From the IMG/VR virus record IMGVR_UViG_3300045988_128133: a stretch of DNA of 64,000 nucleotides; one strand, 5' to 3'. Both the position numbers and the translations under genes were made by a program. The DNA comes from a virus. This document shows, piece after piece, positions 1-64,000 of the stretch. The notes beneath the pieces are model-generated. The model worked only from the letters and a program-made list of their open reading frames with translations. It was not told the DNA's origin and did no database searches. How positions within the stretch are numbered: position 1 is the stretch's first letter; the number at the start of each line of letters is the position of its first letter.

Positions 1-996
1 AAGGCCAAGACCTATCGGAGCCAGAGCAACATCATGGCATTGTCGGCGGCAGTCCAGAAGATTCCCACCATCATGCTTTCGGCCACCCCGTTCATTACGC
101 CGCTGGATATGAGTGTCCCCGCCACCTATGCCGGATGGATTAAAGACCCCCGTATCGGTTTCTGGATGTGGGCCAGACAGCAGGGATGTACCGAATCTTT
201 TTGGGGTGGGTTGGAATTTAAGTTATCCACTAGAACTCAATCCCTTATGGAGAACCTGAAACGCAAGCTGTTCGATGCGGGCGTTATGACGGAGATTGAC
301 AAGGAAAAGCTTGACACTTTCTTCCCGAAGAATAGAATCGAATATCTGTCCGTTGACGTGGACGTGAAGGGTATGAACAAGATTAAGGCATTGCAGAAAG
401 CTCTGACCAGACTGGACAACGCCTGGGACGAATCTATTGAACGCGCCAATGAGAAAGGTATTGAGCTTCCTGCTGTTGTAGAATTGCTTCGCCTTCGCCA
501 GCAGTCGGAGCTTGCCAAACTTCCCACCATGGCAGAGAAGGCAGTTGAACTGTTGGAGAGCGGATATAGCGTTGCCATCTTTGTCTCCTTCATCGACAGC
601 ATCCTTACCCTTTCGGACCTCATTAACCAGAAGGCCGGAGAGGTGGTTCAGTATTCCGAAATTAGCGGACAGCTGACGGGAACCCAGAGACAAGCAGAAG
701 TCGATAAGTTTCAATCGAATACGACACGGCTCGCTCTCGTTCAGATTAGTGCGGGCGGGACCGGAGTGTCCCTTCATGATACGGACGGCAACTATCCCCG
801 CGCGGCTCTCATCTCCCCGGACTACTCCATTCAGAACCTGTTGCAGGCCCAAGGCCGCATTGCCCGACTGGGTACGAAATCCTCCACGATTCAATATATC
901 GTGACTGCCGCGGACACTGTGGAAGAAAAAATCATCAAAGCACTCAACACTAAGGAAATCTGTTTTAACTCACTGACACACAATGCAAACGAATAA
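1..996 (+). CDS. SNF2/DEAD-like helicase, C-terminal fragment (gene starts upstream of window)
   Basis: Reading frame is open from nt 1. Helicase C-terminal motifs are present: GGTGVSLH (motif V-like) and QAQGRIAR (motif VI). Confidence 0.6.
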   Translation, partial: KAKTYRSQSNIMALSAAVQKIPTIMLSATPFITPLDMSVPATYAGWIKDPRIGFWMWARQQGCTESFWGGLEFKLSTRTQSLMENLKRKLFDAGVMTEIDKEKLDTFFPKNRIEYLSVDVDVKGMNKIKALQKALTRLDNAWDESIERANEKGIELPAVVELLRLRQQSELAKLPTMAEKAVELLESGYSVAIFVSFIDSILTLSDLINQKAGEVVQYSEISGQLTGTQRQAEVDKFQSNTTRLALVQISAGGTGVSLHDTDGNYPRAALISPDYSIQNLLQAQGRIARLGTKSSTIQYIVTAADTVEEKIIKALNTKEICFNSLTHNANE

Positions 997-2218
997 CGAA
1001 AAACCAGCAGACAACTCTGAGGCTACGCACAGCAAGTACAGCCCCAGCAAGATAGCACTCCTTGCTACCTGCCCCGGTTACGTGCCCCGCCCCCTGACAC
1101 AGGAAGAAGAGGAAGATGATTTCTCTCCCTCTGCCGTGGGTACCCGAGTCCACGGAGCCCTGGAAACCCAGAACCCGGATATGCTTCTGACCAAGCATGA
1201 ACGTTCCCTCTACACCGCGGCCAACAATATGGTTGGCATCCTGCGGGGGATGATGGAGAAGGAAGTAGGGACGGCAGACTTTGAAGTCCTGCCCGAACAT
1301 AAGTTCCCCGGAATCCTTTTTAACCCGGACGACCCGGAACAGACGGGGACTGCCGACGTGTTATTCCGACATGGGAATACCTCCATGATTATCGACTACA
1401 AGATGGGCATGGTGCCCGTTTCCAACCCTGAGGTCAATAGCCAATTTATTTACTACGGACTGTTGGAATTTGCGGAACGTCCTGAATGTGAAAGGATTAT
1501 ACTTGCAGTAATTCAACCGAGCCAGCAGGATGCGCTTAAAACCGCCGCCTTCTACCGGACGAAGGAATCACCGACATTTTCTTCCGACATGCCCGCGGTA
1601 CCCATGGGTGCCACGGAAGCCATGAAATCCATTGCCTCAGTTATTATCCGTCATGGCCGTGATGCGGACAACCCGTATGCCTACAGCTCATCCCCCCATG
1701 TCTGCCCTTACTGCGACCGACTGGCAACCTGTAAGAAGATTACCAGCATGGCCCGTAACTTCTCCCTCAAAGTATTGAAGGACAAGGATTTAGCGGAGGG
1801 GATGATTGACAGCGTAGGCACTGCCATGGACAACCCGGAAACCCTGGGCTCCCTTCTCTCCTTCGCAAGCATTATTGGGGAGGCGAATAAGGTGCATAAG
1901 GATTATGCCAAGACCCTGTTCGCCTGTGGGGTAGATGTACCCGGATGGAAGTACGCGAGCCGCGGGAATACGATTAAGGTGGACAACGATACGTTCCGCG
2001 CCTATGTCGAACAGCATCTATCCCCGGAAGAGATTCTGGACACTGTTTCCCGGCTTCCCGTAGCTAAGCTCCTTGACATCGTACTGGAACGAACCGCGGT
2101 CGAGGGAGCGAGCAAGGCAGAGAAGAAAGCCGCTAAGGAACTCCTGTTGAAGGACTTGCAGGACCTGGGCATTGTCCGCGAAGTGAAGAGCGCAATGGCT
2201 CTGCTGAAAATGAAGTAA
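983..2218 (+). CDS. PD-(D/E)XK nuclease with 4-Cys cluster (Cas4/RecB-like exonuclease)
   Basis: Motifs D...IDYK and QFIYY (Q-x3-Y). One N-terminal Cys plus C-terminal CPYCDRLATC (CxxCx5C) fits the Fe-S arrangement of Cas4/AddB-type nucleases. Confidence 0.55.
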   Translation: MQTNNEKPADNSEATHSKYSPSKIALLATCPGYVPRPLTQEEEEDDFSPSAVGTRVHGALETQNPDMLLTKHERSLYTAANNMVGILRGMMEKEVGTADFEVLPEHKFPGILFNPDDPEQTGTADVLFRHGNTSMIIDYKMGMVPVSNPEVNSQFIYYGLLEFAERPECERIILAVIQPSQQDALKTAAFYRTKESPTFSSDMPAVPMGATEAMKSIASVIIRHGRDADNPYAYSSSPHVCPYCDRLATCKKITSMARNFSLKVLKDKDLAEGMIDSVGTAMDNPETLGSLLSFASIIGEANKVHKDYAKTLFACGVDVPGWKYASRGNTIKVDNDTFRAYVEQHLSPEEILDTVSRLPVAKLLDIVLERTAVEGASKAEKKAAKELLLKDLQDLGIVREVKSAMALLKMK

Positions 2219-2225
2219 AAAGTTG

Positions 2226-2253
2226 TTGACATTTTCGGAAGTTCTGATATGTT
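2226..2253 (+). promoter_or_regulatory. sigma70-like promoter TTGACA-N16-TATGTT
   Basis: ttgacattttcggaagttctgatatgtt, about 80 nt upstream of the ATG at 2335. Confidence 0.5.
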
Positions 2254-2334
2254 CACTTCCACCGAGAGGTTAAGAGGGCGGTTCACTCGCTAAAGAAATT
2301 CCCTCAACTCGAATACAAGAATACTAGAATACAT

Positions 2335-3096
2335 ATGGCAACCGTAAGAAATACAAGTAACCCCGACACGCAGGACGAAGCCCTTGACCTCTGCACCACT
2401 GAAAAGCAGGAGCTTGCCACTGCCGAAACCTATCAGTCCTTTGAAGGTGAAACGGACGCGTCCGACATCCAGATTCCCTACCTCAAACTCTGGCAGGCCT
2501 CCTGTGAGGAAGCCAAGCTTGAGGAACCTGTAGGTAGCCTTGGTGCCTTCCTCCTTAACGGTCTCGTTGTCGCCGAGCGCAATAATCCTTTGGAATGCAT
2601 TGTGCTGAAAGCCAAAAAGTTTTTCCGGGAATACATCCCGTTCAACGAGCGTCAGCCTGGAGTCTTCGCCAAGTCCTGGAATACCAAGGAAGAATACGAA
2701 GCCGAAGGCTACGACAAGTCCCAGGTCAACCGCGCCCTGGCCATGTGGCTCCTGATTAAGAAGCCCGAAGGTATTAAGGATGCCTCCACCACGGAGGATG
2801 ACCTTGATGCTCTCTTCACGATTGACTTCATGGGTGCCCAGTGGACCCTTGCCCGCTACACCCCGGAAGGTAATCAGTACACAGGTGTTGGGGCTCCCTT
2901 CATTCAGTTCATGATGCTGAAGGGTGCCAAGACGGGTTCTCTCGCTTACCGTGTCCAGATTGGAGCTCAGCGTGCTGTAAGCCGCGATGGTAAGAACAGC
3001 TACGCGAAAGCGTTCCTTAAGTTCAAACCCCATCCCGTTGAAGGCCAGGTGGAGGCCATTCAGGAGATGGGCCTACTCTCCGCAGTCGCCAAGTAA
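2335..3096 (+). CDS. hypothetical protein; possible recombination/annealing partner of the upstream nuclease (position only)
   Basis: 253-aa ORF with coding-like composition, lying between the nuclease and the RuvC-like gene. No motif recognised. Confidence 0.4.
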   Translation: MATVRNTSNPDTQDEALDLCTTEKQELATAETYQSFEGETDASDIQIPYLKLWQASCEEAKLEEPVGSLGAFLLNGLVVAERNNPLECIVLKAKKFFREYIPFNERQPGVFAKSWNTKEEYEAEGYDKSQVNRALAMWLLIKKPEGIKDASTTEDDLDALFTIDFMGAQWTLARYTPEGNQYTGVGAPFIQFMMLKGAKTGSLAYRVQIGAQRAVSRDGKNSYAKAFLKFKPHPVEGQVEAIQEMGLLSAVAK

Positions 3097-3151
3097 GCGG
3101 CTCGCCTCATTGCCTTTGATTTTTCCATAGTTTAGTGTTTAGCACTAGGAG

Positions 3152-3193
3152 TCCCCCTGTTGCGCTGGGAAGCGTGGCAGGGGGTTTTCTTTA
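3152..3193 (+). terminator. rho-independent terminator
   Basis: CCCCCTG...CAGGGGG hairpin followed by TTTTCTTT. Confidence 0.55.
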
Positions 3194-3196
3194 GGC

Positions 3197-3225
3197 TTGA
3201 CTATCCTCCGTTTCTTCGGTATATT
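3197..3225 (+). promoter_or_regulatory. sigma70-like promoter TTGACT-N17-TATATT
   Basis: Ends 5 nt before the ATG at 3231, so the transcript would be leaderless or nearly so. Confidence 0.45.
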
Positions 3226-3230
3226 CCCGA

Positions 3231-3746
3231 ATGCAACTGGTAGCATGTGACCCCGGAGTCCACGGAGCCCTTGTACTCGCGGACACCCAGCAGAAAAAAA
3301 TCTACGTACAAAATATGCCGGAAGATACCCATGAGTTGGAAGGGCTCCTGAATCGGCTTCCTCGCCACAAGCATCGCAAGCTCGTAATTGAGAAGATGAG
3401 CTACGCTATGAGCGGAGGCGGTAAGGTGAGCAACCCCCGAAGCTCTGGAATCCTGGGCTATGCTACTGGGCGCGTTGTCGGTTATGCCGCCGCCTGCGGA
3501 TATGAGCTGACGGAAGTTCCCCCTGTCAAATGGATGCGGGCTGTTGGAGCCTACGATACGGGCCTGACTGCGCGGGATAGAACCCGCTGGAAGAACAACC
3601 TTAAACAGATAGCAATGGAGAACTTTCCGGGAGTGAAGGTAACGCTACAGAACGCGGATGCCCTGCTTATTCTCCTGTGGGCCTACCGCGAACTCAATGG
3701 CGACCACACCCTGACCCTTGACTCCTGGGATATTGTTCGACTCTGA
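3231..3746 (+). CDS. RuvC-like Holliday junction resolvase
   Basis: N-terminal VACDPGVHGALVLAD resembles the RuvC/YqgF catalytic start (G-x-D-P-G). 171 aa. Confidence 0.5.
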   Translation: MQLVACDPGVHGALVLADTQQKKIYVQNMPEDTHELEGLLNRLPRHKHRKLVIEKMSYAMSGGGKVSNPRSSGILGYATGRVVGYAAACGYELTEVPPVKWMRAVGAYDTGLTARDRTRWKNNLKQIAMENFPGVKVTLQNADALLILLWAYRELNGDHTLTLDSWDIVRL

Positions 3747-3749
3747 ATT

Positions 3750-5585
3750 ATGGCAAGACATTTTACACGATATGGGAGGCAATGGGAATACGGAGTCTCC
3801 GAACTGGATATTGAGCTTTGGTGCTTCAAATATGACTGGCCTGTAGAGAAGGGTGGTCTGGGCCGATACGGCCATGCCCACAATGCGATTGACCTGCTCT
3901 GGAATTACGAGGGTAGTCCGACTCCTATTACCTGGACTCCCTGGCTGGAGCAAATGATAGAGACCGCATCGAAGTACAACGTCTGCATTATGGGTGGCGG
4001 TTCCTCCTGTGGGAAGTCCCTGTCCATGGCCATCATGGCCCTGCTCTTCTATCTGGCTGACCCTATTGACACTCTGTGTCTCGTCACCTCTACCACCATT
4101 GAAGGTGCGAAGAAACGTATCTTCAAGGATATTAAGAGGTTATGGCGTAAGGAGTTTCCTGGCAAACTCGTTGATGGTAAGGGCCAGATTAAAGGTATTA
4201 ACGAGGAAGGAGATATTGATGACTCCCGCGGCATCTCCATTATTCCCTGTGCCAACGTTGGCGACCCCAGTTCCCGGTTCATTGGTATTAAAGCAAAGAA
4301 CATGCACGTCTTCTATGACGAGCTTTCCGAATTGCCCATTGAACTGGTGGAAGTCTGGCGCACCAACCTTATCACCAACCGCGCAGACACGCCCCCCACA
4401 CTGATGGCCGCTTCCAACCCCAAGAGCCGCACAGATGCTTTCGGGGTGATGGCCATGCCGAAGGATGGTTGGAACTCCGTTGATATTTTCGAAGAGTACT
4501 CCTGGGAGACTAAGGACGGGATTTACATCCGCTTCGACAACACCCAAAACCCGCGAATCAAATACAAGCGCGAAGACTGGAGCTTCTATACTCCGCTCGA
4601 CATTGTTCAGCAGACTATCGAACAGTACGGGGAAAACAGCCCGTTCGTCCTCCGGTTCCACAAGGCCACCTTCTCTGACGACGCTGAAGAAGGTAGCCTT
4701 ATGTCGGAAGCGGAAATTTACGGGAGTGGAGCGGACGCTATGCCTGTCTGGGGTGAAGGTGAACTTATCACCATTGCGGGCCTCGACCCTGCCTACACTA
4801 ATGGAGGGGACCAGACCTGCCTAAAACTCGCGAAGGTAGGGAAGACCGTGGAAGGTCTCTGGGCCTGTGCCGTTACTCAGACATTCCTGCTCAAATCCAC
4901 CAGAGCCAAGGAGAAGATGAAACAGCGCAACTTCGACATCGCTCAGCAGGTGGGTGAAATTCTTCGTGCCAATAACGTTCAGAGCAAGCACCTTGCCGTT
5001 GACGTTACCGGGGGTACTGGGTTCATCGAGATTCTGGCCCAGCACGTCGGTACGGATTTCCAGACGGTCAGCTTCGCGGGCCAGGCCAGCAAGGTACCGC
5101 TGGGCCTTCTCCAAAATCAGGAAGCGTGTCAGCAGTATTCCAATAAGGTCTCTGAACTGTGGGGGTGCATGAAACTCGCCATTAACGCACGACAGCTGTA
5201 TGGCCTTGACCCTACGACGATTGTGGAGTTGAAGTCCCGCAACTATACCATGAATGGCACCCGTATTTCCGTGGAGCCCAAGGTAGCAATGAAGAAGCGG
5301 ATTCGCAAATCCCCTGACAACGCTGACGCTCTGGCTCTTATTGTCCACGTATGCCGCGGAATCATGGGGCCTGAGTTCGGTAAAATTCGACTTGACATCA
5401 GGAACCAGCAAGTGGTAAAACATGAAGAAGTTATCAAATACCGCACGGACGGCACAGCCTACATCGAAGCCCAGGATATTGGGAGATACCTTGGAGGCTT
5501 TACCCCAGCTACCGAAGCGGACCGACCCAAGCGGGATAATTTCCGCGAGGAAGTGAACCAAGCCATGAATCTGTTATGGACCTGA
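3750..5585 (+). CDS. terminase large subunit
   Basis: 611 aa. Walker A-like GGGSSCGKS, Walker B-like HVFYDELSE, and an acidic C-terminal nuclease-like half. Lies upstream of the portal, scaffold and capsid genes. Confidence 0.6.
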   Translation: MARHFTRYGRQWEYGVSELDIELWCFKYDWPVEKGGLGRYGHAHNAIDLLWNYEGSPTPITWTPWLEQMIETASKYNVCIMGGGSSCGKSLSMAIMALLFYLADPIDTLCLVTSTTIEGAKKRIFKDIKRLWRKEFPGKLVDGKGQIKGINEEGDIDDSRGISIIPCANVGDPSSRFIGIKAKNMHVFYDELSELPIELVEVWRTNLITNRADTPPTLMAASNPKSRTDAFGVMAMPKDGWNSVDIFEEYSWETKDGIYIRFDNTQNPRIKYKREDWSFYTPLDIVQQTIEQYGENSPFVLRFHKATFSDDAEEGSLMSEAEIYGSGADAMPVWGEGELITIAGLDPAYTNGGDQTCLKLAKVGKTVEGLWACAVTQTFLLKSTRAKEKMKQRNFDIAQQVGEILRANNVQSKHLAVDVTGGTGFIEILAQHVGTDFQTVSFAGQASKVPLGLLQNQEACQQYSNKVSELWGCMKLAINARQLYGLDPTTIVELKSRNYTMNGTRISVEPKVAMKKRIRKSPDNADALALIVHVCRGIMGPEFGKIRLDIRNQQVVKHEEVIKYRTDGTAYIEAQDIGRYLGGFTPATEADRPKRDNFREEVNQAMNLLWT

Positions 5586-6250
5586 CAAGCGCATCTAAAA
5601 ACACCACAGCCCCTGTCACTGCCGACTACGACTGGCAGAACACCTTGTACCGCAAAGCATTAAGCCTGTATAAAGCAGGGGCTCCCGTCTCTGTTATTTC
5701 TGAAATCACCGGACTTACGGAGGACAAGGTTAATAAGCTGGTGGACCAGGTGCAACTCTCTCGTGAAGAGTTGACCATAAGGAATCAGCTTCTCAACAGC
5801 TACACCCAGAATACCCAGGCCCGCATCCTGCAACGTCAGGAAGCTCGCACCAAGATTGAGCTTGATATTGTCGAGAACATGAGTGAGCAGTATAAGGGAC
5901 TGATGAACAGTGGGTTTAAGAAGGTTGCCAGCTTCATGGCCGATGCTGACATTGAATCCATTAAGGACGTTCCTCTCTTCCTCTCCATCATGGAACGAAG
6001 CCACGGCTTGTGGGAACGGTTTAACGAAGCCATCGCCAAACGGGATATGGACCTGCTCGCTTCGGTCATTAAACAATTTGAACTTGAACAGACTGAGACG
6101 ATTACCCAGATGGGATTGCAGGGTGGGCCTATAGCTCTCAACAAAGACGGCACTCGTCCAGAGATTAAAGAAAACAGTGCCAGCCGTACTATCACACTTA
6201 AACTCAAGAAGAAAGGTGATAAGCCGGAAGAAGACGTAAAAAATAGTTGA
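5576..6250 (+). CDS. hypothetical protein with N-terminal HTH-like segment
   Basis: KALSLYKAGAPVSVISEITGLTEDKVNKL resembles an HTH. C-terminal half is coiled-coil and charged. Confidence 0.4.
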   Translation: MDLTSASKNTTAPVTADYDWQNTLYRKALSLYKAGAPVSVISEITGLTEDKVNKLVDQVQLSREELTIRNQLLNSYTQNTQARILQRQEARTKIELDIVENMSEQYKGLMNSGFKKVASFMADADIESIKDVPLFLSIMERSHGLWERFNEAIAKRDMDLLASVIKQFELEQTETITQMGLQGGPIALNKDGTRPEIKENSASRTITLKLKKKGDKPEEDVKNS

Positions 6251-6274
6251 CAATTTTGAGGAAGCTCCTATAGT
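6247..6274 (+). promoter_or_regulatory. sigma70-like promoter TTGACA-N16-TATAGT
   Basis: aatagttgacaattttgaggaagctcctatagt, 8 nt upstream of the ATG at 6282. Confidence 0.5.
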
Positions 6275-6281
6275 CAGGTGC

Positions 6282-7034
6282 ATGACCCAAGACGAAAACT
6301 TACACGAACTATTACGTCGTTGGACTCCGGTCACTCTTATCAACCTGCCGGAAGAAATTAAATCACCCGATATTTATCCTGACTACATGGGGAAGGAAAA
6401 GAAACCCCACCCCGTTGGTCAGGAGGTAGGGCTCCTCACTATTGTGGGCTATTCTCACGATGTTAATAAGCCCTACGTATTTAAGTGCGCTTGCGGTAAT
6501 CTGATTAAGGCCTCTTATTCTGGTGCCAGTAAGGTACCTCATTGCGGATGTTTTAGCCAGATTACGCGCACAGCTTATCTCATCCGACTGCGAATTGAGG
6601 CCTTGCGCTCCTGGTGCCAGCAAATGAATGCATGGCTGGACGACCTCAATGCCCTTCGGAATCATGCTAATAAATATAAGGTAAAGTACAGTCAGCATAA
6701 GCAATCCATATCCCCCGTCCTACAGAGGATAGAGTATGCGGATGACCCCCTGACCTTTGACCGGAAAGTCAGCCCGGAGAAGATTACCGACTATGATGTA
6801 TTCATGAAGCTGATAGCTCCCTCTCCCGAATATGAAAAATTCCTCCGGGATATGGTGGACAAACTGGCAAACGTATATGAACCCTGGTCTGCAATACCTA
6901 TGGCAAGTCTTAGTGCCTATGCCAGTTATAAGCGCGAATTGCCAGAATTCGATTCTGCCACCTTCATCAATTTTGTAAATTATCTGATTGACATTAAGAA
7001 CAAACCATGTAAATGTACGTCAGACGATGAGTAA
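6282..7034 (+). CDS. hypothetical Cys-containing protein
   Basis: CACGN...HCGC cysteine pairs. 250 aa. Confidence 0.4.
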   Translation: MTQDENLHELLRRWTPVTLINLPEEIKSPDIYPDYMGKEKKPHPVGQEVGLLTIVGYSHDVNKPYVFKCACGNLIKASYSGASKVPHCGCFSQITRTAYLIRLRIEALRSWCQQMNAWLDDLNALRNHANKYKVKYSQHKQSISPVLQRIEYADDPLTFDRKVSPEKITDYDVFMKLIAPSPEYEKFLRDMVDKLANVYEPWSAIPMASLSAYASYKRELPEFDSATFINFVNYLIDIKNKPCKCTSDDE

Positions 7035-7569
7035 ACCAAAGAAAGGGTCAGGTCCCCTGCGGTCAGAAAACTCGAAACTCTTCACCTCTGTGATGAGGGA
7101 TAAGGAGATATGGGGCAAGTCCTGGAAATATCGACAGTATTATACCTCCTGGATTTCCTCTAGCTCCCTGTCGAAAGCCAATGTTACTGCTACTACTCTA
7201 GTCCCCAAGGCCACTGAAGTGGACAATCCTAGAAAGGATGTCCGTAATGTTCAGCATCTTATGTGCCCCAAGGATATTACGCTTAAAGACGTGCGCCATG
7301 TGTATTTTAGACGAAACATGTTTCAGAACTACATGGGTGTGGCAAAACCTTTAGGAGGGCTGGAGGACCGTAAGTACCCTTACTTCAACTTTCTAATGTA
7401 CGAGCCCATCGTGGAGGCTCAATTCTATTTTCGCTGGTATGCGTTTAGCGCATTGATGACTCACAGGGCTTTCAGCATCCTGCCACCGCAGGCGGCCCTG
7501 TCACTGACGGATGCCGCAGTAGAGGCTTCGTTAGTACCTTCAGAAACTAAACTACACACTGTATTATAA
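7027..7569 (+). CDS. hypothetical basic protein (start moved to ATG 7027 overlapping upstream stop)
   Basis: The ORF-track start at 6988 lies inside the previous gene. ATGAGTAA forms a stop/start overlap. Confidence 0.3.
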   Translation: MSKPKKGSGPLRSENSKLFTSVMRDKEIWGKSWKYRQYYTSWISSSSLSKANVTATTLVPKATEVDNPRKDVRNVQHLMCPKDITLKDVRHVYFRRNMFQNYMGVAKPLGGLEDRKYPYFNFLMYEPIVEAQFYFRWYAFSALMTHRAFSILPPQAALSLTDAAVEASLVPSETKLHTVL

Positions 7570-7575
7570 CCAAAT

Positions 7576-8484
7576 ATGGCAACCATAGTAATCCCGTGTG
7601 AGCCCCGCGTACTCGTTAATGGTACGCGGATTGCTCAAAACCTGCTCGACAGCGTAGCGGTGTCCAGCCGCACTGACCATGAAATCTGGCTTATGCTCCC
7701 GTACCGGGCGAGAGCGGCGGCTGAACCCATGCTCAACCTGTTACGTAATCAGTTCAAGGACCTTCGAACTATCGAACTCCTTACCCCCGTCACTGATAAT
7801 TACAAGCTGGTGACTCACATGTTCGCCCGTCTTCATCAGGCCCTTGCTTACGAGAACGACCTGAACGAGCGTCCCATTATCTGGGTATCTGAACGAGGCA
7901 ATGAAACGTTCCTTCCAGGAGCCATTGATGCCCTGGATGCCGCGTTCTTCCGCAAGAAATGTGATACCGTTGCTGGTAAGTACTTCACTATCCCGGCCAC
8001 GGAATCTTCTAAGGAATCTCACACGCTTGACGGCACGTTCGTCATGTCCAGCCAACTGGCTAAGATTTACCCCCACCGGGTACCTTATGTCACAGTGTCT
8101 CCCCACTTCCGACTCTTCCTTGACAGCGTTCTGACTGAAAAGTGCTACAACGTGGACAACTGGGATGAGCTTATTGAAACCGGAGATATCCCCGACACCA
8201 CCGGGTTTGAACTGCCCCAGGAACTGGGACAAAGCCCAGTAACCACTCTGGCCGAAGTCTCTATTGCCAAGTTTAGCGAAGAGACTGTTAAAATCATGGG
8301 ACAGAGTGAACAGAAGGGAGGACCGACGAAAGCTCGTGAAGACCTCTCTGAGGCCGAAGGCTTAAAGCCCACTGCCCGTGTCGTAGCTCCTAGAGCTGTC
8401 AAGCCTAAAACCAAGAAGGCCATCAAGGAGGATGCCGCAACCGCATCCGTAGATGAAGAAGATTCCGAACCTGAATTCATTTAA
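7576..8484 (+). CDS. hypothetical protein
   Basis: 302-aa ORF with an acidic C-terminus. Confidence 0.4.
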   Translation: MATIVIPCEPRVLVNGTRIAQNLLDSVAVSSRTDHEIWLMLPYRARAAAEPMLNLLRNQFKDLRTIELLTPVTDNYKLVTHMFARLHQALAYENDLNERPIIWVSERGNETFLPGAIDALDAAFFRKKCDTVAGKYFTIPATESSKESHTLDGTFVMSSQLAKIYPHRVPYVTVSPHFRLFLDSVLTEKCYNVDNWDELIETGDIPDTTGFELPQELGQSPVTTLAEVSIAKFSEETVKIMGQSEQKGGPTKAREDLSEAEGLKPTARVVAPRAVKPKTKKAIKEDAATASVDEEDSEPEFI

Positions 8485-8489
8485 CCTCT

Positions 8490-10769
8490 ATGTCTAAGCC
8501 CGATTCCATAGCCCCCGTAGGGCCCGGAGTCATTGGCGTGGTTGACGAGAAGGGGAACCTGCTGAAACAGCGGGTCCCCACCGCCGACCAGGCAAGAGCC
8601 CTTCTGTACTTCTGTCTCACCGCTGACCAGCTCTCTATGCAGGCACGGACGGAAGCGCAGGCTGAACTCGACGGCCAACGCCCTTATGACCCCATGGCTC
8701 TCTCCGCTGTTGGTCAGAACTACCGGACCAACTACAACTTCCGCACCATGCGTATCATTCGCGAAAAGGTTGCGGCAAGTCTGCGTGAAGTTTGGGATAA
8801 CCCCGAATTCATTTCCGTCCAGACCCGTTTTGGCGATGATGCCCGCAGACCCATCTACTCTGACATTCTTTCCTCAGAGATTACCCAGATGGTTAAGTCT
8901 ATGCCGGGATTCACCTCCATCATTACGGACCTCTTGCACTACTTCTCTTTCCACGGCTTTGGCCTTGCCTACTTCGAGGACCCGGATTCCTGGTTCTTTA
9001 AGGCAGGCAGTCTGAATGAGTTTGCGTTTGAGCGCAAGGTTAAGCCGGACAGCAAGACGTTGGAAGTAGTATTCGCAACGCGCACCCTGCGTGCCCATGA
9101 GCTTTACGATTATGTTCGTGACCCGCAGACGGCACGCGAAGCGGGCTGGGATGTGGAAGAAGTCATGAAGGTTCTCCGCACAGCCAGCTACAACCAAACC
9201 GTTCAGCCTCAGCGCGTCTCCTGGGAAACTGAGAAGATGCTCAAGAACGGAGACTACACTCTGACCGATATTATCGGTACCAGCATTCCGATTTCCCACA
9301 TGTGGGTTCGTGAATTCGATGGCACCGTAACCCATTCCATTTTCTTCGTGAACGGCAATGGTGGCAATAGTCAGGATGTGAAGAGCGACAAGGAAGGAAA
9401 CGTTGATGATACCAAATTCCTTTACACGAAGTATGGAGCCTATGACTCCATGGAACAGGCGTTCGTCCTCTTCCCTCTGGGCAGTAGCACCAATGGAGAC
9501 ATCCATGCTCTGCGCGGATATGGCAATGACCTTCTTCCGCATACTCGTGTTATCGACAAGCTCATGAACCAGGCAACGGATGCCGCGTTCCTGGGTATGG
9601 CGTTGAACGTGATGGCCACCAACGAGTCCTCCCGTCTCTCTGCCATGGTTAATCCCATGGGTGCCTACACCATTCTGGACCCCTCTGTTCAGATTCAGAG
9701 CAATGCGACTCCTAACCTTCAGCAGGTTGCGGGTATGCCACTTACCTTATTGCAAAGCCAAATCCGTGAACGTCTTGGTGAAATCGACGTAAACGCGGAT
9801 GGTGGTATGGGCCGCACTCAGCTGGAAGCGGAAATCCGCATGGGTAATGCAAGCAAGGTCAGCAACAACATTATGGATATGTTGCTGGAACACCTGTCCA
9901 TCCTCCTGCGTGAAATCGTCCGTCGCGTCATCCGCAAGGACTACGATGAAGGAATTGCAGGAGCCGAGGAACGCAAGCGCATGATAGCCCGACTGACCGA
10001 AGCCGGAGTACCTGTGGAAGCCTTGTATGAAATCGACCTCGACAGCGTTACGGCTCTTCCTCCCATTGGTGCAGGTAGTAAGGTAAGAAGGACTCTGGCC
10101 CTTCGGCAGTGCCTCAACTACATGCAGTTCATGCCCAGGGCAGGTCAGGAACGTCTGGTTCGCATGGCTATCGCTAACGAAACGAACGGGCGCACTGCTC
10201 GCCTTCTCATGCCCTTGAAGGATGACCCGAACCCGTCCGAAACAATCGCCGCTTCTATTGCATCTATGCAGAACAACCAGCTTCTGGCAGGACAGGAAGT
10301 TCCGGTAATGCCGAACGAGGACCACAGGACGCACGCCGAAGTGCATGCCAATTACATCCTGTCCCTCGTCCCGGATGCCCAGCTTTCCCCTGAAGAAATG
10401 GCTCAACTTGCTCAGCCTCTCCAGCTTCTGGTCAGCCAACTGGCGGGTCATATGGACTATTTGCAGGCCAGTAAGGAAGTCGTCCCCGAATTCGAACAAT
10501 ACGAAAAACTGGTGAAGCGGTGCAACGAAGTCATCACTAACGGCATGCGAGCCCTGGAAGCTATGCAGGCTCAACAGCAGGCTGAGGGTGCTGAAGGTGA
10601 AGGTCCTACGCCGGAACAAATGAAAGCGCAGGCTGACATTGAGTTGAAGCGCATGAAGACCGAAGCCGAAATCAAACTTGCCGAAGAAAAGCAACAGGCA
10701 GAGATAGCGGCTAAGACTGTAGAAGCCAACGCCAAGGCCGCGGCAAACCTGGGAGGTACCAATGTCTAA
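8490..10769 (+). CDS. portal protein (putative)
   Basis: 759 aa. Lies between terminase and scaffold/capsid genes. Coiled-coil charged C-terminus. Confidence 0.5.
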   Translation: MSKPDSIAPVGPGVIGVVDEKGNLLKQRVPTADQARALLYFCLTADQLSMQARTEAQAELDGQRPYDPMALSAVGQNYRTNYNFRTMRIIREKVAASLREVWDNPEFISVQTRFGDDARRPIYSDILSSEITQMVKSMPGFTSIITDLLHYFSFHGFGLAYFEDPDSWFFKAGSLNEFAFERKVKPDSKTLEVVFATRTLRAHELYDYVRDPQTAREAGWDVEEVMKVLRTASYNQTVQPQRVSWETEKMLKNGDYTLTDIIGTSIPISHMWVREFDGTVTHSIFFVNGNGGNSQDVKSDKEGNVDDTKFLYTKYGAYDSMEQAFVLFPLGSSTNGDIHALRGYGNDLLPHTRVIDKLMNQATDAAFLGMALNVMATNESSRLSAMVNPMGAYTILDPSVQIQSNATPNLQQVAGMPLTLLQSQIRERLGEIDVNADGGMGRTQLEAEIRMGNASKVSNNIMDMLLEHLSILLREIVRRVIRKDYDEGIAGAEERKRMIARLTEAGVPVEALYEIDLDSVTALPPIGAGSKVRRTLALRQCLNYMQFMPRAGQERLVRMAIANETNGRTARLLMPLKDDPNPSETIAASIASMQNNQLLAGQEVPVMPNEDHRTHAEVHANYILSLVPDAQLSPEEMAQLAQPLQLLVSQLAGHMDYLQASKEVVPEFEQYEKLVKRCNEVITNGMRALEAMQAQQQAEGAEGEGPTPEQMKAQADIELKRMKTEAEIKLAEEKQQAEIAAKTVEANAKAAANLGGTNV

Positions 10770-11082
10770 AATCTGGCCCATCTATTCCGAAGAAGCCTTC
10801 AGGTCGAACGTTAAAACACAAGGCACTCTGTTCGACCTCTTAAACGACCCGGTGATGCAGGAAGCCCTTCTCATCATCCAATCTAAATTAAACGTCTCGC
10901 TTCCATCAACCATGGAAGCGGCGGCACTCGCCGGAGCTTATGCGGCTGGAGCTAAAGCGGTCATTGCCGGACTGCACACTCTCGCCCAACCCATGGAATC
11001 CATGGAAGCCCCGGTATCTGCGGTTCCTCACGAAACCCTTGAACGAAACGCTTGGATTAACTCACTCAAACCTAATCTCTAA
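10762..11082 (+). CDS. small head-module protein
   Basis: 106 aa. Overlaps the portal stop by 8 nt. Confidence 0.35.
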   Translation: MSKIWPIYSEEAFRSNVKTQGTLFDLLNDPVMQEALLIIQSKLNVSLPSTMEAAALAGAYAAGAKAVIAGLHTLAQPMESMEAPVSAVPHETLERNAWINSLKPNL

Positions 11083-11091
11083 TACACATTT

Positions 11092-12282
11092 ATGTCAGAC
11101 AATCAAATTCCCGCTACTGCGGAGGCCCCCGTATCTAGAGCAATCGACACCGCCATTCATGGCCTTTTTGAACAAGTATTTAATGACTCCCCGGCACCCA
11201 CGGAATCCGTGGCTCCCGTGGGTACAGTTGTTACCTCTGACCAGCCACGCATAGCGGAGGCCGAGGTAGAACAGAAAGTCCCCATTGAATTGTCCAACCC
11301 CAATGGCAATCCCGTAGAACCGGAACCAGAAGAAGGGGACGATGAGAAGGACACGGAAGAAGGGGACGATGAGAAGGACACGGAAGAGGGGGACGATGAG
11401 AAGGACACGGAAGAAGCTCAGCCCAAGGAAAAGCGGGCAAGCAAGGCCGCAAGCAAGGCGTTTGCTGAAATGCGAGTCCAGCTGAAAGAGGCCAAGAAGG
11501 AGATTCAGGAACTGAAACAGCAACTGGATGCGGCTAAGACGGCAACCCCGAATAACGAAGAACTGGAAGCCCTTCGCGAAATTGTCAAGGGATATGCCTT
11601 CACTGCGACAGAGGAATACAAGACCCAAGTCACCAACCCCTACAACAAAGCTAATGCCAGGATTGCCGACATTGCTCGCGAGGCTGGGGTATCTGTCGAT
11701 ATGAACAAGCTGAACGAAGTTGCCCTCAACCCTGAGCTGGATGCCTTCGACAGAGAGGAAGCCTATGAAACAATCGGAACGGACGCTGGATTGAGTGGAG
11801 CTTCCCTCTCCCGTTTTGTTCGGATGGCCAAAGTCCGTGACGCGGCTATCGAAGCTCACGGGAATTTCCAGGCTGACGCTGACAAGTATGTTGAAGAGCT
11901 GAAGGCGAGCAGGGGTAAATCGGGAGATGGCGGCAAGTATGAAGTCAACCTTGACAATTATACGCTGGAAGCCATGAAGGACCGGGCTAAGGAGCTGGGG
12001 ATTACCACCGAAATTACGGAAGAGAATCTTAAACATGCCCGCCATTTGGCTCACAAAATAAATAACAGTTCCTTCATGGATGGAGCCCTTGCGGAAATCA
12101 TGCAGAAGGAACTGCTGGAAGCTCGCGGGCAGATTGAAGCTCTGGAAGCCAAGGTGAAGAAGCTTCGTGGTGTCCGACCCTCCCCAGGGAAGGGCAGTCC
12201 AGAAGCTCCAGAAACGCCGAAAGCCGCTAAGCCTATGAGCGTAAGCGACGCTATCCACAGTGCGTTTGACCTGCTTCATTAA
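11092..12282 (+). CDS. scaffolding protein (putative)
   Basis: Acidic tandem repeat EEGDDEKDT x3, a long coiled-coil, and a position immediately upstream of the capsid gene. Confidence 0.5.
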   Translation: MSDNQIPATAEAPVSRAIDTAIHGLFEQVFNDSPAPTESVAPVGTVVTSDQPRIAEAEVEQKVPIELSNPNGNPVEPEPEEGDDEKDTEEGDDEKDTEEGDDEKDTEEAQPKEKRASKAASKAFAEMRVQLKEAKKEIQELKQQLDAAKTATPNNEELEALREIVKGYAFTATEEYKTQVTNPYNKANARIADIAREAGVSVDMNKLNEVALNPELDAFDREEAYETIGTDAGLSGASLSRFVRMAKVRDAAIEAHGNFQADADKYVEELKASRGKSGDGGKYEVNLDNYTLEAMKDRAKELGITTEITEENLKHARHLAHKINNSSFMDGALAEIMQKELLEARGQIEALEAKVKKLRGVRPSPGKGSPEAPETPKAAKPMSVSDAIHSAFDLLH

Positions 12283-12494
12283 GAATTATTAAATATTTCC
12301 TTGACATTCAGTCGGGAATACTCCAAAAAGGGTGCATCCAAAGCGGTGCATCCTTTTTGCTTTCCCGCGAGCAAACCAAATTCCTATATATTGCAGGTGC
12401 ATAAATCCTGGTCCTGTCCCTGCCATGACCGCCAAAGAACCCCTCAAATTCTTCCAAGAGAATAACGTTGCCATATTAACTACAAAACTACAAA

Positions 12495-13754
12495 ATGGCT
12501 ACTACTTCTCCTAACGACATTCAGGCCCAGGAACTTAAGTTGGTTACGATGACCAACCTTCTCAACGCTACCATGTACAGCACGTTTGCTCGTACATCTC
12601 CGTGGAACTCCCAGATGATTATGTCTGGCGAATGGACGGACGGCGTGGGTGACTCCGGGCGTATCGCAACCTTCGGTGCTACGGACCCCCGTCCCGAATG
12701 GATGAACATCAGTCTCGACTCCACCTCTGACCAGATTCCGATTACGGTCAACCGTACGGGTGCCACCACCTATTCCTACAGCCGCTTCATTACGCGCCTG
12801 GCTTCTGAAAAACTGGACGTGCTTCGTATGCGCCAGTCCTGGCAGGCTCAACAGCAGGCTGAAAACATCGTCAAGCAGTTGGTGCGTGCCGTGGGTAACG
12901 CCTGGTCCCGTTTCTACCGTCAGAGCTACATCAACATTGCGTCCTACAAGCTTATCCCCACGAAGGCTGGTATCGTCGGTCTCGACGTGGTGAGCAACGA
13001 TATTAACTCCATGCCGGAAGTTAAGCCGGAAGCCGCGCTTAACGACGACCTGATGAACCAGGCATGGCAGTTGCTCATTAACGAAGGAGCTGGCGACTCT
13101 GCCGCCTTCATGGACCAGGGTTCCCCTGTGTTCCTGGCCTACACCTCAAAAGATACGGTTGACTTCATCCTGCGTGAAAACCAGGTCATCCATAAGGACT
13201 GGAACTTTGCCGAAGCCGCTGAAGGCAAGGAAGCTACTCTGCTTCGTCAGCTGGGTGTGAAGTGGACGTACAAGGGCTTCACCTACGTCGTGGACAACAT
13301 GAACCCCCGCTACACCTTCGACGACTCCAAGCCGACTGGTCAGAAGTGGGTTGAAGTTCCGCAGTACATCCCGGTCGAAACCACGGTGGGTACCCGCTAT
13401 GTCCCGAACCCTGCCTACATGAACGCCCCGTATGAAGATACCATCATCTTCGTGAAGGACGTGTACAAGTCTCTGGTTCCTCGCCCCGTGTCTGCCTACG
13501 GCCAGGCCAAGTGGGACCCCGTGACCTACGCTGGGGAACTCACCTGGGTGAACAACAAGGACAACGATGCCAACTACATGGGTACTCAGGGTCTGTTCGT
13601 GGCTACGCTGTCTGCGGCCCCGATGCCTGTCTTCCCGCGTCACGGTGTTGTCATTCGTCACATCCGCACGACCTCTGGTCGCAACCTCGTGGGTGCCGAC
13701 GGTCAGCCCATTGGCTCTCTGGTCAGCACTCCGTCCGCTGTTGCTGGTCTGTAA
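12495..13754 (+). CDS. major capsid protein (putative)
   Basis: 419 aa following the scaffold gene. Followed by a strong terminator, which is the usual arrangement for a capsid gene. Confidence 0.5.
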   Translation: MATTSPNDIQAQELKLVTMTNLLNATMYSTFARTSPWNSQMIMSGEWTDGVGDSGRIATFGATDPRPEWMNISLDSTSDQIPITVNRTGATTYSYSRFITRLASEKLDVLRMRQSWQAQQQAENIVKQLVRAVGNAWSRFYRQSYINIASYKLIPTKAGIVGLDVVSNDINSMPEVKPEAALNDDLMNQAWQLLINEGAGDSAAFMDQGSPVFLAYTSKDTVDFILRENQVIHKDWNFAEAAEGKEATLLRQLGVKWTYKGFTYVVDNMNPRYTFDDSKPTGQKWVEVPQYIPVETTVGTRYVPNPAYMNAPYEDTIIFVKDVYKSLVPRPVSAYGQAKWDPVTYAGELTWVNNKDNDANYMGTQGLFVATLSAAPMPVFPRHGVVIRHIRTTSGRNLVGADGQPIGSLVSTPSAVAGL

Positions 13755-13775
13755 TATAAACCCTTAACTCAGTAA

Positions 13776-13815
13776 CCGGGGCGGGTGGGACATTCCTGCC
13801 CGCCCCAATTTTATT
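13776..13815 (+). terminator. rho-independent terminator
   Basis: GGGGCGGG...CCCGCCCC hairpin followed by AATTTTATT. Confidence 0.6.
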
Positions 13816-13821
13816 CTCACA

Positions 13822-14091
13822 ATGAAGATTGCTTACGACCCTGAAAAATTTGGTGAACTTAAACCCGGCGATGACGTACAGGTCATGGGTGTCGGTATAG
13901 TTTCCGACGACGGTAAATCCATCGAAATCGTCTCCATCGAAGACCAGGAACTGGATGAAGAGGGTGACGATAAAGATGGCGATAAAGATGACGAAGAATC
14001 CCCCAAAGACGAAACCCAGGAAGAAACTGATGAAGAAATGGCTGAAGGTGCTGACCTTGATGCAATCATTGCTTCCGGCTTCGGCGCGTAA
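13822..14091 (+). CDS. small highly acidic protein
   Basis: 89 aa with a D/E-rich C-terminal half. Confidence 0.4.
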   Translation: MKIAYDPEKFGELKPGDDVQVMGVGIVSDDGKSIEIVSIEDQELDEEGDDKDGDKDDEESPKDETQEETDEEMAEGADLDAIIASGFGA

Positions 14092-14109
14092 CTTAACCCT
14101 TTTACTCTA

Positions 14110-14637
14110 ATGGAAATCGACCTCCCAACCACTAAACCCATCGTACTGACTCCCGGTGAAGAGAACATGCTCATCCCCGAAAGTGAAGGGGATTTCATCA
14201 TTACCCTCACCAGCGACCGCGGCACGCCTACGGCAACTTTTACTGAGGATGACACTCCGAAGGCCCAAGGCACTTCCCTGTTTAATAGAGAGTTCAAACT
14301 CCATATTAAAACACAGGCAATCCTTGTCGTAAAGGAAACCGTAGCAGACACCGTAATTACTTTGTCGGTAGCAGAAGCTCCCGAAAGCAAGTATGGGACG
14401 GCGGCAGTCGCCCCTGGCGTTGCTCACCAGGTGAACTTTGTCCCAGACAGCAACAAGCCGGAAACCCAGTCTGCCGTCATCTACTTCGGCGAATCTGTAC
14501 AGGCTTCTGTGCAGGAAGTTTTCGTACACGACGGAGATGTTGTCATTCCCGCGCACGCCACAGCCCATGTACCTGTAGGTCACAGTATCACCATTACCCC
14601 GCTGGTTGAACAGACCAAAGCGGTGTCTCAAGCTTAA
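14110..14637 (+). CDS. virion structural protein
   Basis: 175 aa, beta-rich composition, in the structural block. Confidence 0.4.
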   Translation: MEIDLPTTKPIVLTPGEENMLIPESEGDFIITLTSDRGTPTATFTEDDTPKAQGTSLFNREFKLHIKTQAILVVKETVADTVITLSVAEAPESKYGTAAVAPGVAHQVNFVPDSNKPETQSAVIYFGESVQASVQEVFVHDGDVVIPAHATAHVPVGHSITITPLVEQTKAVSQA

Positions 14638-14656
14638 CTCCTAACTCATTTATTTT

Positions 14657-15631
14657 ATGCCTGCAACTAAACTTCCCATTCCTGCAACCAAGGCCGCCAT
14701 CAACCGTGGCGAACTCTATCAACTGACGGGGCTTCAAAACGGTACCCGGTACAAGTTTGAAGTCACCTCCACTAAGAGAGCCTTTGTAACCATTGCTGAA
14801 GATGAACAGCTGAAGAAGGTTCAAGCTGAAGGTTTCCTCGATGGAACCGCTTATCACTTCTCGACAGAGGGCAGTCAAACCTCAGCCTATCTTCGCATTG
14901 ACGCACTGGAAGGTGCCGAGATTGTGCTGAACATGAAAGCTGACCCGGTACCCGCACCTGAAGGAGCCCAGCTCCCGAAGGACCTTTCGCCTGATAAGTG
15001 GTACAGTGTTGAGAACCTTACGGAGAACACTCTGTACGAATTGAAGGTAAGCGCGGATGCTCCTGTAACCGTGTTCGTCAAGACTGGCGACCAGATTATA
15101 AGCGCGATTGAAGAGCCTCCCTTCACCACACAGGAAGGTTCTGTTCGATTCTATGCAACCGGAACGAATGCCTGGATTTACGTGGATGGGGCCGTTCCTG
15201 CAAATGTTGCCCTCGTTCCTGCAACAGGTATCGAAGGATTTACGAAGCCGCAAATTACGGCCCTCTCCAGCACGGTGACAGCCGTATCTCTCATGGGCCC
15301 TGCCCCTGCTGGGTACTACAGTGTTGAGTTCGTAACGCATGCGGACGACCTCTCCTTCAAACAGGACCAGGTTCTTACAGTTGTTTCTCAGAATGTAGCC
15401 TTCTCTCTTCTGAACTCAGTTGCTTCTGACGGGCAGACTATGCAACCTGCTTATCTTGCTAACAGTGAGTTCACTGGGAAAGACGTTCGAGGTAAGATTG
15501 TTTTCTCCCAGACCACGCCGCTTGGTGAAGGGCAGAGCGCACAGGTTCTTACCATTACGCCGCCCACGGGTGGGAACGCACAGCAGTACTCCGGCACGGC
15601 CATCATCACCTTTGCTGGGAATATCGCGTAA
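14657..15631 (+). CDS. virion structural protein (Ig-like/beta-rich)
   Basis: 324 aa, T/V/S-rich with a beta-strand pattern. Confidence 0.4.
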   Translation: MPATKLPIPATKAAINRGELYQLTGLQNGTRYKFEVTSTKRAFVTIAEDEQLKKVQAEGFLDGTAYHFSTEGSQTSAYLRIDALEGAEIVLNMKADPVPAPEGAQLPKDLSPDKWYSVENLTENTLYELKVSADAPVTVFVKTGDQIISAIEEPPFTTQEGSVRFYATGTNAWIYVDGAVPANVALVPATGIEGFTKPQITALSSTVTAVSLMGPAPAGYYSVEFVTHADDLSFKQDQVLTVVSQNVAFSLLNSVASDGQTMQPAYLANSEFTGKDVRGKIVFSQTTPLGEGQSAQVLTITPPTGGNAQQYSGTAIITFAGNIA

Positions 15632-15647
15632 TACAGCAACTTAAACC

Positions 15648-15705
15648 TTGACGGGCCCGACCCCATGAGCTATAAGCTTTACCGGGCCGGGCCCAAATTA
15701 TTTTC
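15648..15705 (+). promoter_or_regulatory. terminator-like hairpin with embedded promoter (TTGACG-N17-TATAAG; -10 in loop)
   Basis: GGGCCCG (15653-59) and CGGGCCC (15688-94) form the arms, followed by AAATTATTTT. The -10 TATAAG (15671-76) lies between the arms. Confidence 0.35.
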
Positions 15706-15709
15706 AATC

Positions 15710-17821
15710 ATGAATATCAAAGAATACGTAAACGGTTCAGCTATCGAGCCGGGTGTAACTTACAAGATTGGAACCGCGGATGCCAATTCTGCGTGGACTC
15801 TAATCTCCGACCGTCCGATTCTCTTTAAGCTGTCAGCCACGGAACCCACGGATTCCGAGTGGTCTAATGTAACTGAAGAGCAATACCTCATCAATGGTGC
15901 GCTCTCCAACCAGGTTCTTAAAATTGAATCACCTGCTGGAAAGTTCTTCGTCGTCCCCACTAATGCACAGGATTCCGCGGCTACCGTGGAATCCGCGTAT
16001 GCCAAGGTCTCTCTCAAGCCCCTGGGGTTTGACTATGAGGACACGTATGAGGCACTGCCGCTGGAGGGCGATGGCCCCGTAGCCGAAGGCTTCTACAAGA
16101 TTTCCAACCTTGAATCCGGCAAGCTCTACTCCATCAATGTATCTCCTGATGCTGGTGGTCTTAGAGCGAACAACCCTATCCCCGAATACGCCTTTGCCCT
16201 TTTCGCTGTAGATGGTTCGAACAATCCCAAGGCTCTTCTGGCCGCGGGGAATTCCGGTAAGCAACTGGTCTTCGTGGCTACCGAAGCTACGGCTATCATC
16301 AACCTCAGCTCCACCATTGAAGAGAGCGAGTTCTTTGTCAGCATCCGAAATTTTAGTGTAGGCTCTGGTGGTGGAAGCGGCTCTGGTTTTGACCCTGCGT
16401 CTGACCAGAACATTACCGGGGCCTGGTCTTTCTCCAATGTAACGGGCTTAACCATGGCTGATAACGCGGCCATTAAGCTGGGCACGGGAGACGACGCTGT
16501 TCAGATTAGAGGGTCGAGCAATGGAGCGGCGGTGATTGAGGGGACAAACAAGTCCCATCTTGACATTGCTGTCCCCCTGAAATTGCAGAACCCGGTGACG
16601 GTAGATGATAGCCTCAACTTCATTGCCACTACTGGTGAGAAGATGAAGGCCATTCAGTTTGGCACAGCCGCGGGCATGGCTCGTTGCATTGTGTTTGAAG
16701 AGGCCAACAAATTCCTCAGCATTGCTAATCCTGCCAACGTTAACCAGAAGACGCTCACCATCGACGGTAGCGGCAATATCTGGTTCTATCTGGTAGAGAA
16801 CCATAATGGACAGTGCAACTTCAACACAGAGGTGCGACTCAATAGCACGGTTTCAGTTGGCGGGGTTGCCTCGTTCAACAAGACCGTCAACGCGAACCAG
16901 GGGATAAACATCCCCCTGACCGTGGGAATCCCTACGGACACCTCCGTAGTGAACCGTGCCTATGCGGCAGGGTTGGGAACCATTGCCAATATTCTGTCCA
17001 CTGAGGCCTATCTTAACACAGAGTCCCTGTCGGCTACACAAAGTGCGGCTATCACCAAGAACGTTCCTTACGCCAGTGCTGATATTCGAGTAAATAACGG
17101 AGCCCATTCTACCATTCAGGGAGAATTTCATGCTCGCAGTTTCCAGTGGAACTATTCCAGTTTTGCGGGTATCTCCTTTATTTGGAGGTGCACGGGGGCA
17201 AGTAAGCTCACCTTTGGCATTGGCCGTGGTAGCAAGGACATTCGCACAGACCTGTCCATCAATTCGTACAGCATGATACCGGGCAGTTCCCTCGCATACA
17301 ATCATGGGGAAATCTTTGACATCACCTTCGACAATTCCAGAGATTCTTCCCGTAATGGATATACTGTGAAGGTCCGGGAGATTTATGCTCTCTCCGCTGA
17401 TACTGGCTGGAAGGTCAAGACGACTACCAGCTTCATTCCTGCAACCAATAACGAACCCATACCGTGGACGGTATGCAAGGTCATTTACATGCAGGAGAAA
17501 GTTGCGGCAATAAATAAATACGAACCCACGGGAGCTATTTATCTCATGGTCACAGGTGGGCAAGGGAATACCCTGTTCAAAATCGCCACCTGCCGGGGTA
17601 TCTCCAACTTCGAGTCGGGTGTAGGCCTGAGCCGCTGGGTGACGGACGTAGTGAATAATACCACCGGAAGTATTTCCGTAAGCGTTGGCAACGGCGACTA
17701 CACCTTCTACCAACCAGGTGGTACCAACCCCGCGTACTACGCACTGAACGCTCTGGCCCGCGACTGTGTGGAAAGTGAAGATACCGCAGACTTCGCGGAC
17801 ATCAATGAACCTATTCAGTAA
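15710..17821 (+). CDS. tail fiber/tailspike-like protein (start moved to ATG 15710)
   Basis: 703 aa. Contains a Gly-rich SGGGSGSG linker and N/T/S-rich beta repeats. The ORF-track start at 15665 lies inside the hairpin. Confidence 0.4.
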   Translation: MNIKEYVNGSAIEPGVTYKIGTADANSAWTLISDRPILFKLSATEPTDSEWSNVTEEQYLINGALSNQVLKIESPAGKFFVVPTNAQDSAATVESAYAKVSLKPLGFDYEDTYEALPLEGDGPVAEGFYKISNLESGKLYSINVSPDAGGLRANNPIPEYAFALFAVDGSNNPKALLAAGNSGKQLVFVATEATAIINLSSTIEESEFFVSIRNFSVGSGGGSGSGFDPASDQNITGAWSFSNVTGLTMADNAAIKLGTGDDAVQIRGSSNGAAVIEGTNKSHLDIAVPLKLQNPVTVDDSLNFIATTGEKMKAIQFGTAAGMARCIVFEEANKFLSIANPANVNQKTLTIDGSGNIWFYLVENHNGQCNFNTEVRLNSTVSVGGVASFNKTVNANQGINIPLTVGIPTDTSVVNRAYAAGLGTIANILSTEAYLNTESLSATQSAAITKNVPYASADIRVNNGAHSTIQGEFHARSFQWNYSSFAGISFIWRCTGASKLTFGIGRGSKDIRTDLSINSYSMIPGSSLAYNHGEIFDITFDNSRDSSRNGYTVKVREIYALSADTGWKVKTTTSFIPATNNEPIPWTVCKVIYMQEKVAAINKYEPTGAIYLMVTGGQGNTLFKIATCRGISNFESGVGLSRWVTDVVNNTTGSISVSVGNGDYTFYQPGGTNPAYYALNALARDCVESEDTADFADINEPIQ

Positions 17822-17826
17822 ACGAC

Positions 17827-18315
17827 ATGAACAACGCAGAGATTCAAATCCAATTCCCCGAACCTGGTATATGGACGGTGATGAGCATGTCCGCGGTTTA
17901 TGCGGATGCCGATGGTTTCAACCGGGTAGATACCTATACACAAGACACTCTCCCTCCTGAACAGATACCAGCCCTGGAAGCCGCGATTACTGCGATAGCC
18001 ACGCTGGAAGAAGACTGGAGGGCAAGGCAGGTCTGGGCCCGACTGGTTACGGAAACCATAGTAACCGCGGAATCCGTGGAATCCGTGGAAACCATTCTTC
18101 TCACTGTCGAGGCTATCAACAAAAACGGAGGGACTCGAATGTTCCGGCCATCCGAATACGAACAATTTCGGCTGACGGACACAGGTTCCCTGTCCTTCTT
18201 TAAATACTTCACAACTAAACAACCATCAACCATTTATGGAGATACAGGAACTTCTGAACCTACTCCTGCTCCTGAAGCGGTAAAGAAGGTTCGAAAGACT
18301 AGAAAGTCCAAGTAA
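17827..18315 (+). CDS. hypothetical structural-module protein
   Basis: 162-aa ORF. Confidence 0.4.
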   Translation: MNNAEIQIQFPEPGIWTVMSMSAVYADADGFNRVDTYTQDTLPPEQIPALEAAITAIATLEEDWRARQVWARLVTETIVTAESVESVETILLTVEAINKNGGTRMFRPSEYEQFRLTDTGSLSFFKYFTTKQPSTIYGDTGTSEPTPAPEAVKKVRKTRKSK

Positions 18316-18320
18316 ACCAT

Positions 18321-18355
18321 GGGGGCCGGGGGAACAATCCTCCGGCCCTCTTTTG
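18321..18355 (+). terminator. rho-independent terminator
   Basis: GGGCCGG...CCGGCCC hairpin followed by TCTTTT. Its loop, gggaacaatcct, resembles the loop of the terminator at 44413. Confidence 0.55.
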
Positions 18356-18374
18356 TCATACTAAAATAAACTTA

Positions 18375-18402
18375 TTGACAAAAGTAAAAATCCCTGTATG
18401 TT
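18375..18402 (+). promoter_or_regulatory. sigma70-like promoter TTGACA-N16-TATGTT
   Basis: Preceded by TTTTGTCATAC at 18351-18361, the same element found in the minus-strand early cassettes. Confidence 0.5.
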
Positions 18403-18409
18403 GATGCAC

Positions 18410-18730
18410 ATGGATAACAACCCATCCACAAAAAACATCGTAGTAGTTCAAGACATGACTAATGGTCTTAGCCATGTCATTGAAAGTGAAACCAACGGGG
18501 GAGAAGATGTGAAGAAGTACGTTTCTGTCGTGTCCCCCACGGCTCCCCGTCCAGTACCTCTGTCCCAAATGACCTGGGAGGAAGCGGAGATTGATGCTTT
18601 CTGTATCGTTCGGCTCCTCGACCCATCACTGTCCCCTGAACGGGAACCTTCGGAGTCGGAATCACAAATTAAGAAAGAAGTGGAATTGACCATTAAATGT
18701 GCTAAGAAACGATTGAACAAACAAAACTAA
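18410..18730 (+). CDS. hypothetical protein (possibly leaderless start)
   Basis: The ORF-track start at 18398 overlaps the -10 element. ATG 18410 lies about 8 nt after the -10. Confidence 0.35.
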   Translation: MDNNPSTKNIVVVQDMTNGLSHVIESETNGGEDVKKYVSVVSPTAPRPVPLSQMTWEEAEIDAFCIVRLLDPSLSPEREPSESESQIKKEVELTIKCAKKRLNKQN

Positions 18731-18731
18731 A

Positions 18732-19139
18732 ATGGAAAAGCAAGATAGATTCTTCCAGAGAGGAGACGAGGTGCGGTTCATCAACCGAGGCAGACCTCTC
18801 CCCAAACAGTTCAAGTATGATAAAACGTATATAGTAACTCGAAATGAAACGGAAACTGGGCTAGTAGCTATTGAGGGTTTAGACTTCTCAAGTTTCATGT
18901 TGGAATTGGTTTCACCCGTTGAAAAGAACTTTCCTTTCGGATTTCAGGAAGCAGTAAAATACATGATGGAAGGACATATTCTGGAAAGATTGTCCCCTAT
19001 ACATAATGCTAGATTTCGGGTACGAATGATTGATGGGCACATTCAAAGCAGGCATAATGAATCTACTGACGACAGGGACTGGTGCTCTTGTGCGCTCGAT
19101 GACGAAGATGTTATGTCCAGGTGGAAAATTGTTGACTAA
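18732..19139 (+). CDS. small SH3/KOW-like beta-barrel domain protein
   Basis: GDEVRF...YIVTR motif, similar to 19182, 45118 and the C-terminal halves of the 20531 and 20882 proteins. Confidence 0.4.
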   Translation: MEKQDRFFQRGDEVRFINRGRPLPKQFKYDKTYIVTRNETETGLVAIEGLDFSSFMLELVSPVEKNFPFGFQEAVKYMMEGHILERLSPIHNARFRVRMIDGHIQSRHNESTDDRDWCSCALDDEDVMSRWKIVD

Positions 19140-19172
19140 TTAACCAATTAACCAATTAACCAATTAACTAAT
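19137..19172. repeat. tandem repeat (AATTAACC) x4
   Basis: taattaaccaattaaccaattaaccaattaac, in the intergenic region. Confidence 0.7.
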
Positions 19173-19181
19173 TGAAACACA

Positions 19182-19754
19182 ATGAAGAGAGAAGATTGTA
19201 AACCGAACAAGATTGTCATGTTGAAAGGAGTCATTGACCATGATGATAAAACTACAGTACGTCCTATTAAAGTGAACTTCATTCGCCCTGATGAGGACGA
19301 ACCGCCTTATGCGTGGTTCGACCCGGACCAGTTGCTCGAAGTTAAGGAACCCACAATTAGCCGGACAAGAAAGTTCTGCAAGGGGGATAAGGTACGGTAC
19401 GTTTCCAGTGGACGTATGGATTATATTAAGGTACCAAAAGCAGATGAAGAGTATGTAGTCACTGTCTCTGAGTTGGATGGCTGGGTTAATATAAAGAACG
19501 ACCAGTATGACAACTGCGTTAAATGGCATGACCTGGAACTCGTGGAACCCGTGGATTCCGTGGGTGAAAGGAACCCCTATGAAATCGGGGACTATGAAGG
19601 TGCTTATTTCCGCATCCAGCGTGATGGACGATATATCCATGAAATCTGGTATAGTTCAAACCTGGGCAGTCCCTATACTAAAGCGGAAGCCCGCCAGATA
19701 GCGCAGGAACTCTGTGATGAATTAAACCGTAAGTACAACCCCTCAAACAATTAA
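19182..19754 (+). CDS. protein with two SH3/KOW-like modules; begins MKREDCK like the 45118 gene
   Basis: NKIVMLKG... and GDKVRYVSSG... modules. N-terminus is paralogous to MKREECK at 45118. Confidence 0.4.
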   Translation: MKREDCKPNKIVMLKGVIDHDDKTTVRPIKVNFIRPDEDEPPYAWFDPDQLLEVKEPTISRTRKFCKGDKVRYVSSGRMDYIKVPKADEEYVVTVSELDGWVNIKNDQYDNCVKWHDLELVEPVDSVGERNPYEIGDYEGAYFRIQRDGRYIHEIWYSSNLGSPYTKAEARQIAQELCDELNRKYNPSNN

Positions 19755-19781
19755 ACCGTAAGTACAACCCCTCAAACAATT
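19722..19781 (+). repeat. 30-bp perfect tandem duplication spanning the stop of the 19182 gene
   Basis: TTAAACCGTAAGTACAACCCCTCAAACAA x2. Confidence 0.7.
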
Positions 19782-19795
19782 AAACCCAACAAGAT

Positions 19796-20257
19796 ATGCC
19801 AATACTCAATCTTACAGTCAGCCAGTATATTGTCGTTGCCCTTCTCATCACCCTGTGGGCTTTCATTGCCCGCTGGGTTATGGCCTGGGTGAATGGCCGT
19901 AAAACGGAAGAGGTGAAAAAACTTTGGAAGAAGCAGGGGATAGAAACCAACTCCTTCCGAACCCGCGGAAGCCAATACACTCTGTACGAGAAGGGAGCCA
20001 TGGAACAAATGCATGATACTCTGGTCAACAGGTTTATGCACATTGTCTATGGAGCCTGCATCTTCTTCATTATGGTGGTCACGGCAGAAAGCATTTACTT
20101 CTTCATGACCCCAACTACTGTTGGTGCTTACTTCGCAGGGCTGGCAGTATGGCTCGCAGGAACTTTCTTCTGGTCTATCTTAGCTACCCAGTTTACTTAC
20201 TACATCACCCTGCTGTGTGAAAAGCGCAGGCTGACAAATAATAAGCTTGACGAATAA
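19796..20257 (+). CDS. integral membrane protein (about 4 TM)
   Basis: Several hydrophobic stretches: IVVALLITLWAFIA, IFFIMVVTA, AGLAVWLAGTFFWSILA. Confidence 0.45.
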   Translation: MPILNLTVSQYIVVALLITLWAFIARWVMAWVNGRKTEEVKKLWKKQGIETNSFRTRGSQYTLYEKGAMEQMHDTLVNRFMHIVYGACIFFIMVVTAESIYFFMTPTTVGAYFAGLAVWLAGTFFWSILATQFTYYITLLCEKRRLTNNKLDE

Positions 20258-20280
20258 AACTCCTATTACATAATAACTGC

Positions 20281-20544
20281 ATGTCACCAACACCAATCAA
20301 AGAGACGCTTAATTGTCCAGTGTGCGGCTTGCCCTTGTACCTATCTGACGACCTGTTTACGAAGGACCATCTGGGATATAGTTGCTATGAAGACCGTAAT
20401 GTCTATTACTACGAATGCCCCGACTGTCCTCTGGCAACCGAATATGGAGATACGGAAGAAGATGCTTGGGAGAAAGCTAAACAACTTGTAGATAAGTGTC
20501 TTGAAAAATTTAACCAGAAGGAGGCTTCCAATGGCGATGCTTAG
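20281..20544 (+). CDS. Zn-ribbon protein, paralog 1 of 3
   Basis: CPVCG...C...CPDC: two CxxC pairs. Confidence 0.45.
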   Translation: MSPTPIKETLNCPVCGLPLYLSDDLFTKDHLGYSCYEDRNVYYYECPDCPLATEYGDTEEDAWEKAKQLVDKCLEKFNQKEASNGDA

Positions 20545-20863
20545 ATGCCCTGTATGTAACACTCCCCTAAAAGAATTCGAGGATTCCGCATACGAACTTA
20601 GTTCTGTAGGCTGTCCCCGGTGCGAATGGACTACGTTTAAAGCGTACCCGGAAGAAGCGTGGAAGGCCGCTGAAAAATTTATCAACGAGTTCCCGCCCGC
20701 TATGCGGGTGCATCCAGGAGATAAGATTATCTACTTCGATAACCTGTATCATAGGGTAGGAGGAACCGTTATGGGGAAAGACCCGGTTACCATGCGAATC
20801 ATACTCGAAGACGGAAGCACTACAGCTGACATGGTGTACAAATGGCCCTGGCAACTGAACTAG
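20531..20863 (+). CDS. Zn-ribbon + SH3-like protein, paralog 2 (start at ATG 20531 with AAGGAGG SD)
   Basis: CPVCN...CPRC, PGDKIIYF, and a C-terminal KWPWQL. Confidence 0.45.
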   Translation: MAMLRCPVCNTPLKEFEDSAYELSSVGCPRCEWTTFKAYPEEAWKAAEKFINEFPPAMRVHPGDKIIYFDNLYHRVGGTVMGKDPVTMRIILEDGSTTADMVYKWPWQLN

Positions 20864-20881
20864 AAAGGAGAAAGGAGAATA

Positions 20882-21379
20882 GTGAAAACGTTTAAATGTC
20901 CCGTGTGCGGAGGCACCTTCGAACTGCAATCCGATTTGGCCTTCTACGATTACCATGAAGCAACCTACGAACAGGTGCATTACTATGTCTGCGACACCTG
21001 TGCCCTCACTTCGGACTGGCAGTATATCGAAGATGAGGCGAGGAAAAAGCTGGAAGCCCTTATCCGCAGGTTTCCCCCTCTCATGAGGGTCTGGCCCGGG
21101 GATGTAGTTTCATGGGGAGTCCATCCCGTTACGGTTCTGGATAAGGATGTCCAGTGCGGAGAACTGCTGGTACTAGATTCTTATGGAAATAAACAGCTTC
21201 TTGAACAACGCGTCATTGATAAATGGCCATGGGAACTTGAACAGGAAAAGGAAGAGAGAAACTGCTATAACTGCAAATATAGCGCACTGTCTTGCAGGGA
21301 CCATCCCTGTAACGCATGTTCGTCACCGGAAGCACCTGAGTGTTATAAGTATTGGGAAGCTGAACCGAAAGAAAACTAA
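20882..21379 (+). CDS. Zn-ribbon + SH3-like protein, paralog 3 (GTG start, AAGGAG SD)
   Basis: CPVCG...CDTC, PGDVVSWG, and KWPWEL. Extra Cys-rich tail. Confidence 0.45.
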   Translation: MKTFKCPVCGGTFELQSDLAFYDYHEATYEQVHYYVCDTCALTSDWQYIEDEARKKLEALIRRFPPLMRVWPGDVVSWGVHPVTVLDKDVQCGELLVLDSYGNKQLLEQRVIDKWPWELEQEKEERNCYNCKYSALSCRDHPCNACSSPEAPECYKYWEAEPKEN

Positions 21380-21534
21380 TGCTATTCGACATCATATATT
21401 TGTTCGTCATATTGGCCACCATCGCTGTCTTTGGGTATTACTACTACATGGCAGGCAAGGTGCAAGGAGTTCTTATGGCCCTCGAAATTTATCTGACGCA
21501 CAACGACGAAAAGGAAAATGAAACTGACACCTGA
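21379..21534 (+). CDS. small single-TM protein (51 aa), not in ORF track
   Basis: Starts at a TAATG overlap with the upstream stop. Has a hydrophobic core, ILATIAVFGYYYY. Overlaps the start of the 21518 gene. Confidence 0.25.
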   Translation: MLFDIIYLFVILATIAVFGYYYYMAGKVQGVLMALEIYLTHNDEKENETDT

Positions 21535-21871
21535 ACAGCAGGCCTTTTACCGATATGGGTTTGTCAAAGCCTGTTTATGTCTTAAAATCCAAGAGGCTCG
21601 TGATTATGCGCGATACACCTACGGGACAACCTACGCTAAATTAACACCGAAGGAACGGGCAGACTGTCGAAAGCAATTTCAAATTGAATTTCTTCTCGAC
21701 CTGGTAAGGGACCGAAGAGTCACGTGCCGGGCGTGGGTACCGCCGCGACAACGCGGTTGCTCAACCTGTAGGCATGACGGAACTCATTACAAGCTTTGTG
21801 CACTCTGCCACGGTGAAGGATGGCCTGTCAGCTGGGTACCGAAAAGGAATTCCCTAGGTAAGATGAAATGA
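21518..21871 (+). CDS. Cys/His-rich small protein
   Basis: CSTCRHDGTHYKLCALCHGEGW. AAGGAAA lies upstream of the start. Confidence 0.4.
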   Translation: MKLTPEQQAFYRYGFVKACLCLKIQEARDYARYTYGTTYAKLTPKERADCRKQFQIEFLLDLVRDRRVTCRAWVPPRQRGCSTCRHDGTHYKLCALCHGEGWPVSWVPKRNSLGKMK

Positions 21872-21945
21872 CAAATTCTACTAAATAATATTCTTGACAA
21901 AACAACCGGGGGTACTACAATACCTCCGAACTCCAATCAAATTCA

Positions 21946-22167
21946 ATGATGAAGTTAGACCCTATCGTACCCTCCTGCGCTCACTGCCATTACAGCGACC
22001 TGCCTTCGGAGTCGTTCCCGTGTTCAGATTGTGACAAAGACTATAGCCAATTTACAGCCAAGTCTATCTGCCGTATCTGTTCACTCGCAAGCATGTCACT
22101 CTGCCAACCTGATTGTTTCACCTGCAATTCATCCTGGGCAGAGATTAAGAACAACAAAAAGAAATAA
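21946..22167 (+). CDS. Cys-rich Zn-ribbon protein (paralogous N-terminus to the next gene)
   Basis: SCAHCHYSDLPSESFPCSDC, compared with SCDHCVYNELRGNDYPCSDC in the 22175 gene. Confidence 0.4.
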   Translation: MMKLDPIVPSCAHCHYSDLPSESFPCSDCDKDYSQFTAKSICRICSLASMSLCQPDCFTCNSSWAEIKNNKKK

Positions 22168-22174
22168 CCACCCC

Positions 22175-22747
22175 ATGTCTCAAACCAAACTTACAGAATC
22201 CTGTGACCATTGTGTCTATAATGAATTGAGAGGGAATGATTATCCCTGCTCAGATTGTTCATCCCAAGGGACCCATTTCACCCCGGACCCCATATGTCAA
22301 AAATGTGAACATGCGGACACCCCTGTGGCAGATTATCCTTGTTCAACCTGCCGCATCGAATCTGATAGGGGACATTACGTAGAATCCACGGAATCCACGG
22401 AACCTGTGTCTCCGTGCCAGTCCTGCCCGCACGCGGGGACCCCTCCGCTCCAACAGCCATGCGCGGACTGCGGTCACAATGGGCTTAGTGCGGGCATTCA
22501 AAGGAACAGAGAAGCAGAGTACCAGCGGTTCGTGGAGGAAATGAATGCACGCCCAGCCGCCTGTATCTGCGGGGAGAATCCCGAATATGTGGAAGACAAC
22601 ATCTATCCCGGAGAAGTCCACCGCTATGTGGTCTGCAACGGGAGTCACCCCGTCCCCCATTCCCTGTCGGTCCACGGCGGCAATAGCCGGGAGGAAACCA
22701 TTGGACGATGGAACGCTTTTATTTTCAATCTTAAAAACAATAAATAA
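22175..22747 (+). CDS. multi-Zn-ribbon Cys-rich protein (start moved to ATG 22175)
   Basis: Four or more C-x2-C...C-x2-C modules. Contains the GAATCCACGGAATCCACGGAACC tandem motif. Confidence 0.4.
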   Translation: MSQTKLTESCDHCVYNELRGNDYPCSDCSSQGTHFTPDPICQKCEHADTPVADYPCSTCRIESDRGHYVESTESTEPVSPCQSCPHAGTPPLQQPCADCGHNGLSAGIQRNREAEYQRFVEEMNARPAACICGENPEYVEDNIYPGEVHRYVVCNGSHPVPHSLSVHGGNSREETIGRWNAFIFNLKNNK

Positions 22748-22749
22748 TT

Positions 22750-22983
22750 ATGTATATGGCAAACACACCGCTCTATCATAATCAGGTCCGACAAATGCGT
22801 AAACTACTTCAGATTAACTTCGGCATACCCTGGGAAGAACTTGCGCTCATGACAGACAATGAAGCCGAAGAAACTCTGTCCTCCCTGGGGTACACCCTCG
22901 TCAAAACCGCCTCTGTGGATGACGGCACTCTGTACGTCGTCCCCAAAGACCTGCTCGAAAACGCTTTCACTCTAAACCGATGA
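22750..22983 (+). CDS. hypothetical small protein
   Basis: 77-aa ORF. Confidence 0.35.
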   Translation: MYMANTPLYHNQVRQMRKLLQINFGIPWEELALMTDNEAEETLSSLGYTLVKTASVDDGTLYVVPKDLLENAFTLNR

Positions 22984-23063
22984 TTATGTTTCTAATCGGC
23001 GCGGCCATGGCTCTCTGCCTAATCTACATCATTGAGAATAACGAACCACTTTTACCTGCATGA
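22980..23063 (+). CDS. 27-aa hydrophobic micro-ORF bridging two genes by ATGA overlaps
   Basis: MIMFLIGAAMALCLIYIIENNEPLLPA. Both its start and its stop overlap the neighbouring genes. Confidence 0.2.
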   Translation: MIMFLIGAAMALCLIYIIENNEPLLPA

Positions 23064-23542
23064 AGAATCAAGGAAAACTCATCCAGCACCCAGGGCTCAA
23101 GTACCCACGGAAACCACGGAATTGTACACCCGCTGTAAAGAAGATTCCCTATGGCTACATGTCCACCCAGGAAATCGCGGAAGCCGTGGGTAGAACTCCC
23201 ACCTGTGTTCTCGTTACTCTGGAACGCCGCAAGGTGCCGAAGGTACGTTCCGGCAAGATGGTTTACTGGGACGGAGACATAGCACGGGAATATATTAAAA
23301 CACTTAACTCAGACGTGTACGAGGGAATTCCTAACGGATATACGGATATGGAAGGAGCCCTGGAACTCACTGGTTTTAAGAATGGAGCGACCCTCTCCAC
23401 CATGTTTAAGCGCGGGCGGGTCCGGCGTGTCCGGTACCGTGATGACATGGGTGCCGGGAGAAAGACGCGATTCGCGTATAATATTCTTGACCTGGAACGG
23501 CATATGGGCTTAACTAATGTCACCGAAGATGACGACGAATAA
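23060..23542 (+). CDS. HTH DNA-binding protein
   Basis: MSTQEIAEAVGRTPTCVLVTLER is an HTH-like segment. Confidence 0.4.
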   Translation: MKNQGKLIQHPGLKYPRKPRNCTPAVKKIPYGYMSTQEIAEAVGRTPTCVLVTLERRKVPKVRSGKMVYWDGDIAREYIKTLNSDVYEGIPNGYTDMEGALELTGFKNGATLSTMFKRGRVRRVRYRDDMGAGRKTRFAYNILDLERHMGLTNVTEDDDE

Positions 23543-23873
23543 TAACCATCAAATGGCAAAAGTCAGCAATCAGGAGGCATTACTGACAATTCTGTCCTGG
23601 GTCGATTTATTCGACCCTGACATGAGCCTGACCCGACTCCGCATCCTGCTTGCCCTTCACGGTGCGGGGGGCACCCCCACGCTGACGGTCAAGGTTTTGT
23701 CTCGCTATCTGTCTCTTTCCACGTCCAACCTTAACTATAATCTCAAGAAACTGATGGAGGATGGATGGGTGGAGATTGTAGAGGATAGCGAACCTGCTCT
23801 CTATCAACTGACAAGACGTGGCAGAACCTTCTGCCGCGATATATTCAAACCCCGAAAGTACATCAACAAATGA
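23517..23873 (+). CDS. winged-helix transcriptional regulator (MarR/ArsR-like)
   Basis: LRILLALHGAGGTPTLTVKVLSRYLSLSTSNLNYNLKKLMEDGWVE. Confidence 0.4.
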   Translation: MSPKMTTNNNHQMAKVSNQEALLTILSWVDLFDPDMSLTRLRILLALHGAGGTPTLTVKVLSRYLSLSTSNLNYNLKKLMEDGWVEIVEDSEPALYQLTRRGRTFCRDIFKPRKYINK

Positions 23874-24292
23874 CTCACGAAGAAATTGAAAAGGTAGCTG
23901 AACAGCTATACACCCTGACAGAATCCCGTACTGCATGGTCTGAACTTGACACTGCGGGCCAATACCCCTACGTCAAACTGGCACTCAATCTGGGAGAAAA
24001 GAAACCGGAAATTCTTGGTGAACTGGTTTCAAAGTACTGCGTCGATTTCGGAATGCCCAGCAAGTACAAGGCGATTGTCGCTGGGATTATTTCCGGGATT
24101 CTTACGGTACTGGCCGCTTTCGGTCTCATCTCCCAGAACAGCTGTACCCGTGTCGATATGACGGAAGACCATGCAATTATTTGTCGTGGCGATTCCTGCA
24201 TTGTCCTTGAGCCGGGCCGGATTTCCTACAGCCAGGCCCAGCCGGAAACGGACGTGCCTCCGGTGGTTCAGGTAAAACCCAGCAAGAAGTAA
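23870..24292 (+). CDS. membrane-anchored protein
   Basis: One TM segment, AIVAGIISGILTVLAAFGLI. Confidence 0.4.
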   Translation: MTHEEIEKVAEQLYTLTESRTAWSELDTAGQYPYVKLALNLGEKKPEILGELVSKYCVDFGMPSKYKAIVAGIISGILTVLAAFGLISQNSCTRVDMTEDHAIICRGDSCIVLEPGRISYSQAQPETDVPPVVQVKPSKK

Positions 24293-24293
24293 T

Positions 24294-25331
24294 ATGGCCG
24301 ACAACGAGGTTCAATATTCAGAACTGCCCTCAGCCCCGGACCTCTTTAATCATCCGGTACCCACGGTTCCCGTGGGTACCGAATTGTTTAATGACATGCC
24401 GCCGTTCGATTCCCTCCCTGACCCCATTGCCCCAGTTTACGGTGAAAGCGATGTCATGGTACATACTCCGTCGCCGTACAACGACGACCCCCTGATGCGG
24501 AACCGACCGGAGAATATGTTCGCTATCGTCTATGACCCAACGAACAGCGGAGCCAACGCGGCCGTCCAGTACGTTGCCGGGGTAATCATCGACAGCAATG
24601 AGGTTACTAAAATAGGTGGGGAACCGGGAACCCTGCACAATGTCGATTCCAAAGAGCAGGCACCGCTGGACGAGGACATCACCTGGTACCTCAATGTGAA
24701 AAGCGACCGGGCCAGTTCCACGGTGACAAGCGTAAAGGACGAGAGTGCTGACTTCTCTGTCCCTCTGGCCAAGATGACTCGCGGCAATAACGGGTACATT
24801 CAGCAGTTACACCGTGGTGCTGTGTTCATTGGTGGCGGTAGCGGAGGCGGCACGTTCCCGTTTAAAGTCACTACCTCTAAGGAACAGGATGGTTCTGGCG
24901 TATGGCATACCTACGCAGTAATCGTTGAGGGCGGCTTCCGGGACACCGACCGGAAGAAGGCTACCATAGATGGGTTCAAGGACGGGAAGGCTAAAGTGGA
25001 AATTGTCACGGATGGTGAACTCCCTATCCTGTTGGAGTGGGAATATGCATGGCCCTATACGGGGCTGACCCAAGCTAAGGTGGTTGTCGATGATAAGCCC
25101 TGGGATGGGAAGGAAGTCATTACACCCATTACCAGTGAAGAGGGGAATGGTAAAAGTAAATGCGCTTTAGCCATCCTTACTGTCACCCGTGCCAAAGATG
25201 GGACGCTCGACGCAGTTGTTAAATCCCAGCTGGTCAATACCGGGTTAATCGCCATGTGGTATAGCGGCTACGTTGACGGGGTATCGGGCAACGTCGGCCA
25301 GTATGCAGAAGCCAGTACTGTATCACCATGA
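24294..25331 (+). CDS. structural (fiber-like) protein
   Basis: 345 aa, beta-rich, with a GGGSGGG linker. Contains a 24-bp perfect palindrome. Confidence 0.4.
   Translation: MADNEVQYSELPSAPDLFNHPVPTVPVGTELFNDMPPFDSLPDPIAPVYGESDVMVHTPSPYNDDPLMRNRPENMFAIVYDPTNSGANAAVQYVAGVIIDSNEVTKIGGEPGTLHNVDSKEQAPLDEDITWYLNVKSDRASSTVTSVKDESADFSVPLAKMTRGNNGYIQQLHRGAVFIGGGSGGGTFPFKVTTSKEQDGSGVWHTYAVIVEGGFRDTDRKKATIDGFKDGKAKVEIVTDGELPILLEWEYAWPYTGLTQAKVVVDDKPWDGKEVITPITSEEGNGKSKCALAILTVTRAKDGTLDAVVKSQLVNTGLIAMWYSGYVDGVSGNVGQYAEASTVSP
24356..24380. repeat. perfect palindrome GGTACCCACGG-TT-CCGTGGGTACC inside coding sequence
   Basis: 11-bp arms that contain the CCACGG core in both orientations. Confidence 0.8.
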
Positions 25332-26143
25332 GTTCTCTTCTTCTCTACCCCAAGCCATTGCAGGGGAATAGACCTGCATCCTTCCTGCAACAGTGGCACC
25401 AGAAGCTGACACATCCCTTCAATGAGATGTACTGGTATGGGACACCCGGACCTACACTCCATGGCATGCCAACTCCGAACGGGCTTGCTATTCCCATTAA
25501 AGCAGATGCAACTTATCGACCGGGAGTCCGGTGCAAAAATATCAGTGATGCGTGGAAGATATACAATACCCTGAAAGGATTAAAGACTCCAGAAATGACA
25601 CCTGTATTGCCGAGCCAGGCAGGATGGAAGACCCATATCTACCCTACGGAATCTGTACGTGTCTTTGACTACGAAGTCTGGAAAGTGTGGCACCCGAATC
25701 AGCCACAGCATGAGATGACGCTGGATGAGGTCAAGACCTGGCCCATACCTACAGAGGGTGGCCTGGGAGGTTCCATTTACGTGGTGACGTATAATGAGAA
25801 CGGGGTTCTCATCGATAACACAGCCCGGTTCCTAATTGACCAGGTATGGTACATTGAAGAAGAGACGGGAGCTGTTTACCTGGACCTTCGCTACAATATC
25901 ACAGGCCAGTATGAACAGAGGGTTTCCGGTGTTGGCCGAACCTTCAACGTATCAGCTGACTTCGGAAGACGACAGCACATCAATGGAACACAGTCCCGTA
26001 TCATCCAGTGGACTGGCGAGATATGCGGCGTGACAGTCGATTTCCTTGCTTCCTACTTCAGCTATGCTCCTTCCACGGTAACAGTCCCCCAGGTGCCTGT
26101 TCTTACCACATTCTTCAAAGGAATCCAGTTTACTACCCTTTGA
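25328..26143 (+). CDS. structural protein
   Basis: 271 aa. Overlaps the upstream stop by ATGA. Confidence 0.4.
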   Translation: MSSLLLYPKPLQGNRPASFLQQWHQKLTHPFNEMYWYGTPGPTLHGMPTPNGLAIPIKADATYRPGVRCKNISDAWKIYNTLKGLKTPEMTPVLPSQAGWKTHIYPTESVRVFDYEVWKVWHPNQPQHEMTLDEVKTWPIPTEGGLGGSIYVVTYNENGVLIDNTARFLIDQVWYIEEETGAVYLDLRYNITGQYEQRVSGVGRTFNVSADFGRRQHINGTQSRIIQWTGEICGVTVDFLASYFSYAPSTVTVPQVPVLTTFFKGIQFTTL

Positions 26144-26258
26144 ACATTTCAATACAGCTGTACAATCCCCCAGCGGATTTCGTACATTGAAATGTCAGAG
26201 CGTTTAGATTGCGAGAATATACGGAAAATGTATATTCTCGCAATCATTTTATGGAGGA

Positions 26259-27011
26259 ATGACGAGGAAAGTAGTTGACAGAAACAAACTCTCCACTATG
26301 ATGGGGGTCATGTCCGAACCATTACCCAATCACGAATTCGATGATTTTGTTTTCATCATCTTTGCGTACAACGCTACGCTTGACTGGCCGGAACGAGAGT
26401 CCCTGCTTGTCCACTACTCCGTCAACTACCTGCTCAACCACGGAATCCACGGAACCCGTATCACCGTTCTGGCCAATGACCTGTCGGTATGTTCCTGGGC
26501 AAATTTGCAGGGATTGAAGTTTATTCAGCTTAAAGCCACTGACAAGGAAACTGTTACGGAAGCCATATCCACCGTGATGCGGGAAAACCCTGAGAAGAAT
26601 GTTGCATGCCTCAATACTGTATTCCCTGTACGTGAATCCGACCTCCTGTCTCTGATATGTAGCCAAACCCGAACGGAAAAGGATAAGCTCTTTATCTCTG
26701 CCCACATGGGTGCCAAGTATGAGAAGGACGACAGGACAACATCCTGGGGCACTACTCTGAACGGAAGTATCATAGGCTTTCGTCATGACTCTGATATTAA
26801 AGCTCTCTTCCATCCTAAGAACATTTACCCCGTACTTCACACTGCTGAATGCGGAAATTATAAGGTCTGTTTCAGGTATGAGTACATGAAGGAACCCCTG
26901 GAATCCGCGGTTGCCGTGGGATATAAGATGTCCGCATGGTCTGCCCCCTGTCCATCAGAATATCCTCGCAGGGTGGAAATAAAGCTGGACAACGGAACGG
27001 ATGCCCGCTAA
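26259..27011 (+). CDS. hypothetical protein
   Basis: 250-aa ORF. Confidence 0.4.
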   Translation: MTRKVVDRNKLSTMMGVMSEPLPNHEFDDFVFIIFAYNATLDWPERESLLVHYSVNYLLNHGIHGTRITVLANDLSVCSWANLQGLKFIQLKATDKETVTEAISTVMRENPEKNVACLNTVFPVRESDLLSLICSQTRTEKDKLFISAHMGAKYEKDDRTTSWGTTLNGSIIGFRHDSDIKALFHPKNIYPVLHTAECGNYKVCFRYEYMKEPLESAVAVGYKMSAWSAPCPSEYPRRVEIKLDNGTDAR

Positions 27012-27465
27012 CCTGAAGCCCATGAACAACACCAACTTATACTTTGACGGTGCGCTTGGCCAGTTCATAGGAAAGCACAACTATGACCTCATCAGCGTTG
27101 ACCCAGACCTCGAAGTCCAGCACGCCACGTCGTCTAAGACAATCTGCCTTGGAGCCGACTTCCAGGGAAACATCAACCTGTACATCTCCCATGCCGCCGC
27201 GCTGGGGTTGACGGGCCGTGCTTTCTCCTGGGATATTTATCTGGCTCCATACAACAATGCCAATCTCCCTGTCTGGGAGAATATAGCATCCGGCAATACC
27301 TCCGCAGAGAAACCGGGAGGGACTACAGATACAGTTCTCCTGGCCACTGACATGTTTACCCTGGGCCTCGAAAACTATCCGCGAGGCGTTTACTGGATGA
27401 AACTGCATTTCAGCAATATGTCTGACTGGATGCGTTCCTTCCCCTTCATTCTTCACATCATTTAA
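27001..27465 (+). CDS. hypothetical structural protein
   Basis: 154 aa. Confidence 0.35.
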   Translation: MPANLKPMNNTNLYFDGALGQFIGKHNYDLISVDPDLEVQHATSSKTICLGADFQGNINLYISHAAALGLTGRAFSWDIYLAPYNNANLPVWENIASGNTSAEKPGGTTDTVLLATDMFTLGLENYPRGVYWMKLHFSNMSDWMRSFPFILHII

Positions 27466-27470
27466 CCGAC

Positions 27471-27845
27471 ATGAAATTAGACCTCAACAAAATACTCCGG
27501 CTCTACCCTCTCCTTAAAATCCTCCACTATCAAACAGGGGCGGGGTTCCATCATGAGAAATATGACGATGCCCTCGACTGTCTGGGGGAGATAGCAGACA
27601 AGTACATCGAGACTTACATGGGGCTGAACGGACGGGACTGGGTTGCAGGGACTTCCCCCATGCCCAAGCTCGTAACTGGTACGCGCCCCTGTGTTGTGCA
27701 GTTCCGCATGGAAATCGTCGAGACACTTGTTCCCTACCTCTATCAACTGGCCAAGGGACAGAAGGCTCTGAACAAACTGGCAGAAGACTTTGACGAAGCC
27801 GCCCACGGAATCCTTGGTCTCCTGGAAAACTACAGCAATCAATAA
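27471..27845 (+). CDS. hypothetical protein
   Basis: 124 aa. Confidence 0.35.
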   Translation: MKLDLNKILRLYPLLKILHYQTGAGFHHEKYDDALDCLGEIADKYIETYMGLNGRDWVAGTSPMPKLVTGTRPCVVQFRMEIVETLVPYLYQLAKGQKALNKLAEDFDEAAHGILGLLENYSNQ

Positions 27846-27861
27846 ATCAACCAAACACACT

Positions 27862-28371
27862 ATGCCCTGCAACGTACAGCGCGGAGAATTCTATATTGCC
27901 AACGACGGACCGGAAAGCAATTCCGAAATCATAGCAAACGTACTTCCCAGGATGGACGGGATTCTGTCGCGGTCCCGCTCCATGACCTGGGGTATGATTA
28001 GCTACACCCTGTCCCACCTGAACAATCCGTTCGGCATTGCTCTGGAACATATGCGGGTAGGTTTCGCGGCGCGTACCGCATCCCTGCCGGACGCTATGGG
28101 GGTGGTCGATGTATCTCACTGGATTATCATTGAGAAGGTACCTATCTCTTTTGAGGACTTCCGCTGTGTCTTCAAGATTCTGGAACCCACGGATTCCCCG
28201 GATGAGCGGAAGGATTATCTCCTTCATGGCAAGTGGTTTACACCTACCAAGGAAATCAAACTGAGCAACGATATGATTACCCGGTTCCACTGGGAACTGG
28301 GCTATCCTGAAAACGAACGAATCAACCTGCTGGAAGACAGCACAGAAGAAGACGATGACACAGAAAGCTAA
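27862..28371 (+). CDS. hypothetical protein (start moved to first ATG after upstream stop)
   Basis: In the same frame as ORF-track 27790. Confidence 0.35.
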   Translation: MPCNVQRGEFYIANDGPESNSEIIANVLPRMDGILSRSRSMTWGMISYTLSHLNNPFGIALEHMRVGFAARTASLPDAMGVVDVSHWIIIEKVPISFEDFRCVFKILEPTDSPDERKDYLLHGKWFTPTKEIKLSNDMITRFHWELGYPENERINLLEDSTEEDDDTES

Positions 28372-29104
28372 AATCAAAAAGATTCAACAGCTGGTCGGCG
28401 TGACCGCTGACGGCATTATCGGACCGAAGACCATTGATGCAATTCTTAAACGGCTGACCCCGGAATCCACGGGTACCGGGGATTCCGCGGGTACCGTGGA
28501 TGCTCATGAAATCCGCAACCGGATGGCCGCTAAAATCCTGAACATGGAGGACTACAAGATTACGGGGCCAGAATCCCTGCGGGTTACGCGCCTCCCCTCC
28601 GGCGATGGTGGCGGCACCTGGGAGATTGCAGGTATCTGTGACGGGATTGAACCGAAGGTGTTTAACCGGATTAAATCCCTGCTGGACAAGGGACTGCGGG
28701 ATGAAGCATGGGAAGAATGCCTTAGCTACGTACTGGAGAACACCTCCAAGATTGTAAGCTATCTTCCGAACTATGGTTTCGGCTACGAATTCATGGTACG
28801 CGACCTCGCGTTCAACATGGGTACCGGAGGTGCCGTCAATGTCATCCAACGCATGCTCAACTCTGTGGGAGATGCTGGCCTTACAGTGGATGGCAAATGG
28901 GGACCTAAGACTCAAGCCGCCCTACGAAGCGTAACGGATGTTATTCCAGAAGCTGAAGTTGTCAGGGGGCTGGACAGGGCGGCCCGTGCAAGGTATGAAA
29001 GCATTGTCAAGGCCAACCCTGTTAAGAAGAAGTTCCTTAAAGGTTGGTTTAACCGATGCGAAGCTCGTGTTAAGTTTGCCGAGACTATTATGTCAAGAAA
29101 ATAA
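28355..29104 (+). CDS. peptidoglycan-binding-domain lytic enzyme (endolysin-like)
   Basis: Two D-G-x-x-G-P-K-T PG-binding-like repeats, ADGIIGPKT and VDGKWGPKTQAAL. A terminator follows. Confidence 0.45.
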   Translation: MTQKAKIKKIQQLVGVTADGIIGPKTIDAILKRLTPESTGTGDSAGTVDAHEIRNRMAAKILNMEDYKITGPESLRVTRLPSGDGGGTWEIAGICDGIEPKVFNRIKSLLDKGLRDEAWEECLSYVLENTSKIVSYLPNYGFGYEFMVRDLAFNMGTGGAVNVIQRMLNSVGDAGLTVDGKWGPKTQAALRSVTDVIPEAEVVRGLDRAARARYESIVKANPVKKKFLKGWFNRCEARVKFAETIMSRK

Positions 29105-29133
29105 TTCTTTACAGCAATAAATTCATTTAGTAC

Positions 29134-29169
29134 CATGGCGGTGAGGTAAACCTTGCCGCCATGTTTTTG
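29134..29169 (+). terminator. rho-independent terminator
   Basis: CATGGCGG...CCGCCATG hairpin followed by TTTTTG. Confidence 0.55.
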
Positions 29170-29205
29170 TATAGTCTCGCAAGCGTGGATGCAAATGTCT
29201 GGACG

Positions 29206-29517
29206 ATGTTCCTGACGCGCATCGTTGATGAGATGAGCCCTGCGTATCTGGTGTTCGTAGGGCTTATTTACGTGGCGGCGAAGCTTGCCTATAAGTACCT
29301 TAGTAAAAAAATTGATTATACTCTTGACAAGGAGAAATCTTTTTTAGTACTTCTACAGGAGGCACTGCGGGTTATCTCTGAACTGGATGAAACTCTGGAC
29401 CAGCTCCACGGTAAACTGGATTCCCTGCGGAGTGGCCACGAAGAACTGTTAGAAATCGTCAAACACAGCGGCATGAACAATGAAGCTACTCCCAAAACTA
29501 TTCCGAAAAGAACCTGA
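29206..29517 (+). CDS. single-TM coiled-coil protein (holin/i-spanin-like), start at second ATG
   Basis: One TM, YLVFVGLIYVAA, then a coiled coil. Adjacent to the endolysin-like gene. Confidence 0.3.
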   Translation: MFLTRIVDEMSPAYLVFVGLIYVAAKLAYKYLSKKIDYTLDKEKSFLVLLQEALRVISELDETLDQLHGKLDSLRSGHEELLEIVKHSGMNNEATPKTIPKRT

Positions 29518-29992
29518 ACCAGAAGGAGTGATTAAGAACATCACCAGTCTGGCTGATGAGTTGCAGGTTAAATTACACACCTGCGGCGAACGCATTGCCA
29601 AGCGGAATCAGTTCTACGCGACTCTGCCCCTGGGCCGTGAAGGTGAAAGAAAGCTACCCAAGAATCAGTGGGTTTACTTTCTGCGTGGTTCGGTAGGTAT
29701 CAAGTATGTTGGAGAAAACCTCACAAGCTCTGTTACTTACATCCGAACACATGAAGAGATTAAGCTTCCCAATTTTATTGACAGCGAACGCTCACATAAA
29801 CTTCGTGTCATAAACGGATATATTATTGACAGAAGAACAAACCGGAAGTATTCTGCGGGTGAGTCGATAGACTTTCAGCGGGGAGAACCTATGCACTTAA
29901 CCATAAACGGATATGTGTGGATGACCTGGACACCCCCGCTTCCGGGTTCAACACTTCCGTTCTACCACTCAAATCATGCCTCTAATTCCTAA
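29480..29992 (+). CDS. hypothetical protein
   Basis: 170 aa. Confidence 0.3.
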   Translation: MKLLPKLFRKEPEPEGVIKNITSLADELQVKLHTCGERIAKRNQFYATLPLGREGERKLPKNQWVYFLRGSVGIKYVGENLTSSVTYIRTHEEIKLPNFIDSERSHKLRVINGYIIDRRTNRKYSAGESIDFQRGEPMHLTINGYVWMTWTPPLPGSTLPFYHSNHASNS

Positions 29993-32855
29993 TACAGGAG
30001 CATCAAACCCACAACCTCCGATAATTCCGATAGGAACCACGGACAGTTCATGGCGTAACGGGCATAACCCGGACCGTCCCATGGGGGAACCCATCATCAA
30101 TTTCCCCTATGCCGTAGTCAAGAACGTCATGTTCTTCGTGGAAAGGATTGTCAAGAATCCCAACGAATTGTCGGCAGAACTGGGTACTCCCTACAACCCC
30201 ACAGCGGGGACTACTTTCCTCCCCTTCATGCGTGAAGCTGTGCTTGTCCATGTCGAACCCGTAGCGGAAGACACGCGCCGCCACATCTATCGGTTCTACT
30301 ACATGGTCCCACCGCAGGAGCAGTATCGGTATAACATCCAGGATATGAAGAAGATTCAGGATGGCTATACACTCAAGGACACTGCCGCGGACGGGAACTT
30401 CATGAGCAGTGCCGCTGACGCTGAAGACCTCAAGGACTTCTATGAAATCATTCGTGAATGGGTTGAACCCACGGATTCCGCGTACACCCCGTTAGCCCTA
30501 GGGTCTTTCGACCCCAGCAACGAGAAGCTTGACCCTGACTTCTATGACCTCCATGATTATACGGCCTACGATGCCCAGCTGGTCTATGAAGAAGTTGGCC
30601 GCTTCGAGCAGGAACATCTCAACAAGTACTTCCGTAAAGTTACACGGGTGTATAAAACTCTGCCCGGCCCTGTCGTTAAGGAGTTCATGCCCAATAACAT
30701 GTGGGTAAAGGGAGACACTGTATGGGAAAACGGTGGGCCCGGAACTTCCGTACCGGAGAACGAATGGGTATCTCAGAACGCTATCAAACTTTCCCGCGAG
30801 GTGTGGGCCGCCCCACTGTGGGAGGGTGAAGGTGGAGCAGAGCCCGGACAGGCACGCATCCCTTTCATGCCCACCAAAGAGTTCGAAGGTAAACCTCTTA
30901 GCACTGGATGGGATAAGGGCACGTACCCCAGCCTCCAGAACTATACGGTGGTTACGATGTTCAAGCGCAATTCCTCCATCGTGGAGAATGAACAGCAGAA
31001 CAGCCTTTCCGGCAACTGTTGCAACCCGGACTCCCGGTTTGTGCGTTGCATCAATACCACGGTGACGACCAGCCAGTCAGTGGACTGGACGGCCAACGGA
31101 GACCTTCCATCCATTGAACCCCCGGAACCCGGTGAGAACTGTAGCCAGTGGAGAGTGGATAGTAGTGTCGTTGTCCGGGAAGGCTATAGCCAGAAGGAGA
31201 CGAGAAAGCAGTGTACCACTTACGAACAGATTGACGAGTTCTGGGAGAGCCAGTTCGACCGGATAACGAATCAGGTTTATCCGGTGCTTCGTAAAATCGT
31301 GCATGAACCCTCCACCGAGTTCGATAAGGACTGGCAGGAAGAAGGGTTCAAGAAATACACGGACTCCGTGGGTAACGTCTATTACGGACGCAAACTGGAA
31401 TCCCCGGTAACTGAGGTTTCCATATCCATCCCTGACACTGTGTGGGTTAAAGAGAACTACAGCCTCAGCGATTTCTCCGTTGGCGAGGACAACCCCAGCC
31501 CTACGGGATTGCTTTCTAACCTTAATGTCATCAACGGATGGAACGACCCCAGCTATCCTTCGTTCTCCAACTACTTCGCATTCACCTGCGAATTCACTTC
31601 CAACAATCCGGGGAGAGACAGGGGAACCGTGGTAACGGTCTATTACAAGAACAAACGCTGGTGGCCCATGTATGTGCAGAATAGCATGCCCGTGGAGCAA
31701 TCTCCTGGCACCATCTCTACGGCCAACCATTACTACAATGTCAACCCGGATGGCCCATGGTACACTGCGGACGGCCTTTATCGGATTAGCATGGAGGGGA
31801 TTATCTCCGACACGCTGTACGGTGAAGGAGTATCTGGCCAGACCTGGACGCTTCCCATAGGTTATATGGATGGTTCAGGGATATATAAGCGGGGAACCTA
31901 CAACCCCGAAATGAAGTTTACGGTTGGTTCTCTCCCCACGGGGATTAGCAAGGTATTCCTTGATGTCACTAACGGTCAGCTCAATATGCTGGTCTGGGTA
32001 GAGAACCCCAATGGCATCTCCATTAACGGGAACATTCCCATTAAGCTCAACGGCACCAAGATATTCGACATTGCAGTAACCTCTTCCGTGTCCTCATCTA
32101 ATGAGCCTCCTTCTGTTGTGACCCGCAATGGCGAGAAGAGCGAATACACGGATGGAACCTACTCATTGAAGGCGGCAGTAGCAAACCGGATTGAACTCTC
32201 CTACAATGGAACGAGATACCCTTACTTCCAGTTTGGTGCGACCGTAGCTACCTTGACCGGGAATACATTCAAGCTCCAGAAGAATACCAACGTGTCCCGC
32301 GTCGTACTCCGGCAGTGGGTGAACCCCTGTTACGCTGTTGATAGCTACATGCAGATTCCCGGCATTGGCTATTACCGAAAGTACACCACCACCATGAACT
32401 ACAGTTTCCCCGCAGTGCTGGGAAATGTTTCATGGATGGCCTGGAATACGAGGCCCGACATGTCGGGTAAACAGGGTGGCCAATACTTCCCGTCCACGAA
32501 CATGAAACGGGATTCCTACTCAGGCCCCTGCCGTGCCGTGGTGGAAGAGCTTTTCAGCCCGGACGGCTCCTGGCCCAGCACCTGGGGCCTGGGAACTTCT
32601 CCCCAGTTCACTACGGCCAGCGGATATTTCTCTACGCCGTTAGTGGACTTCCGTCTTCCGGCCTGCCTCCACACCCAGTTGAACTTTACGGTCACTATTG
32701 GAAACCAGGATGCCAAGTGGACTCCCGGAGTCTTCAATGCAACCTTCCCGGCAACCAGTGTTACCGACTGGACCTCCGTGACATCCTACTATGCATCCCC
32801 GTGGAACGGCGGCATGCTGTGCAAGAAAGTAACCATCTATCCTCCAACCGCATAA
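29976..32855 (+). CDS. large tail/baseplate or receptor-binding protein
   Basis: 959 aa, W/Y/N/T-rich and beta-rich. Confidence 0.4.
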   Translation: MPLIPNTGASNPQPPIIPIGTTDSSWRNGHNPDRPMGEPIINFPYAVVKNVMFFVERIVKNPNELSAELGTPYNPTAGTTFLPFMREAVLVHVEPVAEDTRRHIYRFYYMVPPQEQYRYNIQDMKKIQDGYTLKDTAADGNFMSSAADAEDLKDFYEIIREWVEPTDSAYTPLALGSFDPSNEKLDPDFYDLHDYTAYDAQLVYEEVGRFEQEHLNKYFRKVTRVYKTLPGPVVKEFMPNNMWVKGDTVWENGGPGTSVPENEWVSQNAIKLSREVWAAPLWEGEGGAEPGQARIPFMPTKEFEGKPLSTGWDKGTYPSLQNYTVVTMFKRNSSIVENEQQNSLSGNCCNPDSRFVRCINTTVTTSQSVDWTANGDLPSIEPPEPGENCSQWRVDSSVVVREGYSQKETRKQCTTYEQIDEFWESQFDRITNQVYPVLRKIVHEPSTEFDKDWQEEGFKKYTDSVGNVYYGRKLESPVTEVSISIPDTVWVKENYSLSDFSVGEDNPSPTGLLSNLNVINGWNDPSYPSFSNYFAFTCEFTSNNPGRDRGTVVTVYYKNKRWWPMYVQNSMPVEQSPGTISTANHYYNVNPDGPWYTADGLYRISMEGIISDTLYGEGVSGQTWTLPIGYMDGSGIYKRGTYNPEMKFTVGSLPTGISKVFLDVTNGQLNMLVWVENPNGISINGNIPIKLNGTKIFDIAVTSSVSSSNEPPSVVTRNGEKSEYTDGTYSLKAAVANRIELSYNGTRYPYFQFGATVATLTGNTFKLQKNTNVSRVVLRQWVNPCYAVDSYMQIPGIGYYRKYTTTMNYSFPAVLGNVSWMAWNTRPDMSGKQGGQYFPSTNMKRDSYSGPCRAVVEELFSPDGSWPSTWGLGTSPQFTTASGYFSTPLVDFRLPACLHTQLNFTVTIGNQDAKWTPGVFNATFPATSVTDWTSVTSYYASPWNGGMLCKKVTIYPPTA

Positions 32856-32859
32856 TCTC

Positions 32860-33597
32860 ATGGCGTTCATTACTAAATCCTATTTGACGTATCGAAACGT
32901 ATGCGACGAATTGTGTATGCTCATTACCAATACGCCGCCCTCCAAATCCAATGTTGACTTCCGCAGGATTCTGAAGGAAGCCCAGAACCTCCTGCTTAAC
33001 GAGGCCACGGTTTCCCCGGATTCCATGGCAATCCTTGATTTCGAAGGAGTTGAACGGAATGGAATCATTGCCCTCCCTGATGAGTACGATAGTATCGTTG
33101 CGGCATGGACACCGGGGGGACAACGGTATAACATCGTTGACCGGGCCATGTTCGAATCCAACACCTGGTTCCGTAGCGAGTACCCCCGCAGGCCGCACGG
33201 CTCACCCCCTCTCATGGTGGACATGGGGCTGAACGAGATGAACCTCCGTACCTATGCCGTACTGTCTGGTAGCAATGGCATCAATGACAAGGATATGGGC
33301 ATGACCGTTTCCGCGCGTTGCGCTCTCCGCGGTCTCTCCCTCAATGTCTATGATGATAAGGCATGGGAAGATAAGGAGGTTCGTATCTATCCCGGATGCC
33401 TCCCCGCCCTCAAGGCCATGATGCTGTCAGTGGTCTATAATGAACAGGGCAATACCCAGATGGGCACCGACAGCTATGGACTTGCGGTCAAGTACCTGAA
33501 CGACCACCTCCGCAAATATCGTCAGGGAACTTATCAGGCTCCCAACATTGTACAGAACGGCGGGCTGATGCAGAGCCCCGGCCTTAACCTCATGTAA
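32860..33597 (+). CDS. tail-associated protein
   Basis: 245 aa. Confidence 0.4.
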   Translation: MAFITKSYLTYRNVCDELCMLITNTPPSKSNVDFRRILKEAQNLLLNEATVSPDSMAILDFEGVERNGIIALPDEYDSIVAAWTPGGQRYNIVDRAMFESNTWFRSEYPRRPHGSPPLMVDMGLNEMNLRTYAVLSGSNGINDKDMGMTVSARCALRGLSLNVYDDKAWEDKEVRIYPGCLPALKAMMLSVVYNEQGNTQMGTDSYGLAVKYLNDHLRKYRQGTYQAPNIVQNGGLMQSPGLNLM

Positions 33598-33603
33598 ACC
33601 ATC

Positions 33604-34674
33604 ATGGCAACTCAATCCACAGATATCAGCAGTGAAGGGAAGAACCCGGCAACCAAGTCTCCCCGGCAGAAGATAACCGAAGAAGTCCTGCCCAAGGTGA
33701 ACCCGGATGTTCCCCTTCGTCCCGTAACCAATAACGACCCGAACAAACCAGTGGACGCTAAGGCATTGAACGAGGTAGCCGCGGCTAACAGCAACCGGGG
33801 GATTCAACGTCCCCCGGCATCCCCGGCACCCGCGAATCAGTATGGCCGCGGCATTACGGAACCTACGGTTCCGGGTGCCGTGGACCCGAACAGTCAGGCC
33901 TATGCGGAAGCACAACGTGCCAATTACCAGAAGCTCATGGCCCAGGGACCCACTGCGGAGGATAGGCTTCTCATGCGAGGGGTGGACCAGAATGTAAGCA
34001 GAGGGCAGATGCCCGTTGGTAGGGTACCAGGAGCCACGGCATCCCCGGTACCCACGGGTTCCGGTGCCACCCGTCCCACGGGTTCCGCTACTCCGGCATC
34101 GCTATCGCAGGAAGCTTTCGGCACAGACATTAAGAACAGGCTCAGCCCTGACGACTATAAGCTATATCAATCACTGAACCCGGCCAAGCAGACTGAGCTC
34201 TACAATAAATGGAAGGAACAGCAGGTAAAGCAGAACCCCTCCCTGCTCACAGCACCGACAGGTTCTCCGGCGGCCCCGGCGGCCCCCGCTGGTGCCCTAC
34301 CCTCCGGCGGCTCCCCTATACCCACGGCGCAGGTATCGCCGCCCGGACGTGATGAGAAAATGCTGGAGGTACTGCGTGACCCTACGGCAGACCCGCAGGC
34401 AAGGTCTCAGGCCAGCACCTATCTGAAGGTCAAAACCATGTACGCACAGAAGGCGAAATTCGGCAACGAGATTAAAGCTCTGGAACGGGCCAGCCGCGCA
34501 TATACACGCCAGCTGGGGAACATGTTTAAGAATCCCCTGAACAGGAGAGACCCGAAGTACCAGCAACAGTACGAGCACTGGAAGGCTCTCCGAAAAGGAA
34601 ATCCACAGGCGAAGCTCATCATGTTCAATGAGTTAATGAAGCGACCGGAGTTTGCTTCCCTCAGTTTCAAATAA
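33604..34674 (+). CDS. Pro/Ala-rich low-complexity protein
   Basis: 356 aa, P/A/G/T-rich. Confidence 0.4.
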   Translation: MATQSTDISSEGKNPATKSPRQKITEEVLPKVNPDVPLRPVTNNDPNKPVDAKALNEVAAANSNRGIQRPPASPAPANQYGRGITEPTVPGAVDPNSQAYAEAQRANYQKLMAQGPTAEDRLLMRGVDQNVSRGQMPVGRVPGATASPVPTGSGATRPTGSATPASLSQEAFGTDIKNRLSPDDYKLYQSLNPAKQTELYNKWKEQQVKQNPSLLTAPTGSPAAPAAPAGALPSGGSPIPTAQVSPPGRDEKMLEVLRDPTADPQARSQASTYLKVKTMYAQKAKFGNEIKALERASRAYTRQLGNMFKNPLNRRDPKYQQQYEHWKALRKGNPQAKLIMFNELMKRPEFASLSFK

Positions 34675-34704
34675 TATTGCTGACAGAAAAAGTTAGTATT
34701 TCTC

Positions 34705-34756
34705 TTGACCTTAGCCCCTGCTTTGATAGACTTAGGCAGTCCCTCGAAGCAGGGGC
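34705..34756 (+). promoter_or_regulatory. promoter TTGACC-N16-TAGACT interleaved with 10-bp-stem hairpin
   Basis: Arms GCCCCTGCTT (34714-23) and AAGCAGGGGC (34747-56). The -10 lies in the loop. About 30 nt upstream of the giant gene. Confidence 0.35.
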
Positions 34757-34787
34757 GCATTGTATTAGAAACCAACCTATTAAGTAA

Positions 34788-37700
34788 ATGGCTATTGACT
34801 TTACTACAGCTAGCCCGGCAGACTGGAACCCCAGTTCTGAAATCACCGGAATCCGAGAAGCCCGCGCCGCAGAAAAGCATGCGGCATGGCAACGGGGTCA
34901 GGAGCAGAAAGCTCTCGACCGTCAGAAGAAGGAAGCAGAAGAAGCACAGAAACAGGCCGTTAAAGGCGTAGAAGCGGAAGCGGATTTCTTCACTCACCTG
35001 TCCGGCGTACTGGACACCGAACGCAAGGAACAGGAAAAACGAGCCAAGGAACAGAAGACGGAAGCAAGGAAAGAAGTTACCGAGGCCCGTGCCGACATTC
35101 AGTTTGAGCAAGGGCAGGCTGACCGTGCGCGTGCTGAACGCGACCGGGATGTCAAATCCCTGTCCCGCCGCAACATGGGGCTCAACTTCGAAGCCCTTGA
35201 GGACATGACCGACTACGTTGGCCGCAGTGCCGATAGCTTTGTTGACCTGAAAGAAGGGGCCAAGGCTAACCCGCAGGTGATGGAAAAGCTTGGCAACTCT
35301 CTGGGTCTCAATGTCGTAAGCTCCAACTCCCTTACGCCTACCGACCCTGCATTCACTTCCCGGTTCGGCTTCTCTGTCGGTGCGGATGGACAGCCAGTTA
35401 TTACTGAAAAGTTCCTCGCTATTGCCGCCGACCGGAACCGTAGCAGTAAGGATGTAAGCACGGCGATTGCCCGGACTCTGGCCGCTGAACGGAAGAGCTA
35501 CATTAAAGCGAATACGACTGTGGCTCCTGACAGTGCCGCGAAAGCGGAAGCGGAAGCCCCGGAAACCATGGAAGCCGAAGAGATTAAGGCAATCATCGAC
35601 AGCATTCGCCGCGAGGATGTAAATACCTTCAATGCGGCACGCAAGGTTTACGACAAATATAATACGGCATCCACGGAATCCATTCAGGGTAAAGCCGCTA
35701 AACCCCGCGAGGCTAGCGTGGGGGAGCTTGGCGTTGGCGAATCCTTTGACACGGCACCTTCATTCACTGGGAATGTATTTGCTGAGCTCGCCAACTTGTC
35801 CAAGTCCCCCAGCACCATGTTCCGTCTCGTCCGCGACTACGGCAAATACGTAGCTGACACGGCATCCACGGTAGCCGCGGATGCCCGTGCCGCTGAGGCC
35901 GGGAAGCGGGCCGTCACTGCCGCGAAGACGATTGACAATCTAGTTAAGCAGATGGAGGACGAGTATGAGGGCATCAACTCCGTAGCCCTCCGGGATGCTT
36001 TGATGAACGAAGCCAAGGTTGCCGAGGCCGCCGTGAAACGGTTGGCCCCCATGGTTGACCTCGACGAGATGCGGGCCATGGCTGACAAGAAGAGCCATGA
36101 ACTGGGCCGCACCATTGAATCGGATTACCGCCGCGATTATGCTGACACGCTGTATGCCGAACTGGAGAAGCGCAATCCAGGATTGAGCCGTGACCTGATT
36201 CGCACGCTGGGAACTACGGAACTTCTCGACAAACATACCGTTGGACTGAAGAAGAGAGGAAGTCTGGATGACGCAGTAGCGGGAGCTATGAGCCAGTACA
36301 GAAGTGCGGCAGGCCAGGTTGCCGACGTTCTCACCTTCCAGCCGAAGGCTTCGGTAGGCAAAACCAGTGACCCCCTGAGTGCTATGGAATGGCGGCAGGG
36401 TGCGCGTGGCTGGGAATATGGCGTAGTTGGCGGTCCTACCTTTGAGGTCAGCACCGAACAGCTCCGCGACTACATGAAGAACTATGGGATTAAGAGTACG
36501 AAGGACGCGCTTAATTCCCTCAGTCATGCGGCGAGGCAGGGGGACCTCAACCTTGGCAGGGGTACGCTGTTTGCATACAACCCCCATACTAAGGAGGTAG
36601 ATACAAACGCCACGCTTCAATACAACCCCAACGCCCTGTACGATGATGACCTATTTAACCGTAGCGTCAATCAATTACAGGAATCCGGGGCGAATCCCGA
36701 ACTCATCGAGAGAACGATTGAACAGTGGAAGAAGGCCCGCACCAAATCCGCAAGCGAAATGGTCAAGCAGAACATGGAACTGGAAGAAACTCTGGGCGCG
36801 CTCCGCGATACCTGGATGGGAACTGGTGCCGGGTTTGCTGGAGGCTGGGTTATGGACCGTCTGGACAAGATGCTGTCCTTCAAGGAGTTCTATAACAGCG
36901 GCAAGGAGAATGGCCAGAGTGATGAGCAGATTCTTGCCGCATGGCAGAAGGAAGGACAGGGGGCTATTAACTCCATCCTGCGTGGCCTTCAAATCGGCGC
37001 ACACAAATTTGCTGACATTGGGACGGGTGCTGTTGCGGGCTCCCTTCTTTTCGCCTCCAACCTTATAGGCAGTGACACTGGCCGGGAAAAAGCCCGCACC
37101 ATGTGGAACACGCTGAATGAAAAACAGCAGGCAGAAGGTGAACTGGTCAAGGGGAATCTCATGGCTGACATGTCTGCGGAGATTGTCAACCTGGGATATC
37201 AAATGGTAGCGACCCATGTCGGTGGTACGGTTGGCAGTGTTGCGGGCCGTGCTCTGGAACGGACTGCGGTCAATGGTCTCATTAAGGCCAGTGCCAAAGT
37301 CATCGCCCGAAAGACGGAAGCCCTTGTCCCTGCCGCGCGTCCCGGCCTTGCTAGTGGTATTAGCGGCGGTGTCCAGCGTGTATTAAACCAAGCCGCCGCG
37401 ATTGACCTCCAGCGGGTTGGAGCTGGTGCCGGGGTTAATACCGTCATTGCCAGCCAGATAGTTCCGCAGGCATACTCCGAAATCTTCTATGCGGTTTACG
37501 ACCGTGAAATGGATGGTAAGGAACACACTGCGGAAAACCTCGAAGCCGCTCAGGCAAAGGCTAATCGCCGGGCCATGATGGGTGCAGGTATCGCGGGTGG
37601 CATGTCCGTCCTGATTAACAACCGTATGGGTATGGAATCCTTTATCCGTAAAGCAGTTGGAGCTAAAAACCTTCGCAGGGAAAACTGGTTCAACCGTGTG

Positions 37701-40700
37701 GATGACCGTCTTTCCAACTGGCGCAGGAAGAACTGGAAGGACATGACCAATGTGGAGAAGGTGAAAGCTGTATCTTCCTACCTGTACAGCTGTGCCAAGG
37801 TGTCCGCTGAAGGCGCAACCGAAGAACTCGCGGATGAGTTTCAGGAATGGGCCGTCACGGAACTGGCCAAGAACGGAGAGATTTCTGAACAGTCTATCGG
37901 TACGTTCGAAGGAGTCGTTGAAGTAGGAGCAAAGGTTGCTTTCCTTGGTGCGCTTGGCGGTGTCTATGGAGCGCGGATTGCAGGGGAGACCCCGGCCCAG
38001 TTCCAGTTGCCCGCTATCGAACCCACGGAATCCAAGGTATTCAGGGATGCGAGTCAGCTGGTGGATAGCACGGGCAAAGCCCTGGAATCCGTGGACCCCA
38101 CGGGACCCGCGGCACCCTTGCTTGAAACAGGAATGCGGACGATTGAAATCGCAGGGGATAGGGGAGACGTGGAACTGGTGGCAACTGAATGGGTAAACAA
38201 GACCATAACTGACGAGGCCCTACAGCTGACGGATGAGCAGAGAAAGCAATGGATATCTAGGGCACCTGCCCTGGGTATGACCAACTTCCAGTCTTTCCGT
38301 GGCTACGTGCAGGAAGCTTCCGACAGGTATCAGTACGAAGGCGAATCCGCCGCGGCTGAATACCTTGCGGGCGTTATTCGCGACCTGCCCAACACGATGG
38401 CCTATGCCAACGATACAAACGTCAGTGTCATGCGCTCCATGCTGACCGAAGCATTCGACGCAATGAAGAGCCGCGAAGCCAACGTTCCCCTTGATGACCA
38501 CCTCGACCTTCAGGGTACGGGGGATGAAAGCCTTGATGAAGCATCCGTCGTAATCAATACGCTGACCAATGAACCCACGGAAACCACGGAAGCCGTAGCT
38601 CCCACGGAAACCACGGAGACCGCGGCCCGTGAGGAAGCCAATAAGATAGTAGCTCCTGTGCAGAACTTCCTCGACAATGGTACGGGGAGAGAAGCCGCCG
38701 AGGAAACCGTAAATACTTTGGCCGCAGGGACGGCTACGTTTGACCCCAACACCGGGGCATGGCTAGCCAGCGGCTCCTTGGAACAGCGGGCAGAAAAGCT
38801 GGTGGTGCTTAATAGCATGACCAGTCCCACGGGCCCCGTAGTTACCACGAACACCGGGGAGAGTATTGTCATGACTCCCAACGCCAGTATGTATGCGCCA
38901 AGTGCCAACGCCAAAGCGGAAGAAGCTCCTACTACCAAATGGGGGAACGCCGTCATGAGCCTTGACCTGCCTACGGACGGGACTGGAGTCAATGGTATTA
39001 ACCTCCTGAACAGGTTGAGCGTCAACGCTACACCTGCTCAGAAGAAAGCCATTGAAGGATTGACGCAGGCTCTCAATGCCGCGGGCCTTGACCTCGCAGT
39101 CCGTATGAGCACAGCGACTGACGGTAACTTCTCCCCTGCCATGATTACCTACAATCAAGGTGCGGATGGTGAACTGGCTGGTGGCGTTATTGACCTCTTC
39201 ACCAACAGGGAGAACGCGGTGGAAGGCACTACGGGTACACTCATCCATGAAGCTATCCACCTGCTGGACCGACACCTGCGGAAGAACAATGCAGAATATG
39301 GCCGGGAAATGAGCAAGCTTCGCTCAGCTATGGCGGCTCGCTTCAACGACATCCATGCAGTCTTGCGGGAGGCTTACGACAATAGCCTTGACCCCAACGA
39401 GATGAACGCAATCGCCGCTGTCATGAACGACCTGGCCTACGGGATTAAGGGTGCTGACGAGTTCGCCTCTGTGGTCTTCTCCAACCCCGTCATCAATTCT
39501 CTGGTAATGGGATTCACCGGGAAGAATGCGGATATGGACATGCTTACCCGGTATGCGGAAACGACAGGTAAACGTAAGCCGATTCACAATCGTATCATCG
39601 ACTGGTTGCGCGACCTCTTTCATGAGGTTCGCAATGAAATGCAGAATGCGCCTGTTCTCGATGAGGCAGAATGGAACGCCTATGTCCAGCGCGTGGCCGA
39701 CGTAGCCCCGGAAGGTGCCTGGTATAGTCTTGACCGACCGGAAACCTATGCAGTAAATGTGACGGACTACACCGGGAATAAGCTGGGTAAATCCTATTTC
39801 AACCCCATGGCCTATGAGAGCGGCCTCTCCCAGCGCATGAGCTTCGGTGTGGCCGCAGAAATTGTAGGCTCTTCCTCCGGCAACTGGGCGACCATGTTCC
39901 GCAACGGTTGGCGCATGACCCGCTGGGGGCAGGGAGGTATCAACGTTCCCACCCCGGAACAGCGTCTCGTCCTACAAGAACAAATGGTCAACCTGAGCGC
40001 ATCCTATGAGCGCGTCAATAAGCGTCTGGGTAAGGTGAAGGAGCTTGCGGATAAGTATGTCCAGAAGAACAACCTCACCACTGATGCCCGGCAGAAACTT
40101 GCCTCTGCCATCATTGACACGGCAGGTAATCTGGACAATGACATCGACCCGGAAACCGTGGAACGTATTAACCGTGAAACGAATGCGGAGATTGCTCAGC
40201 TCAAGGAAACCCGTGACTACCGTATCAATGCGGCGAAGCAACACGTACAGAGGGTGGTTAATCAGAACGCTGAACTGATTCGTGCCGCCAACCTCATGGC
40301 CAACACCAGTGAAGGACGTGCATCCATCAATGAAATGATTCGTCTCCTTAACGAAGTTGGCCGGGAAGGATATGCATCTACGGTCAATGCCGAAACTATG
40401 GCTCCCGCTATGAACCAAAGGCTCACGGAATCCATGGATTCCCTGGGTTCACGGGTTCGTGACCTGGGGAATGCGGCTCTCGCCTCCCGCTACTATGCAC
40501 TGGCACGGGACACCAAGAGCTACATTCTGGACCAGGTGAATGGGGTGGAATCTCCCTTCACTCTGGATGAATTGCAGGAGGGCTGGGATAATCTGCGCTC
40601 CGACTACCTGCGTGACGAGCTGTCCAAGAACGTTGAAACGGCCAACATGCTCCGTGACATTAAGGAGGCTAAGGCTCAAGCTCGTGAATGGATTAAAGAG

Positions 40701-43700
40701 GCTAACGCGGAATACGCGCAAGCCACACGCCATACGGGTATTAAGGCAGACGGTACGGTCGTTGAATCCGGCATCGTTTGGAAGAAGCGTGATGCCGCCC
40801 TGCTGGAAGCCCGAAGGAAGAAGCAGGCTGAATTCATGGCTCGTCGTGAAGCTGGTGAAAAATACCTGAAGGAGCAAGGCGTAATCGGAAACCTCATCTA
40901 CAATGCAGTTGTCGATGCCCGCAAGGAAATCGCAGTAACGCAAATGGCTATCGCCCGCATCACGGGTGACAGCAAGATGGAAGACAATGCCAAGCGCATG
41001 GACTACCTGCATCGCACCTATCTGGCTGTGGGTAAGCACGCTGGGGACTACACGAAGACGATGCGGGAAATCATCGCCAATCCTAACGGTGAAACCGCAC
41101 AAGCCTTTAAGGGGCTTACCGTTCTGTTGAATGAAGCCGCGACGGCTCATGCCGAAACCCATCAGAGGGAGATGGCCGAAACCGTAAGCACCGTGCTGGA
41201 CAATATGCAGGCACTTGCAACCCTGCATGATGAACTGAACCTTGAGGTAGTGCCCGCAGGGGACACGGCTAACGAGAACAACGCACTCCTGTTCAATGGT
41301 GTTGCCAAGAACTTCAGAAGTCGCAATATTCTTGACTTCATCCATGACAACTATGGGGAAATTCAGTTGGCTTCTGACCTCAAGAACGGAATGAATATGT
41401 CCAGCATCTACGATAAGGCCATGTCCATGATTGTGCAGAGCGACAGGTACACGGCCAAACGTCTGGACAAAGTGAAGCGCAGGCTTCGCACGGAAGCCCA
41501 GGATAAATACATTGAATCCCTCCTACAAGGTGTGCCGGGCGATACGCTTCTGGACAAGCTGGGTTCCTTCAATTCAGGAGATGCTTTGGCCCACAGGATA
41601 AATGAAATCCTCCCCATGGTTCCGGTCAATGCCATCAACCAAATCTGGAATACCCCGCACCTGGATATTGAAGAGAAGCTGAACGACGTGGTGGACCTTC
41701 TCCGTAAGCAGGCAGAGATTCAGATGAACCTCAATGGTCTGGGCAATGTCATTAACGCTCAGGACATTAAGACGTTGGAATACCCCCAGCTCGCGGAACT
41801 GGCCATGGCTCATGCCAAGGAAGCCATTGACGAAGTACTGTCCAAGAAACGCACCCGTGAAGACGTAACGTCTATGCGGAAACGTGAACCGGAATGGAAG
41901 CGCAAGGCCATGCACGAACTCCACGATACTACCATTGGTGAAGCCATTGGCGTATTGCAGAACACTGTTTCCCTCCAGTCTAAACTGGCAGTGAATCAGG
42001 TGCTGTCTGATGAATATGCAACAGTGCTTAAGGACCAGGGGGTTGTAGTCGCGGAGGACAGTGCGGACCGTACCCCCGACATGGTGGAAGTCATGTTGAA
42101 GAATAAGCGTAATTCCCTGAACGGACTCTACACTACGCCGGATGTGGCTCGTGCCATTTACAAAATCTACATGCCCTCCGACGAAATCATGGACTCCAAG
42201 ACCAGCACGTATGAGGATGTCCGCAAGTACTGGAAGAGCCACACAGGAAGACCTGGCTTCCTCTCAAAGACGGGCGGCTACATCAACATGGCCACTCTTA
42301 TCGCCAGCCCAGGTTCCACCTTCCGTAACGCCTATGGTACTGCGGCTCAGATGCTTCATGCTGGTGCGTTCCCTGTGAAGGGGCTTAAGGACATTGGTTC
42401 CCTCGTGAAAGAATGGGGCCAGATGCACAAGCTCTACCTTAAAGCACAGGAAGGAGGCATTGGTGCGGAGTCTTCTGCTCAGAAGCTCCTACAGGCTGAG
42501 TCTAAATACAATGAGAAGATTCGCTACTGGCAGGAGATTGGTCTTCTTGATGCGGGGCAGGGTGAATTCCTTCGGAATATTTGGAAGTCCGAAGAGTTCG
42601 CGACAATGCAGGGAGAACTGGAATCCACGGATTCCGAGGATTCCTTCTATGCCTTTGCCGAAGCGTTAGAGGATAAGAGGTCCAAGACCACCATCAAAGA
42701 TGTGGCCAAGAAGGCAGGACATGGTGTTGCATACCCCGTGAAATTGGCCGCCTTTGCTTACGGGATGCCGGATGCCGCGGCTAAGATTGCGTTGTTCGGT
42801 AATCAGCAGGCACTCAGCCGCAAGCAGTTGGAGGTCCAGCTGGAACGGGCGACCATGAGAGCGGCCGCTGGGGAAGAACTCAATGCAAGGCAGAAGGCCC
42901 TTGTCCGCGCGGCAGGTAATGGTGAAGTGGCATGGAATGCGTATGTCGATAGGCATGCGGCTTCCAAGGTGAAAACCCTGCTTCCGACAGGTACGCGCAC
43001 CCCGAAGTGGGTGAAGTACATGGGGCAGTATGTTGCGCCCTACTTCATGTTCCAGTACCATACCTTCCAGTCCGCTATGTATAACGTGGGCTACGGCATG
43101 GAAGAAATTAGCGATGGTGTATGGGCTATGAAGAACGGCATGAGTAAGGACGGTGCCTACCTCGTAACCCGCGGGCTTGGCCGATTCATGGGTTCCGCGG
43201 CGGCTCTGACTGCCATGCCCATGCTTTCCCGCTGGGCTCTCATCACAGCGTTGCATACTCTTTATGGTGATGATGAGGACAAGATGCAATTCATTACGAA
43301 TGAGGGGGCACTCCGTAAGATGGCAGAGGCTGGACTCTTCCCGGAATATGACAAGTACGGTGACTTACTCGCCGTAGTGGACAAGGAAAGGAACGAGTTT
43401 ACCTACTTTAATCTTGACTATGTGAACCCCTACAAGAACGTGGTCAAGAGCTTTGGTACACTCTACAGACTAGCAGTCAAGTATGACGAAGACAAGTGGT
43501 CCAGCAATCCTATGGGTGAACTTCACAACCTGTTGGAAGGCACTGTGTTATCTCCGTCCATGGGGCTCGCTACCTTGTTTGAAGTGTTAGATGCTGAAGG
43601 ATTCCATTATCAGTATGCGACTACGGGCAATGAGAACGTGGACTTCATACCTGCGGTCGTCAATGCTCTAACCCTCACGGCGGGCTTCGAACCGTCCATG

Positions 43701-44387
43701 AGTGGCGGCCATACCTGGGAATGGGCTGAACGTCTGGCAACTACAGCGAATAGCAAACTCCCGGTCTATAGTTGGGGTGTCAAGTCTATCCGTTCTCTGG
43801 GTGGAGATACCCCCGACCTTAGCTGGGGAGCATTCGCCGCGCAGACGATTGGTACGGGGATGCGTAGGCCGAAGGACCTGACGGAAACCTTCGCTCAAGG
43901 GTTGAAGAATTCCCAAGCTTCGCTCAACCGAGCCAAGCGTATGACGATTCTCAAGCCGAACTACTATAAGCGAATGGAGTCCGGGGCTGACGTGGATGCC
44001 GTGGTTGCCGAGGAATCCGAGGCTATCATTAAGAGCTATACCAACGTGGTGAACGGGGTGCGCTTCGTCTATGGACTGAGCCGAACCTTGCCAGAGAATA
44101 TGAGGGATGCTGTCCTTGCCTCCGCTATTGAACGTTCCGGCATGAGTGCCAACAGGTTCAAGGCGGCCATGAGTGGCATCCTCCCTGAACTGATTAGCAA
44201 GGAGTCTGCCAAGGAAGCCATTGCTCGTCTCCAACTGGAAGATAAAAAGGCAAGCACGACGGAACGTGGTCATGAACTGATTCAGAAACAGATTGACCTC
44301 ATCCTCCAGCAGGCTGGAAGCGGTTCCGTGGATGTCAATGACAGAGCCTTGAGCCAGAAGGAAATTGATGGTTCTCTTCGACAGTAG
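34788..44387 (+). CDS. giant (3199 aa) multidomain virion/injection protein; tape-measure-like hydrophobic Gly-rich segments plus HExxH zincin motif
   Basis: N-terminal coiled coils, Gly-rich hydrophobic segments, and HEAIH at nt 39246-39260. Sits at the end of the tail block. Confidence 0.55.
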   Translation: MAIDFTTASPADWNPSSEITGIREARAAEKHAAWQRGQEQKALDRQKKEAEEAQKQAVKGVEAEADFFTHLSGVLDTERKEQEKRAKEQKTEARKEVTEARADIQFEQGQADRARAERDRDVKSLSRRNMGLNFEALEDMTDYVGRSADSFVDLKEGAKANPQVMEKLGNSLGLNVVSSNSLTPTDPAFTSRFGFSVGADGQPVITEKFLAIAADRNRSSKDVSTAIARTLAAERKSYIKANTTVAPDSAAKAEAEAPETMEAEEIKAIIDSIRREDVNTFNAARKVYDKYNTASTESIQGKAAKPREASVGELGVGESFDTAPSFTGNVFAELANLSKSPSTMFRLVRDYGKYVADTASTVAADARAAEAGKRAVTAAKTIDNLVKQMEDEYEGINSVALRDALMNEAKVAEAAVKRLAPMVDLDEMRAMADKKSHELGRTIESDYRRDYADTLYAELEKRNPGLSRDLIRTLGTTELLDKHTVGLKKRGSLDDAVAGAMSQYRSAAGQVADVLTFQPKASVGKTSDPLSAMEWRQGARGWEYGVVGGPTFEVSTEQLRDYMKNYGIKSTKDALNSLSHAARQGDLNLGRGTLFAYNPHTKEVDTNATLQYNPNALYDDDLFNRSVNQLQESGANPELIERTIEQWKKARTKSASEMVKQNMELEETLGALRDTWMGTGAGFAGGWVMDRLDKMLSFKEFYNSGKENGQSDEQILAAWQKEGQGAINSILRGLQIGAHKFADIGTGAVAGSLLFASNLIGSDTGREKARTMWNTLNEKQQAEGELVKGNLMADMSAEIVNLGYQMVATHVGGTVGSVAGRALERTAVNGLIKASAKVIARKTEALVPAARPGLASGISGGVQRVLNQAAAIDLQRVGAGAGVNTVIASQIVPQAYSEIFYAVYDREMDGKEHTAENLEAAQAKANRRAMMGAGIAGGMSVLINNRMGMESFIRKAVGAKNLRRENWFNRVDDRLSNWRRKNWKDMTNVEKVKAVSSYLYSCAKVSAEGATEELADEFQEWAVTELAKNGEISEQSIGTFEGVVEVGAKVAFLGALGGVYGARIAGETPAQFQLPAIEPTESKVFRDASQLVDSTGKALESVDPTGPAAPLLETGMRTIEIAGDRGDVELVATEWVNKTITDEALQLTDEQRKQWISRAPALGMTNFQSFRGYVQEASDRYQYEGESAAAEYLAGVIRDLPNTMAYANDTNVSVMRSMLTEAFDAMKSREANVPLDDHLDLQGTGDESLDEASVVINTLTNEPTETTEAVAPTETTETAAREEANKIVAPVQNFLDNGTGREAAEETVNTLAAGTATFDPNTGAWLASGSLEQRAEKLVVLNSMTSPTGPVVTTNTGESIVMTPNASMYAPSANAKAEEAPTTKWGNAVMSLDLPTDGTGVNGINLLNRLSVNATPAQKKAIEGLTQALNAAGLDLAVRMSTATDGNFSPAMITYNQGADGELAGGVIDLFTNRENAVEGTTGTLIHEAIHLLDRHLRKNNAEYGREMSKLRSAMAARFNDIHAVLREAYDNSLDPNEMNAIAAVMNDLAYGIKGADEFASVVFSNPVINSLVMGFTGKNADMDMLTRYAETTGKRKPIHNRIIDWLRDLFHEVRNEMQNAPVLDEAEWNAYVQRVADVAPEGAWYSLDRPETYAVNVTDYTGNKLGKSYFNPMAYESGLSQRMSFGVAAEIVGSSSGNWATMFRNGWRMTRWGQGGINVPTPEQRLVLQEQMVNLSASYERVNKRLGKVKELADKYVQKNNLTTDARQKLASAIIDTAGNLDNDIDPETVERINRETNAEIAQLKETRDYRINAAKQHVQRVVNQNAELIRAANLMANTSEGRASINEMIRLLNEVGREGYASTVNAETMAPAMNQRLTESMDSLGSRVRDLGNAALASRYYALARDTKSYILDQVNGVESPFTLDELQEGWDNLRSDYLRDELSKNVETANMLRDIKEAKAQAREWIKEANAEYAQATRHTGIKADGTVVESGIVWKKRDAALLEARRKKQAEFMARREAGEKYLKEQGVIGNLIYNAVVDARKEIAVTQMAIARITGDSKMEDNAKRMDYLHRTYLAVGKHAGDYTKTMREIIANPNGETAQAFKGLTVLLNEAATAHAETHQREMAETVSTVLDNMQALATLHDELNLEVVPAGDTANENNALLFNGVAKNFRSRNILDFIHDNYGEIQLASDLKNGMNMSSIYDKAMSMIVQSDRYTAKRLDKVKRRLRTEAQDKYIESLLQGVPGDTLLDKLGSFNSGDALAHRINEILPMVPVNAINQIWNTPHLDIEEKLNDVVDLLRKQAEIQMNLNGLGNVINAQDIKTLEYPQLAELAMAHAKEAIDEVLSKKRTREDVTSMRKREPEWKRKAMHELHDTTIGEAIGVLQNTVSLQSKLAVNQVLSDEYATVLKDQGVVVAEDSADRTPDMVEVMLKNKRNSLNGLYTTPDVARAIYKIYMPSDEIMDSKTSTYEDVRKYWKSHTGRPGFLSKTGGYINMATLIASPGSTFRNAYGTAAQMLHAGAFPVKGLKDIGSLVKEWGQMHKLYLKAQEGGIGAESSAQKLLQAESKYNEKIRYWQEIGLLDAGQGEFLRNIWKSEEFATMQGELESTDSEDSFYAFAEALEDKRSKTTIKDVAKKAGHGVAYPVKLAAFAYGMPDAAAKIALFGNQQALSRKQLEVQLERATMRAAAGEELNARQKALVRAAGNGEVAWNAYVDRHAASKVKTLLPTGTRTPKWVKYMGQYVAPYFMFQYHTFQSAMYNVGYGMEEISDGVWAMKNGMSKDGAYLVTRGLGRFMGSAAALTAMPMLSRWALITALHTLYGDDEDKMQFITNEGALRKMAEAGLFPEYDKYGDLLAVVDKERNEFTYFNLDYVNPYKNVVKSFGTLYRLAVKYDEDKWSSNPMGELHNLLEGTVLSPSMGLATLFEVLDAEGFHYQYATTGNENVDFIPAVVNALTLTAGFEPSMSGGHTWEWAERLATTANSKLPVYSWGVKSIRSLGGDTPDLSWGAFAAQTIGTGMRRPKDLTETFAQGLKNSQASLNRAKRMTILKPNYYKRMESGADVDAVVAEESEAIIKSYTNVVNGVRFVYGLSRTLPENMRDAVLASAIERSGMSANRFKAAMSGILPELISKESAKEAIARLQLEDKKASTTERGHELIQKQIDLILQQAGSGSVDVNDRALSQKEIDGSLRQ

Positions 44388-44401
44388 GCTACATTAAATC
44401 C

Positions 44402-44450
44402 TTGACTTACAGAGGGCATGGGGGGTACAATCCTCCCATGCCCTCTTTTC
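44402..44450 (+). promoter_or_regulatory. terminator hairpin with embedded promoter TTGACT-N17-TACAAT
   Basis: Arms GAGGGCATGGG (44413-23) and CCCATGCCCTC (44435-45), followed by TTTTCG. The -10 (44425-30) lies in the loop. Confidence 0.4.
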
Positions 44451-45049
44451 GTATAGTACCCAATCATGTCAGAGCCACCCCTCCCGGTGGCTGGAAATTT
44501 ATTGTCCCGGAATCTATGAGCGTTCGACTGAAAGGTGTTAAGGTTGAAGGACCTACGCTTGAACAGCTCAGGAAAAACGTTACCCGCCTCTTCATCAACA
44601 ACGGGGAACCTTTCCGAAATGAAGCTTTCGAATCTGAACTATGCTCCTATCTCCCCCCGGAGTATTGTCAGACGTGCGGAGATAAGGGTATCGAGTGGCG
44701 GGAATATGAACCCATGTCTGCACGCAAAGTCCTGTCCTTCTTTGCCACGATGGTATTGTGGTATAGACAGGGGCACAGGTTTGTAAGCAGTGAAGAGGCT
44801 CGACGACGCTACGATATTTGCAGGAACTGCCCTCGTGCTACGGACGTACCTCCCCCAGGTTTGGATAAGGAAGGGTGTGCTACCTGCGGTGCCGAAGGGG
44901 CTGGAAGAAAATTCTTAAAAGAGAAAACACAAAATCTTGTGGACCTCTCTGGCGGGCGGCCTCCCTTATACTGCACCTTGTGTGGTTGTGACCTGACGGT
45001 GAAGGCCCACTTTGATATAGACTCTGACTGTTGGAAGAAAAATTCTTGA
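44438..45049 (+). CDS. Cys-rich (multi CxxC) protein; start uncertain
   Basis: YCQTCGDKG, CRNCP, CATCG and YCTLCGC pairs. The ORF-track start at 44402 lies in the terminator. Confidence 0.35.
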   Translation: MPSFRIVPNHVRATPPGGWKFIVPESMSVRLKGVKVEGPTLEQLRKNVTRLFINNGEPFRNEAFESELCSYLPPEYCQTCGDKGIEWREYEPMSARKVLSFFATMVLWYRQGHRFVSSEEARRRYDICRNCPRATDVPPPGLDKEGCATCGAEGAGRKFLKEKTQNLVDLSGGRPPLYCTLCGCDLTVKAHFDIDSDCWKKNS

Positions 45050-45117
45050 CAATAATAAAACAACAGTCATACTGGCGTTGCTATGAAAGAGCAACGAACT
45101 AGAAAGAAACTAACACA

Positions 45118-45684
45118 ATGAAGAGAGAAGAATGCAAAGTAGGAACAATGGTCCGGGTTACTTGTGGCGAACACAAATCTGCTATAGGTATTATCAAGGA
45201 AGATGATGGAACCGGAACATTGCCTATCAGAGTCAGATACATTGATGAGACAGGCTACGATTTCTACGAACCCTTTGAGTTAGAACCTTACTCATGCACA
45301 GACATTAACCACAACGAATCCAAAATGAAAACCACCTTTGAACCTGAAGAACTTAAAAACATAACCCTGCATAAGGGAAGCACCGCATATATCAAATCTT
45401 CACAGGGCGGGGTCCCTGTCGTCCTTGGCGTTGAAGTGGACCATATCTCCTACGATATTGAACGCAAAACTGTTGAAGTGACATACACCAACCACCATTT
45501 CAGGACTCAGGAATGCGGCACTTTGAATCTGGAAGTATTCTTCTGTGCAGACGATGCCAACATGTCAGCTATTCGAGAATACGAACGTGTAGTCCAGAGC
45601 CTCAAGCGCGGCTGGGAATCAGCAGAAGCTCATTTAGAACAGCTCAAAAAAAATCATAAGGATAAAAACTATATCGTCAAATAA
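45118..45684 (+). CDS. SH3/KOW-like domain protein, MKREECK N-terminus
   Basis: GTMVRVTCGE...IRVRYIDETG, paralogous to the 19182 gene. Confidence 0.4.
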   Translation: MKREECKVGTMVRVTCGEHKSAIGIIKEDDGTGTLPIRVRYIDETGYDFYEPFELEPYSCTDINHNESKMKTTFEPEELKNITLHKGSTAYIKSSQGGVPVVLGVEVDHISYDIERKTVEVTYTNHHFRTQECGTLNLEVFFCADDANMSAIREYERVVQSLKRGWESAEAHLEQLKKNHKDKNYIVK

Positions 45685-45776
45685 AGATTGACAGCTTGAA
45701 TGGTAACATGGTATAAAACCCTTGCAACGATAGACATTCTGTTTGGACTGTAAGTTGTGTTTGGGTTCTTAGCATC

Positions 45777-45807
45777 GGCCCCCGTAGGTTAATTCCTACG
45801 GGGGCCA
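45777..45807. terminator. bidirectional terminator between convergent gene blocks
   Basis: Perfect 12-bp stem, GGCCCCCGTAGG-ttaattc-CCTACGGGGGCC. Confidence 0.6.
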
Positions 45808-45812
45808 TGTGC

Positions 45813-46313
45813 TTATTTAGATTCAAGGTGGGCGACAAGTTGTGTAATCGCTCCAATGCAGGCTTGCAATTCGGAAGCTGGATTAACATCCGCTAGCCTG
45901 TCATGTGTCCAGATGTTGAAGAGTCGTACAAGAATCCTGTCCTCTTCACATTCTTTATAGCTTTTAGCCATCACTGTGCGCTGAAACTGTTTCAAGATTA
46001 GGTGAAGCTCATAGGTCTCAAATACTTTCGCCCAGTTTTTGGCATGGTATTCGAGGTACCACTTAGCCTTCTTGAGGTCTTCAATGCGGTTCTTCTTGTA
46101 CCGTGAACGCATCAAATATTTTACGGCGTTGCCAAGGGCAAAGGGAAGCTTGCCTGTAATCTGGATAGCTTCAATTCCGCTGGGGTGTGATGTATAATGG
46201 GAGGGATGATTAACTGCATCATGGGTAATGGAATCCTCTTCAGGAATATCTGCAAAAGCCTGGGTCTTTACCCGGCTTGCCACTACCGCATTGATTACTT
46301 CGTGTTCTTGCAT
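45813..46313 (-). CDS. DUF3310-like phage protein
   Basis: NHPSHY...GIEAI...NAVKYL(M)R fits the DUF3310 signature as I recall it. Confidence 0.4.
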   Translation of the reverse strand: MQEHEVINAVVASRVKTQAFADIPEEDSITHDAVNHPSHYTSHPSGIEAIQITGKLPFALGNAVKYLMRSRYKKNRIEDLKKAKWYLEYHAKNWAKVFETYELHLILKQFQRTVMAKSYKECEEDRILVRLFNIWTHDRLADVNPASELQACIGAITQLVAHLESK

Positions 46314-46879
46314 TGATTTATAAGAGCTTTATAGATTAAACGTTGTTGATATTTTTGAACAAAGTGTTGGATGTTTAGAATGAAATCCGCAGGGACTGCG
46401 ACTAGAGTATATTTTCTAGCGTATCTTCGTAGCAGATACCGCACCATTCCATTTGTTTTTCCTACGATTTCTTTAGCTTTAACAGCATCTCCCACCAGTG
46501 TCACTACCATGGAAATATGGTGCTGAACACCGTTAAGATAATAACCGACCGAAAAGGCGTTGCTGTCTGCCTTCCACATTATAGCACACTCTGAGTCCTC
46601 ACCGTAGCGAGGACCTTTGGATGCCTTCGGTCTATCACTGGCGAGAATTGCGCCATAGTTTAATTGACTGCTGGTTAAGGGTTTGGCACTGGATAGGTCC
46701 GTATCTACCCACTTGTCGTGTTTAGGGTATAAGTCTGTTATAATACGCCTGCGGGCTTCAAGCTGGTCTCTCCCCAGGCGCACACCCCATGCGTGGTATG
46801 TCTCTTTAATTCGCCGATAGGAATCCGGGGTATTATTGAACAGCTGATAGCGGCCAGGGCCGTAGTATAGGCGAGGCAT
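46295..46879 (-). CDS. hypothetical protein
   Basis: 194 aa. Confidence 0.4.
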   Translation of the reverse strand: MPRLYYGPGRYQLFNNTPDSYRRIKETYHAWGVRLGRDQLEARRRIITDLYPKHDKWVDTDLSSAKPLTSSQLNYGAILASDRPKASKGPRYGEDSECAIMWKADSNAFSVGYYLNGVQHHISMVVTLVGDAVKAKEIVGKTNGMVRYLLRRYARKYTLVAVPADFILNIQHFVQKYQQRLIYKALINQCKNTK

Positions 46880-47550
46880 TAGTCCAGATATATAGCTGAG
46901 TTATGGATGCGATTTGGGCAGTGGGGGATATCCTCGAATGCCCAGCTTAAGCCGTATTTGTAGCTCATGGCTATCTTCAATGTAGTGAAGAGACTCCGTA
47001 TCTGAGGCTGAGCCGCGCCATCAAGACGCATACGGAAGATATGCCTCCACTCCCGGAGGTTAGCAGTCATAGCAATGGTTGTGGCTGTGCAGTTAGGGAG
47101 AAGACCGCGGGCTTCTTCAGGGGGCAGTCCTTCTTCACTAATCAGCTCAGCATAAGTGTACACCAGAGATAGGCACTTACCTTTGAACAGCCTGACAACT
47201 GTGGAAGGGGTTGAAGGGTCTCCAAAGAACTGAGGCTTAACCAGTTGAATAATTCCCTTCTTGTTGTAGTTCACGTACCTCTGAGACTCCATAGAGAAGG
47301 CGCAGTGGCGGTGACGTACCAGCTGGTGAGTTACACTCCTGTCCGTAGTTAGAACGGCAGAGATATTGATGTGTTCCAGTACGCTTTCATGTCCCCTATG
47401 GAGAATTTTAGACAGGAAAGCTACCGGGTCTCCTTTAGGTTCGCTTTTGTAGCAGGTGCGTCCGGCTTCTTCTGCCATAGATATGGCCTCAGAAACAGTT
47501 TCCTTACTAAGGGGGAGTCTTACCTGCTGGTCAATCCATTCGATGTCCAT
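46879..47550 (-). CDS. thyX: FAD-dependent thymidylate synthase ThyX
   Basis: ThyX signature RHRHCAFSMES (RHR-x7-S) and HESVLEH. Confidence 0.7.
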   Translation of the reverse strand: MDIEWIDQQVRLPLSKETVSEAISMAEEAGRTCYKSEPKGDPVAFLSKILHRGHESVLEHINISAVLTTDRSVTHQLVRHRHCAFSMESQRYVNYNKKGIIQLVKPQFFGDPSTPSTVVRLFKGKCLSLVYTYAELISEEGLPPEEARGLLPNCTATTIAMTANLREWRHIFRMRLDGAAQPQIRSLFTTLKIAMSYKYGLSWAFEDIPHCPNRIHNSAIYLD

Positions 47551-47562
47551 TGTTGTCTGTGT

Positions 47563-47880
47563 TTAAGAGTTCTTTAATTCATTTTCCATTCTTCTCAATG
47601 CTGTTCTGGATAAGAGTTCTTTAACTCTTTCCTCAGCATCTTCAATGCTGGTGTAAGTCCAACCGTAAGTTCCCCATTCTTCAGGGCTTGGCAAGTATTC
47701 ATCCCCAGCTTTAGTACCAGTGAAGTCATTGTCTTTTGTTCTGGTTCGGACAACGACCACTTCATACCTCCGGGTCTTCCCTTCGGGGTGGGTTTGTGAA
47801 TAAAGGGCTACGTGTTTTTCCCTCCTTATCAGAGTACATGTGAAGGGTTTGCGGATGTATTCGTCAGGAATCTTTTTCAT
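47563..47880 (-). CDS. hypothetical protein
   Basis: 105 aa. Confidence 0.35.
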   Translation of the reverse strand: MKKIPDEYIRKPFTCTLIRREKHVALYSQTHPEGKTRRYEVVVVRTRTKDNDFTGTKAGDEYLPSPEEWGTYGWTYTSIEDAEERVKELLSRTALRRMENELKNS

Positions 47881-49852
47881 TTTGTTTGAGCATGTTTAGG
47901 AATTCTTTCTCACTAATCACCGGGACTTTATGGAGTGCCGCAACCTTTTGCTTGTGTTCTCCGGGGGAGTCTCCGACAACTAGATAGCTGGTCTTTCTGG
48001 ATATATTCTCCTTAACACTGCCACCCATCCGTTTTACCAGCATAGCATACACAGAGCGGGGCTGGTTCAGCGTTCCCGTGATAACGAAGTTAATGCCTTT
48101 CAGGGTCTGGTTCTCTGGAAGGTTGCCCTTAACATCAACAATATCTTCACGCAGAACTGCGTAGTACATATCATTCCATGCAGGGTGCTGTTCAATCCAG
48201 TTCAGGATTTCCTCCGTCATTGCGCTTCCGAAACCTTCAATGTTCCCCTTCTTCAAATCGTCAGGGAAGAGGGTAAAGAAAGCTGACAGGGAAGAATATC
48301 TCCAGGACAGGTTTACGGCTCTGGTTTTGCCTATGTGGGGAATACCCATTGCCGTAATCCATTGCTCCAGTTTAGCGTCCTTTCTCCGCTTGTCAAGACA
48401 TTCCTTCAACCTTTTAGTCCCCGGTATCTGTGTAATCATGTCATCATAATCTCCAAGCATCAGAGGGAGCCACGGGTACTGGGCATCCGAAGGTATCTCT
48501 GCACACAGGTCAAGGCTGTCGTCAACGTATTCACGGAACCGGGCAACGAGGTTGCGGGCTACCGCAGGCCCCATGCCGTCAATGTCCAGAGCGTTCTTCC
48601 CACAGGCGTAAACGAGACTAGCCGCCATGCGTCCCCAGCAGTTGGGGTTAGGGCATACGAGGTTATCCGCTTCCAGACCTTTCTGCACGATGAGAGAGTG
48701 CTGACATTCCGGGCAGGATGCAGGGGACTTCGTACTAGTATTTGCAAGCTGAACCACCTTTCGGATAAAGGGAATGATTTCTCCTGCTTTCACCACTTCA
48801 ACCACGTCCCCGACATGATAGAGCTGGGCGTTGGAGTAGTTGGAAAGCGTGGCACGCCGGACTTCGGTACCTCCAATGATAACTGGGTCAAACTCTGCCA
48901 CTGGGGTCAATACTCCGGTTCTTCCTACCTGCCAGACAATCTTTCGGATGGTGGTATCTACCCCTCGCGGGTGGAACTTGAACGCAATAGCATCCTTCGG
49001 GTGATGAGCCGTAGGTTCTCCGGCCTCTTCAATATCCTGCAACGAAATCAGTTTAAGGACAAGGCCGTCCGTAGGATATTCCGTATCATACTGAAGTCCC
49101 TTTTGAAGAGCCTCCAGAAAATCCTGGGTAATTTCCCCATCAGTCAGGGGATTCCATATGCGTTGAGGGGGAACTACTCCGAACTGGCGTTCCATATAGA
49201 CACCCGCATAAGCGCGAGATACGGGGGCTTCCATGTCGAAGGGCATGAAACGGATAAGGAGGTCTTCCGCATTGAGGCGATTGTTCCTGAGCTGTCCCAC
49301 AGCACAGGCCCGGAGATTAGAGTAGCCCATAGCCAGAGCTTTCGCTTCATTCTCCACAGCTACCACCACTTCACCGCGAATGGTACCAGAGAAGGGGGAG
49401 TCCAACGCAAAGGCCGTATCGGGAAGGAAGGATTTAAGCCGGGACATGGGAACAATTTCTCCACGGGTTCCGTTGCCACGGGTGACACCGCGGATGAGCA
49501 AACCATCCTCATAATAGAGAACGAGAGTTAGCCCATCGTATTTAGGCTCAATGTACACCTTGCGTCCATTTATCCAGCTGTTAAGCTGGGCCACCCCGCT
49601 ACCATCCTCCCCCTCATGAATCTTGTCGAGGGAGAGGATGCGGTGGGTATGGACTACAGTCTTCGCTCCCCGCTGTGCGTCGTCACCGAGGGAACAGAGA
49701 AGCGGGGACTCAGGGTTACGGCTTCGGAGTTCAGCAATAAGTGCATCGTATTCACAATCGGGAACAACAGATAACCCTTCCCCATAATACTTCTGGTTCA
49801 GGAATTCAATCCGCTTTTCGAGTTCTGGTGTACTGTAGTCTTGAGGTTTCAT
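47864..49852 (-). CDS. ligA: NAD-dependent DNA ligase
   Basis: KYDG adenylation motif, C4 Zn finger CPECQ...CPNPNC, and a C-terminal BRCT-like segment. 662 aa. Confidence 0.75.
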   Translation of the reverse strand: MKPQDYSTPELEKRIEFLNQKYYGEGLSVVPDCEYDALIAELRSRNPESPLLCSLGDDAQRGAKTVVHTHRILSLDKIHEGEDGSGVAQLNSWINGRKVYIEPKYDGLTLVLYYEDGLLIRGVTRGNGTRGEIVPMSRLKSFLPDTAFALDSPFSGTIRGEVVVAVENEAKALAMGYSNLRACAVGQLRNNRLNAEDLLIRFMPFDMEAPVSRAYAGVYMERQFGVVPPQRIWNPLTDGEITQDFLEALQKGLQYDTEYPTDGLVLKLISLQDIEEAGEPTAHHPKDAIAFKFHPRGVDTTIRKIVWQVGRTGVLTPVAEFDPVIIGGTEVRRATLSNYSNAQLYHVGDVVEVVKAGEIIPFIRKVVQLANTSTKSPASCPECQHSLIVQKGLEADNLVCPNPNCWGRMAASLVYACGKNALDIDGMGPAVARNLVARFREYVDDSLDLCAEIPSDAQYPWLPLMLGDYDDMITQIPGTKRLKECLDKRRKDAKLEQWITAMGIPHIGKTRAVNLSWRYSSLSAFFTLFPDDLKKGNIEGFGSAMTEEILNWIEQHPAWNDMYYAVLREDIVDVKGNLPENQTLKGINFVITGTLNQPRSVYAMLVKRMGGSVKENISRKTSYLVVGDSPGEHKQKVAALHKVPVISEKEFLNMLKQNEKDS

Positions 49853-49853
49853 G

Positions 49854-50090
49854 TTAATTCAAGTTTTGAGGATTTCTTAAAATAGTACCGGGGCGTGGTA
49901 TAGCCATCCGTTCCACGGCCAGCTGGACTTCCTCCCGCACAATGGATTTAATACCCCGGATGCCTGTGTTATAGAACGCCAGTCCGATATAGTGGTCCAT
50001 ATTCATGGGGATTCCTTTCTTACTGGCCGCCTTATACCACAGTGGGATATGCTTTCGGAGGTATTCCCGGATTGATGCTTCGTCTTTCAT
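49854..50090 (-). CDS. hypothetical small protein
   Basis: 78 aa. Confidence 0.35.
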   Translation of the reverse strand: MKDEASIREYLRKHIPLWYKAASKKGIPMNMDHYIGLAFYNTGIRGIKSIVREEVQLAVERMAIPRPGTILRNPQNLN

Positions 50091-50092
50091 GA

Positions 50093-50659
50093 TTACCAGG
50101 TGGTCATAACAGACACATTATGTCCCTGCCAGTGGTGATATTTAACCGCCCGGCCCTGCTCATCCCGCTCTATCACGGATATATGGGTTCCATGGGTGTT
50201 GGTTAGCATATCCAAATCGGAGACCTTGAGTTTATCGAACCCCTTGATGCAGGTGCCACCGACAAAGATAAGGCATTGAGTATAAACATCATCCACTTTT
50301 GTGGGACGTTCGGGGGAGTCGCAGGATGAGAGGCATACCACGGCAATCAGACCCGCCACGAGGGCCAGAACCAGTGTGAGAATCCTATGGGTTAAATGCT
50401 TCATATATTTTCGTTGTCTTCTCCGTTTGAGTTTAAGCTGTTTCTTAATTCTTTTCCGATTGTTCTTTACCAGACAACGTATGTTGTCGGGCAGAGGTTT
50501 AAGGGAAGAGCGCATCCTTTCCAGTTCATAGAAAAACAGGAGGACATACCCGCAGGTAGCGCATACTATTTGTGGATTGGAACCATCAGTAACCTGATAG
50601 GGGCCTCCGCAAACAGGGCATACCGGAGTATTAGGCGAGGATGATTTTGGACTTGGCAT
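50093..50659 (-). CDS. Zn-ribbon / basic / single-TM / extracytoplasmic-domain protein
   Basis: CPVCG...CATCG ribbon, a K/R-rich stretch, one TM, then a lipobox-like LSSCDS. This architecture resembles anti-sigma or superinfection-exclusion proteins. Confidence 0.4.
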   Translation of the reverse strand: MPSPKSSSPNTPVCPVCGGPYQVTDGSNPQIVCATCGYVLLFFYELERMRSSLKPLPDNIRCLVKNNRKRIKKQLKLKRRRQRKYMKHLTHRILTLVLALVAGLIAVVCLSSCDSPERPTKVDDVYTQCLIFVGGTCIKGFDKLKVSDLDMLTNTHGTHISVIERDEQGRAVKYHHWQGHNVSVMTTW

Positions 50660-51224
50660 CTTCTACTTGCTGTTGCAGAACTTCTTTACTGATGAAGGAG
50701 TATTTGGAAAGCCTCAACAGCTTCATGCTTACGACGTTGGACAGTACGGTGAAATACCTGAACGCGTTAATCTTTCCTTCACCCTCACCCACGAGGTCAG
50801 GCTTGTTCAGGGTGGTGTAGGAAATGAGCATATGCACTGCCATGACCATGATAATGGCACGAACCATTGTGTTCGTATCAGTGTACATAGCGCATGCCTG
50901 TCCCGCATTCTCAATCTCCTGCGTGAACATGATAGAATCCCGGAGGTTGGACACCAGTTCAATAGCCTTCTCCAGCATGAACTTGACACCATGAGTTGTG
51001 GGAAGTTCTATACCTGGGAAAATAGAAGCCGCATGTTCCCCAATCTCCGTAGCCTTTTCAGCCACGGCTTCCGCGGATGCATCGGGTGCCAGACCGAAGG
51101 TGGGAATGGATTCCCAGGCCAGTTCCATTTCCTCTTTGAGCTTAATGGATTCCGGTTCCTTCAACAGGGCGGCCACTGCTTCTTCAACTGCGTCGAGCTT
51201 GATTTCTTTAGTAGATTCGTTCAT
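50631..51224 (-). CDS. acidic hypothetical protein (start moved to ATG 51224 downstream of internal promoter)
   Basis: The ORF-track start at 51278 is TTG. A TTGACA-N16-TATCAT promoter at 51251-51278 precedes ATG 51224. Confidence 0.35.
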   Translation of the reverse strand: MNESTKEIKLDAVEEAVAALLKEPESIKLKEEMELAWESIPTFGLAPDASAEAVAEKATEIGEHAASIFPGIELPTTHGVKFMLEKAIELVSNLRDSIMFTQEIENAGQACAMYTDTNTMVRAIIMVMAVHMLISYTTLNKPDLVGEGEGKINAFRYFTVLSNVVSMKLLRLSKYSFISKEVLQQQVEDAKSKIILA

Positions 51225-51250
51225 TTGTGTAGGTTGGTTAATGGGTTTAA

Positions 51251-51278
51251 ATGATACCGTGGGTTCCGTGGATGTCAA
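51251..51278 (-). promoter_or_regulatory. sigma70-like promoter TTGACA-N16-TATCAT embedded in the 3' end of the upstream gene
   Basis: The spacer is tccacggaacccacgg, that is, two CCACGG motifs. Confidence 0.4.
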
Positions 51279-51757
51279 TGAAAATCATCGAACATTTTAG
51301 GGACACAGGAAACTGCATTACAGATGGAAAACCGGGGGATAGATGCACCCGAAGGGGCCTCAATCTCCAGCTGGTTCTCAACCTGGGAGAGCAGAGCTAA
51401 AACATCCTTGCAGAATATCTGCTCCTTCCCCGATTCAATATTTTTACAGCGGTACTGGAGAGTGTCTGCGATAAAGGATGAAATTACAACGTAGTCCCTA
51501 CATGGGCACGAATCCAGCGAACAATATCCAATGTATCGAACTACATCCCCCACTTGCAGTTCGCGGTCGGGATAATAAAACATCGGCGTAAGGTCTAGAG
51601 GATTAGCCAGAATCGGTTTCGTGTTCGAGGCCTTCAACAGCTTAATCAGGTAGTTCCGGTCCTGTGCAAGAACCACTCCGGGGGTTATCCCATCAAAGAG
51701 AACGTGGTCTCCGATTACTGGATGTCTTAACTGGTCGAGAAGTATGTTAATGGTCAT
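51275..51757 (-). CDS. hypothetical protein
   Basis: 160 aa. Confidence 0.4.
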   Translation of the reverse strand: MTINILLDQLRHPVIGDHVLFDGITPGVVLAQDRNYLIKLLKASNTKPILANPLDLTPMFYYPDRELQVGDVVRYIGYCSLDSCPCRDYVVISSFIADTLQYRCKNIESGKEQIFCKDVLALLSQVENQLEIEAPSGASIPRFSICNAVSCVPKMFDDFH

Positions 51758-51761
51758 TGTT

Positions 51762-51903
51762 TCTGATTGGTTTTATAATTTCTTTCGTCGTCAAAGCGTT
51801 TCCATTCTTCCTTGTACTGGTGGTAGGCATCCCACAGGATGATGAAGACGCACAGAGATAGGATGAAGGAAAAAATGATACCAAGATATAACAGAATTTG
51901 CAT
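51762..51903 (-). CDS. small single-TM protein (46 aa), not in ORF track
   Basis: MQILLYLGIIFSFILSLCVFIILWDAYHQ... Its stop overlaps the downstream ATG as ATGA. Confidence 0.3.
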
Positions 51904-51937
51904 AGAACTTATTAGTAGCGTTATATGAGGGTTCTAG

Positions 51938-52504
51938 TTAGGCGCGGGTGTTGTCCTGAAGAGAACCACCAAGGATGAGACTTTCTATATCCAGCGGGTG
52001 TGCCGGGTCGAGGCTGATAGCTAAAGCGTCCACGTTAAAATCTACCAACGTTTCCCCGTAGGGTTCAATGTCCGCGGGCCTGTATTTAACCTCACGGGTC
52101 AGGGCCGGGCGAGCCTTGAATAGTGCGGAGAAGAGGTTCGTAGAGTAGCGTACTGCATTGAAGCCCATTTGATATGGCGTGTAGAAGAGTGTCGCATAGT
52201 AGTGTTCTTGTCCGCGCTTAATTATGGGAGTGTTTAGCCGCATAATCTGAACACATCTCCGGTCATGGTCGTTGCGGTAGGTGGCCGTCAGGGTTACTTG
52301 CTTTTTCTGCCACCAGGCGGGACCAAGCCCGAAGCCTTCCAGTTCAATGACATTTGGAGTCACTGGCTTCCGGGGAATAACTATCTGGGTCGGCTCATCT
52401 ACCATAAACAGAAGACCTTTCGGAAGTCCTTCGTAAACCGTCGGGTTCTTCTTCACGTAGTCAGCGAGAAGCCAAATCTGCTGGGCGAGTGCGATTGATT
52501 TCAT
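51938..52504 (-). CDS. hypothetical protein
   Basis: 188 aa. Confidence 0.4.
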   Translation of the reverse strand: MKSIALAQQIWLLADYVKKNPTVYEGLPKGLLFMVDEPTQIVIPRKPVTPNVIELEGFGLGPAWWQKKQVTLTATYRNDHDRRCVQIMRLNTPIIKRGQEHYYATLFYTPYQMGFNAVRYSTNLFSALFKARPALTREVKYRPADIEPYGETLVDFNVDALAISLDPAHPLDIESLILGGSLQDNTRA

Positions 52505-52541
52505 TATCTTATTGATTAGTAGGGTTATATGAGGGTTCTAG

Positions 52542-52889
52542 TTAGAGAATAGGTGGGTTAATTCCGAAGTCCTTCATCCAGCGGGCCAGTACTGCGGCCT
52601 GGCTGATATGTTTACGCATGCGCTTCCTGCATATGTTGGTTGCAATCTCAATCAGGAAGGAGGGAAGGAACCAAACCAAGATGAGAGCGCACCATACATG
52701 GAAACCCAGGTCAAACTTTCCAACCACACCCGCAACAAGCATGGCGGTGGAGAGAAGGAATCCCACAACAGTGGTTGCAATCGTAGATTTTTCGAGCAAG
52801 TCCCATGCGGTGTGGTACCTATCCGCAAGGCCCATGTGCTTCAAATACTGGGCACGGGTATTAAGCACGGCTTCCTTAAACGTGTTCAT
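52542..52889 (-). CDS. small membrane protein (2-3 TM)
   Basis: Hydrophobic segments. Confidence 0.4.
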   Translation of the reverse strand: MNTFKEAVLNTRAQYLKHMGLADRYHTAWDLLEKSTIATTVVGFLLSTAMLVAGVVGKFDLGFHVWCALILVWFLPSFLIEIATNICRKRMRKHISQAAVLARWMKDFGINPPIL

Positions 52890-52912
52890 AGCGTTCTATG
52901 AGGGTTCTAGAA

Positions 52913-53521
52913 TTAACGGAAAACTACCTTAATTTCAGTCACATCTGAATCACCCTTCTTCTCAACCACCGTGCTAAACTTCACCATGCAGGGGAGGAAC
53001 ATCTTTTCGGCCATGCGGCGAGCCTTAATAGAGTTCAGCTTCTGAGCCTGTGGTTCGTCGGCGTTCAGTACCCTGAATTTCATGTAGGTCAGGCTTTGGT
53101 CTACCATGAAGTCAACGGCTTGAATCTCATTTGCAATTCTGAATGCCACATCCTGCCAGTTCTGGGTTATCACCTCCATGAAGGTACGTGCCCACTGCAC
53201 GGCATCCTTGAGTGACAGGGAAGCCACTTCCAAAATCGTCAGCACCTGCCCATTCCACTTCATCTTGTGAATACGGGTAATGTACGAAGTAAGGGAAATG
53301 CGTTGCAGTTCAACGGCATAAGGTCTCCGATACGGTTTGATGAATACCGAGCCTTCACCATTCCAAAGTTCCGGCTTCTCAATGCGTACAGACTCTTCAT
53401 CCTTATGTAGGAGCAGGGTGTTAGGCTGAATTTTATTTACATAGGTGGTCAATCTAATCCATTCAGGGCGAGAAAGTTCTTCACGGCTCTTGCATTCAGT
53501 ATTTACGAAAAAGGCTTTCAT
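52913..53521 (-). CDS. hypothetical protein
   Basis: 202 aa. Confidence 0.4.
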   Translation of the reverse strand: MKAFFVNTECKSREELSRPEWIRLTTYVNKIQPNTLLLHKDEESVRIEKPELWNGEGSVFIKPYRRPYAVELQRISLTSYITRIHKMKWNGQVLTILEVASLSLKDAVQWARTFMEVITQNWQDVAFRIANEIQAVDFMVDQSLTYMKFRVLNADEPQAQKLNSIKARRMAEKMFLPCMVKFSTVVEKKGDSDVTEIKVVFR

Positions 53522-53623
53522 GATTTATAGCGTTCTATGAGGTTTCTAGTATTTTGGTTGATGTTAATTTAGGTTAATTATCTTTTTTCTTTTGGATTGT
53601 TAGGGTAGCCTAATTTGTTAGTT

Positions 53624-54700
53624 CTATCTAAGGGAAGAAGTATCAAGCACCGGGTGCACTGGGTTAGTCTCCGAGTTGACAAGATAGGAAGAATGGGAAG
53701 ACATGAGGACGTGAAGCCGTTGATGCACCGCCTGATAGTGGCGGTGAGCATCTAACCATTCCGTCAAGAGACTGCGTAGGTACCGCTCACTTTTAGCACT
53801 AGTCAAAGCCGCTTCCACCTTTTCAAGCTCGCTTTTAATACGGTTCTCCTGCTCTTTCAAGACTTGCGCCAATTCCGCTTGCGCCCCTTCATCCAGTCGG
53901 AAGCTGACGGAACCACGGCATACATTGAAGGCACTTGCAGGGAAAGAAATAAGCTCAATAGCTTCCGCATCCGTTGAACAGTCTTCGCACCTTACCCAGA
54001 CTTGCACGGCTAATCTCTCCATATCCACAAGAACATCAAGGCCATGTTTGTCATGCAGATTGCGAAGGGCCTCAATTTCGCCGGACGCACGGTTGAATAA
54101 ATGTTCAGCAAGGTAGGGTGTGAAGCGATACCCTGCTAATGCCTTCAAATCAAGGCGTAATGCGGTCAGGAGATACTGGGAAACTGTCAAAGCTATCCGG
54201 CGATTGATTAGATAAGACTGTGTGCGCTTGATATCATGGAGAATAGACCACGCCGCATTGTGACATGCGGCCCCTTCATCAGGAGAGAGCAGGGGAAGAA
54301 AAGTACTCATGGCTCCAGCGCAAGCATTATCCACCTGCTTTAAATGGTTGTCTATTTGGTCATACCCGTTCACGCTCAAGAAGTTGAACAGGTTTGCATG
54401 GGGAGAAGCGGCTAAAGTTTTTCCGTTGGTAATATGAACTCCGTACGTTGGCATGAAATGGGAGGTTGCCAGCGTTACGCCGTTTCTCCGGCGCATTTGC
54501 GCCCCTTCTGCGTCATACGTCCAATTATAATCTGCATAGTTTATCCCATTGAACAGGAAAGCTTTCTGGATATCGTCCGGTTCCGGGTTGTCCAAATATT
54601 TCACAGGTCGAAGGCAATCCAAATCACCGCAGAATTGAATGAGAGAAAGGGTGTTGTCCTTGAAACTCTTGACAAGTTTAGTTGCGGAAATGTTTGTCAT
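53624..54700 (-). CDS. hypothetical protein
   Basis: 358 aa. Confidence 0.4.
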   Translation of the reverse strand: MTNISATKLVKSFKDNTLSLIQFCGDLDCLRPVKYLDNPEPDDIQKAFLFNGINYADYNWTYDAEGAQMRRRNGVTLATSHFMPTYGVHITNGKTLAASPHANLFNFLSVNGYDQIDNHLKQVDNACAGAMSTFLPLLSPDEGAACHNAAWSILHDIKRTQSYLINRRIALTVSQYLLTALRLDLKALAGYRFTPYLAEHLFNRASGEIEALRNLHDKHGLDVLVDMERLAVQVWVRCEDCSTDAEAIELISFPASAFNVCRGSVSFRLDEGAQAELAQVLKEQENRIKSELEKVEAALTSAKSERYLRSLLTEWLDAHRHYQAVHQRLHVLMSSHSSYLVNSETNPVHPVLDTSSLR

Positions 54701-54735
54701 ACTTAAATAATTGCTTAGGGTTAATGAGTTAGGAA

Positions 54736-55536
54736 TTAGCGGTTGTACTTAGGAAGGGCGGCGTTGTAGTCCGTGCGCTTGTAGTGATATGTTTTCGGTG
54801 ACGTAATGGACGCAATAAGGGCATCCTGCTTCACCAGTTCACGCTTTACTTTAATTGTAGATTGCACAATCTTTCGCAAGATGCTTTCTTTCTGCATGTT
54901 GTGGAGAGATGTAAGAGCACTTTCCGCCTTAGATTCCAGATATTCCACAGTTGCGTTTAGCTTGTCAATCACGGGTTGCATGTCATCTACGCTAACAATG
55001 CGCCCAGTTTCCGGACTCACTAACACCTTAAAATCCAACGGGAAAGAAATATGTTCCTCCAATCCTAGGCTTCCGTGGAATCGGAGGCAATGCAAATCGT
55101 AATTGCTGAAATCTACATAGCCTTTAATTGTACGGAGAGTCTCTTTTTTCCGGGCATCATCCAAAGAGTCGGAGAAGCAAGCCTTTATGGCATTGTCCAA
55201 CCGGGCGTTGTAGACCTTACCCGCAAAACTGGGAAGCTTAGCAATTAGCCGCCTGATGAAGTCAATGGAGATATTGGCGGCGTAATAATAATTAAAAAGT
55301 TTCACTCGTGTAACATTCAAATCATCCAAAAAGGTACGGATTGATGCACCCAGTTCCCGCCAGTCATCTTTACCGAGGCCTTCCCCCGGTTCACCGTTGA
55401 ACTGGTTCCAGACTTCTTCCCGAACCGTTTTAATAGCGGCATCACTTTTCGTCATGTATGCAATCGTTTCGTTATGTGTGGTATATTTCATTTTCTTATT
55501 CTTTCTATTGGTTTTGTTAATATCCTTAAATATCAA
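54736..55536 (-). CDS. hypothetical protein
   Basis: 266 aa. Confidence 0.4.
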   Translation of the reverse strand: MIFKDINKTNRKNKKMKYTTHNETIAYMTKSDAAIKTVREEVWNQFNGEPGEGLGKDDWRELGASIRTFLDDLNVTRVKLFNYYYAANISIDFIRRLIAKLPSFAGKVYNARLDNAIKACFSDSLDDARKKETLRTIKGYVDFSNYDLHCLRFHGSLGLEEHISFPLDFKVLVSPETGRIVSVDDMQPVIDKLNATVEYLESKAESALTSLHNMQKESILRKIVQSTIKVKRELVKQDALIASITSPKTYHYKRTDYNAALPKYNR

Positions 55537-56084
55537 TCAATTATGCGTAACACCCTTGCTTCTGCGTCATCCGTACTGGGTGCCATATAACGCCCGCAAC
55601 CGTCAAAAGTTTCCGTTGCGGATGCGTCCATGAAATTAGTATGGACGTAATAGCTAAGATAAGGGCGGCCGTGCTTCGCATAATTCCACCCTACGGGAGC
55701 ATATTCATCATTCCAACGCATATCTGCAACACGCTTAAAACCTGCGTTTTTATATATTTTCGATAAATGGGGCGTATCGAGGCACATCAGCCACCCGGCA
55801 CCGTGAGCAACCGCATCACAGACTAGCCCGCTTCCGAGTATGATACTTTTCGGAGACTTAATGAGAGATACTAGCTCAAGATTTTCCGTGATTGCATAAA
55901 CTGCAACCGGGTTTGACGGTGTGCCTATCAAGTGGCAGTGCGCTTTCTTTTGGACATACCAGCTTTCTTCATGCACATCCACCGCGCCGCGCGTTCCTTC
56001 GTCAATCTTATTACGCAATTTATGCGCGGCGGTCAGCCATTCATTAAGGTCTTCGGTTTCGGCGTTGTAGCAATATCTATTCAT
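55533..56084 (-). CDS. possible GNAT-fold acetyltransferase
   Basis: ILGSGLVCDAVAHGAGW...YKNAGFKRV is a weak match to the acetyl-CoA-binding motif A. Confidence 0.3.
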   Translation of the reverse strand: MNRYCYNAETEDLNEWLTAAHKLRNKIDEGTRGAVDVHEESWYVQKKAHCHLIGTPSNPVAVYAITENLELVSLIKSPKSIILGSGLVCDAVAHGAGWLMCLDTPHLSKIYKNAGFKRVADMRWNDEYAPVGWNYAKHGRPYLSYYVHTNFMDASATETFDGCGRYMAPSTDDAEARVLRIID

Positions 56085-56149
56085 AATCTATTGTCTTTCT
56101 ATTGTTCGGTTGTTTTGTTCACCGCCCCTTATTGGCGGCTGATGTGGCT

Positions 56150-56177
56150 ATTTTAGCGGATTTGCGGATGTTGTCAA
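56150..56177 (-). promoter_or_regulatory. early promoter TTGACA-N16-TAAAAT (cassette A)
   Basis: Minus-strand read. TTTTGTCATACA lies at 56192-56203, an AT-rich UP-like tract, and a conserved leader hairpin CCGCC/GGCGG. Confidence 0.55.
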
Positions 56178-56185
56178 ATTATTTT

Positions 56186-56576
56186 TTAGACTGTATGACA
56201 AAACGGAGATTTATTTAGTAGTTTTGCTATCTGTATTTTTGCAATTCTGTGAGAAGGAAACACCCTAGAACATTTTCTTTTATATGTTGATAAGGTGCAA
56301 GGTGTTAGACAATTTGCCCGAACGTAATAAATTGTTGAATCTTCTTCTCCACCGTAAGGACGTACTAAACCTATTTCAATATATCCGGCTGAAATAAGTT
56401 CTTCAATGGGTCTTTTTGTTGCAATAGCCAGCCAGCTATACTTCTCCAACTGTACCGCATCTTTAATAGGTACGGAAGAAGCCTTTTCATCCGATACGGG
56501 AATCAATTCACTATTTACTACCTTATACCGGAACACCAAATCGTCAGCCAAAGGTAAAAATTTTATTCTTTTCATA
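56186..56576 (-). CDS. hypothetical early protein (ATG 56576)
   Basis: TTGTCATACAA at 56590-56602 abuts its start region. Confidence 0.35.
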
Positions 56577-56601
56577 TTATTTTTCAAGGTTGTATGACAA
56601 A

Positions 56602-57150
56602 TTACAAATAATTAACATGAGAGAGATACTTACTCCAATTCAGATTTTCCGGCTCTACTTCCTGCCCTTTCACCTGACGGAAGCGCATAAAGAGCTCCAC
56701 CTTTTTTCCTTTGGTATCATATCCGGGTGCGCTCCACTCTTCCAGATATTCTTCCCCCTCCCCCGCGTGGTGAATACTACCCGGAAAAAATCGGTTGGAA
56801 AGGGTCATTTGACGGGTGGCGCAATAGACGTGCCCTTGATAGACATACCCGCCGAACTGTTTTCGGAGTCCGTGAAAATCAACAGGGCATTGACCTTGCA
56901 CAAAGTAAAAATTATTGTTAACTACCAACCCTAAACGGAGGGAAACTGCACCGAGAGCACGGGCAATCAAACCTTCCAAAGATTTGACGGAATCGGAGGC
57001 GGTCAAATAGACTACCCATGCTTGGCCATGCCTCCAACAAATATGTTCCCGTTGGAGTGCGTTCTTAACACGTTTTTTAGCGTTGCGCCCTTCGGCACCT
57101 TGTGCATTGAGGCAGTCAAATAAAATTACGATTGTTTTTGCAGTTTTCAT
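56602..57150 (-). CDS. hypothetical early protein
   Basis: 182 aa. Confidence 0.35.
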   Translation of the reverse strand: MKTAKTIVILFDCLNAQGAEGRNAKKRVKNALQREHICWRHGQAWVVYLTASDSVKSLEGLIARALGAVSLRLGLVVNNNFYFVQGQCPVDFHGLRKQFGGYVYQGHVYCATRQMTLSNRFFPGSIHHAGEGEEYLEEWSAPGYDTKGKKVELFMRFRQVKGQEVEPENLNWSKYLSHVNYL

Positions 57151-57204
57151 ATTTAGTTTTTCTATTTGGTTTGTTCACCACCCTTGTGGGTGGCTGATGA
57201 AGTT

Positions 57205-57232
57205 AATCTAGCAGATTTTGCTACCTTGTCAA
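57205..57232 (-). promoter_or_regulatory. early promoter TTGACA-N16-TAGATT (cassette B)
   Basis: Leader hairpin is CCACCC-ACAA-GGGTGG. Confidence 0.5.
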
Positions 57233-57266
57233 ATTATTTTTTACTTTGTATGACAAAATGGATAAA

Positions 57267-57587
57267 TTATTGATTGATAATGGCTTGTGCGTAGTCCATA
57301 ATATTGCTTACGTGTACAACCCGGAAGCGTTCCTGTTCCGCAATCAGGGCAATGTCTTTTTGCTGACGGGAAGTTGTCTGGGAGTATTTGCGGGAAGAAA
57401 GATAAAGGATTTTATTTGCTCTATCTACTGCCGCAATTATGGTGGCATATGAGTACAAGAGCGGCCCCTCAAATTTCATTGAGCGAAGGCTTCCATAGTT
57501 GGTGCGGCGCAATGGTGCTTTCCCGCTGGTTGCGGTTCCGTCCAGATACGGGTACATAAGTTTTTCAACGTAGTTTCGGGTATTCAT
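57267..57587 (-). CDS. hypothetical early protein
   Basis: 106 aa. Confidence 0.35.
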   Translation of the reverse strand: MNTRNYVEKLMYPYLDGTATSGKAPLRRTNYGSLRSMKFEGPLLYSYATIIAAVDRANKILYLSSRKYSQTTSRQQKDIALIAEQERFRVVHVSNIMDYAQAIINQ

Positions 57588-57643
57588 ATTCTGTTTTCTT
57601 TCTATTTGATTTGTTTGCCGTCCTATCGGTGGCTGATGAAGCT

Positions 57644-57671
57644 AGTTTATCGGATTTGATGATGTTGTCAA
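57644..57671 (-). promoter_or_regulatory. early promoter TTGACA-N16-TAAACT (cassette C)
   Basis: TTTTGTCATACAA lies at 57699-57711. Confidence 0.5.
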
Positions 57672-57717
57672 CTATTTTATTTAAAATTTTTCATCTTTGT
57701 ATGACAAAAGTTGAAAC

Positions 57718-57951
57718 CTATTTATTTTCAGTGCGTTTCACGTTTGTAAATATTAGGCAGGTTAAGGGGCCGCTGGTAGGGCATATGCCTGATAAAACCC
57801 ATTCACCGGGAAATTTCCGCTTGTCAATTCTTTTTTCTCTTTTTTGCGGTGTATCTGATTTCGGCCCTAGCGTCATCACCCTTTCCGGCGTTCCCCTCAT
57901 TCTGCCTATCCGAAATGTTTCGGTGGTTATCTCGTCCATATTAAGCGGCAT
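57718..57951 (-). CDS. possible small basic protein in 228-nt gap
   Basis: 77-aa ORF that overlaps the upstream stop by 11 nt. Composition is only moderately coding-like. Confidence 0.2.
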   Translation of the reverse strand: MPLNMDEITTETFRIGRMRGTPERVMTLGPKSDTPQKREKRIDKRKFPGEWVLSGICPTSGPLTCLIFTNVKRTENK

Positions 57952-58264
57952 TCATTCCGGCATCTTCCAGCATCAAGCAAAGCGGGTCAGAAATGTGCAC
58001 CCGTGAAACTTTCCAATCGGCTTCATTTCGGCGGTACTCGTCAATCGTCATTTCCCGGTGCGGTACGTTTTTGAGCAGGCCCCGCTTTTTTGCGATAATG
58101 GTAAGAGTTGCACCGCATTTTTCCGCTAGGTTAGTAAGATAGACTAGTTCCGTTGCGGCATTTTTTGATAGTTGCAGGGTATATGGTTCAACCTGCCTCA
58201 CATTAGCGGCTAGATTTTTAATCATCACCCGTTCATAAGGTTTGAGTTCGGCAATGGTATTCAT
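57941..58264 (-). CDS. hypothetical early protein
   Basis: 107 aa. No promoter of its own, so probably co-transcribed with the 58289 gene. Confidence 0.35.
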   Translation of the reverse strand: MNTIAELKPYERVMIKNLAANVRQVEPYTLQLSKNAATELVYLTNLAEKCGATLTIIAKKRGLLKNVPHREMTIDEYRRNEADWKVSRVHISDPLCLMLEDAGMNAA

Positions 58265-58288
58265 GATTGATTGTTAGTAGGTTAAAGA

Positions 58289-58528
58289 TTAGTCAAAAAG
58301 CAGTTCAAAGCCGTCTTCATACTTGCTCAATTCCGCATCCCATGAATCCGCAACTTCTTTGATAAGTGATTCAATGGCTTCCGGGTTTTCGGTAATTACG
58401 TAGATAATGCAAGTGTTGGTGGTGCGGAAACTTTGCCCCGTGATGCGGTTGATATGCTGGTGTATGTTTTGCTGATGCGCCTTTTCCCAGATTTCGCTTG
58501 CAATTATTGCCATAGTTTCTTCTCTCAT
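58289..58528 (-). CDS. small acidic early protein
   Basis: 79 aa, acidic. Confidence 0.35.
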   Translation of the reverse strand: MREETMAIIASEIWEKAHQQNIHQHINRITGQSFRTTNTCIIYVITENPEAIESLIKEVADSWDAELSKYEDGFELLFD

Positions 58529-58607
58529 AATCTATTGTCTTTCTATTTGGTTTGTTCACCGCCCCTTGTGGGTGGCTGATACCGCTATCGCGGCGGGTTA
58601 TGCGGCT

Positions 58608-58635
58608 ATTTTATCGGGTGTTCTAATGTTGTCAA
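58608..58635 (-). promoter_or_regulatory. early promoter TTGACA-N16-TAAAAT (cassette D)
   Basis: Consensus -35 and -10 elements, with TTTTGTCATACAA at 58664-58676. Confidence 0.55.
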
Positions 58636-58690
58636 CTATTTTATTTAAAATTTTTCGAGGTTGTATGACAAAATCGTAAATTGTTGATTA

Positions 58691-59185
58691 TTAGTTAGAT
58701 AGTTTGAAGTGAGGGCGGGCAATACTGGTTGGCAGGTAAATATCATCATGGGTGGCAAAGAGCACACGCCCATTGCGGATGACCGCAAACGCCGTCCACC
58801 CGTCATTGCGGGCAAGTACTGATGTCAGGGCGTTAAGATAGGTTCCTATCGTCCTGCGTCCGTCCGGTTTGTGTGCACCAACGGGCGGCTCGCTTTTATC
58901 GCACCAGAAATAGACGGTGCAGTTATGAAGTGAAGTAGATAATGGGGCCGGAATGATGCCCGTGTATCTATAGCGGCTCTCCACATACCAAGGTGTACAA
59001 GGTGCCGGGCCACCAAAGGCAGGGGAGTTTTCGAACCGGGAGTCTGGGGCGGTAGGGGAGACAAGCAAAAAATGACGGGAAAACTCGTCAGCTTGTGCCC
59101 GTTCTTCGGCGGTCGTATCTCCAAAGTCTCCTGTACGGAGGTAATTGACAAGGCGGGTAGGAATATATGCAATATCTGTGTTCAT
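58691..59185 (-). CDS. hypothetical early protein
   Basis: 164 aa. Confidence 0.35.
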   Translation of the reverse strand: MNTDIAYIPTRLVNYLRTGDFGDTTAEERAQADEFSRHFLLVSPTAPDSRFENSPAFGGPAPCTPWYVESRYRYTGIIPAPLSTSLHNCTVYFWCDKSEPPVGAHKPDGRRTIGTYLNALTSVLARNDGWTAFAVIRNGRVLFATHDDIYLPTSIARPHFKLSN

Positions 59186-59233
59186 ATGTTTATTTTGGTT
59201 GCGGGGGAGGTACCGCCCCCCGGTGATTGATAT

Positions 59234-59575
59234 TTAGTCATTAACGCCGAAGGCCAAACGGGCGGCGGCTCCCATGACGGAGGTATTAAGCTCATGCCGG
59301 GTTGCTACGATATTATTGCCCTGACGGGTGGCCACATCCGTGAAATAGAGATTGCGGGCCTTGCGGGCATCCTTATCATTGCGGATATCATGGCCCAGAT
59401 AGTTTTCCAGTAGGTCTTTATCCTCATTCCAACATGCCGCAACGTCGATATTATCGATGCAGGGCCTAATGGATTCTGTGGGCACCGGGGATGCAAAGAC
59501 TGTCCGGCTTCCGTGGGTTACAAACATGTGTAAGGTTCCGGCGTTATCTTCAATCACAATGTAGTTCATATTCAT
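59234..59575 (-). CDS. hypothetical early protein
   Basis: 113 aa. Confidence 0.35.
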   Translation of the reverse strand: MNMNYIVIEDNAGTLHMFVTHGSRTVFASPVPTESIRPCIDNIDVAACWNEDKDLLENYLGHDIRNDKDARKARNLYFTDVATRQGNNIVATRHELNTSVMGAAARLAFGVND

Positions 59576-59637
59576 AATATATTGTCTTTTTCTATTTTGG
59601 TTTGTTATTCACCGCCTTATTGGCGGTTGATGCGGCT

Positions 59638-59665
59638 ATTTTATCGGGTATGATGACGTTGTCAA
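59638..59665 (-). promoter_or_regulatory. early promoter TTGACA-N16-TAAAAT (cassette E)
   Basis: Leader hairpin is ACCGCC-AATAA-GGCGGT. Confidence 0.55.
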
Positions 59666-59731
59666 CTATTTTTTTTTTAAAATTTTTTCAGCTTGTATGA
59701 CAAAAGTTGCAATGCCCTCACTACGTGTGAC

Positions 59732-60313
59732 TTATCGCACGGGAAAAACTTCGCATCCTACCACAACCACCCGGCAATATTCCCGGCCGTCATTCTTGGC
59801 TTCCCGGATTGTGGTGACTAGCCGGGTTAAATCGTCCGGGTTTTTGAGGGTGAGGGCAAGAGCCGAGCAAGTGACGGTACCAAGTTCCATTGCTTCAAAA
59901 TTGGATTTAATGGCGGCGAGTACCCGGGTGCGGGTCTCTTTGTTTTTGATAAGACTAGCCATGACGATTACTTTTTTCCCGGCATACTTTGCAGACAGTT
60001 CGGCGGGCGTGGGGGAAATGGCACTAAAGGCATGGCGGCCCGCATTCCTCATATTTTCCCACAAGGGGCGGCGGCAATAAACTAGTTCTGTCCCCGGCGT
60101 TGCGGCCGTTGCAGTCCACCACTTGCGGGCATCGATGATATCTACGGGCATTTTCCAGCTCTTCACCTCATGCAAATTGTTGAGCATGTGTGGCAAGTAT
60201 TCAGCCGATACCGGGCCAGCAAATCTGATATCACCTAGATTATCAACCACAACTAAACGGAGTTCACCCGTCTTTGTTTCGTACACTAGCACATGGAGTT
60301 CTTTCTTATTCAT
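59732..60313 (-). CDS. hypothetical early protein
   Basis: 193 aa. Its N-terminus is duplicated in the adjacent pseudogene. Confidence 0.4.
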   Translation of the reverse strand: MNKKELHVLVYETKTGELRLVVVDNLGDIRFAGPVSAEYLPHMLNNLHEVKSWKMPVDIIDARKWWTATAATPGTELVYCRRPLWENMRNAGRHAFSAISPTPAELSAKYAGKKVIVMASLIKNKETRTRVLAAIKSNFEAMELGTVTCSALALTLKNPDDLTRLVTTIREAKNDGREYCRVVVVGCEVFPVR

Positions 60314-60326
60314 ATCTTATATCTTT

Positions 60327-60522
60327 CTATCGTTTGGTTTGATTTGTTTTGTGGTAGTTATTAAGCGTTTTCGGTATCGTTCAAATTACGTAGGAGGGTG
60401 AGCAAGGATTCTGTGGGTACAATAGGGGCGATTGCCTGATTCCCCTTATCGTCCATGACTATCATACGGAGTTCACCCGTCCGGGTTTCGTAAATATGTG
60501 CGGTCACTTTGGCCATGTTCAT
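60327..60522 (-). pseudogene. frameshifted partial duplicate of the 5' end of gene 59732..60313
   Basis: MNMAKVTAHIYETR, then a +1 shift, then TGELRMIVMDDKGNQAIAPIVPTESLLTLLRNLND aligns with HVLVYETKTGELRLVVVDNLGD...LNNLHE. DNA shares the 15-mer ACGGGTGAACTCCGT, and the shift comes from a 1-nt insertion. Confidence 0.45.
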
Positions 60523-60572
60523 ATTCTATTGTTTTTCTATCGTTTAGCCGCCAATGAGGGTGACGGTTACAA

Positions 60573-60602
60573 GTATTATTTAGTATTTTCGGAGGTTGTC
60601 AA
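60573..60602 (-). promoter_or_regulatory. early promoter TTGACA-N18-TAATAC (cassette F, variant leader)
   Basis: Leader shares the 33-nt block ggttacaagtattatttagtattttcggaggtt with the 61017 region. Confidence 0.35.
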
Positions 60603-60626
60603 TAAGTTTTTTCGGAGTATGACAAA

Positions 60627-61019
60627 TTAAAGCAAACGGTCATCGATGACGCTAACCCATTGATTATTTGCCGCATCATAGCGGGGTGCAACAAAGAGAG
60701 CGGAATCAACCCCTAGCGGCATCCATGCAATGCGCTCATGCATGGGCAGATTGTTGAGGAGACTCGCCGGGGGTGTGCCGTCAGGGGAAATGAGCATCAC
60801 GCCATTTTCGGAGGCCCGTACAACAGTCACACCCGGATAATTCCGGGAAACGTTCGGCCATGCGTACCGGGTCATGAGGTCTAAAATCAGCAAGGCATCT
60901 TTAGCAGTCATGCCCGTATACCAACGTACCCGGTCATCTACCGTTGACCACATAATAAGAGTAGATTCTTGCAGTTCGTAGCTTATATGCAGGTTTTCAA
61001 TAATTCCTTTCAGCTTCAT
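60627..61019 (-). CDS. hypothetical early protein
   Basis: 130 aa. Its upstream cassette lacks TTGACA, so it is probably co-transcribed with the 61093 gene. Confidence 0.35.
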   Translation of the reverse strand: MKLKGIIENLHISYELQESTLIMWSTVDDRVRWYTGMTAKDALLILDLMTRYAWPNVSRNYPGVTVVRASENGVMLISPDGTPPASLLNNLPMHERIAWMPLGVDSALFVAPRYDAANNQWVSVIDDRLL

Positions 61020-61092
61020 AAGTTATTGTCTTTCTATTGTTTGGCCTTCCTTTCGGCGGTGGTTACAAGTATTATTTAGTATTTTCGGAGGT

Positions 61093-61323
61093 TTAGGCAC
61101 GGAGCCGGACTTTCCAATCTTCAACGGTGGCGGGCAAGCCGAAAGCCGGGAAGCGGGTGAAGTAGTGCTCTTCACCGCAACGAGCCACAAGGTAATAGTC
61201 AGCTTTAAACCCATTGGCAAGCGCAATGTCCTCAAGGGTTAGGCCGTCCGTATCTCCGTATTCCAAATAACAAAGGGCCCATTCAGGAATTGCGGCGATT
61301 TCGTATTCTTCCAGTTCGTTCAT
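61093..61323 (-). CDS. small acidic early protein
   Basis: 76 aa. First gene of the array. Confidence 0.35.
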   Translation of the reverse strand: MNELEEYEIAAIPEWALCYLEYGDTDGLTLEDIALANGFKADYYLVARCGEEHYFTRFPAFGLPATVEDWKVRLRA

Positions 61324-61379
61324 ATCTATTATCTTTCTATTGTTTGGTTTAACCTCCCTTGTGGGCGGTTGATGTGCTC

Positions 61380-61407
61380 ATTTTACAAGAGAGTAGGGTA
61401 CTGTCAA
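61380..61407 (-). promoter_or_regulatory. early promoter TTGACA-N16-TAAAAT (cassette G)
   Basis: Here the TTTTGTCATACA element (61476-61487) is in inverted orientation. Confidence 0.5.
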
Positions 61408-61529
61408 TAGATTTATTTGATAATTGTTGATACTCATTGGCGAAAGCGGTGTAACTCGTTGAACCTGTGGCAATTATGATTTTGTCATACATCTCCGCTT
61501 CGCTATGATGCGGGCCGTACATCTCCGCT

Positions 61530-61742
61530 CCCACGGTTCCCACGGTTCCCACGGTTCCCACGGTTCCCACGGTCGCCATATGTGCGTGCGCGCGTGTGCG
61601 TGCATATGTATATAGTGGTTGCCGTGGGTTCCGTGGAGTCCGTGGAGTGTATGGGTAGCATGGGAACCGTGGAGTGTATGGGTAGCATGGGAACCGTGGA
61701 GTCAATGGGAACCGTGGAGTCAATGGGAACCGTGGGTTCCGG
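61530..61742. repeat. large imperfect inverted-repeat cluster of CCACGG-type units (candidate ori/pac/partition site)
   Basis: 5x tandem CCCACGGTT (61530-61574), then an alternating Pu/Py tract (61577-61614), then inverted units GGAACCGTGGAGT: 2x a 27-bp unit plus 2x an 18-bp unit (61621-61742). Confidence 0.85.
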
Positions 61743-61810
61743 CCGCGCCTCATGTATGGTAACTCCCTGATGCTAAGTCTGTTACATTTCTTATACAACT
61801 GTATAACTTT

Positions 61811-61845
61811 TAGTTTAGGTTTCTTAATAGTTTAGGTTTCTTAAT
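61811..61845. repeat. direct repeat AGTTTAGGTTTCTTAAT x2; nearby AAAATTTATAC x3 (61847, 61879, 61971)
   Basis: Seen directly in the sequence. Confidence 0.7.
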
Positions 61846-62321
61846 TAAAAATTTATACCGTTCGCATACCTTCACATAAAATTTTATACGAAGTGCATGC
61901 GAAGGGTGCAAATTAGAGCACGGAAATCACGGAAACAGTGTAAAATAGTCCAATATCAGACCATCCCACATAAAAATTTATACGCCTGTATAGGAAATGT
62001 GCCAACCTTTTACAATTTTGTAAAATGAAGCATGCTTCGGATAATTTAAGACCTTCATCCTCAACGTATTCCCCTTATTCTGACAGGATTAGTAGGATTA
62101 AAAAGATGAGGCCAGTTCTCAAATAACATTCCTACCAATTAGGCATTATATGTATTATGCGAAGTATGGAACTGTAACCCATTGATTCTATGGTACTTAT
62201 AGCAAACAGGGTGCCAATAGGAAACAGGGGAGAGTGGAAGCATGCACCAATTGCGTGAAGGGGCAGGCTACCCTATACCTTATTGAGTATCTGACGGTTA
62301 GGGGAAGCGGAAGCCGGAAAG

Positions 62322-62364
62322 CCACGGATTCCACGGATGCCGGGAGGCCACGGATGCCGGGAGG
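62322..62364. repeat. tandem CCACGGATGCCGGGAGG x2 preceded by CCACGGATT
   Basis: gccacggattccacggatgccgggaggccacggatgccgggagg. Confidence 0.8.
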
Positions 62365-62612
62365 CCCTAATATGTTAGGCGCAACTAACTTTTGGAAAAA
62401 ATTGGCGGCATGGGGAAATTTTTTCGGCCAAAAAAGTCCAAATACCACCACGGTTTCCGGGGCTTCGGGGCAACACATGCGCTATTGTAAAAGATTGACA
62501 CAAATTTTTCGGCAGGGGTGCGGGGGTAGGGGTACCCTTCTGGGCAGACAGGGGAGAGGCTTGTCAAGAGAAATCGACGCGCGGCTGGGCTTCATTTTCA
62601 TCTATTTTATGC

Positions 62613-62640
62613 TTGACAGAAAAAAGATTTCTGCTATAAA
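62613..62640 (+). promoter_or_regulatory. sigma70-like promoter TTGACA-N16-TATAAA in non-coding region
   Basis: gcttgacagaaaaaagatttctgctataaa. Confidence 0.45.
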
Positions 62641-62646
62641 AGCCTC

Positions 62647-62827
62647 CGGTTCTCGAAGAGGTCTGCAAGGGCTCACTCCCCAACTGTAGACCCACTCTTT
62701 ACTCAGGTAGCCGCAACAGATAATGTCGAGTAAAACTGTTGGCCGGGCAGACCTGGTTTCGAGTTCGAGAACCCAACTTCCATTGGATTCCCCGGAGGTC
62801 GCGGCAACGGCTTCCGGGGTTTTTGTT
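62647..62827 (+). ncRNA. candidate ~180-nt non-coding transcript (promoter-to-terminator unit)
   Basis: Bounded by the 62613 promoter and the 62790 terminator. No convincing ORF inside. Confidence 0.3.
62790..62827 (+). terminator. rho-independent terminator
   Basis: CCCCGGAGG...CTTCCGGGG hairpin followed by TTTTTGTT. Confidence 0.5.
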
Positions 62828-63860
62828 GTCAAGAGAAATCGACGCGCGGCGAGGGTTCCAAGAGGCATATTAAATCCTACTAGTTTGGTAGGGATTAAGA
62901 GGGACCAGATTAGAGTTACTGAAACCCCATGGAGCAGTCCATGTCAAGCAAAATCGACATGCGGCCATTACCATGCACAGGGCACTGTCAGATAAACAGC
63001 AACATCTACAGCGTCGCAACATGAAAGAACCCCTCCGAAGTACCGTGAAGGCGATACCTGGAGGGGCTGAAAGATACGACTAAACCAGTAGAAAGGAAGG
63101 CCCGTGCGGAGAACCTTAGCCAGGGAAGGGTTTCTGAACTCGCGTCGCGTAGCGGTGTCAGCCGTTGTCTCCGTGGGGACCGGGGGCAATTTATCACGGG
63201 GAGGAAACCCTGTCAAGCAAAAACGGTTTACGTGGGAGCAATGGCTTCCGAGGGTACCGGGGGTACATGTCAAGCAAAAACGACGCGCGGCGGGTACCCA
63301 GGCCCACAGTAGGGAGTTCCATCATACAGGAGGTAGCTCTTGCTCTTATAGCTTCCACCCAAGGTTGCCCATTCCTGACATGTTACCCCACCACTCCACG
63401 CGCTTGCACAGTGTGTTGGCTATCGTTAACCACTGAAGGAGGTCAAGGCCGTTTTAGCCGGGGGTAACTTTGTTCTACCTTATTAGGCCTACTTACAATG
63501 TTACCCATACCTAAAAGAGAGGTTTGAGAGCGGGATGGACAATCACAAGGGGGAGGGTAGGTAAGCTCGTGGAAGGTAGGGGTAACATGACAAGAATGGG
63601 ACTGTGCGTAGCCACCCGTGATGCAGGTGTTCATGCGTAGGTACGCGCGGGGGTGAGCAGGAGGGGGAAAGAGGAGGAACCCGCTTGACAGAGGCTGTGA
63701 CTGGCCTAGAACAGTGGAACAACGTAACTTTGGTAGTGGGTTAACTCCCTTATCATCAAGAAGTTACTACAGAGTGGAACAGAGTGGAACAAGATGAGAA
63801 TGTGACAAATTTTCACTGACTATCAACGAGTTGCAGGGTTAGGAACAACGAACAGCTTTA

Positions 63861-63902
63861 CGCGCGCGGTGTATATGTGTGTATGTGTGTATGTGCGTAT
63901 AT
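63861..63902. repeat. alternating purine-pyrimidine (GT/GC) Z-DNA-prone tract
   Basis: cgcgcgcggtgtatatgtgtgtatgtgtgtatgtgcgtatat. Resembles the tract at 61577-61614. Confidence 0.7.
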
Positions 63903-64000
63903 TTTTTATTACTCTCTCACACATTAAATAAATTATATATATTCATTGTTATAGGGGATGTAACTCATTAACACTCAATAAAAATTTGTACCAATCTTAC

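Follow-up and report, generated by a model that had tools for sequence, protein, structure and literature searches.

Nine-base-pair arrays of CCNNGG units dispersed through a gut phage genome as candidate binding sites of a phage-encoded regulator

Why should a phage genome carry one short DNA motif over and over again, with identical 15-20-mers being shared between unrelated genes? The question was raised by an initial annotation of the 64-kb window (the whole stretch of DNA analysed here), in which an over-represented CCACGG core had been described. The excess is real and stronger than had been stated, as CCACGG and CCGTGG together occur 108 times, compared with 34.8 +/- 6.1 in dinucleotide shuffles (shuffle maximum 49). 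The more than 40 motif units that had been counted were recovered, with 52 GAAYCCACGGAWYCC-like sites at up to two mismatches against 0.9 expected; their proposed restriction to the transcribed strand did not hold, the ratio of sense to antisense cores being 57:40. The exact 15-mer GAACCCACGGATTCC, known from 28183 and 30465, has an additional copy at 15842. All examples that had been listed exist, some lying about 10 nt from where they had been placed (26438-26457 rather than 26448-26465, and 38019-38033 rather than 38009-38023), and the CCATGG variants were found again at 10991-11014 and 40432-40446. The strict 9-bp register, the confinement of enrichment and conservation to arrays, the non-coding hub, the lineage restriction and the associated regulator gene were not part of that annotation.

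The repeat unit was identified as (CCNNGG-NNN)n with a strict 9-bp period and the consensus CCACGG-AWN. Adjacent pairs of the form CCNNGGNNNCCNNGG occur 59 times where 1.6 are expected, and these pairs group into 40 arrays of two to five units each. CCNNGG spacings of 9, 18, 27 and 36 bp were found at 9.2, 4.2, 2.8 and 2.3 per 10 kb, and the excess is limited to these, any other spacing reaching at most 0.9 per 10 kb except for the 1-bp overlaps of CCC/GGG runs (2.2). Within coding DNA the paired pattern was observed 53 times, as compared with 2.2 upon codon permutation and 4.1 upon synonymous-codon shuffling (z = 28-35), whereby the protein-preserving shuffle abolishes more than 90% of the pattern. 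The enrichment hence survives the codon-preserving null models under which its disappearance had been named as a refutation, and codon usage and protein sequence are insufficient to explain the array excess. Single CCACGG sites are neither enriched nor conserved. The units of one array are mostly co-oriented, both orientations are found within the same arrays using the same frame, array orientation relative to transcription is not strict, and unit orientation switches neither around the hub nor anywhere along the window.

As had been proposed, one coding frame prevails and other frames and non-coding DNA are used as well: the frame xCC|RYG|Gxx, which encodes (S/P/T/A)-(T/V/A/M)-(E/D/G), accounts for 42 of the 57 sense CCACGG and for 29 of the 40 sense CCGTGG, and the remainder occupies the other two frames, with 12 sites being intergenic. 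Thirty-three of the 40 arrays reside within ORFs, mostly in-frame, and arrays are present in all three frames and in non-coding DNA. They are unevenly spread: the non-coding region at 61.3-64 kb is densest with 2.2/kb, followed by the long rightward block of genes with 0.68/kb and the early leftward block with 0.19/kb. The mean array-to-array spacing is about 1.6 kb, and there is a weak preference for gene starts (27% vs 15% in the first 15% of the gene, p = 0.06). Arrays adjoin promoter boxes at the hub, at 18317 and at the group C intergenic equivalent of 26.2 kb.

All array coordinates refer to the 64-kb window, and arrays are listed without a strand. At the left end, three units in the exonuclease gene (1593-1616) keep CC..GG in relatives while the central NN varies between GC, GT and AC, the array being absent in group C; two units at the 5' end of the RuvC-like resolvase gene (3251-3265, frame 2) are conserved in W, A, B and C, and two further units locate to the large terminase gene (5269-5283). 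The CCATGG variants at 10991-11014 form three units and are followed by four units at 11189-11221, where one relative lacks exactly one 9-bp unit, by two-unit arrays at 15837-15851 and 15975-15989, and by three units at 18065-18088 that are identical in group B. The intergenic pair at 18317-18331 lies about 20 nt upstream of a TTTGTCATAC promoter box at 18352, and the pair at 19549-19563 is one 9-bp unit shorter in a 98%-identical relative. Two units each were found at 22386-22400 and, in frame 0 and encoding PRKPRN, at 23105-23119; since this peptide is conserved, the latter array may be held by the protein rather than by the DNA. A perfect 25-bp palindrome, GGTACCCACGG-TTC-CCGTGGGTACC, constitutes the two-unit array at 24356-24380, which is identical in groups W, A and B and has one unit changed to CCTCGG in group C. 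Further to the right, two-unit arrays are located at 26438-26452 (frame 2), 27803-27817, 28187-28201, 33812-33826, 38023-38037, 40432-40446 and 42625-42639, at 35557-35571 and 35866-35880 within a 3199-aa ORF, and at 36013-36027, the last being weak and possibly due to chance. Three units each are present at 26896-26919, 33005-33028, 34034-34057 (with a 9-bp insertion in relatives) and 43999-44022, four at 38080-38112, and five at 28458-28499, where groups A and B show 9-bp indels. Two arrays of two and three units, 12 nt apart, occupy 38575-38625 and differ in relatives by AC-to-GT flips and a 9-bp insertion; three group-B contigs stop just past this position. Two-unit arrays also locate to an early gene on the minus strand (51062-51076), to the 5' end of the early gene 50631-51278 (51257-51271) and to 55064-55078. 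The non-coding region holds CCACGGATTCCACGGATG with a third unit, CCACGGATG, 17 nt further on (62322-62353), and two-unit arrays at 62448-62462 (conserved in group C), 63171-63185 and 63248-63262.

Comparison with relatives of about 81% identity revealed which letters are kept. Motif C and G at third codon positions differ at 5/112 to 11/102 positions (4-11%), compared with a background of 30-40% (35-38% for these counts, p = 2e-9 to 4e-15), and these silent letters are three to eight times more conserved in arrays than the same codon classes elsewhere; the result holds under a codon-class-matched control. The central NN evolve faster, differing by 14-20% against a background of 10%, and likewise the spacer and the encoded central residue change faster than background. 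The flanks, 10-30 nt from the arrays, diverge at background level without hitch-hiking, and so nearly do isolated CCNNGG sites, which argues for the array as the functional unit, as cooperative binding would predict. Indels at arrays come in 9-bp steps, with exact 9-bp copy-number changes even between genomes of 98% identity, and perfect tandem copies reach five in the hub and six in one group C gene; some arrays arise via point substitution at unchanged length. Because of the synonymous shuffle, the conservation at silent positions, the occurrence of arrays in all frames and in non-coding DNA, and the fact that the longest arrays, which lie in non-coding DNA, preserve the CC..GG spacing and nothing else, purifying selection is seen to act on the DNA array and not on the peptide. 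The initial suggestion of selection at the DNA level is thus backed by four independent results.

The longest arrays constitute a hub at 61.5 kb, within a non-coding region of more than 2.7 kb, in which direct units, an alternating purine/pyrimidine spacer and inverted units follow each other. Its left arm (61529-61575) consists of five perfect tandem copies of TCCCACGGT with CCACGG every 9 bp, and relatives carry three to five copies and a different spacer. The central spacer (61576-61616) reads CATATG-(GY)n-CATATG and is replaced in relatives by (TA)n or other easily melted sequence. Within the right arm (61617-61741) all inverted units keep the 9-bp register, with CCGTGG at 61622, 61631, 61640, 61667, 61694, 61712 and 61730 and degenerate NNATGG units interspersed. 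The inverted-repeat arms, 50 nt long, are 74-76% complementary, and folding of the region gives z = -5. A TTTGTCATAC box (61481-61490, plus strand) that precedes the left arm by about 40 nt is conserved in all hubs and corresponds to the -33-type element of the early promoters that recur in this phage, and two copies of the AT-rich 17-mer tandem repeat TAGTTTAGGTTTCTTAA (61811-61845; two to four copies in relatives) flank the hub. Five genomes retain this architecture although the number of copies ranges from 3 to 5, the letters of the spacer vary and, in group C, even the core differs and reads CCCCGG. Flanked by the first leftward early gene and the replication module, the hub precedes the genes for a VapE/D5-like primase-helicase, PolA, an SNF2 helicase and an exonuclease by about 2.5-4 kb, and most likely it is a region that controls an early promoter and/or an origin.

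The explanation favoured here, for which belief and doubt are about evenly balanced, assumes that the arrays are cis-acting and offer a binding site every 9 bp, without gaps, to a sequence-specific regulator of two-fold symmetry that this phage lineage encodes. Whichever way it points, the CCNNGG unit, preferably CCACGG, would present the same CC/GG contacts on its outside, two neighbouring units (15 bp) would form the minimal site for one dimer, with CCACGGAATCCACGG-type DNA as the proposed target, and longer arrays would bind several dimers cooperatively. The hub would serve as master site and the approximately 35 short intragenic arrays as secondary sites, placed in the frame xCC|RYG|Gxx as its peptide would be most easily tolerated. 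These intragenic arrays would most likely constitute a chromosome-wide operator or roadblock network through which one regulator silences or times the long rightward (structural) transcription unit, in a manner similar to stoperators. The best candidate for the binder is a MarR-family winged-helix regulator of 118 aa (23517-23873, plus strand), possibly together with a basic 160-aa protein encoded directly upstream (23060-23542, plus strand). The former matches Pfam MarR_2 with 42.7 bits, and its AlphaFold2 model matches MarR structures in Foldseek; other gene callers place its start 12 codons later (106 aa). The latter (pI 9.6) appears helix-turn-helix-like when read by eye, gave no hit in family searches and was found, among the lineages compared, only where arrays occur. 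The gene pair is accompanied by arrays at 0.3-0.9/kb in lineages W, A, B, C and L390, and L388, L389 and L391, which are without the pair at the syntenic site, hold 0, 0 and 1 arrays in the 21, 21 and 17 kb examined. This co-occurrence may reflect a single evolutionary gain and would then count as effectively one observation. From one array-bearing lineage to another the MarR orthologues share only 36-40% identity and the motif is nonetheless the same, which counts against the favoured explanation. Dispersed arrays were found in this phage family only, with none elsewhere in 2.9 million viral contigs and 185,579 species genomes; the motif is not a general property of the environment. The carriers are uncultured human-gut phages for which no cultured relative was found, their host probably belonging to the Bacteroidota.

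The MarR fold would suit the arrays in that two units form 15-bp pseudo-palindromes, the perfect palindrome follows the MarR gene at a distance of about 480 bp, and half-sites 9 bp apart could be contacted by a winged-helix dimer in adjacent major grooves. To our knowledge, however, characterised MarR operators are single pseudo-palindromes, one or few per regulon and overlapping or near promoters, rather than tandemly expanded arrays forming a lattice inside dozens of genes. A precedent for the dispersal is given by the stoperators of Cluster A mycobacteriophages, of which more than 20 lineage-specific copies are spread genome-wide in addition to a promoter-proximal operator, all serving one phage-encoded regulator (the L5 gp71-type immunity repressor) for which a block of transcription elongation was proposed (PMC9283540). 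The phage arrays resemble these in being a short lineage-specific motif dispersed genome-wide and tied to one candidate phage regulator. A stoperator is a lone, asymmetric 13-mer recognised by a monomer, located in a short intergenic gap and strictly oriented with transcription (PMC9283540), whereas the present arrays consist of tandem quasi-symmetric 9-bp units, at least two per site and in either orientation, mostly inside ORFs and in-frame. Moreover, a temperate lifestyle is not evident here, neither an integrase nor any other sign of lysogeny that would call for genome-wide silencing having been found. Short, strictly contiguous units are further known from ribbon-helix-helix operator and centromere arrays (units of 7-11 bp), among them the MetJ met-boxes and ParR iterons, which share contiguity and cooperativity. 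For the heptads bound by omega/ParB of pSM19035, units are direct or inverted, their number matters and one dimer binds cooperatively per unit (PMC9499535). Unlike the phage arrays, which lie inside dozens of genes and have a 9-bp unit, such arrays locate to few promoter or centromere sites, and no ribbon-helix-helix protein or ParA/ParM partner was detected. Chi, DUS/USS, HIP1 and KOPS are likewise short, strongly over-represented and partly within coding DNA, but are single-copy, often strand-polar properties of host genomes, whereas the phage motif is periodic and belongs to one phage lineage.

An origin would account for the hub architecture no less well than an operator, and the arrays were also considered as origin iterons, a reading regarded as unlikely. 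The hub would then be the phage origin, in which a DNA-unwinding element is enclosed by inverted sets of initiator sites (cf. SV40, papillomavirus, P4 and archaeal origins), and the intragenic arrays would give the VapE/D5-type primase-helicase additional sites for loading, priming or titration. Such an arrangement of initiator sites is established for SF3-helicase initiators (P4 alpha, SV40 T antigen, papillomavirus E1/E2), with which the hub shares opposed sets of short units, an easily melted spacer ((TA)n or alternating purines/pyrimidines), AT-rich repeats and an adjoining primase-helicase gene; the long non-coding region immediately upstream of the replication genes and the array spacing also speak for it. 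Known iterons are, however, confined to origins, leaving the selected intragenic copies without known precedent, and oriented priming sites should switch at the hub or along the window, which the units do not. Replication in the array-free relatives presumably relies on homologous genes, an origin-binding domain was not identified, and initiator binding is putative. Distinctly improbable is a mutational by-product without function, i.e., 9-bp microsatellites that replication slippage creates and that gene conversion or motif-directed short-patch repair keeps uniform. The exact copy-number steps, the perfect tandem copies and the common orientation within arrays would follow from it, but slippage leaves the CC..GG unit shared by unrelated genes unexplained, as it does the conservation of the four outer bases alone and the arrays made by point substitution, and hexamer-directed repair should protect isolated sites, which are almost at background.

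Very little probability was assigned to an RNA-level element, whereby CC..GG repeats in mRNA (often ..CGGA..) would be recognised by an RNA-binding protein or determine how the message folds locally or how fast it is translated. The sense excess of CCACGG over CCGTGG, which rises to 30:4 among plus (coding) strand units at group C loci, and the weak bias to gene starts point this way; against it stand the two orientations in one frame of the same arrays, the strongest arrays being non-coding, inverted and upstream of promoter boxes, the strand symmetry of the conserved letters, and the lack of an Rfam family match. Equally small is the likelihood of microhomology boxes for module exchange between related phages, or of targets for restriction-modification, methylation or other DNA modification. 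Identity breaks between the window and group B are somewhat commoner at arrays (mean |difference in identity| 0.15-0.18 vs 0.09-0.11), and unrelated genes share identical 15-28-mers, but the comparison with group A gave no discontinuity signal and the flanks did not hitch-hike. Type II restriction enzymes are known for CCNNGG and CCRYGG, yet a single-site enzyme would need no 9-bp register, isolated sites are neither enriched nor conserved, and no methyltransferase was found among the approximately 85 ORFs scanned. Finally, peptide selection on linkers made of acidic Ser/Thr repeats, for example (E/D)-S-T, with their resemblance to the Bacteroidota O-glycosylation sequon D-(S/T)-(A/I/L/V/M/T), could draw on the x-(S/P/T/A)-T-(E/D/G)-x encoded by 42 of 57 sense sites and on the mostly (D-S-T)n arrays of group C, but is effectively refuted by the synonymous shuffle and by the codon-class-matched finding that silent positions are the most and amino-acid-determining ones the least conserved, next to arrays in other frames and non-coding DNA and array flanks that are not of low complexity (0.456 vs 0.455).

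The CCACGG hexamer, described as over-represented in the initial annotation, occurs at 108 sites in the window as compared to 35 expected, the extended 15-mer pattern proposed along with it yields 52 matches vs. 0.9, and the exact 15-mer that had been located to 28183 and 30465 was found at both positions and, as a third copy, at 15842. The assignment of the motif to the transcribed strand did not hold true, as both orientations were found with a sense to antisense ratio of 57:40. The context of all 108 sites revealed that CC recurs at +9 and +18 and GG at +13, meaning that the hexamer follows a strict 9-bp CCNNGG register. The excess of CCNNGG pairs is limited to spacings of 9, 18, 27 and 36, and CCNNGGNNNCCNNGG is present in 59 copies (1.6 expected). 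Forty arrays, i.e., runs of at least two CCNNGG units with a period of exactly 9 bp, were identified in the window, 27 of which possess two, nine three, two four and two five units, with mixed unit orientations occurring inside arrays. Among 99 units the cores are AC (35), GT (20), CC (10), GC (9) and AT (7), the spacers between units are AAT or ATT in most cases, and the family consensus obtained from 325 units in 124 distinct arrays is (A)(W)N-CC-A-C-GG-(A)(W)N. Outside the arrays, isolated CCACGG/CCGTGG sites amount to 53 vs. approximately 35-47 by chance, hence the motif excess resides in the arrays. Thirty-three of the 40 arrays are intragenic and scattered over 1.6-55 kb.

It had been reasoned from the start that selection acts on the DNA rather than on the peptide, a claim for which codon-preserving shuffles and a comparison of orthologous genes were proposed as checks. 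Permuting codons within genes left 2.2 paired units as compared to the 53 observed, and a shuffle of synonymous codons with the proteins unchanged left 4.1. The frame xCC RYG Gxx is favoured by both orientations (42 of 57 sense, 29 of 40 antisense) and yields small or acidic residues; Pro-Arg/Trp or His/Arg-Gly would result from the other frames. Alignment of the window to its relatives of groups A and B (88% and 81% nucleotide identity, respectively) revealed the normal coding conservation pattern to be reversed inside arrays. In group B, motif C/G at third codon positions had changed in 5/112 to 11/102 cases vs. 35-38% of other third-position C/G (p from 2e-9 to 4e-15), the central NN, which occupies codon positions 1 and 2, in 14-20% vs. 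10%, and the array spacer in 21-33%; in identical codon classes (xCC, RYG) elsewhere the third position varies in 30-37%. The claim of selection on the DNA is thus borne out both by the synonymous shuffle and by the silent sites being the most conserved ones, which effectively refutes selection on the peptide, including peptide tandem repeats of the linker or collagen-like type. A low-complexity linker context was likewise rejected, as the protein around arrays is not low-complexity. Flanks located 10-30 nt from arrays diverge at background level, hence recent recombination or transfer with hitch-hiking does not explain array conservation, and isolated CCNNGG sites are neither enriched nor conserved much beyond background, which argues against hexamer-specific methylation, restriction or short-patch repair (CCNNGG/CCRYGG). 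Our conclusion is that purifying selection maintains the arrays as cis-acting DNA elements.

Insertions and deletions at arrays measure 9 bp or exact multiples thereof, also between genomes that are 98% identical, and central dinucleotides switch among AC, GT, GC and AT in relatives. Arrays also arise through substitution at constant length; at positions 1593 and 10991 group C carries unrelated sequence of equal length. Arrays 3251, 5269 and 24361 are common to relatives down to 74% identity, and others are lineage-specific, in either direction. An association of mosaic breakpoints with arrays gave a weak signal, seen in the group B comparison only.

The 9-bp signal was found in the window's own lineage (group W), in groups A, B and C and in lineage L390 (0.81 arrays/kb), and is missing in relatives with 57-61% identical terminase; lineages L388 and L389 contain 0 arrays in 21 kb each and L391 contains one in 17 kb. 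When 2.9 million viral contigs were scanned for three CCACGG units in a row, dispersed arrays turned up in this phage family only; unrelated viral matches with CCNNGG repeats were limited to one array or to a few lying close together. Applied to 185,579 species genomes, the scan gave at least 120 matches; those listed are scattered single sites mostly from high-GC actinobacteria, with no Bacteroidota among them beyond one Balneolaceae MAG. Literature searches yielded nothing relevant on CCACGG or a 9-bp periodicity in phages.

The window represents most of the ~70-72 kb genome of an uncultured tailed phage, with near-identical and related contigs originating from human-gut metagenomes. No nucleotide or terminase match, and thus no cultured relative, was found among 50,697 phage records. 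Gene coordinates derive from ORF-based calls made in this analysis, and third codon positions diverge 3-5-fold more, documenting that the reading frames are right. A long rightward block (34-45,684) encodes a helicase, an exonuclease, a RuvC-like resolvase, the large terminase, structural genes and a 3199-aa ORF; from 45,813 to 61,323 a leftward early block follows, with ThyX, an NAD-dependent ligase and numerous small ORFs; and beyond 61.33 kb no convincing genes were identified up to the end of the window. Pfam and PHROGs profile searches with ~85 ORFs returned very few matches. Upstream of small early genes, TTTGTCATAC is repeatedly found together with a TAATTTGAC-like sequence ~17-20 nt further on, the TTTGTCATAC promoter boxes residing at 18352, 54693 and 61481 on the + strand and at 56194, 56593, 57249, 57700, 58664, 59696 and 60618 on the - strand, and GTATGACAA is the top over-represented 9-mer of the window (11 copies vs. 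0.4 expected). By its sequence, this early promoter resembles the -33/-7 type of Bacteroidota (TTTG...TAnnTTTG), and no Shine-Dalgarno signal was detected in the window; considering both, the host is probably a gut Bacteroidota.

The longest arrays of the window are non-coding and form the hub at ~61.5 kb, in which direct units, a spacer and inverted units follow each other. After the TTTGTCATAC box at 61481, the left arm consists of five perfect TCCCACGGT units (61529-61575), followed after 61575 by a 41-nt spacer of purines alternating with pyrimidines and by a right arm of CCGTGG units in opposite orientation, which extends up to 61741 and is succeeded by AT-rich 17-mer repeats. The hub region is foldable on itself (z = -5), and an Rfam search matched no known RNA family. 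Hub architecture is kept in four other genomes with 3-5 units per arm and other spacer letters, the group C hub using CCCCGG/CCGGGG units that flank a (TA)n spacer; constant across hubs are the outer CC/GG and the register, and nothing else. In the closest contig the hub-bearing non-coding region is followed by a VapE/D5-like SF3 primase-helicase and, further on, by a family A DNA polymerase, an SNF2-type helicase and an exonuclease. Array 18317 is located just upstream of a TGTCATAC promoter box, an arrangement likewise found in one group C intergenic region. A physical genome end at the hub, suggested by several group C contigs that start just right of it, was rejected, as contig 115948 possesses a 55-nt terminal overlap typical of circular assembly and the shared break point is hence probably a repeat-caused assembly effect.

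Within region 61331-64000, which is devoid of credible ORFs, TGTCAAG(C/A)(A/G)AAA(T/A)CGACGCGCGGC repeats occur in 5-6 copies, each after a G-rich stretch, along with four copies of TAAAAATTTATAC and a second alternating purine/pyrimidine tract (63866-63900); the group C counterpart is similar, longer and carries GATTCCG-type repeats. This region, for which no Rfam family was matched, may serve as origin or packaging site or encode small RNAs. When compared to window positions 59234-61490, locus L341 (contig 135811) loses the hub context exactly at the TTTGTCATAC box, beyond which an early promoter and gene follow in opposite orientation and the hub is missing at this place, implying an inversion or rearrangement via recombination between promoter boxes.

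With regard to the protein that might bind the arrays, the 118-aa product of ORF 23517-23873 was identified as a MarR-family winged-helix protein (PF12802, 42.7 bits, cut-off 27). Its AlphaFold2 model (pLDDT 77) gave E. coli MarR and relatives as best Foldseek matches (probability 1.0, TM ~0.6). The basic 160-aa protein encoded directly upstream (23060-23542) may be read from its sequence as helix-turn-helix-like; family searches gave no match for it and its single-sequence AlphaFold2 model (pLDDT 31) was unusable. The pair occupies the same position in groups W, A, B (61% identity) and C (36-38%) and in L390 (36-40%), and is missing from the syntenic site of array-free lineages, where ThyX is located instead. 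Co-occurrence of pair and arrays probably goes back to one evolutionary event and is not proof, yet across lineages it makes the MarR-like protein a candidate array binder. A perfect 25-bp palindromic two-unit site (24356-24380) lies ~480 bp downstream of its gene and is kept from W to C. The DUF6926 protein adjoining the hub was rejected as binder on account of its acidic character and its lack of distant homologues; DUF6926 is clear in one protein (61093-61323), with a possible second below cut-off (58691-59185).

Among known systems, the arrays come closest to stoperators, ribbon-helix-helix arrays, origin iterons and MarR operators. As in origin iterons, the tandem repeats of the hub are non-coding and located beside an easily melted spacer, AT-rich 17-mers and a replication module, but iterons, which are bound by their cognate initiator and mark the start of replication, stay within the origin or copy-control region, whereas here 33 of 40 arrays reside in ORFs. 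Cluster A mycobacteriophage stoperators are single asymmetric 13-mers bound by monomers (PMC9283540); they share with the arrays a dispersed occurrence (>20 sites; here 40 in 64 kb). At stoperators, transcription is halted by a cognate phage repressor, of which the MarR-like protein would be a candidate counterpart. However, the arrays consist of tandem 9-bp units with symmetric outer bases and at least two units per site, and they are mostly intragenic in both orientations, whereas stoperators sit in promoters or short intergenic spaces and are oriented with transcription. Ribbon-helix-helix arrays such as omega heptads (PMC9499535), met-boxes and ParR iterons likewise consist of contiguous short units, direct or inverted, but come along with a ribbon-helix-helix protein and, in the case of centromeres, a ParA/ParM partner encoded nearby; Pfam scans of ~85 ORFs detected none of these families, although weak homologues could escape, as such proteins diverge strongly. 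As the arrays lack at least one defining feature of each of these three systems, they were filed outside all of them. The phage resembles MarR operator systems in encoding a MarR-fold regulator, a predicted dimer, and in two-unit arrays being (pseudo)palindromic, perfectly so at 24356-24380. MarR regulators moreover bind their site and control a promoter overlapping it; here, regulator and arrays are linked by co-occurrence across lineages. DnaA boxes (TTWTNCACA) were rejected, with two matches vs. 4.2 expected, none in the hub, and the unit GAATCCACG agreeing at only 6/9 positions. Host-type motifs such as Chi, DUS/USS and HIP1 are abundant in a host and its unrelated phages; for the arrays, the viral scan showed dispersed copies in this family only, and the genome matches listed included one Balneolaceae MAG as the sole Bacteroidota.

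The most likely reading is that the arrays would serve as contiguous sites for a two-fold-symmetric phage protein, with two units per dimer and longer arrays being bound cooperatively. Control of the origin or of early promoters would then be exerted from the hub as master site, with the intragenic arrays forming a chromosome-wide secondary network; CCACGGAATCCACGG, the 24356-24380 palindrome and the hub would be candidate targets of the MarR-like and basic proteins. The closest rival assumes initiator iterons with secondary sites, followed by slippage with biased repair, an RNA-level element and targets of recombination or modification, peptide selection ranking last. A more far-reaching proposal, put forward tentatively and with less than even confidence, is that of a second, protein-independent code over at least 30 genes, i.e., a genome-wide in-frame 9-bp lattice that would nucleate the MarR-like regulator, with or without its basic partner, and link the origin/early-promoter hub to structural-gene control, as a periodic intragenic counterpart of stoperators shaped by 9-bp slippage and silent-position selection. 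If the arrays are indeed binding sites, this virus would offer a clear natural example of dense dual coding, in which a regulatory lattice is written into dozens of ORFs and its constraint becomes visible through silent sites that are conserved and amino acids that are relaxed. Uncultured gut phages would thereby gain a genome-wide control element of a new type, and the 118-aa MarR-like protein and a 15-bp site would form a directly testable protein-DNA pair. Periodicity combined with codon-position-resolved conservation makes such elements detectable by sequence alone. In annotation, short E/D-S-T 'linker repeats' of phage proteins call for caution, since they may reflect selection at the DNA level.

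Several further observations were made. The ~7.7 kb of the genome located outside the window (locus L026, 12-7248) encode a VapE/D5-like primase-helicase, four small ORFs, a family A DNA polymerase and an SNF2/DEAD helicase, of which the window's first ORF (34-996) is the C-terminal part. The 3199-aa ORF (34788-44387) holds 10 arrays and gave no match in a PHROG search; three independent group B contigs stop 60-85 nt past its 38575 array, where similarity to the window also ends (residue 1262), pointing either to a break in the assembly or to a distal part that is hypervariable. In the early block, small paralogous proteins share an N-terminal ...TGELR(L/M)(V/I)V(V/M)D... segment, 59732-60313 and 60361-60522 being clear members and 59234-59575 a weaker third. 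Three tandem repeats are unrelated to the motif, namely a 27-bp one (3.3 copies, 11329-11416) forming an acidic repeat within gene 11092-12282, a perfect 29-bp one (2.3 copies, 19720-19786) and intergenic AATTAACC (4.5 copies, 19138-19173). A perfect 16-bp stem with a 7-nt loop (26207-26245; GATTGCGAGAATATAC / GTATATTCTCGCAATC) resides just upstream of gene 26259-27011 and is replaced in group C by three CCACGG units, one inverted unit and a TGTCATAC promoter box. In group C (552 kb; L005-L025, L031, L032, L035-L037) CCWGG-containing hexamers and CCATGG occur at 0.00-0.01 per kb, and group F (L033, L034, L038, L039) is devoid of CCWGG and CCGCGG, an avoidance which the window lineage does not show and which looks like lineage-specific restriction-site avoidance.

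Follow-up and report, generated by a model that had tools for sequence, protein, structure and literature searches.

The late operon of an uncultured phage with a genome of ~72 kb ends in a gene for a predicted protein of 3199 residues, and the question raised by this locus is what such a protein does when it is mostly helical and only one part of it, a zinc-peptidase-like domain, can be recognised. Giant proteins that are co-injected with phage DNA are known from few systems, namely the N4-like and crAss-like polymerases, the P1 Dar proteins and phi24B gp47, and the packaging and tail threading of a protein of >350 kDa is an open problem. The ~72-kb lineage studied here is widespread yet entirely unannotated, comprising hundreds of metagenomic contigs with almost no recognisable structural protein.

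Genomic setting and family of the giant gene

Within the window (the whole 64,000-nucleotide stretch of DNA that was analysed), the gene and its immediate surroundings comprise:

29976..34674, + strand: three syntenic upstream genes (959, 245 and 356 aa), in the same order and of similar sizes in four clades
34704..34756, + strand: promoter-like element of putative function (TTGACC at 34705-34710, TG plus TAGACT at 34724-34732)
34788..44387, + strand: giant gene (3199 aa), which ends the late operon; family members of 3199-3470 aa lie on contigs of ~67-73 kb
44411..44455, + strand: intrinsic terminator (15-bp stem, 6-nt loop, T-run) starting 24 nt past the stop codon

The giant open reading frame starts with ATG and is the largest in the window, as originally predicted; it is genuine and is the final gene of the + strand late operon. 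The original prediction had also placed it in a tail block. Its position at the end of a late operon stands, but the preceding genes belong to no recognisable family and the tail identity was not sustained. No structural protein of the phage other than the terminase is recognisable with current family libraries, and the portal- and capsid-sized proteins had no match among PDB sequences. The lysis cassette is located between the head genes and the giant gene.

The gap of 113 nt before the gene contains a sigma-70-like element, TTGACC-17-(TG)TAGACT (34705-34732), which is overlapped by an inverted repeat, GCCCCTGCT/AGCAGGGGC (34714-34722 / 34748-34756), in agreement with the composite of promoter and hairpin expected there. 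Relatives with a giant protein 23-30% identical keep a gap of ~110 nt with a partly conserved promoter-like core, and in the distant relatives L004 and L005 the gap and a TTGAC / TGnTA core recur 5' of the giant gene. The expected 3' terminator was also found, its hairpin proper (15-bp stem) spanning 44411-44446 and being followed by the T-run.

The giant proteins form an isolated, metagenomic family of four clades that share 22-30% identity with each other. Megablast and tblastn searches with the giant retrieved no close relatives among GenBank phages. A 437-kb contig for family member P0110 is absent among the matches listed, which are ordinary phage contigs of 40-82 kb. All four clades share a strict gene order: a PG-binding enzyme, two small genes, genes for proteins of ~850-960, ~245 and ~356-421 aa, a gap of ~110 nt, the giant gene and the end of the operon. 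In the window, the 959-aa protein is beta-rich and rich in Trp, Tyr, Asn and Cys, while the 356-aa protein is rich in Pro, Ala and Ser with a helical C-terminus. Judged by their position, the products of 959, 245 and 356 aa are candidates for a tail or plug protein and co-ejected partners; none showed similarity to N4 gp51-55 or gp64-67.

Searches of Pfam, PHROGs and NCBIfam with the whole giant protein gave no significant match (none in Pfam at E<=1), nor did any of the three libraries reveal a known effector or LPD domain in it. Searches of PDB sequences with the single sequence, a full-length profile of 3304 positions and a domain profile returned nothing meaningful; a match to Csm2 (E~0.01) was dismissed as it is confined to a helical stretch. 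Two AF2 models, built from an alignment of 18 sequences, cover aa 1290-3199 at moderate confidence (mean pLDDT 66 and 63), and comparison of both with the PDB by Foldseek produced coiled-coil and solenoid noise only (E of at least 0.2, TM<=0.11).

The HExxH domain

The recognisable part of the protein comprises:

aa 1395-1645 (38970..39722, + strand): predicted zincin-like metallopeptidase (MPTase) domain, from AF2 and HHalign, with homology to N4-like C1 across aa ~1415-1567
aa 1487-1494 (39246..39269, + strand): HEAIHLLD, the putative HExxHxxD active-site motif, in which H, H and D are invariant
aa 1558-1567 (39459..39488, + strand): EFASVVFSNP, with an invariant Glu as candidate third zinc ligand, in register with NEFMAW.L.N of N4-like vRNAPs

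A single HEAIH near residue 1487 had been noticed in the sequence, and the stretch TGTLIHEAIHLLDRH (aa 1480-1494) indeed contains the sole HExxH of the protein, at aa 1487-1491. Eight residues, H1487, H1491, D1494, Y1504, E1558, F1559, N1566 and P1567, are invariant across the four clades at 22-30% identity, which places the motif far from chance, and E1488 is kept in 146 of the 147 family members. Exceptions are P0149, which has HKxxH, and P0153, in which H1496 is missing. The family-wide pattern can be written HExxHxxD...EF-x6-N. Absence of a third zinc ligand or of a zincin fold would speak against a zincin; what was found is an invariant glutamate, E1558, located 67 residues past H1491 at the start of a later AF2 helix (aa 1556-1565), and this residue is a candidate for the third ligand.

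In the AF2 model, the HExxH motif lies within a helix at aa 1481-1500 (pLDDT ~73-80), preceded by a helix at aa 1416-1431 and by strands at aa 1436-1440, 1451-1455 and 1468-1470, where confidence is moderate to low. The predicted topology of aa 1395-1645, with three strands, the HExxH helix, inserts and a Glu-bearing helix (pLDDT 73-86), matches the published definition of the MPTase domain as a three-stranded sheet, HExxH helix, variable inserts and Glu helix (PMC5512222). HHalign against the C1 region of Schitoviridae virion RNA polymerases gave 89.6% (E=1.9e-6); the alignment spans 148 columns and brings HExxH and EF-x6-N into register, while ten shuffled controls reached 0.1% at most. When 22 native windows of the N4-like vRNAPs were compared, the two that contain C1 scored 77% and 89.6% and the others <=2.1%; with single-sequence templates, N4 C1 reached 31% and the phi24B HExxH regions 1-6%. 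Plain HMMER gave no significant MPTase link, performing the same as with reversed decoys, and Pfam zincin matches were sub-threshold (best M90, E=0.005). The evidence thus supports a conserved domain of zincin-like predicted topology and putative catalytic function, and at the profile-profile level shows its homology to the C1/MPTase of N4-like virion RNA polymerases. The peptidase suggested originally is in this respect supported as a domain.

Could the domain instead be a degenerate, non-catalytic remnant, and the ejection or inner-body protein purely architectural? No processing accompanies the packaging of N4 gp50, proteolysis by its C1 has not been reported (PMC5512222, PMC13434306), and the HKxxH of one member points the same way. 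Retention of H, E, H, D and the downstream E at 22-30% identity is, however, typical of a working metal site, and we regard a dead remnant as rather unlikely.

Regions outside the peptidase-like domain

Apart from the MPTase, which is the sole recognisable domain, ~2900 aa of the protein can be divided by composition, conservation and AF2 modelling into:

aa 26-135 (34863..35192, + strand): charged, Pro-free, helix-prone N-terminal stretch, from composition
aa 744-1060 (37017..37967, + strand): five uncharged Gly/Ala-rich segments of 19-22 aa, conserved in character
aa ~1245-1330 (38520..38777, + strand): low-complexity, length-variable linker rich in Pro, Ala, Glu, Thr and Val, from composition
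aa ~1720-3199 (39945..44384, + strand): orphan, almost all alpha-helical region, from the AF2 models
aa 2729-2765 (42972..43082, + strand): most conserved block of the family alignment, K.L.PTG.RTP.WV...P.F.F..HT..S..Y

Two of the features originally noticed survive in altered form. The predicted coiled coils correspond to a stretch at aa ~26-135 that is helix-prone, but with 45% charged and 15% hydrophobic residues and weak heptad occupancy it is more like a charged single helix. Of the Gly-rich hydrophobic segments, a cluster of conserved character stands at aa 744-1060, but the segments singled out are only moderately hydrophobic (mean Kyte-Doolittle 0.8-1.4) and the first of them (~aa 680) is conserved in close clades only. 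The cluster also contains an invariant acidic motif, EG..EE..DE...W (aa 1008-1021), and is a candidate membrane-interacting part by analogy with the lipid-binding NTD of N4 gp50 (PMC13434306). The linker is present in all clades, with a length of 105-150 aa and 61-66% PAETSVG, and just C-terminal of it aa 1343-1383 have an AF2 pLDDT <50. The helical region from aa ~1720 onwards resembles, in where it lies and in its character, the C2 part of the N4 gp50 CTD; Foldseek against the PDB gave no match for it, and HHalign aligned it with no part of N4 gp50.

Great length, a predominantly alpha-helical aa 1720-3199 and uncharged Gly/Ala-rich segments are also what could be expected of a tape measure protein of a long-tailed phage, here with an embedded peptidase, that sets tail length and forms a channel through the envelope. 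No recognisable structural family fixes the tail type of this phage, and giant tape measures do exist, such as the 5002-aa TMP of P23-45 (bioRxiv 10.1101/2022.12.01.518664). Against this reading, the gene is the last of its operon and is followed at once by the terminator, with no distal-tail, hub or fibre genes after it, whereas a fibre-like gene (959 aa) sits upstream and the lysis cassette separates the head genes from the giant gene. Neither a TMP nor a tube, sheath or chaperone family was found with Pfam, PHROG or NCBIfam, and no Dit or Tal gene is recognisable. A linker that is disordered and varies in length suits a ruler badly, as does a globular peptidase in mid-protein, and homology was found for one domain only, in a podovirus ejection protein. 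At the ~0.15 nm of tail per residue that is usual for tape measures, a protein of 3199 aa would give this 72-kb phage a tail of ~0.48 um. A tape-measure role, part of the original prediction, is accordingly improbable.

The size and position of the gene and the ~72 kb genome also recall N4, and a virion RNA polymerase or other nucleic-acid polymerase too divergent to recognise, equivalent to N4 gp50 or crAss-like gp66, has to be considered. The head modules are similar in protein sizes (759-106-396-419 aa versus 763-115-405-401 aa in N4), and the giant shares the C1 domain with the N4 vRNAPs, which according to Iyer et al. are always MPTase-fused (PMC5512222). When 400-aa segments of the family were compared with the N4-like RNAP domain (aa 1000-2110), however, HHalign probability stayed below 5% for all of them, and the full-length family profile found no polymerase among PDB sequences. 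Foldseek searches with aa 1290-3199 retrieved no T7/N4-type or two-barrel polymerase although the structures of N4 mini-vRNAP and phi14:2 gp66 have been solved (PMC13434306), and the models of this two-thirds of the protein contain no barrels and are almost free of beta structure. The AF2 models reach only aa 1290-3199, and aa 1-1289 were checked for the DxDxD loop of two-barrel enzymes by motif only. The sole DxDxD, DNDID at aa 1783, was ruled out as an RNAP metal site as it is not conserved: P0008 has DNDIE in its place, and P0135 and P0136 lack it. The initial impression that RNA polymerase motifs are missing was therefore accurate.

The early promoters lead in the same direction. In nine of them the -35 box is exactly TTGACA and the spacing 16-17 nt, and five match 11 of 12 positions; they are near-consensus sigma-70 promoters (TTGACA-16-TAAAAT), not N4-type hairpins. 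As the early genes bear such promoters, their transcription appears to be left to host RNA polymerase. Together with the searches above, this makes a hidden polymerase in the giant protein very improbable. A Bacteroidota host, proposed from missing Shine-Dalgarno motifs, is contradicted by the classical TTGACA/TAAAAT early promoters.

Proposed role and comparison with known systems

We consider it probable, at roughly 0.55, that the giant protein is a capsid-packaged internal virion protein (an ejection or pilot protein) of a deep-branching ~72-kb phage, built on the plan of N4 gp50 minus the RNAP. The end of the late operon would then encode a set of three ejection proteins, of which the giant is the largest. 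Once ejected, the N-terminal ~1240 aa, with the charged helix and Gly/Ala-rich segments, may interact with the cell envelope or inner membrane; a flexible low-complexity linker would join this part to the zincin-like HExxHxxD...E domain, and ~1500 aa of orphan alpha-helical protein like C2 of N4 would follow. With its subdomains joined by flexible links, such a protein could be threaded via the portal and tail. The peptidase would come into action only once assembly or injection is complete; its most plausible substrate would be the giant itself or a partner, a host target being less likely, and early transcription would be the task of the host RNA polymerase. Packaging is plausible from context, namely the last position among the late genes after two smaller conserved genes and the domain order like that of N4 gp50. 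Of the multifunctional ejected protein envisaged in the original prediction, the peptidase domain has thus been retained, ejection is plausible from this context and from the analogue phi24B gp47, and the tape-measure function has been set aside.

Since packaging of the giant rests on context, it might alternatively be a late protein that stays out of the virion, with a peptidase that acts in the producing cell. It could then, for instance, serve as a scaffold for assembly, help maturation, or counter host defences or take over the host from the cytoplasm. A promoter-like element and a terminator of its own would allow the gene to be regulated separately from the structural genes, and the giant evolves faster than its neighbours: identity between clades is 22-30%, versus 40-45% for the proteins of 959 and 245 aa, a pattern frequent in conflict proteins. 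We know of no precedent, however, for the late synthesis of 3199 aa for a cytoplasmic role. Across the clades the gene stands, in strict synteny, at the end of the structural operon, the linker-separated domain plan is like that of N4 gp50, and every giant of comparable size with an MPTase that has been characterised is virion-delivered (PMC5512222; phi24B). A function confined to the producing cell is consequently unlikely.

T7 gp16, described in part in PMC13434306, is the largest, inner-membrane component of the podovirus DNA ejectosome. Like the giant in its proposed role, it is the biggest of three internal proteins encoded in a row and comes last among them; it is mostly helical and carries an enzymatic domain used during entry. 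It differs in its length of 1318 aa and in having a lytic transglycosylase instead of a zincin, and there was no sequence or fold match between the two (PDB sequences; Foldseek with aa 1290-3199).

The podovirus giant phi24B gp47 is the last late gene product, encoded after a 421-aa protein, and was detected in virions by proteomics while being invisible in cryo-EM, leading to the proposal that it is a capsid-packaged ejection protein (bioRxiv 10.64898/2026.04.10.717836). Its length is 2811 aa in the preprint and 2807 aa when vb_24B_48 is translated from GenBank record HM208303. The last late position, metallopeptidase motifs and Gly-rich N-terminal stretches are common to both proteins. Searched against the same Pfam library, phi24B gp47 contains LPD5, LPD1, MuF_C and LPD38 (1e-17 to 1e-49), none of which is present in the giant family. 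It was tried as a homologue and gave HHalign values of 0.6-6%, and is therefore an analogue, not a detectable homologue.

The MPTases of polyvalent proteins (PMC5512222) are similar in their predicted three-stranded sheet, HExxH helix, variable inserts and Glu-bearing helix, and in the Asp three residues past HExxH, which is found in one widespread phage-type clade. They likewise lie mid-way in very large proteins, with co-delivery with DNA inferred for the giant family. Unlike them, the giant family matches no Pfam model for polyvalent-protein domains (MPTase-PolyVal, MuF_C or the LPD families), and it has no second recognisable effector domain that would make it polyvalent.

The closest parallel is N4 gp50, which comprises a lipid-binding NTD, a low-complexity linker, the RNAP, C1 with its HExxH and an orphan, mostly alpha C2 (PMC13434306); gp50 proteins of the Schitoviridae have ~3500 aa, and structures are available as 9PNR and 9PNQ (PMC13434306). 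In both systems a giant single polypeptide is encoded by the last late gene, after genes for smaller ejection proteins (candidates in the giant family) and converging on the replication module, in genomes of similar size (~72 kb). Both have the low-complexity linker, the homologous HExxH C1/MPTase and, later, a large mostly alpha region without a structural homologue. The differences are that the giant family has no T7-like RNA polymerase domain and no detectable similarity to the NTD or C2, that its motif is HExxHxxD and not HExxHAxT as in the N4-likes, that early promoters are of the sigma-70 type whereas those of N4 are hairpins, and that no other protein of the phage resembles any N4 protein. 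An apparent similarity to the NTD (family positions 217-336 versus N4 830-947, 5.5%) fell to 0.3% in the profile-profile comparison, and the matching residues are not conserved in Schitoviridae. A BLAST match between the 249-aa PG-binding protein and the N4 gp50 NTD (E=8e-4) was similarly rejected at 0.1%.

It is tempting, if doubtful, to see the family as an RNA-polymerase-less sister of the N4-type giant ejection protein, or as a survivor of its ancestral form, with the T7-like polymerase inserted later, in Schitoviridae, between linker and C1. Were this scaffold-first order true, the membrane-engaging N-terminus, the linker, the zincin C1 and the huge helical C2-like body would be the original parts, and the ~2900 orphan residues, including the invariant K.L.PTG.RTP.WV...P.F.F..HT block, would provide a conserved translocation or channel-forming activity, or a wholly new enzymatic function, common to giant ejected proteins. 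As the giant family keeps the plan of N4 gp50 and shares only the HExxH C1 with it, the two form a natural comparison of the same architecture with and without the RNAP. This comparison could separate the parts needed for packaging, ejection and membrane insertion from those needed for transcription, and could also reveal the role of the conserved, functionally unexplained zincin domain.

The giant gene, its operon and its family

The 3199-codon ORF at 34788-44387 (+ strand), singled out in the original prediction, was confirmed as the largest gene in the window. In the 113-nt gap ahead of it, a 9-bp inverted repeat overlaps TTGACC-17-(TG)TAGACT, and 24 nt past its stop codon comes a terminator with a 15-bp stem. 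The gene closes a long + strand operon that opens with replication genes (a helicase C-terminus and a PD-(D/E)XK exonuclease), includes a weakly recognisable large terminase, and is convergent with a - strand block including an NAD-dependent ligase and ThyX. An identical giant protein comes from a contig of 71,872 bp (NODE_1 of its assembly), indicating that the window represents most of a ~72-kb phage genome.

Within the late operon, 28355-29992 holds a probable lysis cassette of three proteins; the lysis genes of N4 likewise lie inside its late operon.

249-aa protein, within 28355-29992: PG_binding_3 domains
118-aa protein, within 28355-29992: single strongly hydrophobic helix, holin- or spanin-like
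170-aa protein, within 28355-29992: third member of the probable cassette

The next ORF after the giant gene (44402-45049; 215 aa, Cys-rich) has its TTG start inside the terminator hairpin (44411-44446). Its real start probably lies further downstream, or else it is transcribed separately from TTGACT-18-TACAAT, which overlaps the hairpin.

A word-indexed search returned 400 relatives of the giant protein, the best 120 of which are all ~3200 aa long, carry neither names nor Pfam domains, and lie on contigs of up to ~71 kb. When 1.84 billion cluster representatives were scanned exhaustively with HMMER, only eight matched aa 1290-2489; two of these are full-length but distant relatives, P0135 (3381 aa) and P0136 (3239 aa), and searches started from them added more lineages. 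The resulting family has four clades, in all of which the synteny is strict: a PG_binding_3 enzyme, two small genes, genes of ~850-960, ~245 and ~356-421 aa, a ~110-nt gap, the giant gene and the operon end. Identity between clades is 22-30% over the entire giant protein, compared with 40-45% for the 959-aa and 245-aa neighbours (29976-34674); the giant evolves at a markedly higher rate than these accompanying genes. No homologue was detectable in GenBank phages, the terminase shares no more than 26% identity with P22-like terminases, and the phage lineage is a deep, uncultured one. In a related 73-kb phage contig (L004, which encodes the relative P0142), an IS605-family OrfB/TnpB (Cas12f-like) gene sits as an insertion within the early gene set, at 25580-26791.

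The HExxH domain and N4 C1

The sole HExxH of the giant protein is HEAIH at aa 1487-1491. H1487, H1491, D1494, Y1504, E1558, F1559, N1566 and P1567 are invariant across the clades, and E1488 is kept in 146 of 147 members. One lineage representative, P0149 (contig L005, 10001-20227), reads HKAAH in place of HEAAH (Lys for Glu) where its sisters P0150-P0152 retain Glu, which may reflect a sequencing variant or an allele that is catalytically dead; another, P0153, lacks the fourth His, H1496. In the AlphaFold2 model of aa 1290-2299 (18-sequence alignment, mean pLDDT 66), a helix leads into three short strands and the HExxH helix, after which come three insert helices and a helix starting at E1558. 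This topology is that of the zincin-like MPTase of polyvalent proteins, one phage-type clade of which has an Asp three residues past HExxH (Iyer et al., PMC5512222), as does the giant. Pfam scans of each family member yielded only sub-threshold matches, with zincins making up six of the 18 families (M90, M91, DUF6782, M78, SprT-like and M13).

In N4 gp50, the giant virion RNA polymerase (vRNAP) of Schitoviridae, the HExxH domain C1 occupies aa 2124-2375 of the C-terminal region (Iyer et al., PMC5512222; 2026 N4 structure paper, PMC13434306). All nine full-length Schitoviridae vRNAPs compared conserve HE[LM][VI]HA.T...NEFMA[WY].L.N. HHalign aligned the family domain with their C1 region at 89.6% probability (E=1.9e-6, 148 columns) and brought both HExxH and EF-x6-N into register. 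Ten column-shuffled templates gave at most 0.1%; among 22 native 300-aa windows of the vRNAP alignment, the two containing C1 scored 77% and 89.6% and all others at most 2.1%. With single-sequence templates, N4 C1 scored 31%; phi24B gp47, the giant protein of a Stx phage, scored 1-6% with its two HExxH regions. Profile comparison thus links the giant's HExxH domain to N4 C1. That the domain is a non-catalytic remnant appears rather improbable, set beside its invariant residues. The earlier suggestion of an ejected, peptidase-bearing giant is partly supported: the gene with its conservation and synteny, the motif, the predicted topology and the profile link to C1 are established, and packaging, ejection, membrane engagement, catalysis and the substrate are inferred.

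Early promoters and the polymerase question

That the giant is a cryptic polymerase is very improbable, as every test run counts against it. When 400-aa family segments were slid over the N4-like NTD, RNAP and CTD, the single match was the peptidase domain; the full-length family profile found nothing among PDB sequences, nor did Foldseek with aa 1290-2299 and aa 2300-3199 (the structure models cover aa 1290-3199). The lone DxDxD is not conserved, and aa 1720-3199 are predicted to be almost purely alpha-helical. In the early region, nine promoters combine an exact TTGACA box with a near-consensus -10 and 16-17-nt spacing, each followed by a hairpin, suggesting that host RNA polymerase can begin infection.

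56177, 57232, 57671, 58635, 59665, 60602, 61407 (within 56150-61407, - strand) and also 63216: near-consensus sigma-70 promoters (TTGACA-16-TAAAAT), A/T-rich stretch upstream
55500-61360, - strand gene starts: leader AAnAGAAAGAcAATAGAtt directly before ATG in at least eight small early genes (repeat family D3)
61520-61741: two 9-nt tandem-repeat arrays, TCCCACGGT x ~5 and GTGGAGTCN/ATGGGAACC units (families D4, D5)
62561-63299, + strand: 5-6 copies of a ~26-33-nt element, TGTCAAG(A/C)(A/G)AAA(T/A)CGAC(G/A)(C/T)GCGGC (families D10, D11, D14)

The hairpins are GC-rich (e.g., CAGCCGCCAATAAGGGGCGGTG) and form, with the promoters, ~100-nt repeated intergenic modules ahead of small early genes; the region upstream of the giant gene shares this promoter-plus-hairpin layout. 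The 9-nt arrays, inside or adjoining a 149-aa ORF (61349-61798), could be iterons, origin repeats or a repetitive peptide; the longer element, lying between small + strand ORFs, might be another kind of regulatory repeat. Only 7 of the 79 ORFs in the window have a Shine-Dalgarno-like motif, an odd combination with classical sigma-70 promoters.

Proposed role and comparison with known giants

The tape-measure role originally considered was not upheld and is improbable, given the position of the gene, the lack of a tail module, the disordered linker inside the protein and the podoviral affinity of its only homologous domain. A late protein that stays out of the virion is also unlikely. Instead, the giant is a phage protein, probably ejected, that carries a zincin domain of N4 type and no polymerase. 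A few copies would be packaged in the capsid and, at adsorption, would follow two smaller proteins through the tail. The N-terminal Gly/Ala-rich region may engage the envelope or inner membrane, the linker would let the rest pass as separate subdomains, and the zincin domain may cleave the giant protein, one of its partners or a target in the host.

A comparable protein is phi24B gp47 (2811 aa in the preprint, 2807 aa as translated from the GenBank record), the product of the last late gene, which contains a metallopeptidase, is found in virions by proteomics while unseen by cryo-EM, and has been put forward as an ejection protein that is packaged (bioRxiv 10.64898/2026.04.10.717836). Homology between it and the giant family was not detectable, and it is an independent analogue.

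The phage's other proteins have no sequence or profile similarity to N4, and ~90% of the giant's length is without any recognisable relative. The head module (8490-13754) encodes proteins of 759, 106, 396 and 419 aa in the order of N4 portal (763), gp58 (115), gp57 (405) and major capsid protein (401); the portal and capsid candidates are assigned by size alone, and sequence similarity is absent, the best N4 match being that of the 419-aa protein to gp56 (E=0.05). As with N4 gp50, the giant gene is the final gene of the late operon and has two smaller conserved genes ahead of it. N4 gp50 comprises a lipid-binding NTD, a ~100-aa low-complexity linker, RNAP, C1 and C2, the last a ~110-kDa, mostly alpha-helical region without structural homologue, and is proposed to transit as beads on a string (PMC13434306). 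The giant has a charged N-terminal helix, conserved uncharged Gly/Ala-rich segments (aa 744-1060), a Pro/Ala/Glu/Thr-rich linker of 105-150 aa in every clade, the C1 homologue and ~1500 aa of orphan helices, a layout that is the N4 plan without the polymerase.

Follow-up and report, generated by a model that had tools for sequence, protein, structure and literature searches.

The stretch of DNA analysed here (the window, 64,000 nt) covers part of the approximately 70-kb genome of an uncultured gut phage. Its minus strand carries, between 55.5 and 61.5 kb, an array of small genes, most of them without assignable function, in which conserved blocks recur every 0.4-1 kb (Table 1). These blocks form seven full and five partial copies of one cassette, which in its full form consists of a boundary element (TTTTGTCATACAA, 11-13 nt), an A-tract, a promoter, a GC hairpin and an A-rich leader. 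An earlier note had described seven or more such cassettes upstream of minus-strand genes, and the motif counts, which lie above chance, agree with it. The coordinates it gave are correct, except that the copy at 61017-61090 is only partial, with a -10 remnant, a weak hairpin and a leader but no -35. Likewise, the tandem units of small proteins with duplicated cassettes are supported, although they are mono- to tricistronic rather than at most bicistronic. To judge from sequence, the region is hyperplastic and probably immediate-early.

Table 1. Genes and cassette parts of the array, from its upstream end
Feature	Position	Strand	Basis or remark
Inverted boundary element, TTTGTCATAC on + strand	61481..61490	+	between 9-mer arrays and promoter 1
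Promoter 1, TTGACA-N16-TAAAAT	61380..61407	-	motif scan
Hairpin 1, AACCGCCC-ACAA-GGGAGGTT	61351..61370	-	-9.3 kcal/mol, z = -3.3
A-rich leader	61324-61349	-	first unit
76-aa gene, acidic, pI 4.3	61093-61323	-	Pfam DUF6926, E = 4e-16
130-aa gene behind partial cassette	60627..61090	-	ORF and alignment
Boundary element TTTGTCATAC	60617..60626	-	left junction of 1.95-kb block absent in L286
Promoter 2, TTGACA-N16-AATAAT	60575..60602	-	relaxed scan
Hairpin 2, CCGUCA...UGGCGG	60548..60566	-	-7.1 kcal/mol, z = -1.2, weak
53-aa gene, leader-only copy (60314-60340), 193-aa gene	59732..60522	-	ORFs
Boundary element TTTTGTCATACAA	59693..59705	-	motif scan
Promoter 3, TTGACA-N16-TAAAAT, after long A/T tract	59638..59665	-	motif scan
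Hairpin 3, UCAACCGCC-AAUAA-GGCGGUGA	59609..59630	-	-11.4 kcal/mol, z = -4.6
113-aa gene, then 164-aa gene	58691..59575	-	ORFs
Boundary element	58661..58673	-	right junction of 1.95-kb block absent in L286
Promoter 4, TTGACA-N16-TAAAAT	58608..58635	-	motif scan
Two tandem hairpins, promoter 4 leader	58563..58594	-	folding
79-, 107- and 77-aa genes, single unit	57718..58528	-	ORFs
Boundary element	57697..57709	-	motif scan
Promoter 5, TTGACA-N16-TAAACT	57644-57671	-	motif scan
Weak hairpin, promoter 5	57617-57633	-	folding
106-aa gene	57267-57587	-	matches only PHROG families of unknown function
Boundary element	57246..57258	-	motif scan
Promoter 6, TTGACA-N16-TAGATT	57205-57232	-	relaxed scan
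Hairpin, promoter 6	57175-57197	-	-13.3 kcal/mol, z = -3.8
182-aa gene	56602..57150	-	ORF
Boundary element	56592-56601	-	upstream of 129-aa gene
129-aa gene, promoterless, GC 0.36, GC3 0.26	56186-56575	-	boundary element is its sole cassette part
Boundary element	56193-56202	-	upstream of promoter 7
Promoter 7, TTGACA-N16-TAAAAT	56150-56177	-	motif scan
Hairpin, promoter 7	56119-56142	-	-11 kcal/mol, z = -3.0
183-aa gene	55533..56084	-	predicted GNAT fold, pLDDT 93; PHROG family of unknown function
251-aa gene behind leader-only copy AACAAAACCAATAGAAAGAATAAGAAA-ATG	54736..55518	-	start 55491

A scan for TTGACA-N15-18-TAnAmT returned eight matches where chance would give 0.25; five lie inside the region, and a relaxed scan added those at 57232 (TAGATT) and 60602 (AATAAT). 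All seven window promoters have a 16-nt spacer, as the earlier note had it, and AATAAT joins TAAAAT, TAAACT and TAGATT as a -10 variant. When ten upstream regions were aligned with MAFFT the modular register was visible, so that the cassettes do align across copies. The Bacteroides -7 motif TAnnTTTG was looked for and is not enriched; if the host were a Bacteroides, the cassette promoters would therefore not be of its housekeeping type. The boundary element TTTGTCATAC (one mismatch or fewer) has 16 matches against 3.7 expected, with seven exact minus-strand copies between 56193 and 60626 and the inverted one upstream of promoter 1. It lies either 12-14 nt or 27 nt from the -35, and two such spacings speak against a helix-face-specific activator site. 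It had been said to head each copy, which is true of most, but in the first cassette it is inverted and lies farther off, some 75 nt ahead of the -35; distant relatives (the starts of L306 and L307) have an inverted element at the corresponding place.

The conserved leader, put at about 60 nt previously, is 49-76 nt long, lacks a Shine-Dalgarno sequence and ends in AAACCAAATAGAAAGACAATAGATT-ATG; its 5' part is the GC hairpin. Its motif AATAGAAAGA (one mismatch or fewer) was matched 11 times against 3.7 expected, with nine of the 11 on the minus strand at 55500-61341, and the leader is also found alone, before internal cistrons. The hairpin starts 11-12 nt past the -10 in almost every one of 57 unique leaders, and while this position is constant the stem sequence changes, giving 27 distinct stems; in some the G-rich and the C-rich arm are swapped or the loop is inverted. 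Pairing between a leader's own 5' and 3' arms averages -13.1 kcal/mol, as opposed to -6.8 with the 3' arm of another cassette, and the mean folding z-score is -3.5. Folded from the predicted start, the window leaders pair from +2 to +5 and are unpaired in their remainder, two of their hairpins being weak; main-stem loops are of 3-9 nt, mostly 4-7. RNAalifold found compensatory changes at two of six pairs within the window clade; a separate covariance-model alignment came out muddled in register, and its pair count was ambiguous. The second of the tandem hairpins behind promoter 4 has an A/C mismatch, as if it were a chimera of two stem types. This covarying hairpin, the absence of Shine-Dalgarno sequences and the position of cassettes at recombination junctions, with the analogy discussed below, were not part of the earlier description.

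As for the genes, the 53- and 193-aa proteins are paralogues whose shared N-terminal domain recurs in the 113-aa protein, and the N-terminus of the 164-aa protein is weakly DUF6926-like. None of the proteins had been placed in a known family, which does not hold for the DUF6926 protein, for the two with PHROG matches (57267-57587 and 55533-56084) or for the latter's GNAT fold, on which it is predicted to be an acyl-CoA N-acyltransferase. No early-region protein matched an anti-defence family. Among the genes thought to lack a cassette, 57941 indeed has nothing, while 59732 has a leader only and 58691 is preceded by a GC hairpin (about 59203-59221) and a short leader rich in A. The start of gene 54736, previously put at 55536, lies at 55491. 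Searches of GTDB genomes and cultured phages found no relative; the large terminase gave just partial matches (26-31%) to cultured phages, and neither the 759-aa ORF nor the early-region DNA matched any of them. The host is probably a member of the Bacteroidota, since the phage genes do without Shine-Dalgarno sequences (absent in 42 of 46 plus-strand genes).

The 251-aa protein is the product of the first gene conserved in all of 31 related metagenomic phage contigs, and served as the anchor for comparing them. The cassette architecture is present in these contigs, on the coding strand only, including a clade whose anchor protein is 23-28% identical to that of the window. What stays constant across clades is the -35, the -10, the upstream A-tract and the 16-nt spacing, while the hairpin sequence varies. 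The region is hypervariable, as had been proposed: a comparison of 32 genomes, with 42 ORF families, shows shuffled gene order and copy number, and relatives delete, duplicate, move and import genes, the junctions mapping to the boundary element, the -35 and the leader. The phage also encodes proteins of recombination, namely a ligase, a Holliday-junction resolvase and a PD-(D/E)XK exonuclease. In close relatives, homology blocks stop at cassette motifs. Relative L286 lacks a 1.95-kb four-gene block, with the deletion junction inside TTTGTCATAC; similarly, the low-GC 129-aa gene, whose 3' end overruns into the next boundary element, is missing from the closest relatives, where the flanking DNA is 98% identical, has TTTGTCATAC at or beside its presence/absence junction, and is found elsewhere in a low-GC relative. 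Motif zones, which make up 10.6% of the sequence, hold 52% of 61 homology-block ends, and ORF interiors, 73% of the sequence, hold 23%; as block ends must lie outside genes and wherever a repeated homology stops, this enrichment is no proof of a dedicated recombination function.

Altogether, it is likely that duplicated promoter/hairpin/leader cassettes drive what are probably early genes, and relatives shuffle genes at the copies. The earlier interpretation as a whole is partly supported, the host-takeover or anti-defence functions it suggested being putative. Host RNA polymerase with its primary sigma factor would start at a strong promoter made up of an A-tract and TTGACA-N16-TAAAAT, and the transcript would begin 1-5 nt ahead of the GC hairpin. 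This 5'-end stem-loop may shield the mRNA from 5'-end-dependent decay and insulate the leader from sequence upstream, and the rest of the leader, which is conserved, rich in A and unpaired, would serve for translation initiation in place of a Shine-Dalgarno sequence. The boundary element would mark where the previous unit ends on its 3' side and where, upstream, the cassette begins.

Many strong early promoters are known from the host-takeover module of SPO1 and the early regions of T5 and T7, where, as here, small genes without annotated function cluster close to one end of the genome, and every short operon has a strong host-type promoter to itself. Those arrays rely on Shine-Dalgarno sequences, unlike the present one, and we know of none built from one duplicated promoter/hairpin/leader unit that is also used at junctions. 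Regarding the promoter itself, a preprint on phi14:2, a crAss-like phage that infects a member of the Bacteroidota, and on related gut crAss-like phages describes middle promoters with an A-tract, TTGAC, N17 and TAtAnT (for P070, AAAAAAACTTGACT-N17-TATATT), which in phi14:2 both the host enzyme and the E. coli sigma-70 holoenzyme read (bioRxiv 10.1101/2020.03.07.982082). This shared form, in phages whose hosts do without Shine-Dalgarno sequences, makes a sigma-70-type reading of the cassette promoters plausible. In phi14:2 such promoters serve middle and late genes, the early genes being read by a virion polymerase without a common motif, and a hairpin, a conserved leader or a role in shuffling is not described there.

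The closest known system is the promoter-early stem-loop (PeSL) of T4-like phages, a repeated cassette of about 100 bp that combines an AT-rich tract, a near-consensus sigma-70 promoter and a polyG/polyC-rich GC stem-loop; when assayed with lacZ, one such stem-loop terminated transcription strongly (Arbiol et al. 2010, PMC2839356; Comeau et al. 2014, PMC4122927). The cassettes described here are a variant of it in an unrelated phage: both have these parts, end at the start codon, are concentrated in hyperplastic regions ahead of ORFans and coincide with indel or replacement junctions between close relatives. However, the present cassettes have a conserved A-rich leader, which also travels alone, in place of a Shine-Dalgarno sequence, a hairpin fixed at the predicted 5' end, whereas its position varies in PeSLs, and an additional boundary element to which crossovers map; moreover, terminator activity was shown for PeSLs, while the present hairpins have no U-run.

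The last point bears on a reading that we regard as possible, if rather unlikely, and compatible with a 5' stabilizer, namely that the hairpin mainly terminates or attenuates read-through from upstream, in a composite terminator-promoter of just the kind described for PeSLs. PeSL stem-loops can likewise sit just downstream of the -10, the present hairpins are GC-rich with G-runs of varying length, and canonical terminators were not found between units; on the other hand, A/C-rich sequence and not a U-run comes after the hairpins, which lie downstream of the predicted start and hence are also part of the unit's own transcript, and the promoterless genes 59732 and 56186 require read-through. It is less probable that the boundary element, the leader or both are operators for a phage regulator, a DNA repressor or a RegA-like translational repressor, that shuts off the early genes jointly. 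The leader motif ATAGAAAGA is limited to early-region genes, with none among late genes, and is kept across clades despite protein divergence to 24% identity, and TTGTCATACAA, as read from the sequence, holds a weak dyad (TTGT-N3-ACAA), but no candidate regulator was found, and translation efficiency or concerted evolution through inter-copy recombination would explain the conservation equally.

We consider it improbable that TTTTGTCATACAA is a dedicated site for recombination or gene capture, of the integron attC or homing-enzyme target type, that moves promoterless genes. An integron gene cassette is an ORF with its attC; here too promoterless genes are bounded by a short repeated element and gained or lost in an array. 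The junctions of two independent indels lie at the element or inside it, a foreign low-GC gene lies between two copies, units of gene and element come and go in a distant clade, the element is nearly restricted to the early region, and its inverted copy is kept beside repeat arrays in two clades. Nevertheless, the element is only 11-13 nt long without attC-like structure, it adjoins a promoter module in six of seven window copies, the array has no single common promoter, and no integrase or recombinase was found among the proteins scanned within the 64-kb window. The -35 and the leader are junction sites too, as ordinary short-homology recombination between repeats would give. Still more doubtful is that a virion-delivered phage polymerase, such as the 3199-aa giant ORF among the plus-strand late genes (34788-44387), reads the cassettes and recognizes the hairpin as in N4. 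Such an ORF is present, the hairpins keep a fixed position beside conserved sequence and the host-type TAnnTTTG is absent; but the ORF matches nothing in PDB or PHROG and lacks a DFDxD-type motif, and the hexamers, the 16-nt spacing and the A-tract are what a sigma-70-family holoenzyme reads, all of them being conserved across clades where the hairpin sequence is not. Furthermore, the promoter hairpins of N4 precede the start and have loops of 3 nt, unlike the hairpins here, which mostly have 4-7-nt loops and lie downstream of the -10.

Overall, we favour duplicated host-type cassettes as the explanation of the array. As the conserved blocks are where the homology of relatives stops and starts, regulation and gene shuffling are probably carried by one and the same cassette in this phage, as was proposed for the PeSLs of T4-like phages.

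The three motifs that define the array occur far more often than expected from shuffled sequence, namely TTTGTCATAC with at most one mismatch (16 found against 3.7 expected), TTGACA-N15-18-TAnAmT (8 against 0.25) and AATAGAAAGA with at most one mismatch (11 against 3.7), and all are concentrated in the 55.5-61.5 kb region, on the minus strand. Moreover, ten upstream regions align in a clear modular register, and seven full and five partial copies could be recognized, so that the repeated cassettes claimed in the earlier note are real. The promoter, A-tract, leader and 11-13-nt element at the upstream edge (TTTTGTCATACAA, hereafter the boundary element) that it had listed as parts were all recovered, while a GC-rich hairpin following the -10 box had been overlooked. 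At the sequence level, the seven promoters read TTGACA-N16-TAAAAT, TAAACT, TAGATT or AATAAT, with a spacer of 16 nt in 7/7 full cassettes; each full copy carries an A-tract of 10-25 nt, with the stop codon of the upstream gene 0-35 nt upstream. Promoter density is high, with seven in 5.3 kb as compared to three pattern matches in the other 58 kb. Transcription units hold one to three genes each, and a terminator scan detected none at the unit ends. We then fetched the early regions of 31 relatives, using as anchor the first conserved gene, which encodes a 251-aa protein only 23-28% identical between the distant clade and the window: elements and their order are identical in all 31, and are found on the coding strand only. 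A scan of the short cassette motifs across viral contigs was swamped by chance matches. Overall, the repeated modular cassette is statistically solid and well explained by the comparative data.

Positions of the features discussed in the text
Feature	Position	Strand	Remark
Large terminase	3750-5585	plus	
Late-region copy of TTTTGTCATAC (18350)	18322-18400	plus	TTGACA 15 nt beyond; gene 18398-18730 follows
3199-aa ORF	34788-44387	plus	
CTAGAACCCTCATATAAC(G/C)CTACTAAT	51920-51937, 52524-52541, 52893-52910, 53532-53549	minus	called gene starts: 51757, 52504, 53521
Partial cassettes	60313, 55491	minus	leader only
Gene of 183-aa protein	55533-56084		
129-aa gene	56186-56575		
Partial cassette	56575	minus	boundary element only
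Full cassettes (-35 starts)	61407, 60602, 59665, 58635, 57671, 57232, 56177	minus	
Block lacking in L286	58672-60617		four genes in two units
Partial cassette	59185	minus	hairpin and short leader
Paralogous genes	60361-60522, 59732-60313, 59234-59575		
Partial cassette	61019	minus	no -35
Long CCRYGG arrays	61529-61573, 61617-61735		second array inverted
Region lacking a convincing ORF	61800-63900		
TTGACA-N17-(TG)ATAAATT	63188-63216	minus	

The -10 box is directly followed by CATCA and then by the GC-rich hairpin, which is conserved and covarying. The main helix starts 11-12 nt past the -10 box in nearly all of 57 unique leaders, among which 27 distinct stems were counted (e.g., CCGCC/GGCGG, GCCACC/GGTGGC, GCGGGAG/CTCCCGC, CGGGGGG/CCCCCCG and CCCCGCCC/GGGCGGGG); among the variants, arms are swapped between G-first and C-first forms, loops are found in inverted orientation (ACAAG versus CTTGT) and G-runs are 5-8 long. 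As MAFFT placed G-first stems against the 3' arms of C-first stems, and the covariance model built from that seed had an inconsistent register, per-sequence folding and arm-swap chimeras were used in place of a covariance-model pair count. Folding gave a mean energy of -11.3 kcal/mol and a mean z-score of -3.5, and joining a 5' arm to the 3' arm of another cassette weakened the pairing, with a mean energy of -6.8 instead of -13.1 kcal/mol. In addition, RNAalifold on 12 hairpins, mostly of the window's clade, recovered six pairs, two of them with compensatory changes. Main-stem loops measure 3-9 nt, mostly 4-7, and no U-run lies 3' of any hairpin checked. When the window's leaders were folded from the predicted start (the A of ATCA, 7 nt past the -10 box), pairing began at +2 to +5 and the entire A-rich remainder stayed unpaired. 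The hairpin may plausibly serve as a stabilizer. Some hairpins look chimeric, with an A/C mismatch where a CCACC 5' arm pairs with a GGCGG 3' arm. Furthermore, one cassette hairpin carries 5-8 G in its 5' arm and loop G-run among otherwise identical cassettes of different genomes (relatives' loci L301, L306, L307 and L308; e.g., L301:6813 and L308:5120), which looks like slipped-strand length variation.

The A-tract, the hexamers and the fixed spacer are what a sigma-70-family holoenzyme targets, and their conservation contrasts with the drifting sequence of the hairpin. Host polymerase is the probable user of the cassette promoters, and the units are probably early. The Bacteroides housekeeping promoter was considered and rejected, as TTTG-N17-21-TAnnTTTG was not matched at all and TAnnTTTG by itself had 27 matches, with 33 expected. 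In phi14:2, a crAss-like phage of Cellulophaga (Bacteroidota), middle promoters resemble the -35/-10 consensus (P070 is AAAAAAACTTGACT-N17-TATATT) and are read by the host polymerase and by the E. coli sigma-70 holoenzyme (bioRxiv 10.1101/2020.03.07.982082). They offer a precedent for sigma-70-like promoters in a phage of a Bacteroidota host. Alternatively, the cassettes could be read by a virion RNA polymerase of the N4 type, whose promoters have a 5-7-bp stem with a 3-nt loop just upstream of the start, and neither -35 nor -10. The cassette hairpin, in contrast, sits downstream of a conserved -35/-10 pair, with loops that are not restricted to 3 nt. Moreover, sequence-level searches found no homologue of such an enzyme: the 3199-aa ORF matches neither PDB sequences nor PHROGs and lacks the DFDxD polymerase motif, and this lack of a polymerase signature makes a virion polymerase unlikely. 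The ORF itself may be a giant virion or ejection protein.

Downstream of the hairpin, no GGAG-like (Shine-Dalgarno) motif is present at the cassette's 3' end; a conserved A-rich leader, ending in ..AAACCAAAcAATAGAAAGAcAATAGAtt-ATG, stands there instead. This leader is used by genes of the early region only, is nearly unchanged in the distant clade and also stands before internal cistrons that have no promoter, a distribution that argues for an independent translation-initiation module.

The boundary element lies 0-35 nt past the stop codon of the preceding gene and either 12-14 nt or 27 nt from the -35 box; these two spacings differ by about 1.5 helical turns, which argues against a face-specific activator site. 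Its early-region copies are not preceded by a hairpin, on which ground an intrinsic terminator was rejected; a -35 or Bacteroides -7 box was rejected as well, the flanking bases not being conserved. The element is almost absent from 824 kb of the relatives' late-region sequence, and in two clades it occurs inverted beside repeat arrays, upstream of the first promoter. The sole late-region copy, that of TTTTGTCATAC on the plus strand, looks like a terminator, as it is directly 3' of a strong GC hairpin; a TTGACA follows, just before the next gene. In the distant clade (e.g., L288:7668 and L309:7548), many promoters lack TTTTGTCATACAA and have a conserved upstream block, GTTACACCGCCCTAAAAAAGTAT, in its place; the cassette's upstream module can thus be exchanged. 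One could further propose that TTTTGTCATACAA has a dedicated role as boundary signal (a terminator or insulator bound by a protein, or else a recombination site), through which genes lacking a promoter are captured from relatives that differ in GC content and placed in ready-made expression units, but we regard this as improbable.

Comparison of close genomes showed that cassettes are used as junctions and that genes are shuffled between them. The 129-aa gene lies between two boundary elements and is absent from the closest relatives, in which the flanking DNA is 98% identical. Its GC is 0.36 and its GC3 0.26, as compared to about 0.5 in its neighbours, and an 85%-identical copy, followed by its own boundary element, is found elsewhere in a low-GC relative; the gene was therefore imported. 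A second indel concerns relative L286, which lacks a block of the window. The junction there, ...TTTGTCATAC, has its left flank from one cassette and its right flank from the other, so that the crossover fell within about 10 nt of identity. Among 61 distinct homology-block ends in five close genomes, 18% fall in the boundary element (3% of sequence), 8% in the -35 box (2%), 26% in the leader (5.6%) and 23% in ORF interiors (73%), an enrichment that is partly expected of any repeat, since the ends are edges of shared homology and selection purges intragenic breaks. In 32 genomes, the early ORFs make up 42 families, of which 21 are singletons, and they vary in order and copy number (e.g., family 1 units are present in 0-3 copies). 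No recombinase, IntI included, was found among the scanned proteins, a scan confined to the window (the genome extends 7.6 kb further).

We then focused on the early proteins, none of which had matched a recognized family in the earlier note. The first gene's protein matches Pfam DUF6926 (E = 4e-16), on which a literature search returned nothing, and a 164-aa protein matches it weakly at its N-terminus; PHROG matches are to unknown-function families only. Three of the genes are paralogues, and word-indexed homologue searches returned shallow families. The 183-aa protein has about 500 remote homologues, a few of which are matched by Pfam GNAT models. Its AF2 model (pLDDT 93, pTM 0.89) has as its 50 best-listed PDB matches only acyltransferases or acyl-amide synthases of the GNAT superfamily (E from 5e-6), in keeping with a fold that has an acyl-CoA-binding beta-bulge or P-loop-like motif; the protein is thus a predicted acyltransferase of GNAT fold. 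The model of the 129-aa cargo protein reached a pLDDT of 43. No anti-defence family was identified in Pfam or PHROGs among the early proteins, which makes the anti-defence role suggested in the earlier note a guess. The earlier statement therefore gives way for DUF6926, the PHROG matches and the GNAT fold, and holds insofar as no function beyond the GNAT fold can be assigned.

The window represents most of the phage genome, with plus-strand genes from 1 to 45.7 kb, including those for the large terminase, a PD-(D/E)XK exonuclease, a Holliday-junction resolvase and the 3199-aa ORF, and minus-strand genes from 45.8 to 61.4 kb, among them those for a nucleotide kinase, ThyX and an NAD-dependent ligase (<30% identity to any match). 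No tRNAs were found in the window, nor any Rfam family at gathering score; the sole Rfam match within 61.3-64 kb was a spurious miRNA on inverted 9-mer arrays. IMG/VR holds about 40 related contigs of ~70 kb, the nearest being 3300045988_115270 (71,674 bp), with a 100% identical terminase and an early region at 92-94%. Against cultured phages, neither the region (megablast) nor a 759-aa ORF (tblastn) gave a match, and the large terminase gave partial matches only, at 26-31%. A terminase profile detected no relative in GTDB, searched at one genome per species, and among the structural ORFs scanned against PHROGs the terminase was the sole match. Regarding the host, 42 of the 46 plus-strand genes lack a Shine-Dalgarno motif and have A/C-rich upstream regions, which suggests a host of the Bacteroidota type.

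Other repeats were also observed. CCRYGG-N3-CCRYGG doublets (9-bp spacing) number 31 against 0.07 expected and are spread window-wide (e.g., 11198, 18065, 22386, 26438 and 38575); inside genes, 20 of 22 are in one reading frame, encoding Thr/Val/Glu-rich tripeptide repeats. The two long arrays are non-coding and lie beside the first promoter, where relatives have arrays of different 8-9-mers and many of their contigs break; these arrays could be iterons, protein-binding sites or terminal repeats. For the motif CTAGAACCCTCATATAAC(G/C)CTACTAAT, four copies were counted as compared to 0.03 expected. Three are just upstream of called minus-strand gene starts; the one at 52893-52910 closely follows the stop codon of gene 52913-53521, and no ORF of 120 aa or more is called beyond it. 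The motif looks like that of another promoter class, not of the sigma-70 type and possibly middle. Lastly, a conserved promoter reads into about 2 kb that is G-rich on the plus strand, and holds 4-5 copies of GTCAAGCAAAAACGACGCGCGGCGGG; its conservation is 97% in one close relative and 83% in a second relative. This stretch may give rise to a long early RNA that is non-coding; strong transcription of long intergenic regions is also reported for phi14:2.

The nearest known system is the promoter-early stem-loop (PeSL) of T4-like phages, which combines an AT-rich tract adjoining the upstream gene's stop codon, a sigma-70-like early promoter (-35/-10 spacing of about 17 nt), a terminator/attenuator G/C stem-loop and a 3' Shine-Dalgarno motif, and extends to the start codon of the following gene; such elements cluster ahead of ORFans in hyperplastic regions, lie at indel junctions and give excised mini-circles with one chimeric cassette (PMC2839356; PMC4122927). 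Our cassettes share the near-consensus sigma-70-type promoter (at 16 nt), the AT-rich tract upstream of the -35 box and beside the upstream stop codon, the stable G-run/C-run stem-loop adjoining the promoter, the concentration in a hyperplastic region upstream of ORFans, and the indel/replacement junctions between close relatives. They differ in that an A-rich leader, which also travels alone, replaces the Shine-Dalgarno motif, in that the hairpin keeps one position, at the 5' end of the predicted transcript, and lacks a U-run, and in the extra boundary element; moreover, they reside in an unrelated phage that is not a T4-like myovirus and has no close cultured relative. By analogy, the cassette would work like a PeSL, as a variant of that kind and not a member of the T4 element family; it is not a new principle. 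Integron gene cassettes, for their part, rely on the tyrosine recombinase IntI and on structured attC sites of 57-141 nt, whereas the boundary element has 11-13 nt and the scanned phage proteins included no recombinase. If TTTTGTCATACAA were nevertheless a dedicated signal, the array would be a phage-borne analogue of the integron, and the conserved leader a second, translational control point allowing coordinated shut-off.

Our literature searches returned descriptions of such cassettes only for T4-like phages, and none for gut or Bacteroidota phages. The present array extends the mobile regulatory cassette mechanism to an unrelated, abundant gut phage clade. If the host belongs to the Bacteroidota, the cassettes also provide a compact natural set of parts (strong promoter, 5' hairpin and Shine-Dalgarno-free translation leader), and strong, portable expression parts are useful in organisms that ignore Shine-Dalgarno sequences. 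In addition, about 20 shuffled gene families, the predicted GNAT acyltransferase among them, are singled out by the array as candidate host-takeover or counter-defence genes. Altogether, finding the cassette in unrelated phages suggests a general solution for keeping fast-evolving accessory genes expressible.
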